Source: a virus
Direction: 5' to 3' (one strand)
Virus record (IMG/VR): IMGVR_UViG_3300045988_084999
DNA length: 64,000 nucleotides
Below the pieces are notes generated by a model. The model did no database searches. It saw only the letters and a list, made by a program, of their open reading frames with translations, and was not told where the DNA came from. A program made the position numbers and the translations under genes. How positions within the stretch are numbered: the stretch's first letter is position 1; each line of letters begins with the position of its first letter. This document shows positions 1 to 64,000 of this stretch, one piece after another.

Positions 1-548
1 AGAGCAGACATATCGTCGCAACTAGTCTTGACATAAGGCTCAATTAACTTGCGGCGATAAAAAGCGGTAGTGGCAGAAGTCGAGGGGAGCCAGTTATTAG
101 CGCTCCACTGATCTTCGATAAATTGCGGAAGCCACGCAAAATTTTGATGATTAGAAAAAATTACATGATCTGGAATCCCGACGGGAAGAAGCGTACCCTC
201 TGGAACTCCCATGATAGAAATAGGTAAATAACCAAGTTTATGCAATTCTTTAAACTTGGTAAAATCCGCATAATCAGGATGGAAAGTATTTTTAATTACA
301 TGATTCCACTCCTGTTCAAGAAGCTCAACTGGCTGATCAAAGAACTCTGTCTGCCAAAATTCAAGCAGTTTCTGGATGGTATATTGATGACCAAAGACCA
401 CTGTCTTAGGGCAATTTGGATGGTGCTTATAACTGCGAGCTGTCCAAGTAGAATAAACCATAGAGGCAGACTTCGGCTGCATCTTAATAGCATGACCAAC
501 TTTGTAGTAGTCAGCGGCAAACATTGGAGCTACATCAAAGAAACTCAT
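1..548 (-). CDS. Partial nicotinamide/nicotinate phosphoribosyltransferase-family protein (NAMPT/NadV- or Namat-like). N-terminus only; the gene runs off the window start.
   Basis: Reverse-strand reading from ATG at 546-548 (MSFFDVAPMFAADYYKVGHAIKMQPK...HQNFAWLPQFIED...) is open to position 1. It is absent from the ORF track because it is incomplete. AAGGAAAGGAAG RBS upstream. The DYYK..H N-terminal motif resembles the DSYK..H motif of the NAPRTase/NAMPT family. Confidence 0.45.
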   Translation of the reverse strand, partial: MSFFDVAPMFAADYYKVGHAIKMQPKSASMVYSTWTARSYKHHPNCPKTVVFGHQYTIQKLLEFWQTEFFDQPVELLEQEWNHVIKNTFHPDYADFTKFKELHKLGYLPISIMGVPEGTLLPVGIPDHVIFSNHQNFAWLPQFIEDQWSANNWLPSTSATTAFYRRKLIEPYVKTSCDDMSA

Positions 549-605
549 AAAATCTTCCTTTCCTTATTTCTTAAATATATTATATCATATATTTTTATAA
601 AAATA

Positions 606-631
606 AAAAGCCCTCTTTATGAGGGCTTTTA
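606..631. terminator. Rho-independent terminator hairpin (AAAAAGCCCTCtttatGAGGGCTTTT)
   Basis: Perfect 9-bp GC-containing stem flanked by A and T runs, lying between two minus-strand genes. Confidence 0.5.
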
Positions 632-787
632 TCAACTTTGAAGCAAGCTAAGCAACGCTTCAATTCCTACATATTCTGGCGCAATCGCACAAGTAATAAG
701 CGGAACACTAACCATTACGCCGACTACTAATACAAACAATAATATAAATAGCAGTAAATGCCATCTACTATAATCTGCTTCCATCAT
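632..787 (-). CDS. Small hydrophobic protein (51 aa, single TM predicted by eye)
   Basis: MMEADYSRWHLLLFILLFVLVVGVMVSVPLITCAIAPEYVGIEALLSLLQS read from the reverse strand. Below the 60-aa cutoff of the ORF track. Confidence 0.3.
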   Translation of the reverse strand: MMEADYSRWHLLLFILLFVLVVGVMVSVPLITCAIAPEYVGIEALLSLLQS

Positions 788-996
788 TATATATAACACA
801 AACCACACTATACCAATAAGTAAGAGGCCAGCAAAAACTCCTATAAAGAGAGTTGAAGTCAGGTCTTTAACGGTTACATATCAACCATATTTAGCCAACC
901 ACATGGGAGCGTTTTCCATAATAGTTTGAGTTGTTACTCCAAAAAATTCTGCGAGCGACTGAAGAATAGACGCGAGAGTCTGCTCTAAAGATAGAT

Positions 997-1446
997 TCAC
1001 TTTAACAACCCTCCAACAACAGCACTTACAATCTTCATATCTACCTTACCTTTAAGCTCCATAGAAACAGATTTCATAAGCGTACCACGATTTGCTTTGA
1101 GGAGATCAATACCTGCGGTTCCCGCAATCTCTCTTACTTTTGTTTCAATTTCTGCCTTATCAGTAATAAGCTGAGGGGCGCACATCTTTACGACCTTCAT
1201 ATCCTCTTGATACTGATGTAATTTTTCAGGATAACTAGCAGGACAGGTATCAATCATTTCTTGTACTGTCTTTTGGTATTTGATAAGGGTTTCATCAACT
1301 AGCTGCTCAGTTAATTCAACTCTTCCTTTTGGAGTAATGGCTGCTTTCTGACACGCATCAATCATATCAGAAAGCACCCTCTTTGTATTCATATCTCCAT
1401 TTTTAAGAGCCATAATCTTTAACTCTTGAAGTTTCTCAATCGTCAT
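997..1446 (-). CDS. GatB/YqeY-domain protein
   Basis: 149 aa. Overall similarity to the YqeY/GatB C-terminal domain family (…KRVLSDMIDACQKAAITPKG…). Start overlaps the stop of the upstream gene by 4 nt (operon). Confidence 0.5.
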   Translation of the reverse strand: MTIEKLQELKIMALKNGDMNTKRVLSDMIDACQKAAITPKGRVELTEQLVDETLIKYQKTVQEMIDTCPASYPEKLHQYQEDMKVVKMCAPQLITDKAEIETKVREIAGTAGIDLLKANRGTLMKSVSMELKGKVDMKIVSAVVGGLLK

Positions 1447-2255
1447 CTTACAATCTCTACCTTTCCTCTAATATCCCACTCTGGCTTGAAGATGCTATCA
1501 GAAGTGAAGATTTTCTTCACAATATCTTGATTATACATATCACCCTCAATCATGGTATGTTCTGCATGGGTCACATACAGATAAACATTCTTTGCGCCAG
1601 CTTCTTTGAGGGCATTTGCTGCATGATAAAAAGTTCCACCACGAGAGCAAATATCGTCTACAATTAAGACATTTCTCTCTTTAACAATTTCCTCATTCAT
1701 TAATTGCAAACCAAGAATTTTTCCAGTAGACCAATCTCTTTTCTTAATTCCAAAAGCATAAGGAAGACTAATGGGTGGAGCAGAATATCTCTTCATCGCT
1801 CCTTCATCTGGGAAAAATAGGATAGGAATTTCTCCTTCATATTCCTCAGTTCTCTTAATAGCCTCTTTGATTTCTCCAATTGGACTAAGATCAATAACTC
1901 TATCAAGTAGAGCTAACGATACATTAGAATGAGCATCACGCACAATAACTTTATCAAAATGAAGGCTATTAATTACTTGACAGAAGTATTTTAGAGTAAA
2001 TACATCTTCAAGTTCTTGAACTCGATCCATCCTTGCATGAGGAATATATAGCATATCTAGGTTTACAGGGAAATCTTCGAAATGTCCCTTAACACAAATG
2101 AGAGTAAATAATTCTGCATCATTCTCGTACTCCCAAACAATCGTATCATAATCGAAGTAGTTGGGAGGCATGTTAATATGCAGCGTACCATCTGGAAAAT
2201 GATTTTGTTCAATTACGTCTGTCCAATGACTGCGTGTATTAATTAGACTAATCAT
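1443..2255 (-). CDS. Ribose-phosphate pyrophosphokinase (PRPP synthetase)-family protein; possibly an ADP-ribose pyrophosphokinase (Adps-like)
   Basis: 270 aa. PRPP-binding phosphoribosyltransferase motif NVLIVDDICSRGGT. Sits in an operon with the PncA-like and NAMPT-like genes. Confidence 0.65.
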   Translation of the reverse strand: MISLINTRSHWTDVIEQNHFPDGTLHINMPPNYFDYDTIVWEYENDAELFTLICVKGHFEDFPVNLDMLYIPHARMDRVQELEDVFTLKYFCQVINSLHFDKVIVRDAHSNVSLALLDRVIDLSPIGEIKEAIKRTEEYEGEIPILFFPDEGAMKRYSAPPISLPYAFGIKKRDWSTGKILGLQLMNEEIVKERNVLIVDDICSRGGTFYHAANALKEAGAKNVYLYVTHAEHTMIEGDMYNQDIVKKIFTSDSIFKPEWDIRGKVEIVR

Positions 2256-2258
2256 TTT

Positions 2259-2831
2259 TTAATCCTCCACATCAATCTGCTGGGCTTTGAAAATAGTTAG
2301 CGCTGCTTCATGCGATTCTGGAGTTACTCCTGCACACGCACTAGAATGGACGATAATTCTAGTATTTGGCATCGCCGCACGAAGCATAACTGCATTAGCC
2401 ATAACGCAAATATCGGTACAAAATCCACAGATATGAATTTCTACTTCCTCGGGATTCTTCATTTTTAGAGAATCGTATACTTCATTGACCATATCAGTAC
2501 TGCCGAAGGTATCTTTTTCATAATAGTTAAATTTGTTATTCAACGCAACCATAATTCTGGAATCCATACACCAGCCCACACTTGCTTTGATACAATGTTT
2601 AATGGGAAGTCTTTTTCCTTCCAAAGTATCAAAGTAATCATTATCATGGGTATCCATGGTACAAATAACTTCCTCCCAACAGAATCGTTTAATTAGATTA
2701 ACGATATTAGGAACCGCGGCATCCGCTGTCTTAGATCCCAAAGAACCAGTAATAAAATCATTCTGCGCATCTACAATCACAAGAAGTCTATACATATCAT
2801 AATTCCTTTCTTTTATATAAATATTATACAA
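2259..2831 (-). CDS. Isochorismatase-family hydrolase, nicotinamidase (PncA)-like
   Basis: 190 aa. LLVIVDAQNDF motif with catalytic Cys context (ICGFCTDICV) typical of nicotinamidase/isochorismatase. Confidence 0.65.
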   Translation of the reverse strand: MYNIYIKERNYDMYRLLVIVDAQNDFITGSLGSKTADAAVPNIVNLIKRFCWEEVICTMDTHDNDYFDTLEGKRLPIKHCIKASVGWCMDSRIMVALNNKFNYYEKDTFGSTDMVNEVYDSLKMKNPEEVEIHICGFCTDICVMANAVMLRAAMPNTRIIVHSSACAGVTPESHEAALTIFKAQQIDVED

Positions 2832-3042
2832 TATTTTATTATAAAATTAAAGGAGAGAATATACTCTCCTTTAATTTAAAGTTTAATTGGTTATAGAATT
2901 GCGTTTATTAGTACACAAAGAAATGTAGCTCCAATGCCAGTATAATACCCAAGATAAAACTCTTCATCAACTGGGCCAAAAATAGTTTGAACCGTATAAT
3001 AAACAAAGAGCATACCTACCGCTCCCAAAATAATTCCTAACA

Positions 3043-4314
3043 TTAGATCTCTTCCTCCTGAGCCTCTTCCATGTCAGGTACATTCTCACTTTCTTTAATA
3101 ATTCCCTCGATGACTTTAAACTCATAAGTCTTAGACTTAAAAGCTGTGAAAGCACGACGATTTACAATTCGGACAACGACGCCCTCTTTTACATGGGTGC
3201 GGCCGATCGGATCAGTGAGATCTTCGAAGTATTTGTTAATGCGCTCCTGCAAATCCTCTATGGTAGTAAATTCAAAATCCTCAATCACAGGAACTCGATT
3301 AAAGCCATGAGCATTACACCATTCAGTAATCTCGTCAGGAGTCCACTCTCTTTCTCCATTTTCAGAGGTAATACGATAAATATACATCTTGCTCTGACCA
3401 GGCTCACATCCATAAGAGAAAATAGAACGCTTACCAAACTGCTTTACAAAAGCCTTATCATTGACTTTGGTATTATCTCCGATAGGCATAATGGTGTTCT
3501 CTTCATTAGGGCCGTAATAACCCACTACTTCGTAGAAAACTTCCATTCCGGGCTCAAGATAAGGTTTCAATGCTTCATGATGTGGCATACGAAACTGGTC
3601 ATTTCCATAAAATCCCTGAGAGTTCTCTGTGACTACACAACGACGAGTTCCAAGAACATAAGCCTGCTTAGTGCGCTTTTTCATATGGAAGAGGCGACGG
3701 AAGAAACCATTAGGAAGCTAAGCATAAGTATTCATAGAGCGCTGAGAAGTTCCGTGCATTTTAAGGGTCATATTGAGAATATCTCCGGAGCGGAACTTAT
3801 CAAGATTATATGCCAATTGTTCAGTATCAGTATGCATAGAGAACTCAGGATATGTAATTCCCTCAGCCTTACGACCTTTATAAGAAGTCTTAACCTGACC
3901 AGTGGGAGTCTTGCGCTTAGGAATGTATTTACGGCAAAATTCTTTGTCGTTGATAGTGTTTACCTTATCTCCATCTTTCCAGTTCTGATTTCCGAATTTT
4001 TCATAAACTTTATCAAGAGCAATTACAACACCAGAACTCTGATTGCCGCGAAGCTTAATAGCCCTGATATGTCCATTATTTTCGATGTAGCCACCCTGAG
4101 GAGTTCCATCCTCGTTCTTGCGGAAGAGGCAAAATTCATTCCCGAACCATCTCTCAATCTCGCCATCAGTAGGAAGATAAAGAACCAACTGACCGGTTTG
4201 CATATCAGGGCCGACAATTACGCCCTCATTGAAACAATCTGCAAGATAAAGGCGGTCACTATTCTCGTCCTTCCGCACATTCTGCAACTTAGTTACAAGA
4301 CCAAAATATGCCAT
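3043..4314 (-). CDS. Putative RNA ligase / nucleotidyltransferase (Rnl1-like). One gene containing an in-frame TAG at 3718-3720.
   Basis: ORF-track fragments 3718..4314 and 3043..3684 are in the same frame and separated only by a TAG (…SMNTYA-TAG-LPNGFFRRLFHMKKRTKQ…). An LKMHGTS motif resembles motif I (KxDG) of T4 Rnl1 (TKEDGSL). Confidence 0.4.
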
Positions 4315-4333
4315 TCTATATCATTCTCCTTTC

Positions 4334-4672
4334 TTACCATTTATCATATCTGTCATGATCAGGGTCTTCTTCAATAGTAGTCACCAAATAGGAAAGCCAA
4401 CCTTCAATTTCCTCTTGATACATACCAGAAATTTCATCTTCATCTTCTTGGGTCAGTTCATCCTCAGCCAGTCCATTTTCTTCACAATACTGCTCTCGAA
4501 TGTCTTCCTCAGACAAAATCCCATGCAGTCCCTCATAAGATTGGTACTCTTCAATCGCTAGCTCTCGAGCAGCTTCCTCGGCGTCTTCTCTGGAGTCATA
4601 ATCTTCTGTGCAATGATATTGATACCCATCAAATCCTCCGCTCAGGCCTGCGTATAAATTATATTTAGCCAT
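4334..4672 (-). CDS. Highly acidic hypothetical protein (possible DNA-mimic type)
   Basis: 112 aa, very D/E rich. No recognisable domain. Confidence 0.35.
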   Translation of the reverse strand: MAKYNLYAGLSGGFDGYQYHCTEDYDSREDAEEAARELAIEEYQSYEGLHGILSEEDIREQYCEENGLAEDELTQEDEDEISGMYQEEIEGWLSYLVTTIEEDPDHDRYDKW

Positions 4673-5489
4673 TTACTCTCCTCCAACCCATTCCATAGTA
4701 GTGGTTACCACCCTTGATAGCTTTCTCGATGTTTTTTATCGTATTTTCAAGATTGAAATGCTCATAGGTGTCAGACTCGCATTTATTCTCTTTAAGCCAC
4801 AGTGCAGCAGCTTCAACACTAGTAAAAGTATTTGTAGCTCGCTTTTTAGAATTAACAATGCAAATAGTTCCAGCAGGATAACCAGCCTTATTCCATTTAG
4901 GAGTAAAAACACTTTCTTTATTAGTTGCTTTCCTCTTCCAATCAGCAAACATTTCATCAAGTGTCTCTCTTGATGTGTTACTCATAAAATCATATACTTC
5001 CTTTAATAGAACTGCATCATCTAAGGAGTTGTGATTTTGTTCAGCAGAAGAATTAAATCTTCTGAGGGTATTCAAAAGACTGTGATTACATTCCCATTTC
5101 AGCTCTTTTTTGCACATCTTGGCATAATCTCGATAATTGCCACAAATATATCCCAACGCCATTTTTGCTTTAAGCGCAGTTGCATGACGAGAAGTATGTC
5201 GAATAAAATCTCCATCAGAATTTCCCCATACAAGAAATTCTGGTGCATCATCTAGATTTTCAAACAACCAATCATAGAACTTAGAGAATACGGCATCGGC
5301 AGACATAGCACTATCAATCATCTCTGCTGTGATACCAGTAAGATTAGTAATGAAAGGAGTAATTTTACCTTTCTTTGGGGCTACGAGTGCATAAAAAGTC
5401 TGACCATCCTCTCTAATACATCCGATAGAAATAATTTCTTGCGAAAATTGTGTAGCCTCAAAGTCGATAAAATATTTCATTACTAACAA
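4665..5489 (-). CDS. DEDDh 3'-5' exonuclease (DnaQ-like) with C-terminal extension
   Basis: Exo I motif YFIDFEATQ and exo III motif HNSLDDA. Confidence 0.6.
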   Translation of the reverse strand: MLVMKYFIDFEATQFSQEIISIGCIREDGQTFYALVAPKKGKITPFITNLTGITAEMIDSAMSADAVFSKFYDWLFENLDDAPEFLVWGNSDGDFIRHTSRHATALKAKMALGYICGNYRDYAKMCKKELKWECNHSLLNTLRRFNSSAEQNHNSLDDAVLLKEVYDFMSNTSRETLDEMFADWKRKATNKESVFTPKWNKAGYPAGTICIVNSKKRATNTFTSVEAAALWLKENKCESDTYEHFNLENTIKNIEKAIKGGNHYYGMGWRRVNG

Positions 5490-5742
5490 TCTCCTCTCTT
5501 AATAATTTTGAAACTCCATTGTTACAGGAAGAACTTTGTGTTTCTGCTCAAATTGGTTCCAAATTACCTCTTCTCTTGACACTATTACCTTCATAGGTTG
5601 TGATTAAGAAGCAATTTATTGAACAGTTTGAATAAATTTAATCTCTATGAATGGTCTCGGCGCCTGCATTCTCCATTGTCGAATAATTTGATTATCTAGA
5701 TAGATACTAAAAGTAACATCAAAAATATCTTCATTCATGACA

Positions 5743-6021
5743 TTAATAAACATCATACCCCTGCCTTCTCATTACAGCCAATGATTTATATACCATTTTA
5801 CCCATGCTCTTACTTTTTGCTTTTGTTACATTTCCCATTTCAATTAAATGAGAAAGAATACGAGCCATCTTCTGAGGGCTTAGCCCCGTTAATGTAATTG
5901 ATCTTTGCTGAATTTGTTCAATAGTAAGAGCCTCTTCACTATCAGCAAGAATTACCATTACTTCTCCTTGAAACAAGGCGTTCTGATCTTTTGTATATTT
6001 TGAAGTTCTGCGACCTGGCAT
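5743..6021 (-). CDS. Small putative DNA-binding (winged-helix-like) protein, 92 aa
   Basis: Start moved to the ATG at 6019-6021, which has an AAGGAGG RBS. The ORF-track version (133 aa) reads through the upstream small gene. Confidence 0.35.
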   Translation of the reverse strand: MPGRRTSKYTKDQNALFQGEVMVILADSEEALTIEQIQQRSITLTGLSPQKMARILSHLIEMGNVTKAKSKSMGKMVYKSLAVMRRQGYDVY

Positions 6022-6022
6022 A

Positions 6023-6193
6023 TTACTGTACCTCCTTATAGGAAATAACCCTAATATTTTCAAGTTTTTCAGTATAGGAAGTCCTGCCATTATAGATAAC
6101 TGCAATCTTATTCTTGCGGTCAATGCCAATAATCTTACCATCACGACCGCTAAGAGTCTTCACGATTGTTCCTTCACATACATAAGGCATCAT
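6023..6193 (-). CDS. Small protein (56 aa), KOW-like
   Basis: MMPYVCEGTIVKTLSGRDGKIIGIDRKNKIAVIYNGRTSYTEKLENIRVISYKEVQ. Stop immediately precedes the RBS of the next gene. Confidence 0.3.
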   Translation of the reverse strand: MMPYVCEGTIVKTLSGRDGKIIGIDRKNKIAVIYNGRTSYTEKLENIRVISYKEVQ

Positions 6194-6269
6194 ATAAATT
6201 ACTTCCTTTCTTAACTTTCTATATATATTATATCATATAAAAATAAAAAAATAAAGAAGATGATAATGG

Positions 6270-7028
6270 TTAGTTATCATCTTCTTTAGTCCAACGATTG
6301 TAGATATCTTCTAAGTTTTCTATGTTATAATATAGCATTTGCACGCCGGGTTGAACTACTCTGTCATCATGAAAGTGGCCAAAAAGATATGTATTAAAAG
6401 AAATCATATCTTTAAATTTATCAAGCCAAAGCTCCATAGTATTGTCTACTGTATTTTGATCCAACCCTTGAAGAAATAGGTCAAATGGCTGCCAAGAATA
6501 TGGACAAGTATGAGCAAAAATAAAATCAAAATGTTTGCCCTTAAACCTTTCTGTAATATCAGCCATTTCCTCTGGAGTTAGCTGTTCATCCTTAAACCAT
6601 CCAGTCCACTTGGCATCTTGCGGAAAATGAGATAAACGATACCACTTATCTACACTATACGCACCACCAATTACAAGAGTAGGGTGCATATTAATGAGAT
6701 AAGCATGACCATCCATTAAGTATCTAATGTTAGGGTATTCAGACTCGTAGTAAACTGTACCTTCTACGTTTTCATCATATATCTGATGCATAGTAGGAAT
6801 ATTCTCTGGTCGCTCTTCATGATTTCCTCTTACGCAATAGATAAAATAGCCAGTCTTATTAATTACCTGCTTATTCTTTGCGTCCGTCTTATTGAGATAA
6901 AAATTTATGCCTACATCGCCGAGAATAATAATTGCTGTCTCCTCTGGAACATAACAATTTTCTATATGAAATAATCGTTCCATTACTCTACCGTGGGTAT
7001 CACCAGTAACCAACCAATTCTTAATCAT
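6270..7028 (-). CDS. Calcineurin-like metallophosphoesterase
   Basis: GDTHG, GDVG and GNHE motifs. Confidence 0.65.
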   Translation of the reverse strand: MIKNWLVTGDTHGRVMERLFHIENCYVPEETAIIILGDVGINFYLNKTDAKNKQVINKTGYFIYCVRGNHEERPENIPTMHQIYDENVEGTVYYESEYPNIRYLMDGHAYLINMHPTLVIGGAYSVDKWYRLSHFPQDAKWTGWFKDEQLTPEEMADITERFKGKHFDFIFAHTCPYSWQPFDLFLQGLDQNTVDNTMELWLDKFKDMISFNTYLFGHFHDDRVVQPGVQMLYYNIENLEDIYNRWTKEDDN

Positions 7029-7824
7029 CTTCGCTCAACTCCCTCTCCACGGCAGTTTTCATAATTTCATACTGCACGTCATCAAGAAGTGCATTTACTT
7101 CTGGATCTTCCTTATTAGGGTAGATAGAATAGGCATATTCCGCCATTTCTTCCACATGAGCCTTAGCTTTATCCGCCATAGTTCTGGCTTCCGCAAGTGA
7201 ATATTTTCCCATCTTGATTTCGATTAGCTCTTGTTTCATAGGGCCGGGGTCTAAACAACTTTCATAGCTTTCTCCTGCGATATATCTACTAAGATAATCT
7301 TCTACTCGGACAAGATGGTGAAGCTGTTTAGGATCGTAGCCATACTTCTTTAAAATTTCTACTTTACTAGGATACTCATGTTCCATTGCATGATATTTTT
7401 CAAGAGCAATTCCTTTCATACTTTGAACAGAACGATAAGGATTAAAATGAGTAATTGCCTCTCTTGATTCTAACAAGCGATTCCACTGTTTTTCATAGAT
7501 GGGATTAATAACAGCAAACTCTGTATAAAGAATTTCAAGGAAGTTTAAGTTTTGTTTGCGGAATGTCTGAATATAGAGGCGGATATCTTTCCAGTCAGTA
7601 TGTTCTTCATTAGCTCTCACATGAGTTGTACTAACTGGCTTGCGATTCATAGCAATGTCTTTAAAGCTAGGAACTACAATAAGTTTCGTATCTACATCTG
7701 ATAGTGGAGTATCAAGTCCGTAGTTTTGACTACCCTGTAGAAAGATACCTACAATTTGATCTTTATGAAAGTGAGTAAGAGCTTCGTCAAGATGTTCTTG
7801 CACTCTTTGCATAGTAGATAACAC
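7021..7824 (-). CDS. Minimal nucleotidyltransferase (Pol-beta superfamily)
   Basis: GSQNYGLDTPLSDVDT, i.e. the GS-x10-DxD signature. Confidence 0.55.
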   Translation of the reverse strand: MLSTMQRVQEHLDEALTHFHKDQIVGIFLQGSQNYGLDTPLSDVDTKLIVVPSFKDIAMNRKPVSTTHVRANEEHTDWKDIRLYIQTFRKQNLNFLEILYTEFAVINPIYEKQWNRLLESREAITHFNPYRSVQSMKGIALEKYHAMEHEYPSKVEILKKYGYDPKQLHHLVRVEDYLSRYIAGESYESCLDPGPMKQELIEIKMGKYSLAEARTMADKAKAHVEEMAEYAYSIYPNKEDPEVNALLDDVQYEIMKTAVERELSEDD

Positions 7825-7836
7825 CTTTACTCCTCC

Positions 7837-8253
7837 TTAATTCCAATTATTGAAAATTTTCTTTTGTTCTTTTAAGGCACGTTCAATTTCTCTATCAGCT
7901 TGTTTTTTCAGATATTCTATATCTTTTTGGCAATCTTCTAATATCCAAATTAAAGTATCTCGTCTTCCTTTCCTTTCTTCATTAATCCTAGAAAAGATTC
8001 TATTTAATTGAAAATAGCAGAAAGCCATAAAAGTTAATTTAATTTTGTGATTGCCATAATATAAATGCTTTATATCATCAACCCAACGAACTTCAGTATA
8101 GCTCCATCTTAAAGGATTGACTTTGTATATCTGACGAAAGATTTTTAACTTTAATTTTGTTTCTCCTTGATAGTTAAAGCATAGCCACCAAATAAAAAGA
8201 AAACCAAACCCGCAGATAATTCCAAGCAAGAACAATATTTTTAATAATGTCAT
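7837..8253 (-). CDS. Membrane-anchored hypothetical protein
   Basis: Hydrophobic N-terminal helix (LLKILFLLGIICGFGFLFIWWL). Confidence 0.35.
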   Translation of the reverse strand: MTLLKILFLLGIICGFGFLFIWWLCFNYQGETKLKLKIFRQIYKVNPLRWSYTEVRWVDDIKHLYYGNHKIKLTFMAFCYFQLNRIFSRINEERKGRRDTLIWILEDCQKDIEYLKKQADREIERALKEQKKIFNNWN

Positions 8254-8486
8254 AGAGGCTCCACACCCAATCTCTTTCCATTAGAACTAACAATGATGTG
8301 TTTTCTACAGGCTGGACATCTAACTGTTGAATAGTTGTGATATTCTCCGAAGCATTCTTCACTGTTGGCCATTTCATCTTTTGCAGTAAAACCAATAATA
8401 CTATCACAATTAGGACATCTTACTTTATATTTTTTCATATTATCTTCAATTATCCAAGCCATTATCAATAGCCTCCATTTCTTCAA
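8250..8486 (-). CDS. Zinc-ribbon protein
   Basis: CPNC…CPAC pairs. Confidence 0.35.
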   Translation of the reverse strand: MKKWRLLIMAWIIEDNMKKYKVRCPNCDSIIGFTAKDEMANSEECFGEYHNYSTVRCPACRKHIIVSSNGKRLGVEPL

Positions 8487-8757
8487 TATATCTATCAGGA
8501 ATAGGATGTGCAGTTACAAGAGTTTTTGTTTTTCCTCTCCATATATAAATACATCCTCTATAAATTCTAACCGAACAGTCATTTGTTTGATTTTTCTTAT
8601 TTTGAAGATAAGAAAAGAATTTAGGATACTTCTGAAAATTATTGAGAGTCTTTCCAGAAATGCGGGCTTGCTTAGCTAAACGTTTCGCCTCAGCAAAAGT
8701 GCTAACTCCATTAGTTCTCTCAACAATTCTCTGCTTACTATGCTTCGTAATTACCAT
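8446..8757 (-). CDS. Hypothetical protein (DUF4258-like N-terminus)
   Basis: VITKHSKQRIVERTNG motif. Confidence 0.3.
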   Translation of the reverse strand: MVITKHSKQRIVERTNGVSTFAEAKRLAKQARISGKTLNNFQKYPKFFSYLQNKKNQTNDCSVRIYRGCIYIWRGKTKTLVTAHPIPDRYIEEMEAIDNGLDN

Positions 8758-8852
8758 CTGCCAACTTCCTTTCCTTTATTTTATATATATATTATATCAT
8801 ATAAAAATAAAAAAATAAAGGAGAACGATTAACTCGTTCTCCTTTATTAAGA

Positions 8853-37397: not shown

Positions 37398-38035
37398 AAT
37401 TTAATCAATTCCTCTCTTGTTTTATTGTATTTATATTATATGATATTTTTTGAGTAAAGTCAAGAAAATTTCTTGTAATTTACAAAACACAATGGACTAC
37501 ATACCATTTAGGTTCTCGCATAATGTTTAACGCGCCCAAAATGTTTTTAAGTTCACTGGTTTCAAGATTGTTATTAGAGAAAGTGATTTCTCTAATTGTC
37601 CCTTCTTCAACGTCATCGCCTACTTGAATACCAATTACAATATCTTCATCATTATCATAGTAGTTAGCTCTGTGAATAAAATCGCAATTTTTATCACAAA
37701 ATTCATCATCCTTCTGATTTAAGACATTGATTTCGTCATTTTCAAGACGAACTCCATAGACGATTTTAGTAAAATAGCTAACGCTCATTACAAGAAATCT
37801 CCTTTCCTACTTTCTATATTTATTATAACTTATTTTTTTGTTTTTTGCAAACCGATTCCTTGACTAAAGTGGTAATTTTTATGTCAAATATCTCTAATGA
37901 AAAGGATTAGATTTGTAATCCAACAAGTTGCGGAGATGCTATATAAGACTGCGTGAAGCATTGTTGGTGAAGAATACAGAAGTATTAGAGACGAAAAGAC
38001 AAGGAACATATATAGTATTAGCAGCAGAGTAGTTT

Positions 38036-38518
38036 TCATTTCATTTTAACCCATTCCTTATTTCTAGCTTTTTTATCGAGTAAGGTAGACAAATCCGCAG
38101 GTTTCTTCATATGACGGTCATCTCCATCACGGAATTCATCCCAACCGAGCAGGAGATACTTCAGATGCTCAGGAGCATCATCAGGGAAAATATCGGTAGA
38201 AGCGATATACCAACCAATCCCTACGGCATATCTAGCTACGGACTCCCGCAACCAATCTTCGTCAGCGGCCTTATTTCCACGAATTACAAGAATAGGCCCA
38301 TTGTCAAAGCCGCGAGCATGCTTTAGACCATCATAGCCTTTATCGGTATCAACAATCTTCTTACCATAGGCTTTTGCATATTCTGCATCGCTATAGTAGC
38401 GAACATCTCGATGATTCTTAGTATTTGGATGCTCTACAGTAACATAATATTTACCATTTTTAATAAAAGGCTCTTCAGTAATGCGCTTATAGGACTGAAA
38501 ACTAGGTGCAACAGGCAT
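38036..38518 (-). CDS. Hypothetical protein
   Basis: 160 aa. Confidence 0.35.
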   Translation of the reverse strand: MPVAPSFQSYKRITEEPFIKNGKYYVTVEHPNTKNHRDVRYYSDAEYAKAYGKKIVDTDKGYDGLKHARGFDNGPILVIRGNKAADEDWLRESVARYAVGIGWYIASTDIFPDDAPEHLKYLLLGWDEFRDGDDRHMKKPADLSTLLDKKARNKEWVKMK

Positions 38519-39220
38519 AATTTAAACCTCCTTAATGATTTTCACGAATTTCATTAAGCGCGTTCTTGCTCAAGCTAATACAACCTTCGCAATCCCAGGG
38601 GATAATTTTTACAGAATTTAAATTTTCCTCGCCGTAGTAATCAGCTACATTTCTGAGAGCTTCAGCGAAGTCGTTACCGTATGTAATGCCCTGATAAGTC
38701 TTTACTTGAAACTCCTCGAACATTTCTACCTCGTATTCATAGTAATTCTTCATCTTTTGATACTCCTTTCCTCATCTTCTATAATTATTATATCATTATT
38801 TTTTAATTTTTGCAAAAGAAAAAGAGCTTCCTTTAAGGAAGCTCTTTGCTAGTTAATAAAGTTTTAAGATGCCTCTTCTTTGATTTTATAATCATAATCA
38901 AGATTTTTGAGAAATTCGCCAAAATCATATCCAGAAATAATTCTACCGAATTTTGCGATAAATTGAGTTTGTGCGAAAAGAATAGCAAGCCTATATGCCT
39001 CGTCCGCAATCATATACTCAGGAGTTTCTCTATCAATAGGGAAATGGCTCTCGAAAGTTTTATTTTCGATAGAACAAGTAATAATAGCAGTCATGGCATT
39101 TACTTCCTTTCTTATTTTATATATTTATTATATATTATAATAAATATAATTGCAACAAGAGAAAAATAGAAGATGCGCGGGTAGGCGAGATTGGAAATTC
39201 TCCAATCTCGCCTATTAGGA

Positions 39221-40093
39221 TTACTTAGATGTGTCTCCAGTGAGGAAGCTAAAAGGATTAGAGTTGCCCATCATGGTAGAGAGCATAAACATCTTACCCA
39301 TATCGCTGCTGTTGCCGTCACTGTCGCCAAAAACCATGTTAGCCATCATCATAGGCATGAGATTGCCGAAGGGCTGATCAGGAGAAGGAGCAGTATTACC
39401 AAAATTAATGATAGGCATAATCTTGGTAATAAAATTGAAGCCAAAAGGATTAGAGGTAGGAATTACAGTCTTAACCTCAGATTCCAAGATATCTACGACT
39501 TCAATATTACTGCCGTCAACCGCAGATACAAACATAGGATGATGCTTATGAATAATCATATCGCCCTCTTTGACGGCAGAGGCTGCGACAGGCATACGAT
39601 ATACCATGTTCTGGAAGGAGAAGGTAAAGCCAGTCACATCAATGGTCTGCTTAGTAGCAGGATTATAGGTAAAATACTCACCCTTAGAATTACGAATAGC
39701 CAAGCCATAAGGAGAAAAAGCTACCTCATCCCCGCAAGGGCCAAAATCAAAGTTCATATTAAAGCCTTTTCGAGTAGTGTTTCCGCTTTTGTTGGGCATA
39801 GGCGCATTGATGTTAGAATTGGTGTCAACCATATGAATAGTCCTTTCTTTAACAAGATAAGCGAATCCATCAGTTACAGGGATCGCGCTGGTAATATCGG
39901 TTCGGGTGTCAGTTAAATAGAGCATAGAGTTTTTATCTGTAATCTCTATTTTGACTATATAATCGGTACTAGTATTACTTAGTTTCTTTAGGGTTCTCCA
40001 CGAATCATACGAAATTTTATTATAACCGAATTTAACTTTTTCGGCGTATTCGGTAAGGATAAGATTTATAAGACTTGAATTGAGGATATACAT
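39221..40093 (-). CDS. Hypothetical protein
   Basis: 290 aa. The antisense ORF 39191..39916 is rejected. Confidence 0.4.
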   Translation of the reverse strand: MYILNSSLINLILTEYAEKVKFGYNKISYDSWRTLKKLSNTSTDYIVKIEITDKNSMLYLTDTRTDITSAIPVTDGFAYLVKERTIHMVDTNSNINAPMPNKSGNTTRKGFNMNFDFGPCGDEVAFSPYGLAIRNSKGEYFTYNPATKQTIDVTGFTFSFQNMVYRMPVAASAVKEGDMIIHKHHPMFVSAVDGSNIEVVDILESEVKTVIPTSNPFGFNFITKIMPIINFGNTAPSPDQPFGNLMPMMMANMVFGDSDGNSSDMGKMFMLSTMMGNSNPFSFLTGDTSK

Positions 40094-40096
40094 ATC

Positions 40097-40633
40097 TTAT
40101 ACCTTCAGTCTCTTGTTGAGTTCAGCAATTAGCTCCTCGTTAGTAAAGTCACTAAGAGATTTCCCATTTTTATCAAGAATGAAAGCCGGCGCCAGTCCGT
40201 GGCTGTGGTTGTAGCTGACGTTGAGCGCAGATCCATCGCCGGTGACAAAGCAAACGTGGTTCGAGGCCCAATTATCCTTTTCAGGGCTTCCCCAAGGAGT
40301 AACAAGCCAGAACCAATTCTTGATATGAGGAGTTAGAATATGATTATACTTGCGATATTCGTCGAAGGTAAGGGGTGCAACAGCGGTATTTAGCGAACCA
40401 TATCCTTTATATCCATCCATTGCGGTCAGGTCGACATCGCGCGGAATAGCCTTGATGCCAGTTTTCTTAAGCCAAGCCTCAGCGCCCTTCCGCAATGTAC
40501 TCTCTTTATAGTTATTAGAATTTCCAAAAACAAAATCAATTCCTACTTCAAGTGCAATTACGAAGGGGTTACCATCAATTTCGTCAAGAACAAGGCACTT
40601 TACTCCATTTACAGTAATAGTCTTTCCAATCAT
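40097..40633 (-). CDS. Hypothetical protein
   Basis: Start at MIGKTITVNG, which has an RBS. Confidence 0.35.
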   Translation of the reverse strand: MIGKTITVNGVKCLVLDEIDGNPFVIALEVGIDFVFGNSNNYKESTLRKGAEAWLKKTGIKAIPRDVDLTAMDGYKGYGSLNTAVAPLTFDEYRKYNHILTPHIKNWFWLVTPWGSPEKDNWASNHVCFVTGDGSALNVSYNHSHGLAPAFILDKNGKSLSDFTNEELIAELNKRLKV

Positions 40634-40844
40634 ATTTCTCTTCCTTTCTTTAATTAGAATACTCTTCAACCATTTGAGAAAGCATATCAATTTCATCATC
40701 TGTTATGTTATCAAAAAAGATACCGTATTTTGCGCAGATTTGAGCTTGCTGAGATGGATCGTTCATAGTCCATGGCTTTGAAGCTAATTCTCGAGCAGCC
40801 AGTTCAAAAGCGCCAGTGTATGCGAGAAATGACATATCCATATT

Positions 40845-41279
40845 TTACACCTCCTCTATAGAATCAAATTCATGAATTAAGATTGTTCCATCACTGATTT
40901 TTTCTGCGCAAACAATGTGTTTAATTTCATATTTATTTTCATCGGGACAGTAAACAATATGTCCACTTTTTAGCAAGGAAAGAAAGTCACTTTGATAGTA
41001 AGTACGACCTCCGAACTCGTTGCAAATTTTAAGGCGAATTTTATATCCTTCATCAACAGAATAGAGATCTCTTACATTATTATCTACTTCGCATAACCGC
41101 CAAGTTGGGTCTCCATTATTAATGCTGACTCCAAGAACCGGAATAGGACTATAAGTTTCTTGAATAGCGAAGAATTTAGCTCTTTTGAGTTGGTCTGTAT
41201 CAGAAAAGCCGAGGAACTCGCAGATTCTTACAGTGGAGTTCTTATATCCTTCTGATTTAATCAGTTCACTAATCTTCAT
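40845..41279 (-). CDS. Hypothetical protein
   Basis: 144 aa, with promoter motif upstream. Confidence 0.35.
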   Translation of the reverse strand: MKISELIKSEGYKNSTVRICEFLGFSDTDQLKRAKFFAIQETYSPIPVLGVSINNGDPTWRLCEVDNNVRDLYSVDEGYKIRLKICNEFGGRTYYQSDFLSLLKSGHIVYCPDENKYEIKHIVCAEKISDGTILIHEFDSIEEV

Positions 41280-41368
41280 AACTTTTACTTCCTTTCCTTA
41301 ACTTTCTATATATATTATATAATAATTTTATAAAAAAATAAAGACGCTCTTTTAAGAGCGTCTTTATT

Positions 41369-41881
41369 TTACTCAAGGTCGATTACATAATTCTCTTGGA
41401 TAAATGAATCTTCTGGAATATAGATGGTATACTCGGTAGACCATGGCCCAAGCAGGAAATTCAAAACTGGGTTTTTAAAACGGATTTTGTTTTCTTCTAT
41501 GTATGGGGCATCATCTGTATTCTTAATATAGGACTGATCTGCCTCAATAGATTTGGCGGTTATACCTTTATCTGTTTGATACAGGAATGAGTAATAGAGC
41601 CCATCTTCTGTATAATAACGGCCTACGTAAGAACTAAAATTATCACTCAAAGCAGTAATAGAATATGTTTGAGTGGTTTTTGCAGAATAAGTTGCAGGTT
41701 CAATAAAAATAACAATACCACAAATTATAATCGCAAATAAGAAAGCGATAAACGCTGAAAGTACAACTCCGAGAATTGTAGAGAATAGATATTCTGCAAA
41801 AGAGTCACAGTCTTTATATAATACTATAAGCGATGTAACCATGAGTAATATAAAGAATCCAATAGCTAATGGCATGAGCAA
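41369..41881 (-). CDS. Membrane protein (two N-terminal TM helices)
   Basis: MLMPLAIGFFILLMVTSLIVL… and AFIAFLFAIIICGIVIFI. Confidence 0.4.
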   Translation of the reverse strand: MLMPLAIGFFILLMVTSLIVLYKDCDSFAEYLFSTILGVVLSAFIAFLFAIIICGIVIFIEPATYSAKTTQTYSITALSDNFSSYVGRYYTEDGLYYSFLYQTDKGITAKSIEADQSYIKNTDDAPYIEENKIRFKNPVLNFLLGPWSTEYTIYIPEDSFIQENYVIDLE

Positions 41882-42051
41882 AACCTCTTTTCTTATTTAT
41901 ATAAATATATTACCATATTTTATTAAGATACGCAAGTAAATCTTATGGATTATAACGAACCGTCATAATTTCTCACGGATGCGGGAATTTTTTAGGCAGA
42001 GAAATTGGCAATCCCGCGGTAATTTTAATAAAATGGTCATAGAGGTATTTT

Positions 42052-42135
42052 TGTCCAAAATTTTCTAACGAGTGTCCAAAAATTTCTAATAAAGTGTCCG
42101 ATTTTTTCTAATGACTTGTCCAAAATTTTCTAATG
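42052..42135 (+). promoter_or_regulatory. Four direct repeats of TGTCCAAAATTTTCTAA (operator-like) upstream of a plus-strand RHH-regulator gene
   Basis: Copies at about 42052, 42074, 42099 and 42117, spaced about 22 nt apart. Confidence 0.45.
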
Positions 42136-42244
42136 GATTGATTGTTCTATTGTTTATAATTTTAGAAAAAAGTTTAACAAATTTTAGGACAAAACCAGAA
42201 AATTATGTTATAATAAAAGTAAAGAATAGTAGAGAGGTGATTTT

Positions 42245-42388
42245 ATGAATTATTCCACTGTTTCTGTTAGATTAACAGAGGAAGAGAAGAAAGATTTGGA
42301 AGTCTTTGCTAAGAGTTGTGATTTAACAATGTCTTAGGTAATTAGAAAGGCTGTTAAAGAATATATTGAGAAAAATAAAATAGACTAA
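42245..42388 (+). CDS. Ribbon-helix-helix (CopG/Arc-like) DNA-binding protein with one in-frame TAG
   Basis: MNYSTVSVRLTEEEKKDLEVFAKSCDLTMS-TAG-VIRKAVKEYIEKNKID. RBS AGAGAGGTG. Confidence 0.4.
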
Positions 42389-42403
42389 AGGAGATTAAAC
42401 TAA

Positions 42404-42625
42404 ATGACTAATGATACTTATAAAGTTTTTACGGTAAAGTTAGCACGCAAACTTTGTGATCTTGGTTTTATTATTGTTGGAACTGTTCCTAATGTTTAGA
42501 AACCTTGGTTAAATGTTTATCTTTTTGAAGATAGTTAGGATTTAAGGGATGCAGTTTAGAAGTATAAAGGGATAAGTTCGCTATTGGAGGATGATTGCCA
42601 TGGCAGACAAAAGAAGAAGTCCTAA
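42404..42625 (+). CDS. Hypothetical small protein with 3 in-frame TAGs
   Basis: MTNDTYKVFTVKLARKLCDLGFIIVGTVPNV-TAG-KPWLNVYLFEDS-TAG-DLRDAV-TAG-KYKG…. Confidence 0.3.
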
Positions 42626-42989
42626 TTAGCGAACTATTAATCATATTCATAAGGAACCATGTGATACTAATAATATATATGCTAGGATTAATAAGGAAGC
42701 GTTATTTGCGGCCCGTAGAGAGTTGACAGATGGAGAGTTCTCTTTGTGGATATTTTTTGCTAGTCAATCTGAGAGGTTAACTGATTATGATTTTGGGCCT
42801 ACTATTATAGAAAAAGAGCTTGGTATAAAGAGAGCGAAATATACAAGTGCAGTAGATGGATTGGTAAAAAAGGGATATTTAGTTCCAGTTGAGAGAAAAG
42901 GATATTACGATTTTTACGAGATTCCTATTGATAGTGACGACGATAAGTATAATTATATAGCTCCAGATGGAGAGAAATTTTCTTTTTAA
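42600..42989 (+). CDS. Putative replication-initiator/winged-helix protein adjacent to iterons (contains TAG)
   Basis: In frame with ORF 42723..42989 (…ARRELTDGEFSLWIFFASQSERLTDYDFGPTIIEKELGIKRAKYTSAVDGLVKKGYLVP…). Functional call by context only. Confidence 0.3.
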
Positions 42990-42994
42990 TCGTA

Positions 42995-43260
42995 TTTCTG
43001 CAATACTATGAAAAATTTCATGTATTTCTGAGAATACTATGATTTCATCATATTGTGAAAAAGCTATGAAATTTTCATGTATTTGTTGGAAAGCGATGAA
43101 ATTGTTTTCATGGTATTCTGATAATACTATGAAATTAAATAAAAAGGATTTTCATAGCTTTCCAACAATACCATGTCATAGTATTCTGACAATACCATGA
43201 AAGTAAATAAAAATCCATTTCATGGTATTCTGACAATACAACAAATATAACATATATTAG
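42995..43260. repeat. Iteron-like repeat block (AATACTATGAAA and CATGGTATTCTGACAATAC motifs, each recurring several times); candidate replication origin
   Basis: The motifs ttcatgtatttctgagaatactatga, catggtattctgataatactatgaaa, catagtattctgacaataccatgaaa and catggtattctgacaatac all fall within about 270 nt. Confidence 0.45.
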
Positions 43261-43332
43261 ATAACAGAGTTAAGATAACAGTCGCGACTTTTTTATGTAT
43301 TTGTGAAAAAGCGATGAGTAGGAGGATTAAGG

Positions 43333-43723
43333 CATGGAAGTATTTAAACCGATTAAGGTAGAAAATTATCAATTCATGAAGAATGGATTAAATTAGTATG
43401 AACCAGTATTAGTTTACTTTAAAGATGATGAAGAAGAAGGCAAGGTATATTTTGTAAAGAATAAATTTGATGATAAGTTAGAAGAATGGATGGAAGAGAA
43501 TTTAAAGGTAGAAGGAAGAAGTAGAGTTATAGTAGATAAGTATCATAATAGGATAAGTATAGATGTTTTTACTCAAGATTTAGAGGACTCTATAACCGAT
43601 TTAGAAAAACGAATTGAAAAGTTAGAAGAAGGTTTTAGAGAAATCGAATTGAAAAATCGAGATAAAAATGGAGAGATATATGATTTGGTTGGAAGGATAA
43701 GAGAGATAAATAGAACTGGATAG
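43333..43723 (+). CDS. Hypothetical protein with one in-frame TAG
   Basis: MEVFKPIKVENYQFMKNGLN-TAG-YEPVLVYFKDD… is in frame with ORF 43490..43723. Confidence 0.35.
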
Positions 43724-43803
43724 AGATGTAGATTATCTTTATATGAAGATTGAAAGAAATTAAAGGAAATTAAAAGAAGTTTATAAAATGATGGAGTTGG
43801 GTG

Positions 43804-45122
43804 CCGATCGGGTCTAGGTACGAACCATCACAACACTCGTCACAACGATCGTAAACCTAGCCTTCCGCGATTATAATATATATAAAAAAGGAGAGAAGCT
43901 ACAATACTTCTCTCTCCTTTAATCTTTTTCCTCTTGTTACTTTAAATGCTTCAAAAACTCCATAATACTATCTTCATCAGACTTAGTATTACCCTTAACC
44001 TGAGGCACACTCTTTGCGAGAGCATCAGAAATAGAGTCAACAGCAATGTCAATTACTTCATCAAGACTCTTTGCATTGACTACTCGAGCGGAAGTCTTAG
44101 CAGTTACAGTCATAGCCTGCATAAACTGCTTAATATCATTTGCTGTCCACTTAGGATTGCTCTTGCTATAAACCAGCGCAGCTACACGACCAACGTCATC
44201 CTCAGTGAGAGACAAATCATCAACATTGCCATAAAAAGTAGACTCAATCTCATCCAGAAGAATATCTCGTTCATGGTCTGCGGCGTTAGCCTCGGAGATT
44301 CTATTCATAGCATCAGTAAATGCCTTTGCAATCTCCTCCTGAGTAGAACCATTCTGCATTGCATCACGAATCATAATCTCATAACTATTCATAATAAGTT
44401 CTTTTAGTTAGAAAAAGCGTTATGATGCTTCTTAAACTAAAATCCTCCTTTTCTTTATCTTATGTATATATTATATTATATTTTTTATATATTGTCGAAC
44501 CGATCGGGTCTAGATAAAAAGATCGCTTTAACGGAATCCCGCGGAAAAGATTTTTCCTTTTCAAATAGTTAGCAACATCTTTACTATTGTTTGCTGTATC
44601 TTTAATGGTTTTAATTCTGTGAATATCAAGAAATTTTGAGAAAAACGAGGCATTTTTTGCTTATTTTTAAGTAAATTTGTTAGAAAAACGCGCATTTTTG
44701 CAAGATTTTAGAGGTTTTTTGTTATATTTTGCGATAACAAGAGGTAAAAGATCGCGGGCCGATCGGTTTATCTAGCTAAAATCTCTATTTTTGAGCTATT
44801 TTTATCATAAAATCGTGTTAAACCGATCGGTTCCGCGAAAGAAATCTCTGGTCGTATTTGTTTTTCATAGCTATATCTTTGCTATTGCTAGTTGTATTTT
44901 AGAAAGTTTTGGTACTGTGAATACTTGACAATTTTAAGATTTTTATTATAAAAAATTGGACGAGAGAGCCAATATTGCTGGACCGATCGGAACTAGATAA
45001 AGAAAGAAGTAAAGTAGGGCCGATCGGTGTTTGAAAGATGGCGTTATGAATTTTGGGAAAATTGCTATGAAGTTGCGTTATGGCCAAGTTGCTATGAAAA
45101 TTTTGCGCTATGGTCCGATCGG
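43804..45122. repeat. Array of seven copies of the 8-bp GC palindrome CCGATCGG (several extended as CCGATCGG-n-TCTAGATAAA) in the largest non-coding stretch
   Basis: Copies at 43804, 44500, 44759, 44823, 44983, 45020 and 45115. The genome is about 33% GC, so this is strongly non-random. Confidence 0.5.
43937..44392 (-). CDS. Hypothetical protein
   Basis: 151 aa, with promoter motif upstream. Confidence 0.35.
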   Translation of the reverse strand: MNSYEIMIRDAMQNGSTQEEIAKAFTDAMNRISEANAADHERDILLDEIESTFYGNVDDLSLTEDDVGRVAALVYSKSNPKWTANDIKQFMQAMTVTAKTSARVVNAKSLDEVIDIAVDSISDALAKSVPQVKGNTKSDEDSIMEFLKHLK

Positions 45123-45206
45123 GGAAATTCGGGCCGAGTCGCCCGCGACCGGCCCGTCGAGTTTAGAAAATATAAAATAAAAAGAGAGGCCAAAGCCTCT
45201 CTTTTC

Positions 45207-45458
45207 TTAATCCTCGTTTTCTAAATTGATTTCTCCTATACAGTTACACCGTATCGGAGATTCAAAAACAAATTCATCTCCATATCCAACGATAGTTATT
45301 TCTCCATACTTTTTACAATACTCGTCTATCTTTTCGATTAGACTATTCCAATCTTTCTCTTGCGCTTTTTGTTTTCTAAGTGCCACTTCTTTATAGGCGG
45401 TAGCACTCAACCATTGCAACTCCTCATCATTCAGTTTGTTGAAATCAATATCAACCAT
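45207..45458 (-). CDS. Hypothetical protein
   Basis: 83 aa. Confidence 0.3.
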   Translation of the reverse strand: MVDIDFNKLNDEELQWLSATAYKEVALRKQKAQEKDWNSLIEKIDEYCKKYGEITIVGYGDEFVFESPIRCNCIGEINLENED

Positions 45459-45475
45459 CTAAAAATCTCCTTTCT

Positions 45476-45964
45476 TTAATGAAAAATCTCAGCCGGAATT
45501 TCACTAAAAACTTGCTTAAATTGCTCCATAGTCAGTTCTCTTGCCGCTCTCTCGACCCTTTCTTTTGCCCAGTCGCAAACCATTTCACAAGAAATAAATT
45601 TAATTTCATACCCGGTAATGGCGTAGATTTTAGGCGACCACTCAAATCTTTTTGTATCAGCCATATTTCCAGTTAAAATCATATATTCGCCGGTGGCTTG
45701 ATTTTCTTCTGACTGTTCAACCCAACATTGAACTATATTTTCAACATAGTTTTTCCCCGTTTTAACCGCTTCTTTTTCGGTTCGAGCATTGATTAAAAAG
45801 GTAGAAAGCATAATATCATCACGAAATGATACCGTAAATTTATAAGGCTTCTTAGAGAAGATACCCTTGCGACCTTCACACCAAAAGGTAACTTGAAAAT
45901 TAACACGAAATTGTTTCAGACTTTCCATTTCTTTTATCTCCTTTCCATGGTTAAATGATACCAC
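45476..45964 (-). CDS. Hypothetical protein
   Basis: 162 aa. Confidence 0.35.
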   Translation of the reverse strand: MVSFNHGKEIKEMESLKQFRVNFQVTFWCEGRKGIFSKKPYKFTVSFRDDIMLSTFLINARTEKEAVKTGKNYVENIVQCWVEQSEENQATGEYMILTGNMADTKRFEWSPKIYAITGYEIKFISCEMVCDWAKERVERAARELTMEQFKQVFSEIPAEIFH

Positions 45965-46118
45965 ATTTTTGGGAGAAAGTCAAGCTGTCAAGTTGCACAA
46001 ATTTTCAATTCAAAATTGTTGAAAATGACAATAGAAGAAAAAATCGGACCGCGGCGCACGCAAGCGGCCCGCCCAAAATTTTGCGTAAAAAAATCTCCCC
46101 ATAAGGGGAGATTTTTCT

Positions 46119-46450
46119 TTAATTGAGAATTATCGGGTATGCCTTGCGAATAACCACCGTAACCATGGCCGGGGGAGTGTCGCACAAGAAACGGTCATTT
46201 CTGATAAAACGACCAATTCCCATACTCTGCCACAAAGTTCGGTTTACATCCTCGTATCGTAGGGTATTATACTTGGAAAGTTTGATATGCCAATCATAGA
46301 TAAAGGAACCATCTTCCGGCATGGTGTAATCTAGCGCCCGCTTATAATTTCTCGTATGTTCTGCGGCTCTGCGCTCAAGGTCATTTGTCGTACCAATCTT
46401 GAGAATATAGCGCCCCTTTTTGTCGATATAATGTCCGACATATAGGAACT
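46119..46450 (-). CDS. GIY-YIG-like domain protein with no canonical in-frame ATG for its N-terminal motif (possible non-canonical start or a pseudogene)
   Basis: The frame of ORF 46119..46322 extends upstream as …EFLYVGHYIDKKGRYILKIGTTNDLERRAAEHTRNYKRALDYTMPEDGSF…. This is a GIY-YIG-like core that precedes the first ATG. Confidence 0.3.
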
Positions 46451-46525
46451 CTTTTCCCCTTGTCTGTAAACTAACTATAACTTGCCTCTTTTCTGGTAGG
46501 GTCGGGGTAGGCCGACCCTACCCCG

Positions 46526-46843
46526 TTATTTCTTCGGCTTACGCTTTTGTACAAGCGTCAACTCGAAACTATCCCCACCAATAGAAAACGCAATCTGTCT
46601 TTCTTTGTTAGTAATAGACAAGTCAGCGATAGAGAATTGACTGTTTTTTTCCAAAAACTCTGCCAATTCCGCAATTATACCGCCTTTCGTGGCGTTTGGC
46701 TTGCGTTGCCGTGTAGTGAACTTATATGCGGTTGGCTGTTTGCGCGTTCCAGCATGGGCAAACTTTTGAGCGATTTTCGCCTTTTCTGGCGGTAAATCGT
46801 ATTCAGTCTTTTTATCAGCCTCTACCGCCTTATCATAGGCCAA
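46526..46843 (-). CDS. Basic hypothetical protein
   Basis: 105 aa. Confidence 0.3.
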   Translation of the reverse strand: MAYDKAVEADKKTEYDLPPEKAKIAQKFAHAGTRKQPTAYKFTTRQRKPNATKGGIIAELAEFLEKNSQFSIADLSITNKERQIAFSIGGDSFELTLVQKRKPKK

Positions 46844-46981
46844 TAAATCTGCCTCCTCTTCCGGCGTTAATTGCAGGGCTTTATACCTTGCAATCCGTTC
46901 AGCGTCACTAATGCGACTGGATATAATATCACCCCCATATTATAAGTTAGGGCGGGGATTTTCACCCCGCCCTATACGGGG

Positions 46982-47392
46982 TTACGCCATCTTAAAGAGG
47001 GACTTGCCCTTCTTCTCCGTGCAGACTACTCGACCATCGAGTTTCAACTGCCGCACAAGAGCGGCGACCTTCTGGTTAGAATAGGCCGTCAGATCAGGAA
47101 TAGCCTTAAAAATTTCCGTGCAGGTCACGCCATCGGTATCGGCGTCCAGACCAGCCAGATACTCCATAATCTGCTCCTTAAAGTTTTCGTTCTCCTGCTG
47201 GGTGGGAGTCAGCTTCTTGTCACCGCTAGAGCTATTCTTCTTACGCAGAAGCTCCAGCTCATGGTCAATGACAGTAATAGCCACCTCGATGGTAGTGCCA
47301 TACTTTACCTCGCCGTCAGTCAAGAGGGCCTTAATATCTTCAAAACGCTGGGCCTTAGTAATGCGGATTTTCTTCTCGTCCATAATATACAT
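46982..47392 (-). CDS. Hypothetical protein
   Basis: 136 aa. Confidence 0.35.
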   Translation of the reverse strand: MYIMDEKKIRITKAQRFEDIKALLTDGEVKYGTTIEVAITVIDHELELLRKKNSSSGDKKLTPTQQENENFKEQIMEYLAGLDADTDGVTCTEIFKAIPDLTAYSNQKVAALVRQLKLDGRVVCTEKKGKSLFKMA

Positions 47393-48122
47393 CCTTTCTG
47401 GTTTTTAGGACTGTCCTTGTCCTTTGATTATATTGTACCACACTATTTGGTACTTGTCAAGAGGTTTTTCAAACTTTTTTCAAGAACTTTTGCCCTTTAC
47501 TTGTTTGCCCTCTCAACCTCCCTTATAGTGTAACACACTTTGGAAAGTTTGTCAAGCCCTTTTTATTTAATTTTCAAGGTACATTGCCTTGTTTTCTGTA
47601 CTTATTATAGCACATCTTCAAAGGCTTGTCAAGAGGTTTTTGAAAGATTTTTGAGAAATTCGCTGTCACTGTCTGCCGTTCGTCTCTCTCACTTTCTGAA
47701 TGTATTTTACCACAAGCAAAAGCAGATTGCAAGCGTCGAATTGCACAAAAAATCGGAATTTTGGGAGAGAGTTTTTGTGCAAAATTCTGCACAAAAACGG
47801 GACGAAATTTTTGTGCAACATTACCATTGAAAAATTCGGCCCGCGTCAGCCATCCGCGGGCCGTCGACCTTTTAGATATAAAAAAAAATAAGAGGGCTGT
47901 AAAGCCCTCTTAAATATCAATCATATAACTATAAACCATATCCCAAAGCGGCATATCATCCAGAAGGATATTTACAGTCAAAAGTCCGGTTTCTGTCGGC
48001 CCATCAACAAACCATCCCAGCCGCTGCATAAGGTGAATAACCTCATAGACATAATCGGGGTCAAGATGGTTAGTGGTAAACTGTCTTGAAAACATTTCTT
48101 TTCCTTTCTATCGGGCGGGGCT

Positions 48123-48914
48123 TTAAGCCCCTACCCGAATTGTCGGATTATTTTTCAAACTTGCGGAAAGTTGACGCTGAAAATCTGTCATAGGCGGAAA
48201 CTCTCTTTTATTCTCATACAGGGCCTTTCTCATGGGCTTATGCTGACGCATACAATACCACATGATTTCCGCCTCAATCAGAACATCCTCAAGCCCCGTA
48301 TGACTTTCTTCAAAATCGGTATTGCCAGAGATAAACCGCCACACGATTTCCGCAGTCTTGCGGGGGACACCATTAGCCTGGACATATCCGTTTTCCTGAC
48401 AGAATTTCTTATAAGTGGGCATATTGCAGATAACATCCTGTGTCATCTTCATAATATCCCAAATCTCCACGCTGTCAAACGGGAACCAATAACGCCACTT
48501 GGAGTAGGTCACATAACGCTGTGTAACTCTCAAGGCATTATCGTCAAATCTGGCATTATAAGCCGCAACTTCCTTAATGCCGTATCGCTCAATGGTATTG
48601 AGCATAGCTTGGCGGATTTCATAAGTGGTAGCCATTTTACGAGTGCCGGCCCGCAGTTCCTCAATATAGCGGGGAATTTTCCAATTATAATAAGCAGTCC
48701 GCATGAGATCCCGCTCATCGTTGAAAATGTCCCTATTTACAAAACTGGCAGTTTCATAAATATTGCCCTTGGTATCCACTACCGCCCATCCGCAATCATA
48801 GACAAGAACGCAACTCATATCCATGCGGGCTTTGCCGTTTTCGTCAGTTTCAGTCAGTGTGTTAGCAGTTTCAGTATCAACCACCAAAACATAGTGTCTA
48901 CGCTTATCAATCAT
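48123..48914 (-). CDS. DnaQ-like 3'-5' exonuclease (DEDD family)
   Basis: YVLVVDTETA and HTGLEDV motifs. Confidence 0.6.
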   Translation of the reverse strand: MIDKRRHYVLVVDTETANTLTETDENGKARMDMSCVLVYDCGWAVVDTKGNIYETASFVNRDIFNDERDLMRTAYYNWKIPRYIEELRAGTRKMATTYEIRQAMLNTIERYGIKEVAAYNARFDDNALRVTQRYVTYSKWRYWFPFDSVEIWDIMKMTQDVICNMPTYKKFCQENGYVQANGVPRKTAEIVWRFISGNTDFEESHTGLEDVLIEAEIMWYCMRQHKPMRKALYENKREFPPMTDFQRQLSASLKNNPTIRVGA

Positions 48915-49530
48915 AATCTTTGACTTCCTTTCCTCTTGTTGAGTTTATTATAGCACATATCATGCTTGATGTCAAGAGGAAAAGGAAATTTTTATTGCGA
49001 TTTACTGCAAGCTACTGGGCATTAGAACGGCCTATTCTAACGGCGTTCACTCGACTTACGACACAATATAAATTTACTTCCTTTACTTTCTAAGAGTTCG
49101 CGACCTCTTGATTTCTTGGCCTTCCCCTCTTGACAAATATATAATACCATACTTTCGGGATAATTACAAGATGGCAAATTGCACAAAATTTGCAAGCCAA
49201 AATTGTGCAACATCGACAAAAACAAAAACTCGGCTCGCCGCGTGCGCCAGCGAGCCGCCCAAACGATATTAAAGAGTAAAAATAAGAGGGCCGAAGCCCT
49301 CTTAATATCCAAGATATTCTTTATTGATAATCTCGTCAAGCCAATAGCTCAAATCTTCAAGCGAAATATCGTCATCAATTTCATTGTCGGCCATAACCTG
49401 ATCAATTTGACCAATGAGAATGGACGCATTTTTCAATACTTGTCGCTCTTCCTCGCTGAGGATAAGCCTATTAACCTTTCTAATCTTCATTTACAAAACT
49501 TCCTTTCTTATTTTAAGATTGACTGGTGGA

Positions 49531-49995
49531 TTACTCTACCAGTCGCCATAAGGCCGTAGGTAAATCTTCATGTGGCTCGATTGTTTCCCCTAAATGCCAG
49601 CCATCCCGCACACTTTTATTATCATCAATCAAAATGAAATTGCTAATTCCCGGCTCAAAGTGTTTCCGCACACAATTTGCTTTTGTTGTGCCATATTCCA
49701 CAAGGTGGACTTTATGTGCGGGGAAGTTGTATTTTGCAAGCCAAGTGCGCTTTGCGTCACGAACAGCAGTTTTATATGAGTTAGAACTGTCTTTTGCAAG
49801 CCAACTGATAACCCGAATTTCCCAGCCCTGCTCAATGAGTTTATTAAGAACGGTATTCAATTCTTCTATATCGCAAAGAGGTTTGGCGACTGTATATGGA
49901 TAGGGATTTTCATTCATTAAATCTTTTAACCAATCATCCACGCCGTACAGGTCAGCGATTGTTCCATCCATATCAAAGCAGAGCATCTTTTTCAT
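49531..49995 (-). CDS. HAD-superfamily 5'(3')-deoxyribonucleotidase-like phosphatase
   Basis: CFDMDGTIADL motif I; 154 aa. Confidence 0.55.
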   Translation of the reverse strand: MKKMLCFDMDGTIADLYGVDDWLKDLMNENPYPYTVAKPLCDIEELNTVLNKLIEQGWEIRVISWLAKDSSNSYKTAVRDAKRTWLAKYNFPAHKVHLVEYGTTKANCVRKHFEPGISNFILIDDNKSVRDGWHLGETIEPHEDLPTALWRLVE

Positions 49996-50194
49996 TTTGA
50001 TTTACTTCCTTTCTTTAGGTTGATTAAAGTATATCAGATTTCGGGATAGAAAACAAGAGGCAAACTGCACAAAATTTCGGCTGGAAAATTGTGCAACTTC
50101 TACAAAAGAGAAAATTCGGCGCGCCACGCACGTTAGCGCGCCGCCGAGAAGCCTATTCAAAAAATGGGATAAAAAAGAGGGCCGAAGCCCTCTT

Positions 50195-50656
50195 TTAACT
50201 TTCACATATATTTGCAAGAAATCTTGCAGAAAGTTTAACCATGTCATGGACAGATTCTTCGTTATTGCTATTTTTATAGCAAATAAAACCAAGCTGGTCG
50301 CCATTCACAAGAATTGGTGTAATAAACATACTTTCCCATTTTGTCGCCGAACTGCGAATATCAATCCAGTCATCGGGAACTCTTGTAATTCCAAAGGAAC
50401 GCGGCCCGCATAAAATTCCATCATTGTCAAAAATAGCCGCGGCGATTCCGTTAGATGAAAGGGCATTTTGCATTTGTTTAGCGTAAGAGGAAAATTCTCC
50501 CATTATAGAATATTTCTTAAAAACTACGCCGCCATCTTCTTCAAGAAAAATCTCTAATGGGTCGCCTTCTCTAATATGAAGGTTTCTACGGATTTCCTTT
50601 GGAATTACTATCCGGCCCAAATCATCAATACGGCGCACAATTCCAGTAGCTTTCAT
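50195..50656 (-). CDS. SpoVT/AbrB-type transcriptional regulator (AbrB N-domain plus GAF-like C-domain)
   Basis: GIVRRIDDLGRIVIPKEIRRNLHIREGDPLEIF. Confidence 0.6.
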   Translation of the reverse strand: MKATGIVRRIDDLGRIVIPKEIRRNLHIREGDPLEIFLEEDGGVVFKKYSIMGEFSSYAKQMQNALSSNGIAAAIFDNDGILCGPRSFGITRVPDDWIDIRSSATKWESMFITPILVNGDQLGFICYKNSNNEESVHDMVKLSARFLANICES

Positions 50657-50708
50657 TTTTATCTGCGGGAGTGCAAGATTTATAGTCTTGCACTCCCTTC
50701 CTCCCTTC

Positions 50709-51101
50709 TTAATCCAGTTCTTTCAACATCCGTTCGAGGTCAGCTTTAGTACCACCCAACTCAAGCGTAAGAATAATTTCCGTTACGGCATTTTTCTCCC
50801 AGTCGCTAACTTCCCGCATGGCCTTTTTCTTCTCGTTCTCCATAGCGGGGTAAATACAATCCTGGCAAGCCTCTACCAGCCGGTCATTATATCTGCGGAA
50901 ACTCATCCCCTTGTTTTTAACCTCCGAAAGAAGTTCGTCGTTAAGGGCTTTTACCGCCTGCTTAACTTTCTCCTGCATGATTTTACACTCTGTCTCATAA
51001 GCGGAAAAGGTTTCATGGACAGCCTGCCTCTTGATTTCAGCCTTTACTCCAACTTCCTTTTCAATATACTCCCGAACAACCTTACTAACACGCATTTCCA
51101 A
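50709..51101 (-). CDS. Hypothetical protein
   Basis: 130 aa. Confidence 0.3.
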   Translation of the reverse strand: MEMRVSKVVREYIEKEVGVKAEIKRQAVHETFSAYETECKIMQEKVKQAVKALNDELLSEVKNKGMSFRRYNDRLVEACQDCIYPAMENEKKKAMREVSDWEKNAVTEIILTLELGGTKADLERMLKELD

Positions 51102-51347
51102 AACTTCCTTTCTTAATTTTAATTTTTATTTATCGGGGTCGCCCCTTCCATGGTCTTATTGTACCATAGTTGGGGCGATTTGTCAACCCCTTACATCAAA
51201 GTTTTTGCAAGATATGCGAACATTAAGATTTCCGCCGCAAACATGATTTCAAGTCCTATGCAATCTTTTTCAATAGCGGCTACAAATTGCCATACCAGAC
51301 ACAGAACAAAAGCAATCAGAATTATCATGGTAAAAGTTGTCATATAC

Positions 51348-51674
51348 TCACCCCGCAAAGGAAACTTCCGCAAAGTTAATATTGAAACGCTCCCATTCGC
51401 TTTCCATGCCTAACATCATATCATGGAAAAGGTCATCACGATTTTTATATCCATCTTCTTCCAGAATAGCCTCCCATTCTCCATCGTCATATTGATTTTC
51501 CAGATAATCCAACGCAGACTTGCGGGCGGCGATGGTATTAGACGCTACGCAGATAGGTTTATCGTCGTATCCGTCCGTGACCAAAATCATTTTCTTTTCT
51601 TCCATGATTTTTTCTTTCCTTTCTTTCGAGGTGTTTCTGTCTCCCTCTTTCTGATAATAATATACCACAGGCAA
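51348..51674 (-). CDS. Hypothetical protein
   Basis: 108 aa. Confidence 0.3.
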   Translation of the reverse strand: MPVVYYYQKEGDRNTSKERKEKIMEEKKMILVTDGYDDKPICVASNTIAARKSALDYLENQYDDGEWEAILEEDGYKNRDDLFHDMMLGMESEWERFNINFAEVSFAG

Positions 51675-53693
51675 AGCAGAAAGTCAAGCGATTTTAGGAA
51701 AAAATTCTTCGTCAGATTGCACAACAATTCGAGTCTAAAATTGTGAAAATTGCCTCTTGATAAAAAATTCCGGCCGCGCCTATAGTGCACGGCCGGGCGA
51801 TCGAATAAAAAAAGAACCTCCTGAATTTCAGGAGGTCATTAATTTCTGCATACCAACAACTCCCTTTCTTTTGAGAAGTCAATCGGCATTTTCAACAATC
51901 TTTAATCCGTTTGCTTGGATAATTTTCATAGCTTCTTCAAGCGAGGAATCAACCGATCCGCAGTCAATACAGATATATTTTCTACCATCTTTTACCATAG
52001 TAGTAAAATAGTATTCCTAACCGGAAGTAAGTCCCATTTGTTCACGCAAGCGAATCGGAATCATAATTCTACCACTTGAATCTAATTTGCGAGAGAAAGT
52101 AGTTTCTTGCATTTTGATAAATAAATTCTAGTGACCTAGGCTCGTGCGAAAAACGACTCCATCACGGGAATCGCCGATTTAGAACAATCGGAAGGAACAT
52201 TTACCACTCGCAAGGCATTTTCTGGCAGAACTGAGACATAGGACAATTTTTACAAGAATCCTAGTTCAAACAGAACTCCAAAATAACCACGAGTGCTTTC
52301 AGCACTTCTAAGGTCATTAGAAAAACTCCTTTCTTTATTTTTCTATAATTATTATAATATATTTTTTTGAAAAAATCAATAGGGCCGGCATTACGCCAAC
52401 CCTAATCTCTGTAACCAAACCAGATGGTATTTACCAATGTGAAGTAGAACTGTGCCATATCCCTTATTTGTCCAAACAGTGGAGCCAATGGGATATGTGT
52501 GCGGTAAACGCTCAATACTCACTTTAATTCCACCTCCTCGAAAGCTCCAATTTTTAGCAGATAATTATATAAGGCTCTATCTTGCTTGTCGCCGGCATTA
52601 AAATCAAGCGTACGAACACAGCCGGTAACATTGGAATTGAGAGGATGACTCAAACACCAACCAGCCATATTACAAATTGTGTCTCCAAACTCCGCAGATT
52701 TTTCTACACTTTCAAATTTAATAACAGCAATCATATTTATTCCTCCTTTTTATCATGGGGAGTGGAGGTTTGTGGCCTCCACTCCCGCAAGTTTTCTTAA
52801 TCATCTACATAAATGATTAAATTGTTATCTCTTGCCTCAATGCCGGTTACCTGAAGTCCTAGAACCCATTCCTTAGATACCTCGATTACGTCTCCTCCCA
52901 GAGTTATTCTACCATCAGGTAATTCATGGTAATGAGCTTGGGTATTCTTATTGATAATTTCAAATCCCTCCCCGTCAAAGAACATAGTATCTTCTGCAAG
53001 CGGAGAAAGTAACCAAGCAACCATATCTAAAGTCATTTTTTTTACTTCCTTTCAAATTCTTTTTGTGGCCTGTCCCTTTGGACAAGTATATAATAACACA
53101 TGGCAAAAGGAATGTCAAGTAATTTCGGGAGAAAAACTTTCGTCGAATTGCACAGACTTTCGGTCATATAATTGTTGAAATTGCCGAATAAATAAAAATT
53201 CGGGCCGCGGCGCACGCTGGCGGCCCGGCGAAAAGTCAATATGGAAAAGTGCATAAAAATGACTGGCAATCTTTGTGTAGATTGCCAGTCAAGTATTATT
53301 CCTTTACAGCTCCATGGTTTCCATGAGATAGCCCGTGCCCATCGGCACCTCCCGCAGATTGCTGGGACTTATACGCAACTTATATTTCCTATTGATTTTA
53401 TTCGCCGCACTTGTCTTATCTCTTGCTTGGACAATTACTGGTATATGGAGTTTATTCAGAGTGGGCTTATTAAGACTGAAATATCCCATCTCTCTGCGCT
53501 TGCGGCCCATGGCGTCGATATAAGTCCCTCTATACATTTTTTTCCTCCTATTATTTAGTCATGAGAACGAACATATTATATTCGCTGTGCTGTGGGTTTG
53601 GCTCACAGTTATCCGCCACTATATCAGCCCAACTAAGAACTGCCCAGAGTAGGAGAGCGGCACAAATGCCGCCTCCTATCCGCTTAATAATTC

Positions 53694-53996
53694 TCATTTC
53701 CATTTCTTTGCCTCCTGTTCTTTAACCCATTCAGTACCGATTGTATCTCCGACCATAGCAACCTTATATTCGTCTTCGCTTGCAATTCTGGTATGCAGAT
53801 TGCTATTGATAAACTTTCTATTGATATAAGCCCAGTGTGGCATATAGGCCACTCGCATGGCATTAAAAGCATCCAGGTCTAAGATGATGCCGTCCTCTAC
53901 CTCTGCGGAACGCACATTCATCTTATACCGCAAAAGTTTAATAAATTCACGCTTTCTAAAAGTAGGCCCAACGAACCACTTAATATAATTGTTCAT
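53694..53996 (-). CDS. Hypothetical protein
   Basis: 100 aa. Confidence 0.3.
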   Translation of the reverse strand: MNNYIKWFVGPTFRKREFIKLLRYKMNVRSAEVEDGIILDLDAFNAMRVAYMPHWAYINRKFINSNLHTRIASEDEYKVAMVGDTIGTEWVKEQEAKKWK

Positions 53997-54263
53997 AGTC
54001 TTTTATCCTTTCTCCCCGTATAGCCGTTAGGTCAGCTTCTTTTTAATCTACGATTTCTCCACTGGATAAATCTACAATCCAATGATTGGGATTGACTATC
54101 TCGTGACTGGCTTTCCATCTTGCCATTGAAAGGGTGGATGGTTCATAATAGCGCATTTTCTCATTGGCTAAAACCTGTAATTGATACATATAGTATACCC
54201 CTTTCTTTTAATTATTATAACCCTGCCTTGCCTTGTGTTTTGCAAGGCAGGGTTTATAAACTG

Positions 54264-54632
54264 TTATCCTCTAATTTCTTCTTCTTGGGTCTTTGTCGCC
54301 CAATCAAAAGAGGTACGAATATCGGAAGGTCTGCGGAATTGCTCTGCTTCGGCTTCCGTTCCACCTAATGCCATAGCATAGGCTTTCCAGTCAACCGTTC
54401 CTTTTGCGGTAGTTTCTTTATATACCACCGCTTTCGCCTTACCCTGCATTTGTACCGTGCCATATAGATAACTTGTTTTGTCCGTAGCCTTAAAAGCCTT
54501 ACCTAATCTGGAGAATAGCTCTTTAGCCTTAGCCTTAGCTGCTTTCTCCGCCGCCTCCGCCGCAGACTTAGCCATCTTAGCCGCCATATACTCCATAATA
54601 ATGGCTCGATCTTCATTGGTAAAATCAATCTT
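54264..54632 (-). CDS. Hypothetical Ala/Lys-rich protein (start at MKKIDF)
   Basis: Internal start with RBS. The ORF-track version is longer. Confidence 0.3.
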   Translation of the reverse strand, partial: KIDFTNEDRAIIMEYMAAKMAKSAAEAAEKAAKAKAKELFSRLGKAFKATDKTSYLYGTVQMQGKAKAVVYKETTAKGTVDWKAYAMALGGTEAEAEQFRRPSDIRTSFDWATKTQEEEIRG

Positions 54633-55442
54633 TTTCATACTCTTTTGACTCCCTTTCTTTTTGTGGTGTGATTCTCTTTTGTTCTGTCTGTATTGTATCA
54701 AACCTTTAGCAGTTTGTCAATACCTTTTTTGAAATTTTTTAATTTTCAAAGTGCTGTGCTTTTGTCTCTGTCCTACTGGACAAGTCCAGTTTACCACCAA
54801 AACGCTCACTTGTCAATAGTTTTTTTGAAATTTCTTTCTCTCTCTTTTGCACAAAATAAATAACATCTTGTTGTGCAGTTTGCACAAACCCTTTACGCGC
54901 GCGTATTCCTTTAGGGGCGTGCTTTCTTGCTTTCGTACTTTAGCGAGCGAAAGAGGCCAACTACACTTCAATACTTTACCATGTGAAAGAGGGGCGTGTA
55001 TTTTGGGAAAAACTGGAAATTTTTTGGTGAAATCGTTCTGCCACGCCATTTCAAAATCTAAATCAACTTTTCAATCTCAATAACGAAAAAGAGAGAAGAA
55101 CTCACTTCTTCTCTCCGCATTTACACTTCTTCTTTAAATTATATATAATATGATCTTCTACTTTGTAAATTGGATATAATTCTCCACAGACTGCGCATAT
55201 ATTATAATAATGCTTACCGTCAAACCATACTAATACTTTATCCATCGTCGGTTGCCTCAAAACTAAAAATCAAATTATATCCATCCTCAGTTTCTATCGT
55301 TTCATATCCTTTTAAGATATATCCATCTTCTAATTTAATATTAATCGCATCAGATCTCCACATTGTAGGAATATACTCTAGCCTTGGATAACGATTGTTC
55401 TCCTCCACGCAAGCAGTCAACAATAGTAAAATCAAAACTATA

Positions 55443-55880
55443 TTAATTATAAAGCTGATACTTCTTCCCAATTTTGTCAATTTCTTCCGCCTCCATTGGC
55501 CTAAATCCAATACACGTCAAAGTCCCTTCCGGGCCTTCGCGTTCTAACTCTGTTCTACAAGCATCATAGATAAGCCAATAATCCTTATTCTCTTCCCATC
55601 CTAATTCTTCTGCTATCTTAACAGCCTTTAACAAATCATTCTTATTCTTCGCTCTACAAACTACTTTGGTCTCCGCTTCCGCTATCCAATTATGGAATAA
55701 GTCTCTATCGAGGCTTATTCCTATATGATACATAAGACCGTCTCTTTCTTTAACAACTTCTTTACTTCCCCAATATAACTTTTCCAAAAGAAAAGCAATA
55801 GAAGCATGGGAAACTTGTGCGGCAAGTTTCCCTGGAGACATATTTAAGTCTCGTCTCGCAATAATTAATTGCTTGAACAT
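55443..55880 (-). CDS. Peptidyl-tRNA hydrolase, PTH2 family
   Basis: KQLIIARRDLNMSPGKLAAQVSHAS N-terminal signature. Confidence 0.55.
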   Translation of the reverse strand: MFKQLIIARRDLNMSPGKLAAQVSHASIAFLLEKLYWGSKEVVKERDGLMYHIGISLDRDLFHNWIAEAETKVVCRAKNKNDLLKAVKIAEELGWEENKDYWLIYDACRTELEREGPEGTLTCIGFRPMEAEEIDKIGKKYQLYN

Positions 55881-56632
55881 TTTTCCAAAACCTCCAAGAA
55901 AATTCTAAAATTGCGGGAATTGCGGTTTGGAATCGCAAAATAGATATTTGGAATATTATAATTGCGGGCTGCGTTTACGAGCAAGGTGGCGACCGTTGAT
56001 GGATCTTGCATAAAAACACCACAGCCCCAGGCTCCCGCGATTAAATTTTCCACTCCCTTAGCCTCGGCAATCCGATACATAAAATTAATTCTCTCTTCCA
56101 TTATCCTATTGTTTAGAGAAAGAGGAACTTGCTGATAAGTATGTGCTGTTCTATAATTAGGAGAAGCACAAGTAATTACATCAGCTAATTTTCTACCATT
56201 GTCTTTTTCAAAGACTACATCAGGAGTATAGATAGCTCTATCAAGATATAGGGCTCGATTTAGTCTCTGTCTATTCCATGCGTAATAAGTATCATCAAAA
56301 GCAAGAAGAATAGGATAAAGGTTGCTTTCGTGACACAATGCCTCTTCTTGTGCAGAGCTGCCTCCAAGGAAGTAACCACCTGGATGTTTATAGCTTGCAT
56401 AATTTAAGATCGCAGTCTTGCTCCGATCGGTTAAACTGAATAGACAGGATACGCTATCTTGATCTTTAAGATAAAAGGTATTATGGTAGGTTTCTCGCGG
56501 TTTTTGCGGAAAAGGAAGATTGGGGCCAAAAATTTCAGAGTTTATAATTGCGCGATCTGTATCTTCCTTGAGTCTCACTTTAATGTCTGCGTAATGCGAT
56601 TGCGCGTGTTGTTTGAGCTCTTCTCGTTTCAT
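55865..56632 (-). CDS. Microbial-type PARG-like macrodomain protein (TIGR02452-like, ADP-ribose processing)
   Basis: …ASYKHPGGYFLGGSSAQEEALCHESNLY…AGAWGCGVF… motifs. Start moved to MKREELK, which has an RBS. Confidence 0.5.
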   Translation of the reverse strand: MKREELKQHAQSHYADIKVRLKEDTDRAIINSEIFGPNLPFPQKPRETYHNTFYLKDQDSVSCLFSLTDRSKTAILNYASYKHPGGYFLGGSSAQEEALCHESNLYPILLAFDDTYYAWNRQRLNRALYLDRAIYTPDVVFEKDNGRKLADVITCASPNYRTAHTYQQVPLSLNNRIMEERINFMYRIAEAKGVENLIAGAWGCGVFMQDPSTVATLLVNAARNYNIPNIYFAIPNRNSRNFRIFLEVLEKCSSN

Positions 56633-56856
56633 TGCAGTTTCCTTTCTTCCGTGCGGTTGGGCAGAAGTGGATAATTTAATTATCCCAATCTTCAAATAAA
56701 GTGTGTAAACTATTTGTTTCCGCCGCTAATCTCTTTAAATATTCTTTAAGCATTTTATTTTCTTTAACTTTAATTGCATAATCGCAAGTATTGTCGCAGT
56801 CTGGTGTGTACTACCGACCGAATCTATTATAACAATAATCAATGCAAGGACACATT

Positions 56857-57303
56857 TTACTCATATTTACACCCATTCATTCTACAGTCTATTGTGCATT
56901 GCCCTGACGCTCCTTCACAAGGAATAGCATCAGGATAGTATTCAAAATAAGACGAGGTTAATAGAACTTCATATCCAAGTTCCCGCAGTATTCTTTCTGC
57001 GACATATCTATCTCTTAATTTAATCCATTCTTCTCTATTTACTTTTGTTTCTTCATATATTTTTCGAGATTCTTCCATATCTATTGTTATGATACCATCG
57101 GTGTTAGTTTTAAATACTGAAGGACTTTGTGTATGATAAAATTTTCGAAAGGGATTGTTAATATGAAGAACTTCTTCAGCATATTTGTCAAAATCTCCCG
57201 AAAATTTCATTATCTTTGCGCCTGTTTCGCTAACTATAAACAATTTTTCATCAACCCCAATCTTGTTAATAGACCTACTCCTCCGGGGACAGGAGTTGAC
57301 CAT
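56857..57303 (-). CDS. Hypothetical protein
   Basis: 148 aa. Confidence 0.3.
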   Translation of the reverse strand: MVNSCPRRSRSINKIGVDEKLFIVSETGAKIMKFSGDFDKYAEEVLHINNPFRKFYHTQSPSVFKTNTDGIITIDMEESRKIYEETKVNREEWIKLRDRYVAERILRELGYEVLLTSSYFEYYPDAIPCEGASGQCTIDCRMNGCKYE

Positions 57304-57995
57304 ACATTATTTCTTTTTGCAATTTCATCAATTTCTACAAAGTCTCCAAGAATAATTCCTGCTTCATTTCTGCGAATACCAACATCTATAACAATAGCGT
57401 TAGGACAGGCTTCTCTTGTTAAGCTAAATTTTCCTACCGCAGAGACAATTAAATCTGCTTGCCTTGTTAAATAGAGTTTTGTATTTATATCTGTTTTGCT
57501 ATGACATACTGATACGGTCATATTTCTATCCAGTAGAGCTTTAGCCATTGGCTTTCCTACAATATCGCTTCTTCCCAAAATAACAGCAGATTTACCTTCG
57601 TAGTTAAAACCACATTCATCCAAATAGTCTATAATTCCTCTTACTGTTGCTGGAGTAATATTGCTCATAGGATTTAAACCATCCGCATCTTTAGAGATAG
57701 GTATTTGACTATAATTGAAATCAATTCCATTTGCTACTGGCATTTGAACTATTACCGCATCCCAGTCTTTCGCATGGCCTAAGAGTAATCTTAACTCTAC
57801 TGAACTATTCGCTCTAAACACTTCTGCTTCCCAACCAAGAGCATTAAAGTCTTTTATTTTATTACGAATATAAATTTGATTTGCGGGATCCTAGGCTGTT
57901 GCGTCGATAATCATGAGTGATGGAACATTACCACTAATCTCCCGCAATTTGTTTACCTATTGTTGAAAATATTCTTTTATATTAATCTATTGCAT
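57234..57995 (-). CDS. folD: Methylenetetrahydrofolate dehydrogenase/cyclohydrolase (FolD) with 3 in-frame TAGs in the N-terminal third
   Basis: The C-terminal NAD(P) domain AVILGRSDIVGKPMAKALLDRNMTVSVCHSKT…ADLIVSAVGKF is in the ORF track. The upstream frame continues as MQ-TAG-INIKEYFQQ-TAG-VNKLREISGNVPSLMIIDATA-TAG-DPANQIYIRNKIKDFNALGWEAEV, which matches the FolD N-domain. Confidence 0.55.
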
Positions 57996-58416
57996 CTGGA
58001 TTAAGCCTCCAAGGGTCACTAGTATCGTAATCAATCATTTCATAGAAAGATATTTCATTTTCATTAACTTCTAATACCTAGTGAGGAATACACTATACTT
58101 CATAGTCAAAATCTTTATTAATATGGTAAGAAGTATATATATGAATAGCAATAGGTCTAGGATCATTAACTCCCTAAATATCCCATAAACTTATTGCTTT
58201 ATTTTGGAAGATTTCCTAAGCATACTATGGAGATATAGCAATACTGATTATTAAGATATTAAAATAATACTATGCTTTTTTCGGTAAATCTAAATATGGT
58301 TCGTCAAAGAACATTGGCAAACAAATCTCCTATCTTATTTTTTATAATTATATTATAACATTTTTAAATAAATTAATCAAATAAGATTTGACAATCTAGT
58401 TTTTTTTTGTTATTAT

Positions 58417-59487
58417 ATGAGTATAAAAGGAGATGACAGTATGATAAAATTAGATTATACTATTGAGTCTCCAGAAGAACGGAAGGCGCTTGTCGAAAAA
58501 ATAATCGCAGAAAATCCGAACCTTAGTTCGAGTTATTTAGAAATATTAGCAGATTATTTAGTTCTATGTATGGAAAAGCAAGAGAAGAAAGAAAAGAATA
58601 TATTAACAGATAATAGAATGGCTACTGTTAATAAAAGAGAATGTTCTTTCGAAGGGCTTGCGTCATAGATGGAAAATGGCGAGGATGGCATTTATGGTTT
58701 AATGTCAGAAAATAAAAATGTTATATTTTAGCCAAAGATTTCTATTACACAGAAAGATTTAGATACTATACCATGTTTAAAATAGTTGAGAGAAACCATT
58801 AATGTCTGGGAGGGCGCTTTAAAACGCGCTGCTGGGACAAAATAGGCATATATGATGAAAAAAGCATTAATAGAGATGCGAAAAGATTAGTATATCATTA
58901 AGCAAGCATATTAGAAACCTATTATACCATGTAAATTAACGAGATCCGTAAGAACTCATATTCCTCTTGATGATTAGAGTTATCTTAATGGACAGGAGGT
59001 AGTAGTAAAGGGTATTTCGCTAATGGACGCCAATGTTGTTTCTGCTATTTTATGCAATTATTCAAAATTAAAAGAAGATAGTTATGATTAGTTTGAGGGA
59101 GATACATGGTATTTAATTCAATCATTTGAAGAAATATGTGATAAAGCTCTCAAAGACTTTCCAATCTATTTACGAATTGTTGAACTCAAAATTGATAAAA
59201 AGTAGAATAACGAAATATAGGAAATATTAAAAAATGAGTTTGGTAAAACATATAGCGTTGAATATATTTCTAGCCTATGGAGAAATAAGATTCCTAAACT
59301 CATTGCGGAAGAAGCTTTAGAAGATTTTTTACGTTGGTAGTATAAACAAAAAGGATACCCAATGAAAAAATGTTCTAAGTGTGGGCAATTAAAGCCAGCC
59401 CATAATCAATTCTTTTCAAAGAATAAGACAAGTAAGGATAATTTGTATAGTATCTGTAAGCGCTGTCGCAATAAGAAAAGAGGTTGA
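58417..59487 (+). CDS. Late-operon hypothetical protein with C-terminal zinc ribbon; about 12 in-frame TAGs; ends at TGA
   Basis: The frame of ORF 58417..58668 is continuous through the TAGs to …CSKCGQLKPAHNQFFSKNKTSKDNLYSICKRCRNKKRG-TGA. Sigma-A-like promoter (TTGACA…) at about 58391. Confidence 0.4.
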
Positions 59488-59493
59488 TTATAA

Positions 59494-60663
59494 ATGAGCC
59501 ATTATTGTAAAAAATGTGGTAAAACTATGGATGATAAATAGTTTTATACATCAAAAAATTTAGAGAAGTATCCTCCAGATGGAAAGATGGATATTTGTAA
59601 AAAGTGTCTTACTATGCACGTAGATAACTGGGATCCAGAAACTTATAAATGGATTTTATAGGAGATTGACGTTCCATATATTAAAGAAGAATGGAATGGT
59701 TTATTGGAGAAATATGGAAAAGATCCAAAGAAAGTTACTGGATTAACTATTATTGGACGCTATTTATCTAAAATGAAATTAAAGCAATGGAATAAATACA
59801 CTTGGGCAGATACAGAAACGCTAGAGAAAGATTCCATTGATAAAAAAGTTCTTAATATGAAGGCTCAAGGATTTACAGAAGATGAAATTCAAGAGCAGTT
59901 GTCTATTGATAGAACTCCTCCAAAACCAAAAGAATTAGAGGATGTTTAGGCCCCTGTAGGAACTCCAGAATATGAAGATCCAGAGGAAGATGATGATTTT
60001 GGTGATTAGCTAACCGAAGAAGATAAATTAGTATTACGTCTTAAATGGGGCCGCGGATATTCTTGGGAAGAAAGAGTAAGAATGGAGCAGCTTTATAATG
60101 ATATGATGAGTTCTTATGATATTCAAGGAGCAGGTCATAAAGATACTCTTATTATGGTATGTAAAGCTAGTTTAAAAGCAAATTAGTTAATTGATGCTGG
60201 AGATATTGATGGCTTTTAGAAGATGCAAAAAGCCTATGATAGTTTAATGAAAAGCGGCAAATTTACGGCTGCTTAGAACAAAGGCGAATCCGGTGAATTT
60301 GTAGATTCAATAGGTGAATTAGTAGCCCTTTGTGAAAGAGAGGGTTTTATTCCTAGATATTATACGGAAGGGCCACAAGATAAAGTAGATAGAACTCTTT
60401 AGGATTTACAGCAATATACTCATACTCTAGTTACAGAGGAAATGAATCTTGGTAATATGATCGAAGCTTCGTTAAGAGAAATAGTTAAAGACAGAGAACG
60501 CGAGGCAAATATTGATGTTGAAGATAGCGATGAGGATGAAGATTTATTTAATTACGAGCATCCAGAATTAACAGAAGAAGATTATCAAGAGTATGAAGAT
60601 ATGAAAGAGTCGGAAAGAGACAAAGATGAGGAAATGTTAAATAATATATTAAAGGAGGTTTAA
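59494..60663 (+). CDS. Hypothetical late protein (possible terminase small subunit or packaging accessory) with multiple in-frame TAGs
   Basis: MSHYCKKCGKTMDDK-TAG-FYTSKNLEKY… is in frame with ORF-track pieces 59704..59949 and 60442..60663. Confidence 0.35.
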
Positions 60664-60666
60664 TAT

Positions 60667-62412
60667 ATGGCATTAAAAGATTTATTAAACCTTTCAAATA
60701 ATAATAAGAAAATTGGTCTTTCCGAAGAAAGAGTTCGTGCGATAATTCCAGCAGCAAGATAGTATATAGCTTTTTGGAGAGAATATCCAGATATGTTTAT
60801 TGACTTTTTGTAGACCGGCGGAGACGAGACAAGAAAAAAAGAAATTAATTTTTATTTTTATTAGAGAGTTTTCTTGCGGGCGGCCATGAGATATAAGTAT
60901 GTATACATGGTATTTCCCCGTGCTTATTCTAAGTCATTCTTATCAGTAATGGTACTTATGTGTAGATGTATATTATATCCTGGATGTAAGCTATTCATTA
61001 CTTCTGGCGGAAAAGAATAGGCAGCAGGTATTGCAAAAGAAAAAGTCTAGGAAATTTGTAATGCGATTCCCGCACTTTAGAGAGAGATTGATTGGCGAAG
61101 AGGTAAGACTTAGGAAGGAAAAGATTATTGTAAGTATATCTTCAAAAATGGATCTTATTTTGACAACGTCGCGGCTAGAGAATCTTCTCGTGGTAAGCGT
61201 AGACATGGAGGATTAATTGAGGAGTGCGTTGGTGTAGATGGAGATATTTTAAATGAAGTTTTAATCCCTCTAATGAACGTTGATAGAAGATGTTTAGACG
61301 GATCTGTTCATGAAGAAGAAACACTTAATAAATCTTAGATTTATGTAACTACTGCGGGGTGGAAAAACACATTCCCATATAATAAGTTGATTACTTTGCT
61401 AGTGCGCATGATACTAGAACCCGAAAAGAGTATTGTAATGGGCGGAACATGGAGAATTCCTGTGCTAGTGGGATTGCAATCCCGCAACTTTGTATAGGAG
61501 TTAAAACAAGATGGTACATTTAATGAAGCATCATTTGATAGAGAGTATGAATCTAAATGGAGTGGCACCGTAGAAGATGCCTTCTTTAATGGTGATGCTT
61601 TTGATAGAAGTAGAAAATTGCTTTAGCCTGAATATGAATCTTCCGGGCGCTCTTCTGCTCAAGCATATTATGTTCTTTCTGTTGATGTAGGAAGAAAGAA
61701 ATGTCAATCTGTTGTATGTGTATTTAAAGTAACCCCTCAGTCTCAAGGACCAGCGATTAAGTCTCTTGTTAATATATATACTATGGATGATGAACATTTT
61801 GAAGATTAGGCAATTAAGCTAAAAAGATTATATTATGATTATAAAGCTAAAATTATTGTTATTGACGGTAATGGACTTGGTGCTGGATTGATGGATTATA
61901 TGGTTAAACCACAAATAGTGCCAGATACCAATGAAGTTTTTCCTGATTTTGGTGTAGCTAATGATGAAGATGGAGAATACAAACGATTTAGAACAGATAA
62001 TACAGAATATGATGCTATTTATGAAATTAAGGCAAATGCGCCAATTAATACCGAAGCCCATAGCAATGTTTAGACATAGTTGCGGGCTGGAAAGTTAAGA
62101 TTTTTAATCGACGAAAAAGTTGCTAGAAATAAATTACTTGGTACCAAGAAAGGTCAAGCCATGAAACCAGAAGAGCGGGCAGAATATTTAAAACCATTCA
62201 CTTTAACTTCTATATTAAGAGAAGAAATGCTAAATTTGCGAGAAGAAAATGAGGGTGTAAATATTATTTTAAAACAGGCAAATAAGTCTGTGCCCAAAGA
62301 TAAATTCTCTGCGCTTGAATATGGATTATATTATATTAAATAGGAAGAAGATAGTAAACGCAAGCGTAAAAGTAGAAGATTTTCAGATTTTATGTTTATG
62401 AGTGAGGTGTGA
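60667..62412 (+). CDS. terL: Terminase large subunit with about 14 in-frame TAGs; ends at TGA
   Basis: A single frame was verified codon-by-codon from ATG 60667. It has an ATPase Walker A-like motif VFPRAYSKSF, a nuclease-domain motif KIIVIDGNGLGAGLMDYM, and the DNTEYDAIYEIKANAP… segment. ORF-track pieces 61888..62073 and 62080..62343 lie in this frame. Confidence 0.65.
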
Positions 62413-62415
62413 GAT

Positions 62416-62772
62416 ATGAAGGCCAGTCGTGGAGAAATTAAAATTCATGAGATATTAGAGCAAAATGGCATGAACTTTAAAGAAGAGTATGAGTTTCCTG
62501 GGCTGAAAGCACCAAGTGGTAGGCCACTTCGTTTTGATTTTGCTGTTTTTGATGATGATGGAAATCTTGATTTTTTAATTGAGTATCAGGGTAAATAGCA
62601 TTATTAGGCTGTTAGTAAATTTGGTGGAAATAGAGGATTATACCAATAGAAATATAATGATAATCAAAAGCGTAGATTTTGTGCATTAAAAGGTATTACC
62701 CTCATTGAAGTTCCCTATACGGAGGAAAATATCATCTCTTATGATTATTTAATGAGTAAAGCTGGATATTAA
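62416..62772 (+). CDS. Small PD-(D/E)xK-like (Vsr/DUF559-like) nuclease with 3 in-frame TAGs
   Basis: …RFDFAVFDDDGNLDFLIEYQGK-TAG-HY… is in frame with ORF 62416..62598. Confidence 0.35.
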
Positions 62773-62789
62773 CACCTGGAGGTGATATT

Positions 62790-64000
62790 TTGTTAAAACG
62801 TCGATAGGAAGAAATAAGAGCTAAAGGTTTTGATCTACTAGATCGAGGTATTATTACTCGTTATCAATAGGAAGAAGATTTTTTGAACTATGATACTGTT
62901 GATTATGCAAAAATGCGAGTTGGATTACGGTCTGTGGATGATGCGCTTATTAATCTAGGCACATATAAAAAGATAAATAGAAATTATGGAGATAAAAAGT
63001 TTGTATTAAATGCTATTTATAAGCATGATTACAAGACTTTAAGAGAGATTTCTAATTACTTTTATGAAAGTAGCGGTATTTATTATAGATTATGTAAATA
63101 TTTAGCCTTCTTATATAGATTTGATTGGTATATTACTCCATACACAGTAGACGCGTAGAAAGATAAAGATAAGCTATTGAAAGATTTTTCAAAGGTCTTG
63201 CTTTACCTTGATAAATCTAGTGTGAAGAGAATGCTTGGAAATATATCATTAGATATTATTAAAGAAGGAGCTTATTATGGTGTAATTGTTGATTTTGGAG
63301 ATAGATTTGCAATTTAGAAATTACCAGCTTCATATTGCAGAAGTAGATATTTCTAGGGCCCTAATCCAATAGTAGAATTAAATCTTTAGTTTTTTGACAC
63401 TTATTTTGCCAATCCGCAGTATAAAATCTAGATATTAAAGATTTTTCCACAGGACATTCAAAAGGCATATATTCTTTATAAACAGGGAAAATTAAAAGGG
63501 GATTATCCAGGTGATACTACTGTATGGTATCCACTAGATCCTAGTATTTCTGTAAAGTTTAGTCTAAATGATAATGAATTTCCTTTTCTAGCTGGGGTTA
63601 TTCCTTCTATTATTGATTTGGATCAAGCGCAAGAATTAGATCGTCAAAAGACAATGCAACAATTATTAAAAATTATTATTTAGAAGTTGCCTCTTGATAA
63701 AAATGGAGATTTGATTTTTGATGTTGATGAAGCAAGGGATATTCATAATAATGCTGTAACTATGTTAAAACGAGCTATTGGTGTAGATGTATTAACAACT
63801 TTTGCAGATATTGAAAAAATTGATACAAAAGATAATAATTCTAATACAACGACAGACGATTTGGAAAAAGTTGAACGTACAGTTTATAATAACTCAGGTG
63901 TAACTCATAATTTGTTTAATGCAGATGGCAATATTGCAGTTACAAATTCTATTTTGACAGATGAATCTAGCGTAAGAGATATTCCTCTCATGTTTACAGA
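62790..64000 (+). CDS. Portal protein (partial; continues beyond the window end), TTG start after GGAGGTGA, with multiple in-frame TAGs
   Basis: The frame of ORF 62883..63158 extends through the TAGs to the window end (…GVIVDFGDRFAI-TAG-KLPASYC…TVWYPLDPSISVKFSLNDNEFPFLAGVIPSIIDLDQAQELDRQKTMQQ…). It follows terL directly. Confidence 0.5.

Follow-up and report, generated by a model that had tools for sequence, protein, structure and literature searches.

In the viral DNA analysed here, a stretch of 64,000 nt referred to below as the window, the amber triplet TAG occurs inside reading frames well above chance, and its presence as a real in-frame codon is confirmed. Very probably, TAG encodes glutamine here and would act, at the level of translation, as a filter for some of the late, low-copy functions. 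The window is part of a human-gut siphophage of Bacillota of about 147 kb, related to SPbeta and EF1 and probably belonging to the BK048656_ctOa11-like lineage. Both the TAG recoding and the phage lineage have already been described and are not new.

Gene calling with TAG as a sense codon yielded 104 genes, or 99 once overlaps with RNA genes were removed, and 86 in-frame TAG codons were distributed across 24 of these 99 genes of the 64-kb window. The coding fraction of the window increased from 0.635 under code 11 to 0.758; it rose from 0.39 to 0.98 between positions 57210 and 64000 and from 0.67 to 0.97 in the fibre block. When TGA or TAA was read through instead, as a control, the coding fraction did not increase. 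Raw counts of long ORFs had no discriminating power because TAA read-through lengthens ORFs as well, but homology and coding potential do discriminate. Translating TAG made full-length the homologues of TerL, the TerS-like protein, the portal protein, FolD, Ung, the RNA ligase and the fibres, and Pfam matches were obtained for FolD, Ung, RNA ligase, AAA and GIY-YIG. Termination in the window is ensured by TAA (78 genes) and TGA (19) and never by TAG (0 of 97); in relatives that use the standard code, 8 of 53 genes end in TAG. The final TAG falls 10 codons or less from the gene end in two to three genes at most. The initial annotation had proposed a genome-wide, table-15-like reassignment in which TAA and TGA close every gene. 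The termination rule and the sense reading were borne out, coding density going from 0.64 to 0.76 in rounded figures and TerL, portal, Ung and FolD being full-length under a table-15-style translation, but the recoding does not extend to all genes, about one quarter of them being affected.

The fragmentation of the late region under code 11 could in principle reflect a standard code with broken genes, i.e. pseudogenes, assembly errors, introns or programmed read-through. This explanation, to which we attach a negligible probability, is refuted on four grounds. The frames are interrupted by TAG only (44 TAG and no TAA or TGA inside the frames of the plus-strand block, over 1846 codons), coding potential carries on unbroken past every TAG, the identical 14 TAG of TerL were recovered from independent assemblies, and a matching suppressor tRNA is encoded in the window.

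The plus-strand block begins with a gene (58441..59487, alternative start at 58417) that carries 11 in-frame TAG and codes for a helical HTH-type protein with a four-Cys zinc ribbon at its C-terminus. Public gene catalogues contain a 100% identical 348-aa entry in which Q stands at the TAG positions; the annotation of this protein by PHROG as a 'sigma factor' was not confirmed. It is followed on the same strand by a TerS-like gene of the YonG_N family (59494..60663; 8 in-frame TAG; phrog_3314), which is syntenic with the small-terminase genes of relatives and whose TAG columns are frequently Q in them. Its public orthologue has a Pfam YonG_N match, and the public orthologous contig matches YonG_N, YonD_N and YonB. 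The large terminase gene, of the YonF/SPbeta type, comes next (60667..62412, plus strand). Its same-frame fragments, reported initially as separated by about 14 TAG, are separated by exactly 14 (codons 32, 49, 66, 118, 128, 138, 149, 224, 277, 320, 381, 469, 471 and 559) and by no TAA or TGA. The interval between TerL and portal is occupied by a small homing-endonuclease-like gene (HEG; 62416..62772, plus strand; 3 TAG; phrog_9084 and phrog_559), kept at the same location in phage phAss-1. The portal gene (62790..64000, plus strand; phrog_2739, 7.8e-53) continues past the end of the window; its visible part contains 8 TAG, or 6 if the later start of public gene calls is correct.

On the minus strand, FolD (57210..57995; 4 TAG; Pfam THF_DHG_CYH_C, 7.8e-38) and an ORF with 6 TAG (57982..58314) form a divergent TAG-rich unit (57210..58314), and alignments of FolD to PDB entries extend across the TAG sites. 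Six tail-fibre-like genes (15789..20523, minus strand) carry 16 in-frame TAG in five of the six, in a block flanked by terminator-like hairpins recognised by sequence match (20716-20688 and 16049-16009). A GIY-YIG homing endonuclease lies within the tRNA array (25117..25899, minus strand); of its three in-frame TAG, two fall in the region of the GIY-YIG motif (…IYIG-TAG-T…). An island of four small genes on the plus strand, including a CopG/Arc-like one, has 7 TAG in total (42245..43753). Single TAG codons occur in the genes for uracil-DNA glycosylase (Ung; 35108..35821, minus strand), where codon 36 stands opposite a Gln of the best PDB homologue, for the RNA-ligase-like protein (3043..4314, minus strand; codon 199) and for the AAA ATPase. 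In a few genes the only TAG is close to the N-terminus and may precede the true start (997-1479, and possibly codon 11 of the AAA gene).

The identity of the inserted residue was approached through alignments. TerL columns 66, 118, 224 and 381 contain only Q or TAG across 47 distinct relatives, and the remaining TAG columns of TerL are mostly Gln in relatives. Overall, Q accounts for 32% of residues in TAG-containing TerL columns against a background of 3%, and the BLOSUM62 score summed over TAG columns is 1691 for Q, the next best residue being E with 718. The window's TAG columns are Q or TAG in relatives in 74% of cases, compared with 65% for its CAA/CAG columns. In pairs of TerL genes with 95% identity or more, TAG is aligned with CAG (180) or CAA (175) in 97% of 367 cases. 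TAG and CAG counts are inversely correlated across relatives (rho = -0.78), and CAG is depleted in the TAG-rich regions of the window. The match of TAG positions to conserved Gln columns, the turnover with CAG and CAA and the tRNA-Gln-type acceptor stem of the suppressor described below all favour glutamine. TAG is accordingly taken to be read as Gln, with a small chance left for Glu through the host GluRS/GatCAB route.

The amber-suppressor tRNA with a CTA anticodon is encoded on the minus strand at 14529..14604 (ARAGORN; Rfam tRNA, 59.8 bits). It folds as a canonical cloverleaf with a D-loop GG, a TTCGAAT T-loop and a 5-nt variable loop, and it presents a U1·U72 mismatch, G73 and an encoded CCA. 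The mismatch and G73 also occur in diverged phage copies of the suppressor, and 60 of the 65 bacterial tRNAs sharing its acceptor/T-arm signature are tRNA-Gln. The open 1:72 pair and G73 agree with the known GlnRS identity set. Judged by these features, the suppressor is predicted to derive from tRNA-Gln. The classical amber suppressors of the tRNA-Gln type in Escherichia coli (supE and related) likewise have CUA as the anticodon of a tRNA-Gln. They are host mutations with partial suppression, unlike the window suppressor, which is a dedicated conserved phage gene for whole-genome reassignment. It belongs to a minus-strand RNA array (13470..32996) that comprises 31 tRNA genes together with a tmRNA and a single tRNA-like RNA, and in which normal tRNA-Gln(CTG) and tRNA-Gln(TTG) are found at 22631-22782. 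Genes for RF2, aminoacyl-tRNA synthetases (aaRS) or anti-RF1 functions were not seen in the 64 kb examined of the roughly 147-kb genome.

Another residue at TAG (pyrrolysine, Glu, Lys, Trp or Tyr) is very improbable. ARAGORN labels the suppressor 'Pyl', a label due to the CTA anticodon alone. Since tRNA-Pyl is devoid of the normal D-loop GG, T-loop and 5-nt variable loop that the suppressor possesses, its canonical cloverleaf, together with the Gln columns, rules against pyrrolysine decoding; no pylS or pylBCD gene was found among the proteins scanned in the 64-kb window. Within the window, the tRNA closest to the suppressor overall is tRNA-Trp (71%, by a slight margin), and Glu could be incorporated if a non-discriminating GluRS charged the tRNA and amidation failed. 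Nevertheless, the acceptor stem is of the tRNA-Gln type, the alignment columns hold Q and not K, W, Y or E, and TAG exchanges with CAG and CAA only.

The distribution of TAG among genes is strongly uneven. Of the 3743 codons of the packaging, FolD and fibre units, 70 are TAG; early-type genes have 5 among 9631 codons (Fisher p = 4e-33). The density is thus about 37-fold higher in the former, and TAG represents about 50% of the Gln codons of the packaging block. The contrast between early and late genes noted initially is therefore found, and it agrees with the pattern proposed for other recoded phages (10.1101/2021.08.26.457843). Early metabolic genes had been said to hold at most one TAG; the density contrast stands, but FolD, a metabolic gene, has four. 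FolD, the homing endonucleases and small plus-strand regulator-like genes are exceptions to the late-gene pattern in the window, and lysis genes were not found within the 64 kb.

Two simpler accounts of this distribution have to be weighed. According to the first, the whole class of late genes is flagged by TAG, and the arrival of the suppressor switches their translation on. The near absence of TAG from early-type genes placed behind consensus host promoters, the richness of packaging and fibre genes in TAG and the fact that this pattern and this model have been published for other recoded phages (10.1101/2021.08.26.457843) speak for such a pure timing gate. We nonetheless hold it to be doubtful, for several reasons. 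In relatives, the capsid gene and the neighbouring 229-aa and 177-aa genes, which lie just outside the window in the same TAG-rich late operon, are TAG-free; TAG is present in FolD, in the CopG-like regulator and in homing endonucleases; and TAG lacks a 5' positional bias. Compared with CAA/CAG, its placement has neither that bias nor a special +4 context, and hence does not point to designed stalling.

Promoter-like sites bear on the same question. A perfect sigma-70/sigma-A consensus match (TTGACA-17-TG-TATAAT) is located on the minus strand at 15042..15070, some 440 nt 5' of the suppressor tRNA gene, and a conserved block shared with a related phage contig begins exactly at this site. Such a perfect host-type site argues against the timing gate, as the suppressor would then probably be made from the start of infection. 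Near-consensus sigma-A promoter-like sites number 23 in total where 3.5 are expected, 19 of them on the minus strand, and most either closely precede TAG-free early-type genes (33-55 kb) or fall within the tRNA array. A near-consensus promoter-like match (TTGACA-17-TG-TATTAT, 11/12) stands on the plus strand at 58388..58416, immediately 5' of the TAG-rich block. This host-type site before TAG-rich genes suggests that timing may be set at another level.

The second account dispenses with timing. TAG would be a poorly decoded codon competing with RF1, cleared by selection from genes of high or early output and accumulating in low-copy genes through CAG-to-TAG drift. TAG density indeed declines with expected protein abundance, from 12-19 TAG per 1000 codons in the low-copy terminase (TerL and TerS), portal and HEG genes of the same relatives to about zero in the gene of the most abundant virion protein, the capsid, and in its two neighbours. 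Rapid TAG/CAG turnover between near-identical relatives and the lack of any positional or context signature are also consistent with it. However, half of the packaging-block Gln codons is a high share for pure drift against a yield-costing codon, and the convergent enrichment of TAG in late and lysis genes of unrelated recoded phages (10.1101/2021.08.26.457843) suggests a benefit. As a full explanation, this dosage effect is possible but, like the timing gate, rather unlikely.

The preferred reading is a glutamine codon that filters some late, low-copy functions. The host RNA polymerase would transcribe the suppressor tRNA from the consensus promoter, and the host enzyme normally serving tRNA-Gln would charge it. 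Before infection and shortly after its onset, RF1 of a host with the standard code would terminate translation at TAG, so that TAG-rich genes would be expressed at full length only after the suppressor has built up. The functions held back until then would be the terminase, the portal, the HTH/zinc-ribbon protein, the FolD unit, the homing endonucleases and the fibres, and the yield of product would drop with each TAG even when the suppressor is present. TAG codons would originate mainly from CAG-to-TAG transitions, be kept only where delayed or low expression is harmless or useful, and be purged from early genes and, in relatives, also from the major capsid gene and its two neighbours. The outcome would be a filter on some late, low-copy functions instead of a switch that acts on all late genes alike.

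Phages that use code 15 are well documented (Borges 2021/22, 10.1101/2021.08.26.457843; Peters 2022), and Gln was demonstrated in peptides only for crAss-like phages, whose proteomes prove TAG=Gln (PMC9523058). The window resembles the code-15 gut phages (crAss-like, Lak, Garnet, Amethyst and others; 10.1101/2021.08.26.457843) in the Gln reading of TAG, in the phage-encoded CTA suppressor tRNA, in the standard code of replication and early genes as opposed to recoded structural, packaging and homing-endonuclease genes, and in a degree of recoding that differs between close relatives. It differs from the phages of Borges in belonging to an SPbeta/EF1-like lineage of large siphophages of Bacillota, and in that neither RF2 nor an aaRS accompanies the recoding in the 64 kb examined.

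Closer relatives are found in the phAss-1 group (the proposed Phassvirus and relatives, including BK048656_ctOa11), human-gut phages of 130-148 kb that are related to Enterococcus phage EF1 and encode 28-36 tRNAs as well as a tRNA-SUP-CTA (PMC10607447). As in this group, TAG is present in the window in the genes for TerL, portal and fibres and in some genes of DNA metabolism. The window shares with phAss-1 the order TerS-TerL-HEG-portal, but encodes a single suppressor tRNA, compared with three in phAss-1. Its TerL is 43% identical to that of phAss-1, 49% to that of EF1 and 47% to that of Geobacillus E3. The BK048656_ctOa11 lineage has been listed as TAG-recoded and as encoding a suppressor tRNA (Babkin 2023, PMC10607447), and public gene catalogues already translate the window's genes with TAG=Gln. 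The ctOa11 genome (147,880 bp, 35% GC, TAG-recoded, SUP-CTA; PMC10607447) also encodes a major vault protein (10.1101/2023.11.10.566534). As in ctOa11, TAG recoding and a suppressor tRNA coexist in the window with an MVP-like gene, whose product has an exact copy in NCBI named 'major vault protein'.

The window has a G+C content of 37% and the majority of its genes lie on the minus strand. Its 31 tRNA genes form a single minus-strand array (13470-32996) in which one gene has the anticodon CTA (14529-14604, minus strand) and is referred to below as the suppressor. Protein searches identified, at the right end, a plus-strand packaging block that encodes an HTH/zinc-ribbon protein, a TerS-like protein, TerL, a small homing endonuclease and the portal. 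They also identified tail-fibre-like genes, grouped at 15789-20523, and many metabolic or RNA-repair genes, among them FolD, Ung, RNA ligase, RlaP, PTH2, PARG and NAD-salvage enzymes. TerL is of the YonF/SPbeta type and, among cultured phages, is closest to those of Enterococcus phage EF1 (49%) and Geobacillus virus E3 (47%). A comparison with the INPHARED phage collection at the DNA level gave no useful near match; the TerL relatives were recovered at the protein level by tblastn.

The initial annotation had proposed that TAG is reassigned throughout the window. Raw ORF-length counts are ambiguous on this point, because TAA read-through yields even more long ORFs, and they were replaced by coding-potential gene calling with TGA and TAA as controls. 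A codon-usage model was trained on the long ORFs of the window itself and run once per candidate code. With the standard code (code 11), the coding fraction was 0.635 for the whole window, 0.39 for 57210-64000, 0.67 for the fibre block and 0.933 for 1-13469. Reading TAG as sense raised these values to 0.758, 0.98, 0.97 and 0.935, respectively, while the controls gave 0.652, 0.40, 0.67 and 0.962 (TGA as sense) and 0.671, 0.41, 0.68 and 0.912 (TAA as sense). Ten fragments of the late region merged into seven genes once TAG was sense, and TerL, for which about 14 TAG codons had been reported, contains exactly 14 in frame. The 1846 codons of the five plus-strand genes at 58417-63998 include 44 TAG and neither TAA nor TGA; each gene keeps its coding potential beyond its last TAG. 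The stop codon of the 97 complete genes is always TAA (78) or TGA (19). TAG terminates 8 of 53 genes in standard-code relatives, so that the lack of TAG stops in the window is not due to chance. An identical TerL with the same 14 TAG occurs in independent public assemblies, which excludes an assembly error. Together with the glutamine columns described below, the gain in coding fraction and the lack of TAG stops show the reassignment to have been correctly observed, and its interpretation is sound to the extent that sequence can show.

Alignment columns, codon turnover and the tRNA agree in assigning glutamine to TAG. TerL codons 66, 118 and 381 face Q in 6/6 annotated homologues, and in the closest homologue, which is 60% identical and lacks recoding, Q occupies 8 of the 14 TAG sites. 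Among 47 distinct IMG/VR relatives, codons 66, 118, 224 and 381 are occupied only by Q or TAG and most remaining sites mainly by Q; Q makes up 32% of the residues at TAG-containing columns versus 3% overall. The summed BLOSUM62 score is 1691 for Q and 718 for E, the next best residue. Cells with Q or TAG in relatives account for 74% at the TAG columns of the window and 65% at its CAA/CAG columns, against 1-4% at its K, E, L, Y, W or S columns. Outside TerL, the TAG of Ung stands opposite Q in the best solved homologue and FolD alignments pass straight across the TAG sites. Where two TerL genes are at least 95% identical, TAG faces CAG in 180 of 367 cases and CAA in 175. The TerL TAG count ranges from 0 to 14 across the clade and is lower where CAG is higher (Spearman -0.78). 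Glutamine-type codons comprise 44 TAG, 31 CAA and 11 CAG in the packaging block, and 2 TAG, 71 CAA and 68 CAG in the genes at 3-13469. This turnover and the depletion of CAG in the TAG-rich parts of the window point to a single transition, CAG to TAG, as the main route.

The suppressor folds into a canonical cloverleaf; its CCA is encoded, position 73 is G and U1·U72 is mismatched. In diverged copies on other viral contigs the arms co-vary and both U1·U72 and G73 are kept. Whole-tRNA similarity within the window is nearly equal for Trp (71%) and Gln (68%). In a search covering one genome per bacterial and archaeal species, 60 of the 65 tRNAs sharing the T-arm and the acceptor 3' strand of the suppressor were tRNA-Gln; on sequence grounds, this acceptor-stem search of bacterial genomes settles its origin as a tRNA-Gln. 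The ARAGORN 'Pyl' call is due solely to the anticodon, and no RF2, GlnRS, GatCAB or Pyl gene was found among the scanned window proteins of at least 140 aa. The A1-U72 variant, whose 3' end is identical, belongs to Oscillospiraceae, Ruminococcaceae and other gut Clostridia; this also hints at the host, which is probably a gut member of the Clostridia such as Oscillospiraceae or Eubacterium. Separately, a related phage genome of 147,780 bp (CALCFD010000051.1) is binned in an 'uncultured Eubacterium sp.' MAG that is a species representative. It is 76-84% identical in nucleotides to the window at 12091-15070 and 20278-20880 and carries a near-identical suppressor tRNA; its presence in the MAG may hint weakly at the host or else reflect contamination during binning.

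TAG is very unevenly distributed among genes. Its frequency per 1000 codons is 23.8 in the packaging block (51% of glutamine-type codons), 27.0 in the FolD unit at 57210-58314, minus strand (50%), 10.5 in the fibre block (32%) and 17.9 in a small plus-strand island at 42245-43753 (64%), as opposed to 0.5 (1.4%) and 0.6 (2.0%) in the minus-strand genes at 3-13469 and 33125-57210. The packaging, FolD and fibre genes differ from these two minus-strand sets with a Fisher p of 4e-33. A strand-specific mutation bias does not account for the TAG richness, since the minus-strand fibre and FolD genes are TAG-rich too. Near-consensus sigma-A-type promoter-like sites (at least 11/12 matches, many with an extended -10 TG) number 23, against 3.5 expected from shuffled sequence, and the minus strand has 19 of them. 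They cluster in the early-type genes (33000-55000) and in the tRNA array (23000-33400, minus strand), where a TTGAAA-17-TATAAT form is repeated, and most precede small minus-strand genes free of TAG by 22-80 nt. Further sites occur at 15042-15070 (minus strand) and 58388-58416 (plus strand). A perfect TTGACA-17-TG-TATAAT site precedes the suppressor by about 440 nt, and the DNA conserved with a related phage contig starts exactly at the perfect promoter-like site at 15042-15070; the suppressor thus looks like an early, host-transcribed gene. The TAG-rich block is likewise preceded by a near-consensus host-type promoter-like site, and the fibre block is bracketed by strong terminator-like hairpins. 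The 'sigma factor' label (phrog_5767) of the gene at 58441-59487 is unsupported, with no Pfam, NCBIfam or PDB sequence match, and the idea of a suppressor-to-sigma timer was therefore dropped.

The published model in which suppression gates late expression (10.1101/2021.08.26.457843), also invoked in the initial annotation, fits the broad distribution of TAG, but several results qualify it. TAG is also present in FolD, in a CopG-like gene and in two homing endonucleases, and its placement in the window shows no 5' bias and no special following base. The early, host-transcribed look of the suppressor and the promoter-like site ahead of the TAG-rich block count as further qualifications. The most telling qualification comes from the capsid genes of relatives, just past the position of the window's right end (L101 16020-20485 and L009-L088, the essentially TAG-free capsid loci). 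There the major capsid gene (YonB family) and adjacent genes for proteins of 229 and 177 aa have 0-0.8 TAG per 1000 codons, versus 12-19 for TerL, portal, TerS-like and endonuclease genes of the same operon. A need for high output thus goes with avoidance of TAG, as does a need for early output. TAG would best be read as a suppressor-dependent translational filter on low-copy late functions, with timing and dosage both as plausible consequences.

A stronger version, in which TAG is an abundance filter more than a 'late switch' and the unusual translation kit of the phage is functionally tied to amber suppression, appears doubtful. TAG would be excluded from whatever must be made early or in bulk, which means the early genes plus, in relatives, the capsid gene with two genes beside it. 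Dense TAG would keep the terminase, the portal, the homing endonucleases and the DNA-binding HTH/zinc-ribbon protein at low, suppressor-dependent levels, these functions being low-copy or potentially harmful. The kit consists of a tmRNA with a tag ORF ending in TGA, PTH2 peptidyl-tRNA hydrolase (55443-55880, minus strand) and a YqeY-like protein of tRNA-Gln-binding type (997-1479, minus strand; Pfam 35.9 bits), a putative helper in charging the suppressor. The YqeY-like protein shares its domain type with the tRNA-binding tail of GatB. YqeY is mentioned in papers on T4-like phages too. The tmRNA (24829-25149, minus strand; Rfam RF00023, 76.8 bits) was missed by ARAGORN and detected by Rfam. 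Its tag frame, GAC GAA GAT TAT TTC GAA AAT TAT CTT GCT GCT TGA TAG, encodes (A)DEDYFENYLAA and stops at TGA with TAG immediately after; any tie of this ribosome-rescue RNA to amber suppression is speculative. Rfam also added a tRNA-like RNA (22345-22461, minus strand; 49.8 bits) whose acceptor, D and T arms are normal and which lacks CCA. An insertion of about 46 nt in its anticodon arm folds into a separate hairpin (GGTCTT…AAGACC); a group I intron would be longer. The intron model of ARAGORN (Lys-CTT) is unconvincing and the RNA may be a tRNA mimic, not a tRNA. An RNA ligase (3043-4314) and an RlaP-like nucleotidyltransferase (7021-7812) are also encoded on the minus strand.

Earlier publications already cover the phenomenon, the model and the lineage, and no new question is opened. 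Recoding of TAG to glutamine with phage suppressor tRNAs is well documented (10.1101/2021.08.26.457843) and has proteomic confirmation in crAss-like phages (PMC9523058). Genomes of just this kind were described by Babkin et al. (PMC10607447): phAss-1 and its relatives are gut siphophages of 130-148 kb related to EF1, with 28-36 tRNAs, SUP-CTA genes and TAG-containing TerL, portal and fibre genes. TerL of phAss-1 is 43% identical to that of the window and the TerS-TerL-endonuclease-portal order is common to both. The small homing-endonuclease-like gene between TerL and portal (62416-62772, plus strand; 3 TAG) has a phAss-1 counterpart (L008 25106-25435, 38% identity), its position being kept despite the divergence of TerL. 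NCBI taxonomy already lists a 'Caudoviricetes code 15 clade', and a large protein catalogue contains the TAG-rich 348-aa protein with Q at TAG (100% identity), with gene calls on a Human Microbiome Project contig in agreement. IMG/VR holds at least 277 relatives, five with a TerL 99-100% identical in amino acids. The details added here, not new in kind, are the tRNA-Gln origin of the suppressor with its conserved U1·U72, the CAG to TAG route, the capsid-gene exception and the graded series of 0 to 14 TAG in TerL of relatives 68-100% identical. This clade is a natural series usable for following the gene-by-gene spread of recoding, and the phage adds a further clear example of viral alteration of the code in a standard-code cell.

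Annotation with the standard code breaks up the terminase, portal and fibre genes of such a phage. TerL (60667-62412, plus strand) matches two separate PHROG families of 'unknown function', phrog_15503 (residues 5-218) and phrog_24618 (residues 353-578), a split that seems to stem from standard-code annotation of recoded relatives. In GenBank, phAss-1 itself is annotated as many short 'hypothetical' pieces.

The window also encodes a TAG-free 813-aa homologue of the eukaryotic major vault protein (MVP; 8853-11294, minus strand; Pfam MVP_shoulder, 6e-18), which matches rat MVP in the PDB over residues 464-771 (E = 4.6e-17). MVPs of human-gut phages were first reported in a preprint (10.1101/2023.11.10.566534) in which BK048656_ctOa11 is among the first phages with this protein. 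That phage (147,880 bp, 35% G+C) is TAG-recoded with a SUP-CTA gene (PMC10607447), so that both features of the window, recoding with SUP-CTA and the MVP gene, had been reported for it; NCBI contains a protein identical to the MVP-like protein of the window and named as major vault protein. The adjoining 506-aa DUF2828/DUF7788 protein (11706-13226, minus strand) is TAG-free; a relationship to Ro60/TROVE is unsupported, a PDB sequence search giving no match. NAD-related genes, TAG-free throughout, are found on the minus strand at 3-2831 and 55865-56632. They code for a nicotinate/nicotinamide phosphoribosyltransferase-like protein (partial, at the window edge), a PRPP-synthetase-like phosphoribosyltransferase, an isochorismatase-family protein, possibly a nicotinamidase, and a microbial-type PARG.

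Follow-up and report, generated by a model that had tools for sequence, protein, structure and literature searches.

Bacterial anti-phage immunity commonly ends in the depletion of NAD+, and the searchable literature describes three pathways by which phages counter it (NARP1, NARP2 and NARP3). In NARP1, Adps converts ADP-ribose (ADPR) and ATP to ADPR-PP, and Namat then combines ADPR-PP with nicotinamide to give NAD+ (Osterman et al., 2024, bioRxiv 10.1101/2024.02.11.579819; Namat structures 9w5x/9w5w, PMC12774641), a sequence of reactions that overcomes Thoeris I, DSR1/2, SIR2-HerA and SEFIR. The viral DNA analyzed here, a stretch of 64,000 nucleotides that we refer to as the window, carries at its left edge a gene cluster that an initial annotation read as an operon of the NARP1 kind. 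The question that the locus raises is whether its enzymes rebuild NAD+ as NARP1 does, serve ordinary NAD+ salvage, or follow some third route.

The cluster occupies positions 1-2831 on the minus strand. It comprises a PncA-type nicotinamidase (2259..2795; 178 aa; Pfam PF00857 Isochorismatase, E = 7e-20), an Adps-like (ADPR pyrophosphokinase-like) member of the Prs family (1443..2255; 270 aa; phrog_619, E = 1.7e-66), a YqeY/GatB-tail domain protein (997..1446; 149 aa; PF09424, E = 7e-9; phrog_1460) whose gene shares 4 nt with its neighbor at the Adps stop codon, a small predicted membrane ORF (632..904; 90 codons; gene call on L001) whose translation has hydrophobic stretches and one internal in-frame TAG, and the 5' part of a Namat-like transferase gene that starts at 548 and leaves the window at base 1 (182 codons; phrog_448, E = 2.9e-43). 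The profile matches of all four gene types are strong, so these are not chance ORFs, and the Prs-like, NAMPT-like, nicotinamidase-like and YqeY genes first annotated are all where they were placed. The Prs-like and NAMPT-like genes had been described as adjacent, which they are not: the YqeY gene and the membrane ORF stand between them, leaving the pair no more than 10 genes apart. For the nicotinamidase, ORF 2831..2259, gene callers pick the ATG at 2795; if translation began instead at a TTG at 2831, the protein would be 190 aa long. The surrounding phage genes belong to nucleotide and RNA-repair metabolism.

Between the membrane ORF and the Namat-like gene lie a terminator-like hairpin (630..606, minus strand; 10-bp stem with a T tail) and, directly upstream of the Namat-like gene, a promoter-like site (601..574, minus strand), both recognized purely by consensus scan, which returned 4 terminator-like sites against 2.0 +/- 1.3 expected. 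As sequence matches of this kind they hint that the cluster may be divided into two transcription units. Scanned against Rfam, positions 1-3400 contain no riboswitch and no member of another RNA family, and the weak matches at 573-657 simply mirror the hairpin.

The truncation of the NAMPT-like gene at the window edge, already noted at the outset, can be repaired with a public contig, L003 (ENA ERZ28597870 scaffold_53, 147 kb), which is 100% identical to window positions 1-12000. On this contig the complete Namat-like gene runs from 11708 to 13297 and encodes 529 aa; with a 4-nt overlap it is followed, beyond the window edge, by a NadE gene (13294-14019; 241 aa). Residues A216 and S243, the SCH motif and NadE, all discussed below, thus lie outside the 64-kb window and were read from L003. 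The carrier of the module is a TAG-recoding gut phage. Megablast of window positions 1-6000 against GenBank phages gave no match, and its relatives are found at the protein level only.

Which Prs-family enzyme does the cluster encode? When 75 canonical NARP1-linked Adps proteins are used to build an HMM, the Adps-like protein scores 241 bits on it, within the range of the model's own members (184-305) and well above true Prs proteins (121-147). It falls under every NCBIfam Prs cut-off, the best being TIGR01251 with 80 bits against 113, while the Prs equivalog models give 35-77 bits against cut-offs of 296-536. All 20 of 20 conserved Adps residues are present, six of which differ from Prs, and K171 corresponds to K194 of E. 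coli Prs. Housekeeping Prs identity, the outcome that would have pointed to generic salvage, is rejected by the HMM range, the NCBIfam cut-offs and the Adps-specific residues taken together. The SpβL1 Adps yields no product in a Prs assay (ribose-5-phosphate + ATP), yet it phosphorylates ADPR; the phage kinase is predicted to convert ADPR and ATP to ADPR-PP too.

The transferase, too, sides with NARP1. The best PDB relative of the 529-aa protein is the SpβL1 Namat 9w5x (E = 3.5e-95; human NAMPT, 3e-39), and it carries the Namat signature G-x-Ar-T-Y-Q-Ar-x-TRD (SCH) in the form GAYTYQYVTRD, with Ala rather than Ser at position 2 and with Y426 and Y430 as the clamp aromatics. Two NARP2-type Nampts (KVP40-like and Lw1) instead read GMGGGLLQ and do not have the SCH aromatic clamp. 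In the SCL loop, inside the window, K41 aligns with the stacking residue R40 and is flanked by Y40 and H42, an assignment made at alignment level in a variable loop. The affinity for 9w5x and the SCH signature reject a canonical NadV identity. Because the Prs-like protein groups with Adps and its partner with Namat, the operon is NARP1-type and not generic NadV salvage; to this extent the initial annotation stands.

It is in the nicotinamide pocket that the phage enzyme departs from the NARP1 archetype. When the contact-residue roles assigned to SpβL1 Namat (PMC12774641) are mapped onto the phage protein, 16 of the 20 NAD+-contact residues are identical, and the AMP/adenine contacts are kept throughout (D361, A362, F392 as Tyr, Y396, T398 and D400), as are the catalytic Arg (R339 = R306) and the catalytic His. 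The nicotinamide pocket (F189, R192, D215, A242, R306, D13' and Y15') is conserved at five of seven positions, D13 and Y15 among them. The non-conservative changes are D215 to A216 and A242 to S243 in this pocket and S391 to Ala at the NMN phosphate. Ala216/Ser243 recurs in every one of the nearest homologue clusters (n = 120) with a readable motif, and a long clade of these proteins carries an insertion of ~35 residues after the catalytic His. In SpβL1 Namat, D215A cuts NAD+ production 8.1-fold. The equivalent residue of human NAMPT, Asp219, sets specificity: substrate affinity is switched when it becomes Ser (D219S), and activity is lost when it becomes Ala (D219A). Since the human D219A enzyme is reportedly inactive and not switched, Ala by itself is no proof of nicotinate use. 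The SCH signature is found in Ala- and Asp-type proteins alike.

The gene neighborhood speaks to the same point. The nicotinamidase, which had been mentioned at first only in passing, is present with its catalytic and metal residues intact: the triad D9/K88/C130 aligns with D10/K94/C133 of P. horikoshii PncA, and the metal site D48/H50/H67 with D52/H54/H71. Its best PDB relatives are all nicotinamidases (5zn8/6a8l, 1ilw, 3pl1, 3o90), and since it scores under the E. coli-type NCBIfam equivalog cut-off it is best regarded as a divergent one. NadE reaches 157 bits on TIGR00552 (cut-off 63.65) and is of the NH3-dependent type, a single-domain protein of 241 aa with no glutaminase domain and with the PP-loop motif ISGGKDST.

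Neither companion is found beside the canonical enzyme. Among 98 canonical Asp/Glu-type Adps-Namat loci, PncA and NadE each occur nearby in 0; among 52 Ala/Ser-type loci PncA is nearby in 49 and NadE in 40, and all 19 viral loci have both (the bacterial Ala-type loci include 11 with no adjacent NadE and 3 with no adjacent PncA). PncA and NadE are diagnostic companions of the Ala/Ser-type enzyme in phages and bacteria. Even where the gene order differs or other genes intervene, and at Namat identities as low as 31%, PncA, Adps, Namat and NadE remain linked. In two loci, which also carry PncA and NadE, residue 216 is Ser, matching the D219S substitution of human NAMPT. In Clostridium chromosomes, Adps, PncA, Namat and NadE form compact operons together with a Nudix/NrtR-like gene, and Oscillospiraceae chromosomes carry the same operon; the chromosomal neighbors are ribosomal-protein genes in one case and a Pfam-confirmed NrtR regulator in another. 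In a neighbor-joining tree of 108 Namat/Nampt sequences, monophyly of the Ala type is recovered in 51/100 bootstraps, and because the Ala/Ser type may form one or two clades, the association may stem from few independent evolutionary events. NadE also turns up in phages that have no Namat nearby, among them four fecal contigs with a NadE homologue but no Namat, Adps or PncA, so its presence does not by itself mark the module.

Taken together, enzyme families, catalytic residues, pocket substitutions and tight co-occurrence with PncA/NadE are established by sequence, and we lean, if only somewhat, towards a four-enzyme NAD+ reconstitution of the NARP1 type that proceeds via deamidated intermediates. 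In such a scheme, PncA would hydrolyze the nicotinamide freed by NADase defense effectors to nicotinate and NH3, and the Adps-like kinase would supply ADPR-PP from ADP-ribose and ATP. The Namat-like enzyme, having kept its adenine clamp, would then join nicotinate to ADPR-PP, giving NaAD in one transfer, and NadE would complete the sequence by converting NaAD, ATP and NH3 to NAD+. The substrates (ADPR and nicotinate), the product NaAD and the anti-defense role of the module are predictions, those of substrate and product drawn from two pocket residues and gene linkage. On the terms of the initial annotation, the Adps and Namat enzyme families of NARP1 are retained, but with the nicotinamide pocket altered (D215A/A242S), PncA linked and NadE following, the second half of the mechanism first proposed (nicotinamide + ADPR-PP to NAD+) is probably wrong. 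We found no description of a deamidated NARP1 variant in the searchable literature.

The alternative that survives best, though we consider it unlikely, is ordinary Preiss-Handler salvage, in which PncA forms nicotinate, the Prs-like protein PRPP and the NAMPT-like protein NaMN; NaAD would then come from host NadD and be converted to NAD+ by phage NadE. In a sub-variant, NadE would instead amidate NaMN, the NMN synthetase activity known from Francisella, and an adenylyltransferase would follow. PncA and NadE are indeed the classic enzymes of this pathway, supplying its first and last steps and its deamidated intermediates; hosts have NadD, PRPP is usable by Namat and Nampt in vitro, and the nearest NCBIfam model for the 529-aa protein bears the name nicotinate phosphoribosyltransferase. 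Against this, the Prs-like protein sits within the Adps range and under all Prs cut-offs, and the SpβL1 enzyme of its kind is inactive as a Prs and active on ADPR. An adenine clamp would be pointless for PRPP, yet its aromatic positions are 92% and 97% conserved across 115 homologues, while true Nampts go without it. The cluster has no PncB-family enzyme, its sole phosphoribosyltransferase being of the Namat type, and Adps and Namat would replace both PncB and NadD. NadD/NMNAT was found in none of ~50 loci, although NadE is present: tblastn with E. coli NadD, a search of low sensitivity, gave no match in the window or any locus, and PF01467 is absent from the Pfam listings of the loci examined, which cover part of the 147-kb genome. 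That no adenylyltransferase gene turns up fits the direct making of NaAD.

Decidedly improbable, in our estimation, is canonical NARP1 itself, with nicotinamide and ADPR-PP giving NAD+, PncA and NadE feeding host salvage independently, and the Ala/Ser pair neutral. The phage-borne cluster does resemble NARP1 in combining an Adps-clade Prs homologue with a Namat-type transferase whose SCH signature is kept, and NARP1 operons are known to gain accessory genes, e.g., the Macro-domain Adpp (15% of NARP1 phages) or RyDEP. On the other hand, it differs in its D215A/A242S pocket, its linked PncA and NadE, its inserted YqeY and membrane ORF, and its predicted product, NaAD as opposed to NAD+. The 8.1-fold loss of activity in the SpβL1 D215A mutant is hard to reconcile with neutrality, as is the partition of the loci, Asp/Glu being found in 98/98 that are free of PncA/NadE and 0/52 that are linked to them. 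A co-expressed nicotinamidase would, moreover, compete for the pathway's own substrate. Very improbable is the notion that the module is no anti-defense device but a host-derived set of auxiliary metabolic genes for housekeeping ADPR/pyridine recycling, boosting NAD+ for phage DNA/RNA transactions: the chromosomal operons beside ribosomal-protein or NrtR genes and the metabolic setting of the phage cluster favor it, but it bears on what the module is for and not on its chemistry, it can coexist with the deamidated pathway, NADase activity is the main source of ADPR in quantity, and canonical and bacterial NARP1 both neutralize NAD+-depleting systems experimentally.

Other known systems help to place the deamidated pathway. 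NARP1-AP and RyDEP-extended NARP1 (bioRxiv 10.64898/2026.01.28.702374 and 10.64898/2026.05.28.727677) are precedents for NARP1 operons enlarged by accessory enzymes that broaden the range of usable inputs. There the additions, a Macro-domain ADPR-1P phosphatase and a RyR-domain glycosidase, work on the ADPR side to supply a canonical Adps/Namat pair, whereas here they act on the pyridine side and Namat itself is altered; the Pfam listing of the cluster contains no Macro-domain Adpp or RyR/RyDEP domain. With NARP2 (Nampt + Nmnat, Vibrio phage KVP40) it shares a NAMPT-family transferase and the rebuilding of NAD+ in phage-infected cells. The NARP2 Nampts, however, have no Adps linkage, need Nmnat and prefer PRPP, and our cluster has a Namat-type clamp, with no NadD/Nmnat found, at limited sensitivity, in the window or its flanks. 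NARP3, which consists of PnuC and NadR, is unrelated.

More broadly, we regard as evenly poised the proposal that Ala/Ser-type Namats convert nicotinate and ADPR-PP to NaAD and PPi within a four-enzyme pathway that recycles the ammonia released by PncA, and that this pathway, native to Clostridia and often beside a Nudix/NrtR-like regulator gene, was captured by several gut-phage lineages to rebuild NAD+ where nicotinamide is lacking or quickly deamidated. Were it correct, the making of NaAD directly from ADPR-PP would be a new enzymatic reaction, and the Namat pocket would be retunable through one or two residues. It would account for many Clostridium operons of Nudix/NrtR-like, Prs-like, PncA, NadV-like and NadE genes as devices of ADP-ribose recycling, and the motif pair TAT/PS[LT]EH versus TDT/PATEH would serve as a sequence marker separating two pathway types, a distinction presumably missed by current annotation. 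NAD+ reconstitution would then reach the uncultured, stop-codon-recoding phages of gut Firmicutes.

The closest deposited genome is that of phage phAss-1 (OQ749652; PMC10607447), assigned to the "Caudoviricetes code 15 clade" with Clostridia as predicted host; its NAD genes are not discussed there as a pathway. Its Namat-like protein is 68.6% identical to ours, and it shares the set of PncA, Adps-like, Namat-like and NadE genes, TAG recoding with tRNA-Sup-CTA, and a human-gut source. It differs in gene spacing, in showing no nucleotide-level match by megablast, and with respect to YqeY, which is present in our cluster but in none of the other Ala-type modules examined. A tblastn search of GenBank phages with the YqeY protein retrieved only 3 records, all of them short fecal contigs.

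The gene cluster at window positions 1-2831 is coded on the minus strand and, in transcription order, comprises genes for an isochorismatase-fold protein (2795..2259; 178 aa; Pfam PF00857, E 7e-20; alternative TTG start at 2831), a Prs-like protein (2255..1443; 270 aa; phrog_619, E 1.7e-66) and a YqeY-domain protein (1446..997; 149 aa; PF09424, E 7e-9; 4-nt overlap with the Prs-like gene), then a membrane ORF (904..632; 90 codons with one in-frame TAG, from gene call and translation) and a NAMPT-like gene (548..1; phrog_448, E 2.9e-43). These Pfam and phrog profile matches bear out the PncA-like, Prs-like, YqeY and NAMPT-like genes of the initial annotation, but the Prs-like and NAMPT-like genes, there called adjacent, are separated by the YqeY gene and the membrane ORF. 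The membrane ORF is followed, ahead of the NAMPT-like gene, by a terminator-like hairpin (630..606) and a promoter-like site (601..574), each a consensus match only. As had been noticed, the NAMPT-like gene is cut by the window edge; 182 of its codons are seen.

When the Prs-like protein was looked up by exact sequence, six metagenome contigs (54-147 kb) came back. One of these, the public contig L003 (ENA ERZ28597870 scaffold_53; 147,429 bp), shares 100% identity with window 1-12000, so that its downstream sequence can be taken to continue the window. There the NAMPT-like gene is complete at 529 aa, and its end is overlapped by 4 nt by a gene for NadE, the NH3-dependent NAD synthetase (241 aa; TIGR00552 157 bits vs a cut-off of 63.65; SGGKDS motif present). 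Beyond NadE lie a metallophosphoesterase, a Thg1-like protein and a PNK-like kinase.

The initial annotation had left the Prs-like protein to be decided between Adps, which makes ADPR-PP from ADPR in the NARP1 pathway, and housekeeping Prs. The protein scores under every NCBIfam Prs cut-off (best 80 bits vs 113). On an HMM whose 75 members are Adps proteins taken from canonical Adps-Namat loci it reaches 241 bits, with the members themselves at 184-305 and the Prs proteins of E. coli, B. subtilis, S. solfataricus and M. jannaschii at 121-147. All 20 residues with a conservation of 90% or more among canonical Adps are present, including K171 (E. coli Prs K194) and the six at positions where Adps is unlike Prs (L66, P72, S110, G178, F209, L226). 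By sequence, then, it is a member of the Adps clade.

Its partner is closest, among solved structures, to 9w5x/9w5w (E 3.5e-95; human NAMPT only 3e-39), and 9w5x agrees in chain numbering and residues with the structures of SpβL1 Namat, a NARP1 transferase, described in PMC12774641. The Namat adenine-clamp signature reads GAYTYQYVTRD in the phage protein, and GMGGGLLQ..RD in two NARP2-type Nampts (a KVP40-like Vibrio phage and phage Lw1). Sixteen of the 20 mapped NAD+-contact residues of SpβL1 Namat are identical in the phage protein, and every AMP/adenine contact is kept. The 9w5x match, the clamp motif and the retained contacts rule out a canonical NadV, and with it the pairing of housekeeping Prs and canonical NadV that would have indicated generic NAD salvage; on these comparisons the machinery is of the NARP1 type.

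The non-conservative contact changes sit in the nicotinamide pocket: where canonical NARP1 has Asp215 and Ala242, the window phage has Ala216 and Ser243. Asp215 of SpβL1 Namat hydrogen-bonds nicotinamide, and D215A lowers NAD+ output 8.1-fold (PMC12774641). In human NAMPT the corresponding residue, Asp219, sets substrate specificity; D219S is recorded to switch substrate affinity and D219A to be inactive, with Khan et al., 2006 as the cited source. A canonical Namat would lose its substrate to a nicotinamidase encoded in the same operon, and NadE would be purposeless unless some deamidated dinucleotide were produced.

Namat-family loci with 8-10 kb flanks were drawn from IMG/VR, GenBank phages, metagenome contigs and GTDB genomes; in each, the residues at 216 and 243 were read and homologues of Adps, PncA and NadE sought. 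The counts are limited to loci having at least 3 kb on both sides. Neither PncA nor NadE occurs in any of the 98 loci with Asp or Glu at 216 (62 viral, 36 bacterial), a group that takes in Paenibacillus foliorum, whose NARP1 is experimentally validated. Where Ala or Ser at 216 accompanies Ser243 (52 loci), PncA is found in 49 and NadE in 40, and all 19 viral loci of this group carry both; 11 bacterial loci lack an adjacent NadE and three an adjacent PncA. The two loci with Ser at 216 (L130, L172) have both genes. Among the nearest homologue clusters (n=120), every one with a readable motif has Ala216 and Ser243, and the aromatics of the clamp are retained, position 3 at 92% and position 7 at 97%. 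The Ala-type proteins form one or two clades, a long one with a ~35-residue insertion and a short one of Clostridium proteins and MT835544; joint monophyly has a neighbour-joining bootstrap of 51/100, so that there may have been as few as one independent transition.

The four-gene linkage survives reordering and insertions, down to a Namat identity of 31%. MT835544 has the order Adps, Namat, NadE, PncA; elsewhere an RNA ligase is inserted in the module (L100), or a gene of the NADAR domain family, which is tied to ADP-ribose processing, stands between the Namat-like gene and NadE (L101, 9675-10499). In many Clostridium species the chromosome has a compact operon that combines a Nudix/NrtR-like gene with Adps, PncA, Ala-type Namat and NadE (e.g. 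L127, 5727-10228), and an Oscillospiraceae MAG has the four genes beside ribosomal-protein genes. Paenibacillus and Bacteroidota combine a Nudix-family gene with Adps and Asp-type Namat, without PncA or NadE (GTDB loci, L108-L172). The NrtR winged helix is Pfam-confirmed in L098 only, the putative NrtR hits in the other loci being tblastn matches to the L098 protein; those in Asp-type loci (~200 residues, 28-34% identity) may be plain Nudix genes. NARP1-like modules in bacteria may be pathways that recycle ADP-ribose under regulatory control. NadE is found in phages without Namat too.

We lean, by a little, towards a deamidated NARP1 that runs through nicotinate and NaAD. PncA, whose catalytic (D9/K88/C130) and metal-binding (D48/H50/H67) residues are intact and whose best PDB relatives are all nicotinamidases, would convert nicotinamide to nicotinate and NH3; Adps would form ADPR-PP from ADPR and ATP; the Ala/Ser-type Namat would join nicotinate and ADPR-PP to give NaAD and PPi; and NadE would turn NaAD, ATP and NH3 into NAD+. 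Family membership and intact catalytic motifs argue for the first and last of these steps and clade membership for the second, while pocket residues, clamp conservation and gene linkage point to the third. No adenylyltransferase gene was found in the window, in the part of L003 covered or beside any Ala-type locus (Pfam listings and low-sensitivity tblastn with E. coli NadD), which fits direct dinucleotide formation. A Preiss-Handler route through PRPP and host NadD is unlikely, given that the Prs-like protein groups with Adps and that the adenine clamp is conserved. Less plausible still is a canonical NARP1 whose accessory genes are unrelated to it, as this sits poorly with the invariant split between Asp/Glu and Ala/Ser. 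As to purpose rather than chemistry, an anti-defence role may be extrapolated from canonical NARP1, and we think a purely metabolic one quite improbable.

The enzyme families and the logic of NARP1 are already known. What appears to be new is the four-gene architecture, together with the retuned pocket and a predicted reaction that forms NaAD. In PMC open access and bioRxiv to mid-2026, no paper joins 'NARP1' with 'nicotinamidase' or 'NadE', and the sole one joining it with 'nicotinic acid' is that on NARP3 (PnuC + NadR). The NARP1 preprint, the Namat structure paper and the aRES/Adpp and RyDEP preprints do not mention nicotinate, PncA or NadE. One related contig carrying the same four-gene module (L102, 2533-4342; GCA_001577415.1, LSQA01000021.1) also has an AAA_28 (NadR-kinase-like) gene adjoining a PnuC-family transporter, by domain content a NARP3-like pair beside the NARP1-like module.

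Megablast of window 1-6000 found no nucleotide-level relatives among GenBank phages. The nearest deposited genome is the human gut phage phAss-1 (OQ749652; 'Caudoviricetes code 15 clade'), which has the same set of nicotinamidase, Prs-like, NAMPT-like and NadE; its authors predict Clostridia hosts and list the nicotinamidase, leaving the pathway undiscussed (PMC10607447).

The window phage reassigns TAG. Its RNA ligase gene (4314..3043, minus strand) has an in-frame TAG at 3718-3720, yet is called as a single 423-aa product; the phage encodes a suppressor tRNA (anticodon CUA; 14529-14604); and each of the plus-strand ORFs at 58-64 kb (58372-62412) holds 8-14 in-frame TAGs. That the genes of the NAD enzymes hold none fits early expression, ahead of suppression onset. 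The YqeY gene, translationally coupled to Adps and absent from other Ala-type modules, is particular to this phage lineage. Many Firmicutes make Gln-tRNA via GatCAB transamidation, and the GatB tail is tRNA-binding; as pure speculation, the YqeY/GatB-tail protein perhaps aids charging of the TAG suppressor tRNA, and not NAD metabolism. ARAGORN finds 31 tRNA genes within ~20 kb (13470-32996, minus strand), covering most amino acids, an unusually large complement for a ~147-kb phage.

Genes of an RNA-repair-like set lie on both sides of the NAD module (window 3043-7824 and L003 14100-16835): RNA ligase, RNase T-like exonuclease, metallophosphoesterase, RlaP-like nucleotidyltransferase, a second, ApaH/PP-lambda-like metallophosphoesterase right after NadE, Thg1-like protein, PNK/PSTK-like kinase and a third phosphoesterase. 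Like Adpp of NARP1-AP, the NadE-adjacent enzyme might act on ADPR derivatives. An 813-aa protein matching the major-vault-protein shoulder domain PF11978 (region 8853-11294, minus strand) and its 506-aa neighbour matching DUF2828/DUF7788 (11706-13226, minus strand) are odd in a phage and are kept across related contigs. At 42001-44000 and 58001-64000 the GC skew, negative until then, turns positive (+0.2 to +0.3) and G+C falls to ~30%, a shift that coincides with the plus-strand, heavily TAG-recoded genes and is the probable border of a divergent late-gene module.

What the first reader, a model, noticed from the sequence alone, without database searches (positions are those of the whole stretch)
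43804..45122. Seven copies of the GC-rich palindrome CCGATCGG, clustered in the major non-coding region, with a TCTAGATAAA half-site
Seven precisely spaced occurrences of an 8-bp GC palindrome within 1.3 kb are far from chance in a genome of about 33% GC. Several copies have the composite form CCGATCGG-(N1-2)-TCTAGATAAA. This could be a centromere-like (parS-type) site, a secondary origin, binding sites for a phage regulator, or a packaging-related signal. A GC-rich island (45115-45165) follows.
Basis: seen in the sequence. Interest (0 to 1): 0.6.

Follow-up and report, generated by a model that had tools for sequence, protein, structure and literature searches.

The report
Conserved palindrome array in phage cassette
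Seven exact copies of the 8-base palindrome CCGATCGG mark a roughly 1.4-kb early-gene control region shared by a broad group of uncultivated large gut phages; they most likely bind an unidentified regulator, and are not a plasmid-type centromere, a replication origin or a packaging signal.

Summary
CCGATCGG occurs 9 times in the window (0.29 expected), 7 of them in 43804-45122.

It is also conserved. A lineage whose surrounding DNA is only 58-78% identical keeps every copy it covers. About a dozen further lineages with no BLAST-detectable similarity share the same architecture:
- a small acidic-protein gene bracketed by palindromes;
- sigma-70-type promoters;
- a fixed-spacing core of GC hairpin, CCGATCGG, CATATG, CTAGC, CATATG and TTTCCCGAAA.

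The site is a bare 8-mer and very strict: flanks carry almost no information, and cassettes hold 105 exact sites against 11 one-mismatch sites. The TCTAGATAAA "half-site" is not conserved. The GC island is a hairpin with compensatory base changes.

One palindrome abuts the -35 of the acidic gene's promoter in most lineages; others lie in promoter spacers or about 20 nt downstream of a -10. My best reading is operator sites for an unidentified, highly specific regulator of early promoters (confidence about 0.4). All candidate binders (RHH, three wHTH or basic proteins) failed co-occurrence tests.

No ParA/ParB, DnaA boxes, plasmid relatives or nearby terminase support the other readings. The cassette is undescribed, so I call it a new variant of a known kind. 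Interest is moderate.

The parts
43804..43811 (.). Palindrome #1 (CCGATCGG). It lies 3' of the cassette gene, beyond the bidirectional terminator, and brackets the gene together with #2.
   Evidence: The equivalent copy, preceded by GGTGG, is present in L060, L047, L022 and L061.
43828..43851 (+). Two tandem 12-mers, TCACAAC(A/G)(C/A)TCG. The TCGTCAC(C/A) motif next to palindrome #1 is conserved in other lineages.
   Evidence: ATCGTCACCGT-type motifs follow palindrome #1 in L060, L047, L022 and L061.
43890..43915 (.). Bidirectional intrinsic terminator. It ends the 151-aa gene on the - strand and the converging TAG-containing module on the + strand.
   Evidence: It folds at -16.1 kcal/mol with z = -3.5.
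43937..44392 (-). Cassette gene for a 151-aa acidic (pI 4.5), all-helical protein of an orphan family. It contains no in-frame TAG.
   Evidence: The family has 89 clusters at 50% identity. The AF2 model has pLDDT 90 and six helices. There is no PDB or viral fold match and no Pfam, PHROG or NCBIfam hit. pI.
44470..44498 (-). Sigma-70-type promoter of the cassette gene (TCGACA-17-TATAAT, 11 of 12 matches).
   Evidence: The homologous promoter, with a palindrome abutting its -35, occurs in at least 8 lineages.
44500..44507 (.). Palindrome #2, ending 1 nt upstream of the -35 of the cassette gene's promoter. This is an operator- or activator-type position, centred at about -41.
   Evidence: offset -32 from the -10 start in win, L022, L063, L085 and L154; -31 in L031 and L061; -33 and -34 in L035 and L154.
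44759..44766 (.). Palindrome #3. The flank GCGGGCCGATCGGTTTATCTAGCTAAAA is conserved in the diverged L012 lineage.
44823..44830 (.). Palindrome #4.
44925..44972 (.). Overlapping promoter-like sites. On the + strand, TTGACA-16-TATAAA (44925-44952), with the TTGACA conserved in L012. On the - strand, TTGGCT-16-TATAAT (44972-44945).
   Evidence: The - strand site is. The + strand site was read from the sequence and is conserved in the alignment.
44983..44990 (.). Palindrome #5 (deleted in relative L009).
45020..45027 (.). Palindrome #6, the outer edge of the conserved core unit (mutated in relative L011).
45037..45114 (.). Core-unit motifs at fixed distances from palindrome #7: TTTTGGGAAAAT (45051-45062, offset -64) and five GC(N0-2)TATG(G/A) boxes. 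In other lineages these are two GCATATG boxes at about -49 and -13, plus CTTCTAGC.
45115..45122 (.). Palindrome #7, the terminal copy, always 7-9 nt from the GC hairpin.
45130..45156 (-). The conserved GC hairpin (the 'GC-rich island'). It has a constant span of about 26 nt and on the - strand is followed by GAAUUUCC.
   Evidence: It folds at -21 kcal/mol. Six of 9 pairs show compensatory changes, 0 of 500 shuffles reach the observed covariation, and the slide control peaks at 0. The 95 nt from 45072 to 45165 are 100% identical to L012.
45179..45206 (.). Strong terminator ending the upstream - strand early genes, immediately before the hairpin.
   Evidence: It folds at -18.6 kcal/mol with z = -3.7.

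Best explanation
The seven CCGATCGG copies are functional recognition sites that punctuate a conserved early-transcription control cassette of about 1.4 kb. The cassette belongs to a broad clade of uncultivated, TAG-recoded phages of roughly 100-400 kb, probably infecting Clostridia.

Shown:
- The cassette comprises a small acidic-protein gene with a near-consensus sigma-70 promoter, further sigma-70-type promoters, and a fixed-spacing core (GC hairpin, CCGATCGG, CATATGCAAAATTTTT, CTTCTAGC, CATATGG, TTTTCCCGAAA).
- The 8-mer itself is under strong purifying selection.

Inferred:
- A dimeric, highly sequence-specific DNA-binding protein, not yet identified, occupies these sites.
- Where a site abuts a -35, lies in a spacer, or sits at about +15, binding would block RNA polymerase or modulate it.
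- The sites bracketing the gene and flanking the hairpin would let the protein hold the whole cassette in one nucleoprotein complex and shut early expression off, or time it.

The GC island is a separate element. It is a structured hairpin that marks the start of early transcription units in these phages, acting as a terminator/attenuator or a 5' stabiliser.
For: - Enrichment: 9 copies against 0.29 expected.
- Conservation: all six copies covered by L012 are intact where the flanking DNA is 58-78% identical. The rough chance of that is 4e-8 to 7e-6.
- Same architecture without BLAST similarity in L043, L060/18/35/58, L047/19/37, L022/24/50, L061, L063, L065, L072/73/79/89, L074, L087, L154, L223 and L225.
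- Fixed motif offsets relative to the terminal palindrome.
- 105 exact sites against 0.17 expected in 25.7 kb of cassettes.
- RNAalifold finds no helix other than the hairpin, so the remaining blocks are conserved as primary sequence.
- The palindrome abuts the -35 of the cassette gene's promoter in at least 8 lineages, lies inside the promoter spacer in L072/73/79/89, and lies +25 to +35 from the -10 start at other promoters.
- 19 of 105 sites fall in these windows against 4.3 expected at random (0 of 2000 permutations).
- Lineages L062 and L221 keep the cassette and hairpin but lack the palindrome. A swappable protein site would behave this way.
Against: - No binder was identified. The RHH, wHTH136 and basic105 proteins all fail presence/absence or helix-variant tests.
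- Only 19 of 105 sites (1 of 7 in the window) sit next to a strong consensus promoter. The windows were defined from the same data, and the lineages are not independent.
- The site is stricter than most operators (a 10:1 ratio of exact to one-mismatch sites), has no flanking information, and shows no helical phasing between copies.
- An 8-bp site is short for an HTH dimer.
- No expression or binding data exist.
Confidence: 0.4

Rival explanations
1. RNA-level element. CCGAUCGG is self-complementary, so copies within early transcripts could pair with each other, within one RNA or between RNAs, to organise, dimerise or process those transcripts. It would work together with the 5'-proximal hairpin.
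For: - The 8-mer is extremely strict and its flanks are uninformative. This is expected if every copy must pair with every other, because compensation would be impossible.
- There is no helical phasing.
- In 8 lineages a consensus promoter fires directly into the hairpin, with CCGAUCGG 7-9 nt after it.
- The hairpin clearly functions in single-stranded form.
Against: - RNAalifold finds no conserved helix involving the palindromes.
- Distances between copies vary from 19 to about 700 nt.
- Some copies sit in promoter spacers or directly against a -35.
- Copy #1 is separated from the rest by a terminator.
- Promoters between palindromes point in opposite directions in different lineages, so no single transcript contains all copies.
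Confidence: 0.15
2. Replication origin or origin-auxiliary region. Strong promoters would provide transcriptional activation or R-loop priming (as at T4 oriF/oriG, T7 or lactococcal c2-type origins), with the palindromes binding an initiator.
For: - It is the largest conserved non-coding block in the region and more conserved than the neighbouring genes.
- It is AT-rich and contains several promoters.
- It lies next to a wHTH gene followed by an iteron array (42591-43300). That module is swapped as a unit in L001.
- Conserved neighbours include a DnaQ-like exonuclease.
Against: - No DnaA boxes.
- The palindromes are not phased direct repeats.
- The cumulative GC-skew minimum and the divergent strand switch are at about 58 kb, not at 44-45 kb.
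- The adjacent iteron module is lineage-specific while the palindromes are not.
- The module next to it is written with TAG codons, which suggests late rather than early expression.
Confidence: 0.1
3. Recombination or module-exchange sites. The palindrome would be the core of a site used by a recombinase or nuclease, promoting inversion or exchange of the promoter and gene modules it flanks.
For: - In L003/L005 and L007/L008, homology with the window breaks about 14 nt outside palindrome #1 and directly after the hairpin.
- The gene plus palindrome #1 is inverted relative to the cluster in L043 and L223.
- Promoters between palindromes have opposite orientations in L047 versus L022 and L060.
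- An exact 8-bp palindrome is enzyme-like in its strictness.
Against: - No recombinase or nuclease gene is linked to the cassette.
- Close relatives are collinear, with no inversion polymorphism.
- Other module breakpoints (42031 and 43321 in L001) are not at palindromes.
Confidence: 0.07
4. Centromere-like parS sites for a partition system of a plasmid-like prophage.
For: - There are multiple copies of a short palindrome in a non-coding region.
- A conserved neighbouring wHTH protein has weak fold similarity to TubR, among many other wHTH proteins.
Against: - No ParA deviant Walker box and no convincing ParB signature appear in the window's ORFs.
- No partition NTPase was found among the conserved neighbours.
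- The cassette gene has no homolog on 72,556 plasmids.
- The sequence is unrelated to known parS.
- The phage has a virulent-type layout, with a tRNA array and early and late blocks.
Confidence: 0.04
5. Packaging (pac/cos) signal or genome terminus, possibly regulated through GATC methylation like the seven GATC hexamers of the P1 pac site.
For: - There are seven GATC-containing repeats in a GATC-depleted genome.
- Six independent assemblies end 160-710 nt beyond the cassette gene.
Against: - Those contig ends fall inside tandem-repeat arrays that break short-read assemblies, and the window itself reads through.
- The terminase-like gene is 15.5 kb away.
- No Dam-type methylase motif appears in the window's ORFs.
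- The commonest site variants change the central GATC rather than the CCG/CGG arms.
Confidence: 0.03

Closest known systems
Phage operator arrays, especially the 'stoperators' of mycobacteriophage L5 (recalled from memory, not tested)
   Same: Many copies of one short, nearly invariant site. Some lie at promoters and others inside transcribed non-coding DNA downstream of promoters. This is consistent with one protein controlling several early transcription units.
   Different: Stoperators are 13-bp, asymmetric and orientation-dependent. About 30 copies are scattered across the whole genome of a temperate phage, and the repressor (gp71) is known. Here the site is an 8-bp perfect palindrome, confined to one cassette, in apparently virulent large phages, and the binder is unknown.
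MetJ met-box and other RHH operators (Arc, CopG, omega) (recalled from memory)
   Same: An 8-bp palindrome is the size read by one ribbon-helix-helix dimer. An RHH gene with a conserved (S/T)-x-(R/K) beta-strand is syntenic with the cassette in about 8 lineages.
   Different: Met-boxes and omega heptads occur as directly abutting tandem copies. Here the copies are isolated, 19-700 bp apart. Presence of the RHH does not track presence of the palindrome.
Early regions of SPO1/SP82-type Bacillus phages (recalled from memory)
   Same: Dense arrays of strong host-sigma-A promoters driving small early genes, with conserved stem-loops in the early transcripts (RNase III processing or 5' stabiliser elements). 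This resembles the promoter-proximal GC hairpins seen here.
   Different: No 8-bp palindromic site is known there, and there is no sequence or protein homology. The present phages also recode TAG.
P1 pac site (seven Dam-methylatable GATC hexamers) (recalled from memory)
   Same: Seven GATC-containing short repeats clustered in one place.
   Different: The P1 pac site spans 162 bp inside the pacA terminase gene. This cluster spans 1.3 kb, lies 15.5 kb from the terminase-like gene, and is interleaved with promoters and a gene. No methylase was found.
ParB-parS centromeres
   Same: A repeated palindromic site in non-coding DNA.
   Different: No partition genes, no plasmid relatives, a different sequence and length, and sites overlapping promoter elements.

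Membership tests
ParABS / type I-III partition centromere | A linked partition NTPase (ParA, ParM or TubZ) and a centromere-binding protein gene next to the repeats | tested here: not met
   No deviant Walker A (KGGxGK[ST]) and no convincing ParB signature in 258 window ORFs. The one GE[RK]R match lies in a Ro-like RNA-binding protein (phrog_850). Neighbour proteins give no Par hits in Pfam, PHROGs or NCBIfam. The conserved neighbours are a wHTH, a basic 105-aa protein and an exonuclease. Only 64 kb of a roughly 145-kb genome was available.
ParABS / type I-III partition centromere | Occurrence on plasmids or plasmid-prophages | tested here: not met
   tblastn with the cassette protein against 72,556 plasmids gave no match.
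Iteron-type replication origin | Phased direct repeats (about 17-22 bp) bound by an adjacent Rep protein, plus an AT-rich unwinding element and often DnaA boxes | tested here: not met
   The palindromes are 8 bp and 19-700 bp apart, with no helical phasing. DnaA boxes are at background and none lies in the cassette. A separate true iteron array exists at 42990-43300 next to a wHTH gene, but it is lineage-specific.
Iteron-type replication origin | Coincidence with the GC-skew minimum or a strand switch | tested here: not met
   The cumulative GC-skew minimum and the divergent gene switch are at about 58 kb. The skew here largely follows gene orientation, so this test is weak.
Transcription-factor operator array | A palindromic or repeated site under purifying selection | tested here: met
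   All copies are conserved in L012/L031 against a 58-78% identical background. There are 105 exact sites in 20 lineages against 0.17 expected.
Transcription-factor operator array | Sites overlapping or abutting core promoter elements or the early transcribed region | tested here: inconclusive
   This holds for the cassette gene's promoter in at least 8 lineages, for spacer sites in 4 and for about 10 downstream sites. In total 19 of 105 sites fall in such windows against 4.3 expected at random. Most sites are not beside a strong promoter, and the windows were chosen after seeing the data.
Transcription-factor operator array | An identified cognate DNA-binding protein that co-varies with the site | tested here: not met
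   RHH47, wHTH136, basic105 and wHTH132 were all tested by presence/absence or recognition-helix variation, and none tracks the palindrome.
Intrinsic terminator (for the GC island 45130-45156) | A GC-rich stem-loop maintained by compensatory change | tested here: met
   It folds at -21 kcal/mol. Six of 9 pairs have changes on both sides, 0 of 500 shuffles reach the observed score, and the slide control peaks at 0.
Intrinsic terminator (for the GC island 45130-45156) | A run of U directly after the stem | tested here: inconclusive
   On the - strand the stem is followed by GAAUUUCC or GAGUUUC/GAUUUUC (3-4 U). There is no U run on the + strand. In 8 lineages a promoter sits immediately upstream, so the hairpin would be at the 5' end of an RNA.
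Dam/GATC-regulated cluster (P1 pac or oriC type) | GATC as the selected core, plus a cognate methylase | tested here: not met
   No DPPY or NPPY methylase motif appears in the window's ORFs. The commonest near-variants (CCGACCGG x4, CCGAACGG x2) destroy GATC but keep the CCG/CGG arms. Methylation itself is not testable here.
Known RNA families (Rfam) | A match to a curated covariance model | tested here: not met
   Nothing but tRNAs and a tmRNA reaches the gathering threshold in the window. In 41800-45400 there are only sub-threshold chance-level hits.

The most novel reading that the evidence does not exclude
The cassette is a previously unrecognised master control locus of a large clade of TAG-recoded gut phages. 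An invariant self-complementary 8-mer, together with a promoter-proximal structured hairpin, acts by an unconventional mechanism. That could be RNA-RNA pairing between early transcripts. It could also be recognition by a factor translated only after the code switch, since the converging regulator module is written with TAG codons. Either would couple early-gene shut-off to the phage's change of genetic code.
Probability: 0.15. Interest if true: 0.75.

Novelty: new variant of a known kind. Interest (0 to 1): 0.5.

Why it matters
These phages are abundant, uncultivated, 100-400-kb gut viruses that switch genetic code during infection, and nothing is known about how their gene expression is timed.

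A conserved cassette with an exact 8-bp site, defined promoters and a covarying hairpin gives a concrete, testable handle on their early regulation. The pieces are short enough for pull-downs, reporter assays and transcript mapping.

The cassette is also a compact sequence signature for recognising this phage group in metagenomes (TATG-N2-7-CCGATCGG-N0-2-AAANTCG followed by a GC hairpin).

The orphan acidic protein that always accompanies it is probably one of the first and most strongly expressed phage products. That makes it a candidate host-takeover or anti-defence factor.

Tried and rejected
- **Known RNA:** Rfam found nothing at the gathering or permissive thresholds.
- **Hidden coding under TAG-as-sense translation:** there are no conserved ORFs in 44400-45200.
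- **Genome terminus:** the recurrent contig ends turned out to lie in tandem-repeat arrays.
- **All IMG/VR CCGATCGG clusters as analogues:** the 9- and 27-nt periodic arrays are collagen-like Gly-Pro-Ile-Gly coding repeats, and several GC-rich hits are unrelated.
- **Genome-contig scan:** mostly chance matches. Only a few contigs of about 148 kb, binned with Eubacterium, Oscillospiraceae, Roseburia or Clostridia MAGs, were relevant.
- **wHTH136 as binder:** I predicted that 'SK' recognition-helix variants would lack the palindrome. L225 refuted this.
- **RHH as binder:** refuted as a simple rule by an HMM tally.
- **The acidic protein as binder:** pI 4.5 and an orphan helical fold.
- **Helical phasing of sites:** absent.
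- **An extended motif beyond 8 bp:** absent.
- **DnaA boxes:** absent.
- **Literature:** a search for CCGATCGG returned only incidental oligo matches. The phAss-1 paper describes a similar phage type but not this cassette.
- **Searches that failed technically:** The search for related loci with the family alignment and with P0136 gave nothing usable.
Full report
**1. The observation**

CCGATCGG occurs at 43804, 44500, 44759, 44823, 44983, 45020 and 45115. Two further copies (3203 and 56423) lie inside coding sequence. The total of nine compares with 0.29 expected from dinucleotide-preserving shuffles. One-mismatch variants are at background and none falls in the cluster. The looser pattern CCGNNCGG adds nothing within the cluster.

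GATC is depleted 2.2-fold across the window (112 found, 249 expected), so the ten GATCs in this 1.3 kb are retained against a genome-wide trend.

The span is not all non-coding. A 151-aa gene (43937-44392, - strand) lies between copies 1 and 2. Copies 2-7 occupy a 760-bp stretch with no plausible ORF in either genetic code.

The composite CCGATCGG-NN-CTAGATAAA exists at only two copies. The spacing is not periodic.

**2. The genome**

The window comes from a large phage. It carries 30 tRNAs, a tmRNA and a CTA-anticodon suppressor tRNA. Relatives in IMG/VR and other assemblies are 98-148 kb.

The + strand genes at 42245-43753 and 58417-62772 contain in-frame TAGs, for example 'MSqVIRKAV' in an RHH protein and 14 TAGs in the terminase-like gene. 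The - strand genes between about 33 and 57 kb contain none. This matches the early-standard-code and late-recoded pattern described for gut phages (bioRxiv 10.1101/2021.08.26.457843; PMC10607447).

No GenBank phage or plasmid carries the region or its proteins.

**3. Conservation**

Close relatives (94-98% identity) keep the copies, and the non-coding block is at least as conserved as the flanking genes.

The informative comparison is with L012/L013/L031. Their cassette protein is 46% or 32% identical and the non-coding DNA is 58-78% identical, yet all six palindromes that L012 covers are intact. The 95 nt spanning copy 7 and the GC island are 100% identical. The chance of six 8-mers surviving at that divergence is roughly 4e-8 to 7e-6. 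The CTAGATAAA flank is lost at copies 2 and 5.

**4. A widespread cassette**

I searched IMG/VR by architecture (three spaced palindromes) and then by a core pattern. Protein-guided look-ups added more loci. Together these found about a dozen lineages with no BLAST-detectable DNA similarity to the window but the same layout:
- a palindrome and TCGTCAC-type repeats;
- a bidirectional terminator;
- a gene of about 150 aa for an acidic protein;
- that gene's sigma-70 promoter with a palindrome against the -35;
- further consensus promoters and palindromes;
- a terminal unit.

Motif positions in the terminal unit are fixed relative to the last palindrome. TTYGGGAAA is at -64 to -66, GCATATG at about -49 and -13, and the hairpin starts at +14.

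Other CCGATCGG arrays in viral contigs are collagen-like GPIG coding repeats and are irrelevant.

The acidic protein family has 89 clusters at 50% identity. It is all-helical (pLDDT 90), has pI 4.5, and has no fold or family match.

Two lineages, L062 and L221, keep the cassette and the hairpin but lack the palindrome.

**5. The GC island**

It is a hairpin spanning about 26 nt in every lineage (-21 kcal/mol). Six of nine pairs show compensatory changes. None of 500 shuffles reaches the observed covariation, and the slide control peaks at zero.

RNAalifold supports no other helix in the unit, so the other blocks are conserved as primary sequence.

In eight lineages a perfect TTGACA-17-TGnTATAAT promoter on the - strand fires directly into the hairpin. 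The window lineage has a strong terminator there instead.

Similar 'hairpin + GAAUUU(U)' units occur at 46060-46100 and 47840-47880 in the window and four times in L225, with other downstream motifs. The hairpin is therefore a generic early-unit element of these phages, acting as a terminator/attenuator or a 5' stem-loop. It is not specific to the palindrome.

**6. What the palindrome looks like as a site**

Across 98 distinct sites the flanks carry at most 0.28 bit per position. Inside cassettes there are 105 exact and 11 one-mismatch sites, against 0.17 and 4.75 expected. The commonest variants alter the central bases. Adjacent spacings show no helical phasing.

Relative to strong sigma-70 promoters the sites fall into classes:
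- abutting the -35 of the acidic gene's promoter (at least 8 lineages, including copy 2 here);
- inside the spacer of the hairpin-proximal promoter (L072/73/79/89);
- +25 to +35 from the -10 start.

Nineteen of 105 sites fall in these windows against 4.3 expected at random (0 of 2000 permutations). However, the windows were chosen from the same data, the lineages are related, and most sites are not beside a strong promoter.

**7. Looking for the binder**

Conserved neighbours are a 105-aa basic protein (46526-46843), a 136-aa protein and a DnaQ-like exonuclease. The C-terminal half of the 136-aa protein is a winged helix of the PerR/MarR/ArsR/TubR type (pLDDT 87).

- Both small proteins are also present in palindrome-less L221.
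- My prediction that 'SK' recognition-helix variants would lack the palindrome was refuted by L225, which has seven copies.
- An RHH gene heads the converging TAG-containing module in about eight lineages and has a conserved (S/T)-x-(R/K) strand.
- A profile-HMM tally shows the RHH is absent from palindrome-bearing L001/4/6, L019 and L225, and present in palindrome-less L221.
- The 132-aa wHTH with its iterons is clearly conserved only in the window and L031/L090 lineages, with a weak match in L082. It is swapped for a different wHTH-plus-iteron module in the 97%-identical L001.

No binder can be named.

**8. Other readings**

- **parS:** no ParA or convincing ParB signatures, no plasmid relatives, and an unrelated sequence.
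- **Origin:** no DnaA boxes and no phased repeats, and the skew minimum and strand switch are at about 58 kb. The adjacency to an iteron module and the promoter density keep a minor role possible.
- **Packaging or terminus:** six assemblies end near the cassette, but inside tandem repeats. The terminase-like gene is 15.5 kb away.
- **RNA pairing:** this fits the strictness and the lack of flank information, but not the promoter-embedded copies or the opposite promoter orientations.
- **Recombination sites:** some homology breakpoints and inversions coincide with cassette edges, but no recombinase is linked and close relatives are collinear.

**9. Verdict**

The finding is a real, strongly selected element. 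It is a strict 8-bp palindrome distributed through a conserved early-transcription control cassette of an undescribed, widespread clade of TAG-recoded large phages.

The best-supported mechanism is binding by a highly specific regulator that controls the cassette's promoters, above all that of the acidic-protein gene. The binder is unidentified and the mechanism is inferred, not shown (confidence about 0.4).

I rate it a new variant of a known kind, of moderate interest.

Noticed in passing
window 13470-32996 (- strand); tmRNA 24829-25149; tRNA(CTA) 14529-14604: An array of 30 tRNA genes plus a tmRNA and an amber-suppressor tRNA (anticodon CTA, which ARAGORN calls 'Pyl').
   Followed up: partly
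window 42245-43753 and 58417-62772 (+ strand): In-frame TAG codons occur only in + strand modules. Examples are 1 in the RHH, 3 in the DUF5659-like protein, 14 in the terminase-like gene and 11 in a sigma-factor-like gene. The - strand block at 33-57 kb has none. TAG alternates with CAG/CAA at the same conserved Gln of the RHH in different lineages, which confirms TAG = Gln.
   Followed up: partly
whole window: GATC is 2.2-fold under-represented (112 found, 249 expected). This suggests pressure from a GATC-specific host restriction system.
   Followed up: no
window 42990-43300: An iteron-like array (GTATTCTGAnAATACyATGAAA, in both orientations) lies directly downstream of a 132-aa wHTH gene (42591-42989). 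It is a plausible initiator/origin or repressor/operator module.
   Followed up: partly
window 42052-42135: Four 22-bp direct repeats (TGTCCAAAATTTTCTAATGAG) lie upstream of the RHH gene. They probably form the autoregulatory operator of the TAG-containing module.
   Followed up: no
L001 3856-4809 versus window 42031-43321: In a 97%-identical relative, the RHH/DUF5659/wHTH/iteron module is replaced by a different 212-aa double-wHTH gene (12 TAGs) with its own iterons. L019 carries a similar type-2 module. This looks like cassette-style module exchange.
   Followed up: partly
window 47440-47890 (- strand): Three tandem extended -10 promoters (TCTTGACAAG...TGnTAnAAT) lie upstream of the 136-aa wHTH gene. 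They are preceded by a GC hairpin plus GAAUUUUU and by TTGCACAAAAA / TTTTTGTGCA repeats. The same TTGTGCA-type units recur four times in L225.
   Followed up: partly
window 45072-45165: A 95-nt block is 100% identical between the window and L012/L031, although the surrounding DNA is 58-78% identical. This indicates either extreme constraint or recent gene conversion.
   Followed up: partly
L008-L011 ends, L005 and L007 ends: Independent assemblies end in tandem arrays next to palindrome #1, either a unit of about 17 bp (TATTTTATCAATTTCTAC) or the wHTH iterons. This makes the region an assembly-breaking, hypervariable spot.
   Followed up: yes
window ~58300-58420: The cumulative GC-skew minimum coincides with a divergent switch from - strand standard-code genes to + strand TAG-recoded genes (sigma-like factor, phrog_3314, terminase-like). 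This is a better candidate than the cassette for a replication origin or the early/late boundary.
   Followed up: no
window 11706-13226 (- strand): A 506-aa protein matches phrog_850 'RNA-binding protein' (E = 8e-120). It sits beside the tRNA array.
   Followed up: no
L016, L015, L034, L046 (other viral contigs): CCGATCGG arrays with 9- or 27-nt periodicity are collagen-like Gly-Pro-Ile-Gly coding repeats. They are a source of false positives for this motif.
   Followed up: yes
L141, L165, L150, L154 (genome contigs): Cassette-bearing contigs of about 148 kb are binned into Eubacterium, Oscillospiraceae, Roseburia and Clostridia MAGs. This fits the TTGACA/TATAAT promoters and suggests Clostridia hosts.
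   Followed up: partly

Follow-up and report, generated by a model that had tools for sequence, protein, structure and literature searches.

Reiterated intergenic cassettes combining a conserved hairpin, operator-like boxes and host-type promoters in a TAG-recoded gut phage

The 64,000-nt window of IMG/VR virus record IMGVR_UViG_3300045988_084999, an uncultured gut phage in which TAG is read as glutamine, contains a rigidly built intergenic unit, comprising a hairpin, operator-like boxes and a host-type promoter, in seven copies. The copies are dispersed over the 45-55 kb region, occupied by small genes all lying on the minus strand, and only three of 20 flanking proteins scanned have a Pfam or PHROG family match. 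This large TAG-recoded phage occurs in MAG bins assigned to Oscillospiraceae and Eubacterium, and the host is likely to belong to Gram-positive Clostridia. Being approximately 110-150 bp long, the unit read 5′ to 3′ on the minus strand follows the order: terminator of the upstream operon, 27-nt hairpin with T-run, 70-nt A/T-rich spacer with TTG(CA/TG)CAA boxes, TCCCRAAA and sigma-A/sigma-70-type promoter. Probably, these cassettes represent a terminator/promoter family similar to the promoter-early stem-loops (PeSLs) of T4-type phages and supplied with extra operator-like boxes, and they double as crossover points for gain and loss of gene blocks among related phages. We favor their description as composite punctuation marks, with terminator, hairpin, boxes, promoter and recombination-driven shuffling combined, as the reading with a better than even chance. 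Accordingly organized, the upstream operon would end at its own intrinsic terminator; the 27-nt hairpin would form in RNA and most likely serve as back-up terminator or insulator against read-through; a fixed 70-bp A/T-rich stretch with two to four 8-bp TTG(CA/TG)CAA boxes, usually arranged as a dyad, would lead to the TCCCRAAA box; and a sigma-A-type promoter with TGn-extended -10 would launch the next operon, made up of two to four small genes whose function is mostly unknown. The boxes probably offer a platform for a sequence-specific DNA-binding protein tuning or shutting off the promoters, while homologous recombination between two cassettes would delete, insert or swap the intervening operon.

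The covariance model built for the hairpin and its flanks gave exactly seven matches, each of them minus-strand (E 6e-17 to 8e-14), and no further cassette elsewhere in the 64-kb window, the next match having E 0.7. Six of the seven copies listed in the original prediction are thereby matched by the hairpin (M2 to M7 below), the region 54820-54900 has none, and the copy at 45051-45168 had been overlooked. The latter, M1, has its hairpin at 45130-45156 followed by GAATTT (54.2 bits, E 8e-14) and TCCCAAAA at 45051-45058, 71 nt after the hairpin; it contains no TTGYRCAA boxes, no dyad and no gene promoter and opens into the CCGATCGG-rich non-coding region 44400-45130. All other copies have the TCCCRAAA-type box at 70 nt. 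M2 (45955-46083) combines the hairpin 46045-46071, TCCCAAAA at 45967-45974, the box TTGTGCAA at 45993-46000 with a degenerate partner arm (TTCAACAA), and a promoter (TTGACT 45978-45983, 17-nt spacer, TGnTATCAT 45955-45960) heading genes 45476-45928 and 45207-45458. M3 (47704-47875), with hairpin 47837-47863 and TCCCAAAA at 47759-47766, has four boxes (47811-47818, 47788-47795 (TTGTGCAG), 47775-47782 and 47741-47748) and the promoter TTGCAA-17-TGnTAAAAT at 47704-47732. In M4 (49141-49269; hairpin 49231-49257) boxes 49203-49210 and 49179-49186 make an exact dyad, and TCCCGAAA at 49153-49160 falls within the spacer of the promoter TTGTAA-17-TGnTATTAT (49141-49169), which heads genes 48123-48914 and 47910-48095. 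M5 (50028-50155; hairpin 50117-50143; TCCCGAAA 50039-50046) carries boxes 50089-50096 and 50065-50072 (CTGCACAA on the plus strand), forming a near-exact dyad over 50065-50096; its promoter, read directly from the sequence, has an extended -10 with TGATATACT (-10 at 50028-50033) and a weak -35 TTGTTT (50051-50056) and heads genes 49531-49995 and 49302-49490. M6 (51659-51808; hairpin 51770-51796; TCCTAAAA 51692-51699) possesses a box at 51717-51724 with a degenerate partner at 51741-51748 (TTGTGAAA on the plus strand) and the promoter TTGACT-17-TGnTATATT (51659-51687) heading the four-gene block 51605-50195, the one missing from relative L002. Both boxes of M7 (53090-53239; hairpin 53201-53227; TCCCGAAA 53123-53130), situated at 53148-53155 and 53172-53179, are degenerate, and its promoter TTGACA-17-TGnTATTAT (53090-53118) heads genes 52797-53036 and 52519-52734, followed beyond an internal terminator/promoter by 51880-52112. 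As for 54820-54900, TTGCACAA boxes are present, but neither a covariance-model hairpin match nor a correctly placed TCCCRAAA was found; the minus-strand segment 54840-54890, with TTGYRCAA boxes including the compact palindrome TTGTGCAA-A-CTGCACAA and a palindrome TACGCGCGCGTA, is a partial or degenerate relative of the cassette.

Outside the window, about 130 further copies were recovered from related loci (131 covariance matches in 22 loci, 130 of them on the gene-sense strand). Additional matches came from other IMG/VR contigs, from 148-kb contigs binned in MAGs and, for a diverged form, from the published phage phAss-1. The stem is paired in 95% of cells and shows compensatory double changes in seven of nine pairs (174 cells), while none of 500 shuffled controls reached its covariation and slid controls were paired at 25-51%. 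RNAalifold, run independently for 20 diverse cassettes, predicted the hairpin as the only structure. On the sense strand G:T pairs outnumber A:C pairs (43 vs 6), fitting a structure read on the sense-strand transcript. The hairpin is G+C-rich (dG -17 to -22 kcal/mol) and is followed by (A/G)1-2 and T4-6, the post-stem TTTT belonging to the most conserved columns, and several cassette hairpins are flagged on the minus strand by the terminator scan. Features nonstandard for terminators are one or two purines between the stem and the T-run, with this spacer conserved as GA(A/G) unlike in ordinary terminators, and a nominal loop of 9-11 nt; in L023, a distant relative, the T-run is down to only about three residues. 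In 89 of 116 unique contexts a canonical terminator is placed just upstream of the cassette. A strong promoter takes the place of this terminator immediately upstream of the hairpin in 18 copies and phAss-1; the hairpin would then form the 5′ end of the transcript, so a purely terminating role fits these cases poorly.

The hairpin, with or without the downstream boxes, might alternatively be a cis-acting RNA element and not a terminator, i.e., a 5′ stabilizing stem-loop, a processing site or a put/nut-like signal modifying RNA polymerase that reads into the next operon. Stem covariation, sense-strand G:U pairs, the maintained GA(A/G) spacer and the location within a few nucleotides of the predicted strong-promoter start in the 18 copies and phAss-1 agree with such a function. 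Nevertheless, RNAalifold reveals no other conserved structure, covariation of the 5′ flank or of the T-run with TCCCRAAA is absent (permutation p 0.77 and 0.54), and no family of Rfam matched even at E up to 1. Besides, most cassettes have the TCCCRAAA box within the promoter or ahead of it and the hairpin behind a canonical terminator, so that the element would be transcribed only by read-through, and we consider this explanation unlikely. The preferred reading, with the hairpin working as back-up terminator or insulator, does not account for a second terminator being needed behind the canonical one.

The most rigid feature of the cassette, absent from the original prediction, is the position of TCCCRAAA at 70 ± 1 nt from the hairpin. 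Of 110 unique copies, 103 show a distance of 69, 70 or 71 nt (within the window, 70 nt in six of seven and 71 nt in one). The distance is kept while the promoter shifts, its -35 element preceding the box by about 9 nt in some arrangements and following it by 4, 19 or 26 nt in others. The 3′ end of the hairpin, the dyad center and the box share recurrent CCGAA(A/T)T-like motifs. Together with the opening of the last cassette into an origin-like 700-bp non-coding region rich in CCGATCGG palindromes, the rigid spacing independent of promoter position and these recurrent motifs would suit a DNA-level nucleoprotein scaffold of fixed geometry, replication-origin-like or genome-organizing, in which the hairpin acts in DNA form, extruded or bound, and TCCCRAAA 70 bp away provides the second contact. 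Such a role looks quite improbable, since the excess of sense-strand G:T over A:C argues for function as RNA or single strand rather than duplex, and seven origins in 8 kb would be unusual. Returning to the favored composite unit, none of its proposed steps covers the fixed 70-nt spacing independent of promoter position.

The boxes exceed a shuffled-intergenic background, the comparison on which the original prediction had been staked: the 3.5 kb of intergenic sequence between 45 and 55.1 kb contain 10 occurrences of TTG[CT][AG]CAA against 0.37 expected from Markov resampling of the same intergenic segments (1000 runs, maximum 3), and in relatives box density is 39-fold higher inside cassettes than outside. 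The usual layout is a dyad with an arm-to-arm distance of 24 bp; in contrast to the strongly covarying stems, its arms show no covariation, thus the boxes are motifs of DNA sequence and not an RNA stem. A dyad supposed to be present in every copy turned out to be less uniform: the exact TTGCACAA...TTGTGCAA was returned by pattern search at only two sites, a near-exact one occurs at 50065-50096, and three copies have one degenerate arm (TTGTTGAA, TTGTGAAA or TTGCACAG). The proposed succession of dyad and hairpin reflected reading of the non-coding strand; as the genes are on the minus strand, the hairpin precedes the dyad in the course of transcription.

The initially suggested model, in which an operator-plus-terminator unit coordinates a block of middle genes via one dimeric regulator, either the SpoVT/AbrB homolog encoded at 50195 or an HTH protein, is only partially retained. 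The highly enriched inverted-repeat boxes, the terminator-like hairpin, the reiteration of the unit and the presence of a SpoVT/AbrB-like gene within the block speak for it, but a promoter is also present and each copy heads the next operon. Box number (from zero to four, one cassette having none), orientation and position relative to the promoter vary among copies, contrary to a single dimeric regulator acting on a uniform dyad, and the commonest dyad, at about -45 to -76, precedes the core promoter rather than overlapping it. The gene at 50195-50656 (minus strand, 153 aa; PF04014 E 1e-11, SpoVT_C E 6e-5) resides within a block absent from L002, a 98%-identical relative, and was undetected in ±10 kb loci of six of 23 relatives, all six of which still keep cassettes; being missing from cassette-bearing relatives, it is unlikely to be an obligatory regulator. 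Taken as a whole, this model is held to be improbable. A better candidate for the box-binding protein is the product of the AbrB/MazE/MraZ-like gene 51880-52112 (minus strand, 77 aa, in-frame TAG; MraZ 1e-4 and MazE 2e-4, both below the Pfam cutoff; AbrB N-domain E 0.008), which is found in 23 of 23 related loci and usually is the last gene before a cassette. Regulators of AbrB/MraZ/SpoVT type act as oligomers on long A/T-rich regions with several short repeats, and multi-site binding of this kind would suit a 70-bp multi-box platform in a region having two AbrB-superfamily genes among the cassettes, although the boxes mismatch the published motifs of AbrB (TGGNA) and MraZ (GTGGG repeat). Numerous intergenic copies of a short motif are also typical of stoperators in cluster A mycobacteriophages (L5), where repressor motifs are oriented with transcription and one protein silences many units; yet stoperators are single asymmetric 13-14-bp sites without a hairpin or fixed module and with proven repressor binding, while the boxes described here are putative operators.

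Promoters downstream of the cassettes agree with the consensus at 9-12 of 12 positions, have 17-nt spacers and a TG-extended -10, and are conserved in relatives. Host sigma-A/sigma-70 promoters with extended -10 point to transcription by host RNA polymerase, i.e., early-type, and give no evidence for the assumed middle class. Three tandem strong sigma-70-type promoters on the minus strand (47604-47632, 47527-47555 and 47432-47460; TTGACA-17-TGnTA(T/C)A(A/C)T with phased upstream A-tracts) and two tandem minus-strand promoters of the same class (54692-54720 and 54788-54816) explain the recurrent boxes formerly set apart as separate motifs. Thus TTGTCAAGAGGTTTTTGAAA boxes are the promoters at 47432-47632 read from the opposite strand; the TTGTCAAGAGGTTTTT(C/G)AAA form shows TTGACA -35 hexamers and their upstream A-tracts in reverse complement, as parts of perfect or near-perfect sigma-70-type promoters with TGn-extended -10 and 17-nt spacing, TTGTCAAGAGG...GAAA boxes similarly being strong-promoter -35 hexamers with A-tracts in reverse-strand reading; and TTGTCAATA...TTTTTTGAAA coincides with the tandem promoters at 54692-54816. 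Large lytic phages (host-takeover module of SPO1, early promoter clusters of T5 and T7) exploit tandem intrinsic terminators followed by strong early promoters, and resemble the present case in short early operons with their own strong host-type promoter and terminator and in tandem promoters with upstream A-tracts. To our knowledge, these clusters have not been described as one conserved unit of fixed length with a covarying hairpin and shared boxes.

Comparison of relatives exposed cassettes as junctions of recombination. L002 is devoid of 1.6 kb between M6 and M5 and has a chimeric cassette whose hairpin corresponds to M6 and whose boxes and promoter correspond to M5, while the relative L003 lacks the M2-M1 segment, with crossover within the hairpin. 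Among approximately 13 distinct clean indels, counted by our own grouping of 46 listed rows, four have both ends in cassettes (overlap 5-57 nt), which constitute 6.6% of the sequence. Only these clean indels are striking; alignment breakpoints as a whole show a modest enrichment, with 11.8% of unique breakpoints at cassettes vs the 6.6% share. One might suspect a dedicated mobility system, i.e., MITE-like elements or attC-like folded sites served by a site-specific recombinase capturing gene cassettes, in view of sharp unit boundaries, constant length, gain and loss of inter-cassette gene blocks and a hairpin conserved in structure rather than sequence; like integron attC sites, the hairpins are structure-conserved, strand-specific imperfect palindromes flanking exchangeable genes. 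However, crossovers vary between hairpin, spacer and box region within 5-57 nt of shared sequence, as in homologous rather than site-specific exchange, and in close relatives no 70-300-nt indel represents a lone cassette being gained or lost. The sequence shows neither attC core motifs R and L (RYYYAAC/GTTRRRY) nor terminal inverted repeats, there is no fixed crossover point, no integrase-like protein was detected among the neighboring proteins scanned, and the cassettes, unlike gene cassettes of integrons, carry their own promoters. A dedicated system is therefore regarded as very improbable. In the favored reading, similarity between cassettes allows homologous recombination, by which they would drive modular gene shuffling in a PeSL-like manner.

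T4-type phages possess mobile regulatory cassettes known as PeSLs (promoter-early stem-loops; Arbiol et al. 2010, PMC2839356; Comeau et al. 2014, PMC4122927), for which mini-circle formation and terminator/promoter activity were shown experimentally, whereas cassette activities in our phage are deduced from sequence. Common to both are a repeated G+C-rich stem-loop with a host sigma-70-type early promoter and its A/T-rich upstream region, clustering among small genes of unknown function, and recombination between copies resulting in deletions, insertions and chimeric cassettes with crossovers in or just after the stem-loop. The two families have no sequence relationship and belong to different phage lineages, here a TAG-recoded gut phage with a likely clostridial host. 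The PeSL stem-loop is variably placed in or adjoining the promoter, while here it precedes the promoter by 75-130 nt and keeps a fixed distance of 70 nt to TCCCRAAA. Also unlike PeSLs, the cassettes usually follow a separate canonical terminator and carry TTGYRCAA operator-like boxes, the extra element that sets them apart within the PeSL-like kind.

A repeat search of the window revealed a G+C-rich element of 36 nt occurring seven times (at 45125, 46040, 47832, 49226, 50112, 51765, and 53196), and a covariance model derived from these copies (59 nt, 9 base pairs, run with filters off) recovered on the 64-kb stretch exactly the same seven copies, all on the minus strand, with E-values from 6e-17 to 8e-14, the next match having an E-value of 0.7. 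The elements belong to seven intergenic cassettes designated M1-M7 (45051-45168, 45955-46083, 47704-47875, 49141-49269, 50028-50155, 51659-51808, and 53090-53239), all confined to 45.05-53.24 kb. Since all convincing genes of the 45.2-57.3 kb region are carried by the minus strand, the plus-strand operator-plus-terminator unit described in the original prediction must be read as its reverse complement. Six of the seven copies it listed coincide with the model hits, while the one at 45051-45168 was overlooked, and the region 54820-54900 has TTGCACAA boxes but no hairpin. The proposed TTGCACAA-N-TTGTGCAA dyad stood in part, being exact twice (0.00 expected) and near-exact in a third copy, with one arm degenerate in three copies. 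The consensus TTG[CT][AG]CAA occurs 12 times in the window, and 10 of these occurrences fall into 3.5 kb of intergenic DNA at 45-55.1 kb against 0.37 expected from resampling of those same segments; the enrichment over randomised intergenic background, by which the prediction was to stand or fall, is thereby borne out. Among 22 further related loci, collected via the 263-aa protein encoded at 48123-48914, the covariance model detected 131 copies, 130 of them on the gene strand, typically five to eight per 20 kb and without exception within one and the same small-gene region. The gene content around them differs among relatives; Pfam or PHROG families were matched by three of the 20 flanking proteins scanned. 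Assignment to a known RNA family was dropped after an Rfam search at the cassettes gave no family at the gathering score or at E up to 1. The repeat family is real and highly non-random, though it had been mis-oriented and partly mis-assigned.

In the direction of transcription, each cassette opens with the stop codon of the upstream operon and a canonical intrinsic terminator (e.g., AAGAGGGCttcgGCCCTCTTATTTTT), and 10-25 nt further T(C/G)GNCGG leads into a hairpin of 27 nt whose G+C-rich stem measures 8-10 bp and is followed by GA(A/G)TTTT. About 14 nt without conservation separate this hairpin from A/T-flanked boxes, the commonest type being (A)TTGCACAAATTTT-N7-AAATTTTGTGCAA(T/C)TTG(A/C)C; then come the box T(T/C)TCCCRAAA(T), a promoter with TGn-extended -10 element, usually good -35 element (TTGACT, TTGACA, or TTGCAA) and 17-nt spacer, a Shine-Dalgarno sequence, and the leading gene of an operon that comprises two to four small genes. 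The seven cassettes head six short operons and one non-coding region. Sigma-70-type promoters with 9-12 of 12 consensus matches, 17-nt spacers, and TG-extended -10 elements are predicted downstream of six of the seven hairpins (that of M5 by eye), and the predicted cassette promoters are kept in relatives. These terminator-hairpin/operator-box/promoter cassettes punctuate and would drive the small-gene operons; their structure, geometry, enrichment, and recombination are directly observed, and their termination, promoter activity, and regulator binding are inferred.

Two other motifs listed earlier as recurring boxes, TTGTCAAGAGGTTTTT(C/G)AAA (47455, 47622) and TTGTCAATA...TTTTTTGAAA (54712, 54805), turned out to be reverse complements of TTGACA -35 hexamers with phased A-tracts; judged by promoter scores of 10 to 12/12, 17-nt spacers, and TG-extended -10 elements, this second class consists of ordinary strong promoters, as predicted from sequence, not operators. 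The consensus scan of the minus strand gave 12/12 for promoters 47632-47604 and 48947-48975, 11/12 for those at 47460, 51186, 53118, and 54720, and 10/12 for those at 47555 and 54816, including tandem arrangements of three promoters ahead of gene 46982-47392 and two ahead of gene 54264-54641. Between the M4 promoter and a second, perfect one (48947-48975), which precedes gene 48123-48914, lies an apparently non-coding leader of about 190 nt (48960-49140, minus strand), and leaders behind several cassette promoters open with a similar (A/T)CTTGTC(A/C)A(A/G)AGGG motif. Directly downstream of M1, a non-coding region of about 700 bp (44400-45130) holds six CCGATCGG palindromes (nine in the whole window versus 0.29 expected) and several CATAGC(G/A)/CATAACGC repeats, and in one group of related loci (L008-L021) a perfect TTGACA-17-TATAAT promoter precedes the hairpin ahead of the corresponding region. 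This non-coding stretch might represent an origin of replication or encode a non-coding RNA.

The hairpin (dG from -17 to -22 kcal/mol) is a structure under selection on the sense strand. The alignment comprises 100 distinct sequences, and pairing holds in 95.2% of its cells; both sides are changed in seven of the nine base pairs, with 174 compensatory cells, and a single pair may occur as CG (42), GC (39), UA (13), or AU (5). Values this high were reached by none of 500 shuffles, and pairing fell to 25-51% once the partner was slid by 1-3 columns. Because this alignment was fitted to the model, RNAalifold was also run on the MAFFT alignment of 20 diverse whole cassettes, where this hairpin alone was predicted, again with compensatory changes. 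The excess of G:T over A:C pairs on the sense strand (43 versus 6) implies that what counts is the hairpin of the sense-strand transcript (or single strand) rather than that of the complement. The four T residues behind the stem rank with the best conserved columns of the entire cassette. Taken together with the sense-strand structure and the location right after an operon, this favours a back-up intrinsic terminator or insulator as the simplest interpretation of the hairpin. Several features fit such a role less readily: the T-run of 4-6 is strongly conserved, yet separated from the stem by one or two purines, the nominal loop is 9-11 nt (partly closed in some copies by two inner pairs), the distant relative L023 keeps GAATTT only with about three T, a simple terminator scan accepts three of the seven whole hairpins of the window, and a canonical terminator is already present just upstream in 89 of 116 unique copies. 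Moreover, in 18 copies and in both examples from phAss-1, the published relative, a perfect sigma-70-type promoter stands immediately upstream of the hairpin, which would then form the 5′ end of the transcript; this occasional promoter-then-hairpin arrangement is left unaccounted for by a pure terminator model.

The most rigid feature of the cassette is how far the T of TCCCRAAA lies from the G closing the hairpin: of 110 unique copies, 27 show a distance of 69 nt, 69 one of 70 nt, and 7 one of 71 nt, the box being absent in the other 7. Six of the window's copies have 70 nt and the seventh has 71 nt. In the commonest type the boxes begin about 20 and 44 nt past the hairpin and TCCCRAAA falls inside the -35/-10 spacer, while in other types there are boxes on either side of TCCCRAAA, or four boxes, and the promoter is displaced by 4 to about 26 nt further downstream. 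The spacing is kept under these alternative arrangements as well as in the dyad-less M1, which indicates that the hairpin-to-box module is constrained independently of the promoter. Long-range RNA pairing of TCCCRAAA, an idea which came from a 7-bp match in M2, was rejected: with either the 5′ flank of the hairpin or the T-run, pairs within the same cassette show no gain in stability over cross-pairs (permutation p 0.77 and 0.54). Since no such pairing was found, the 70-nt spacing is best attributed to a fixed-span protein complex or similar constraint acting at the DNA level, though it remains the main feature which the cassette model leaves unexplained. As a general element of phage promoters TCCCRAAA was also discarded, with 10 occurrences in 64 kb versus 6.7 expected and none outside cassettes in comparable contexts.

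The dyad itself is a DNA motif rather than an RNA stem. In 38 diverse cassettes sharing less than 80% identity with each other, TTGCACAA/TTGTGCAA pairing amounts to 37-76% at each of eight core positions with uncompensated departures, the stem is not predicted by RNAalifold, and invariance is highest in ACAA(A/T)TTT of the hairpin-proximal arm. In relatives the density of the 8-bp boxes is 6.1/kb in cassettes versus 0.16/kb outside (39-fold), with preferred positions. Each box is pseudo-palindromic in itself (TTG-YR-CAA), and compact box-N1-box palindromes are found at 54867-54886 and in some relatives. As read from the sequence, the boxes of the commonest arrangement are centred near -49 and -73 from the predicted start, upstream of the core promoter, and TCCCRAAA occupies about -26 to -19. 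Such a pattern would suit a sequence-specific, probably oligomeric, DNA-binding protein. The operator of a dimeric repressor agrees poorly with arms separated by 16 nt in the commonest type and by 1, 4-5, 15, or 26 nt elsewhere, with one to four boxes per cassette (none in M1), and with the usual location of the dyad off the core promoter, at about -45 to -76. Among known regulatory sites, those of CRP/Fnr, Rex (TTGTG-N8-CACAA), CodY (AATTTTCWGAAAATT), NrdR, Spo0A (box TGNCGAA), DnaA, and sigma-54 were compared with the boxes and none fits; the likenesses are partial, with Rex-like compact palindromes having N7/N10 and CodY-like half-sites the wrong spacing.

As to the binder, the 153-aa SpoVT/AbrB-like protein nominated initially (PF04014, E 1e-11) is unlikely to be obligatory, given that its four-gene block is absent from L002, a locus 98% identical to the window, and that the protein is undetected within +/-10 kb in six of 23 loci keeping the cassettes. 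An HTH protein had been named as the other candidate; sequence search against solved structures for the products of two conserved neighbouring genes, 46982-47392 and 46526-46843, gave no usable match and no HTH candidate. The 77-aa product of 51880-52112 has weak N-terminal similarity to AbrB/MazE/MraZ-like proteins (Pfam E about 1e-4, below curated cutoffs; E 0.008 to the AbrB N-domain in PDB), and its gene is present in 23 of 23 loci, mostly as the last one ahead of a cassette, so by conservation only it is the better candidate. The rigid 70-nt architecture and common boxes provide a handle for finding the regulator that times early genes.

The gene of this small AbrB-like protein (51880-52112, minus strand) and its orthologues in L001-L023 contain in most lineages one in-frame TAG, although at differing codons, and those of L006, L015, and L023 have none. 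Each TAG aligns to Gln elsewhere (TSG*EYY/VSGQEYY, LRE*MGL/LREQMGL, and EVR*IDG/EVKQIDG), which shows TAG=Gln recoding. At 13-33 kb the window encodes a tmRNA and 31 tRNAs, one of which has the anticodon CTA and reads TAG; this suppressor (14529-14604, minus strand; labelled 'Pyl' by ARAGORN) lies within the tRNA array at 13.4-33.0 kb together with the tmRNA (24829-25149). These observations raised the idea that the suppressor tRNA might gate translation of the putative regulator. We consider it quite improbable that the unit of about 110 bp, made up of the hairpin, the 70-bp spacer with its TTGYRCAA boxes, and the TCCCRAAA box, serves as a fixed-geometry binding platform for this small AbrB/MazE-like protein, whose TAG-bearing gene awaits the phage TAG-suppressor tRNA for translation; if true, the genetic-code switch would be wired directly to joint shut-off or re-programming of all cassette-driven operons. 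Three more minus-strand genes are complete only with TAG read as an amino acid, namely, 57210-57995 (261 aa, four TAG; FolD-like as judged by eye only), 56676-56876 (66-aa ORF, one TAG), and 52201-52316 (Cys-rich ORF, about 38 aa, having one TAG and a Shine-Dalgarno sequence of its own, directly upstream of the small AbrB-like gene), so TAG-containing genes here are not limited to late ones.

Cassettes serve as crossover points for the shuffling of gene blocks. Compared with the window's own contig (L001; 96-98% identity), L002 lacks 1619 nt from M6 to M5, and the flanking blocks overlap over 33 nt inside the cassette; its single cassette at this place is a chimera combining the hairpin and tail of M6 with boxes, TCCCGAAA, and promoter of M5, switched at the common CACAATTTT. 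In another relative, L003, 1030 nt between M2 and M1 are missing, and here the overlap falls within the hairpin. Clean indels in the 22 loci gave 46 redundant rows, which we ourselves grouped into about 13 distinct events; in four of them both ends lie in cassettes (5-57 nt overlap), while cassettes constitute 6.6% of the DNA. A cruder test, comparing all megablast breakpoints with cassettes, gave only about 1.8-fold enrichment; it mixes breaks due to divergence with true indels and was replaced by the clean-indel analysis for this reason. Crossover positions vary from event to event, as fits homologous rather than site-specific exchange, and no 70-300-nt indel among the loci represents gain or loss of a lone cassette, so there is no sign of transposition. 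The same absence, along with the lack of a detected terminal inverted repeat, speaks against a MITE-like small mobile element, and an integron attC site is disfavoured by the absence of RYYYAAC...GTTRRRY (R''/R') from the aligned copies, the variable crossovers, and no integrase among the scanned proteins. Tandem promoter repeats form the end points of some other indels, among them a 184-nt change in copy number. In the window, tandem strong promoters follow every 80-95 nt or so at 47432-47632 (minus strand), and the 184-nt indel (50 nt overlap), found in relatives near L008:11828-12012, lies in the region matching this segment; this suggests that promoter units change their copy number by recombination.

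The closest described counterparts are promoter-early stem-loops (PeSLs) of T4-type phages, in which a repeated sigma-70-like early promoter is combined with an A/T-rich region and a G+C-rich stem-loop whose terminator activity has been demonstrated; PeSLs sit among orphan genes, and recombination between them gives rise to indels, chimeric cassettes, and mini-circles (PMC2839356, PMC4122927). The present cassettes resemble PeSLs in every respect that could be tested (promoter consensus, stem-loop structure, location, and indel junctions): the predicted promoter is host sigma-70-like with an A/T-rich upstream region, the copies cluster where gene content is plastic and the genes are small and lack known homologues, and indel junctions of close relatives fall inside cassettes, as in L003 and in L002 with its chimera. 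They differ in the position of the stem-loop, which is 75-130 nt upstream of the promoter instead of within or abutting its -35/-10 region, in having stems of mixed G/C rather than poly-G/poly-C, in the fixed-length spacer with two kinds of conserved boxes, and in phage lineage and host type. By this comparison they are a PeSL analogue, not a homologue, and show that cassette-mediated modular gene shuffling, described in T4-type phages of Gram-negative hosts, arose independently in a very different lineage. Full-text literature searches returned no description of these elements in this phage clade, and the data obtained provide a first map of transcription signals (promoters, terminators, and likely operator boxes) in TAG=glutamine gut phages of 100-190 kb, a widespread uncultured clade associated with Oscillospiraceae/Clostridia. 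Compact terminator-promoter cassettes could also serve the engineering of Clostridia.

The window stems from a large phage. A nearly identical contig of 104.6 kb is available in IMG/VR (UViG_3300045988_091188), and contigs of about 148 kb with 94-95% identity in the marker protein (L101, L102) are binned in MAGs labelled Oscillospiraceae and Eubacterium sp.; these labels, agreeing with Gram-positive-type promoters, hint at the host, though binning is not proof. The sole annotated relative is phAss-1, a human-gut phage that is TAG-recoded and for which a Clostridia host is predicted; its paper makes no mention of promoters or repeats, and its record has nothing annotated on cassette-type elements. 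The only megablast match of the window to any deposited phage is a 58-bp stretch of 93% identity (51135-51192 versus 133521-133579 of phAss-1, OQ749652), which comprises the promoter TTGACA-17-TACAAT and an adjoining G+C-rich stem and is non-coding and unannotated in phAss-1. GC skew flips its sign at 42000-44000 and 58000-64000 (+0.2 to +0.3 versus about -0.15 elsewhere), reflecting coding-strand switches on either side of the cassette-bearing minus-strand block. Within this block, a gene for PTH2-type peptidyl-tRNA hydrolase (55443-55880, minus strand; E 1e-22) adjoins that of a microbial-type poly(ADP-ribose) glycohydrolase/macro-domain protein (55865-56635, minus strand; E 1.5e-26), and this pair may have counter-defence functions.
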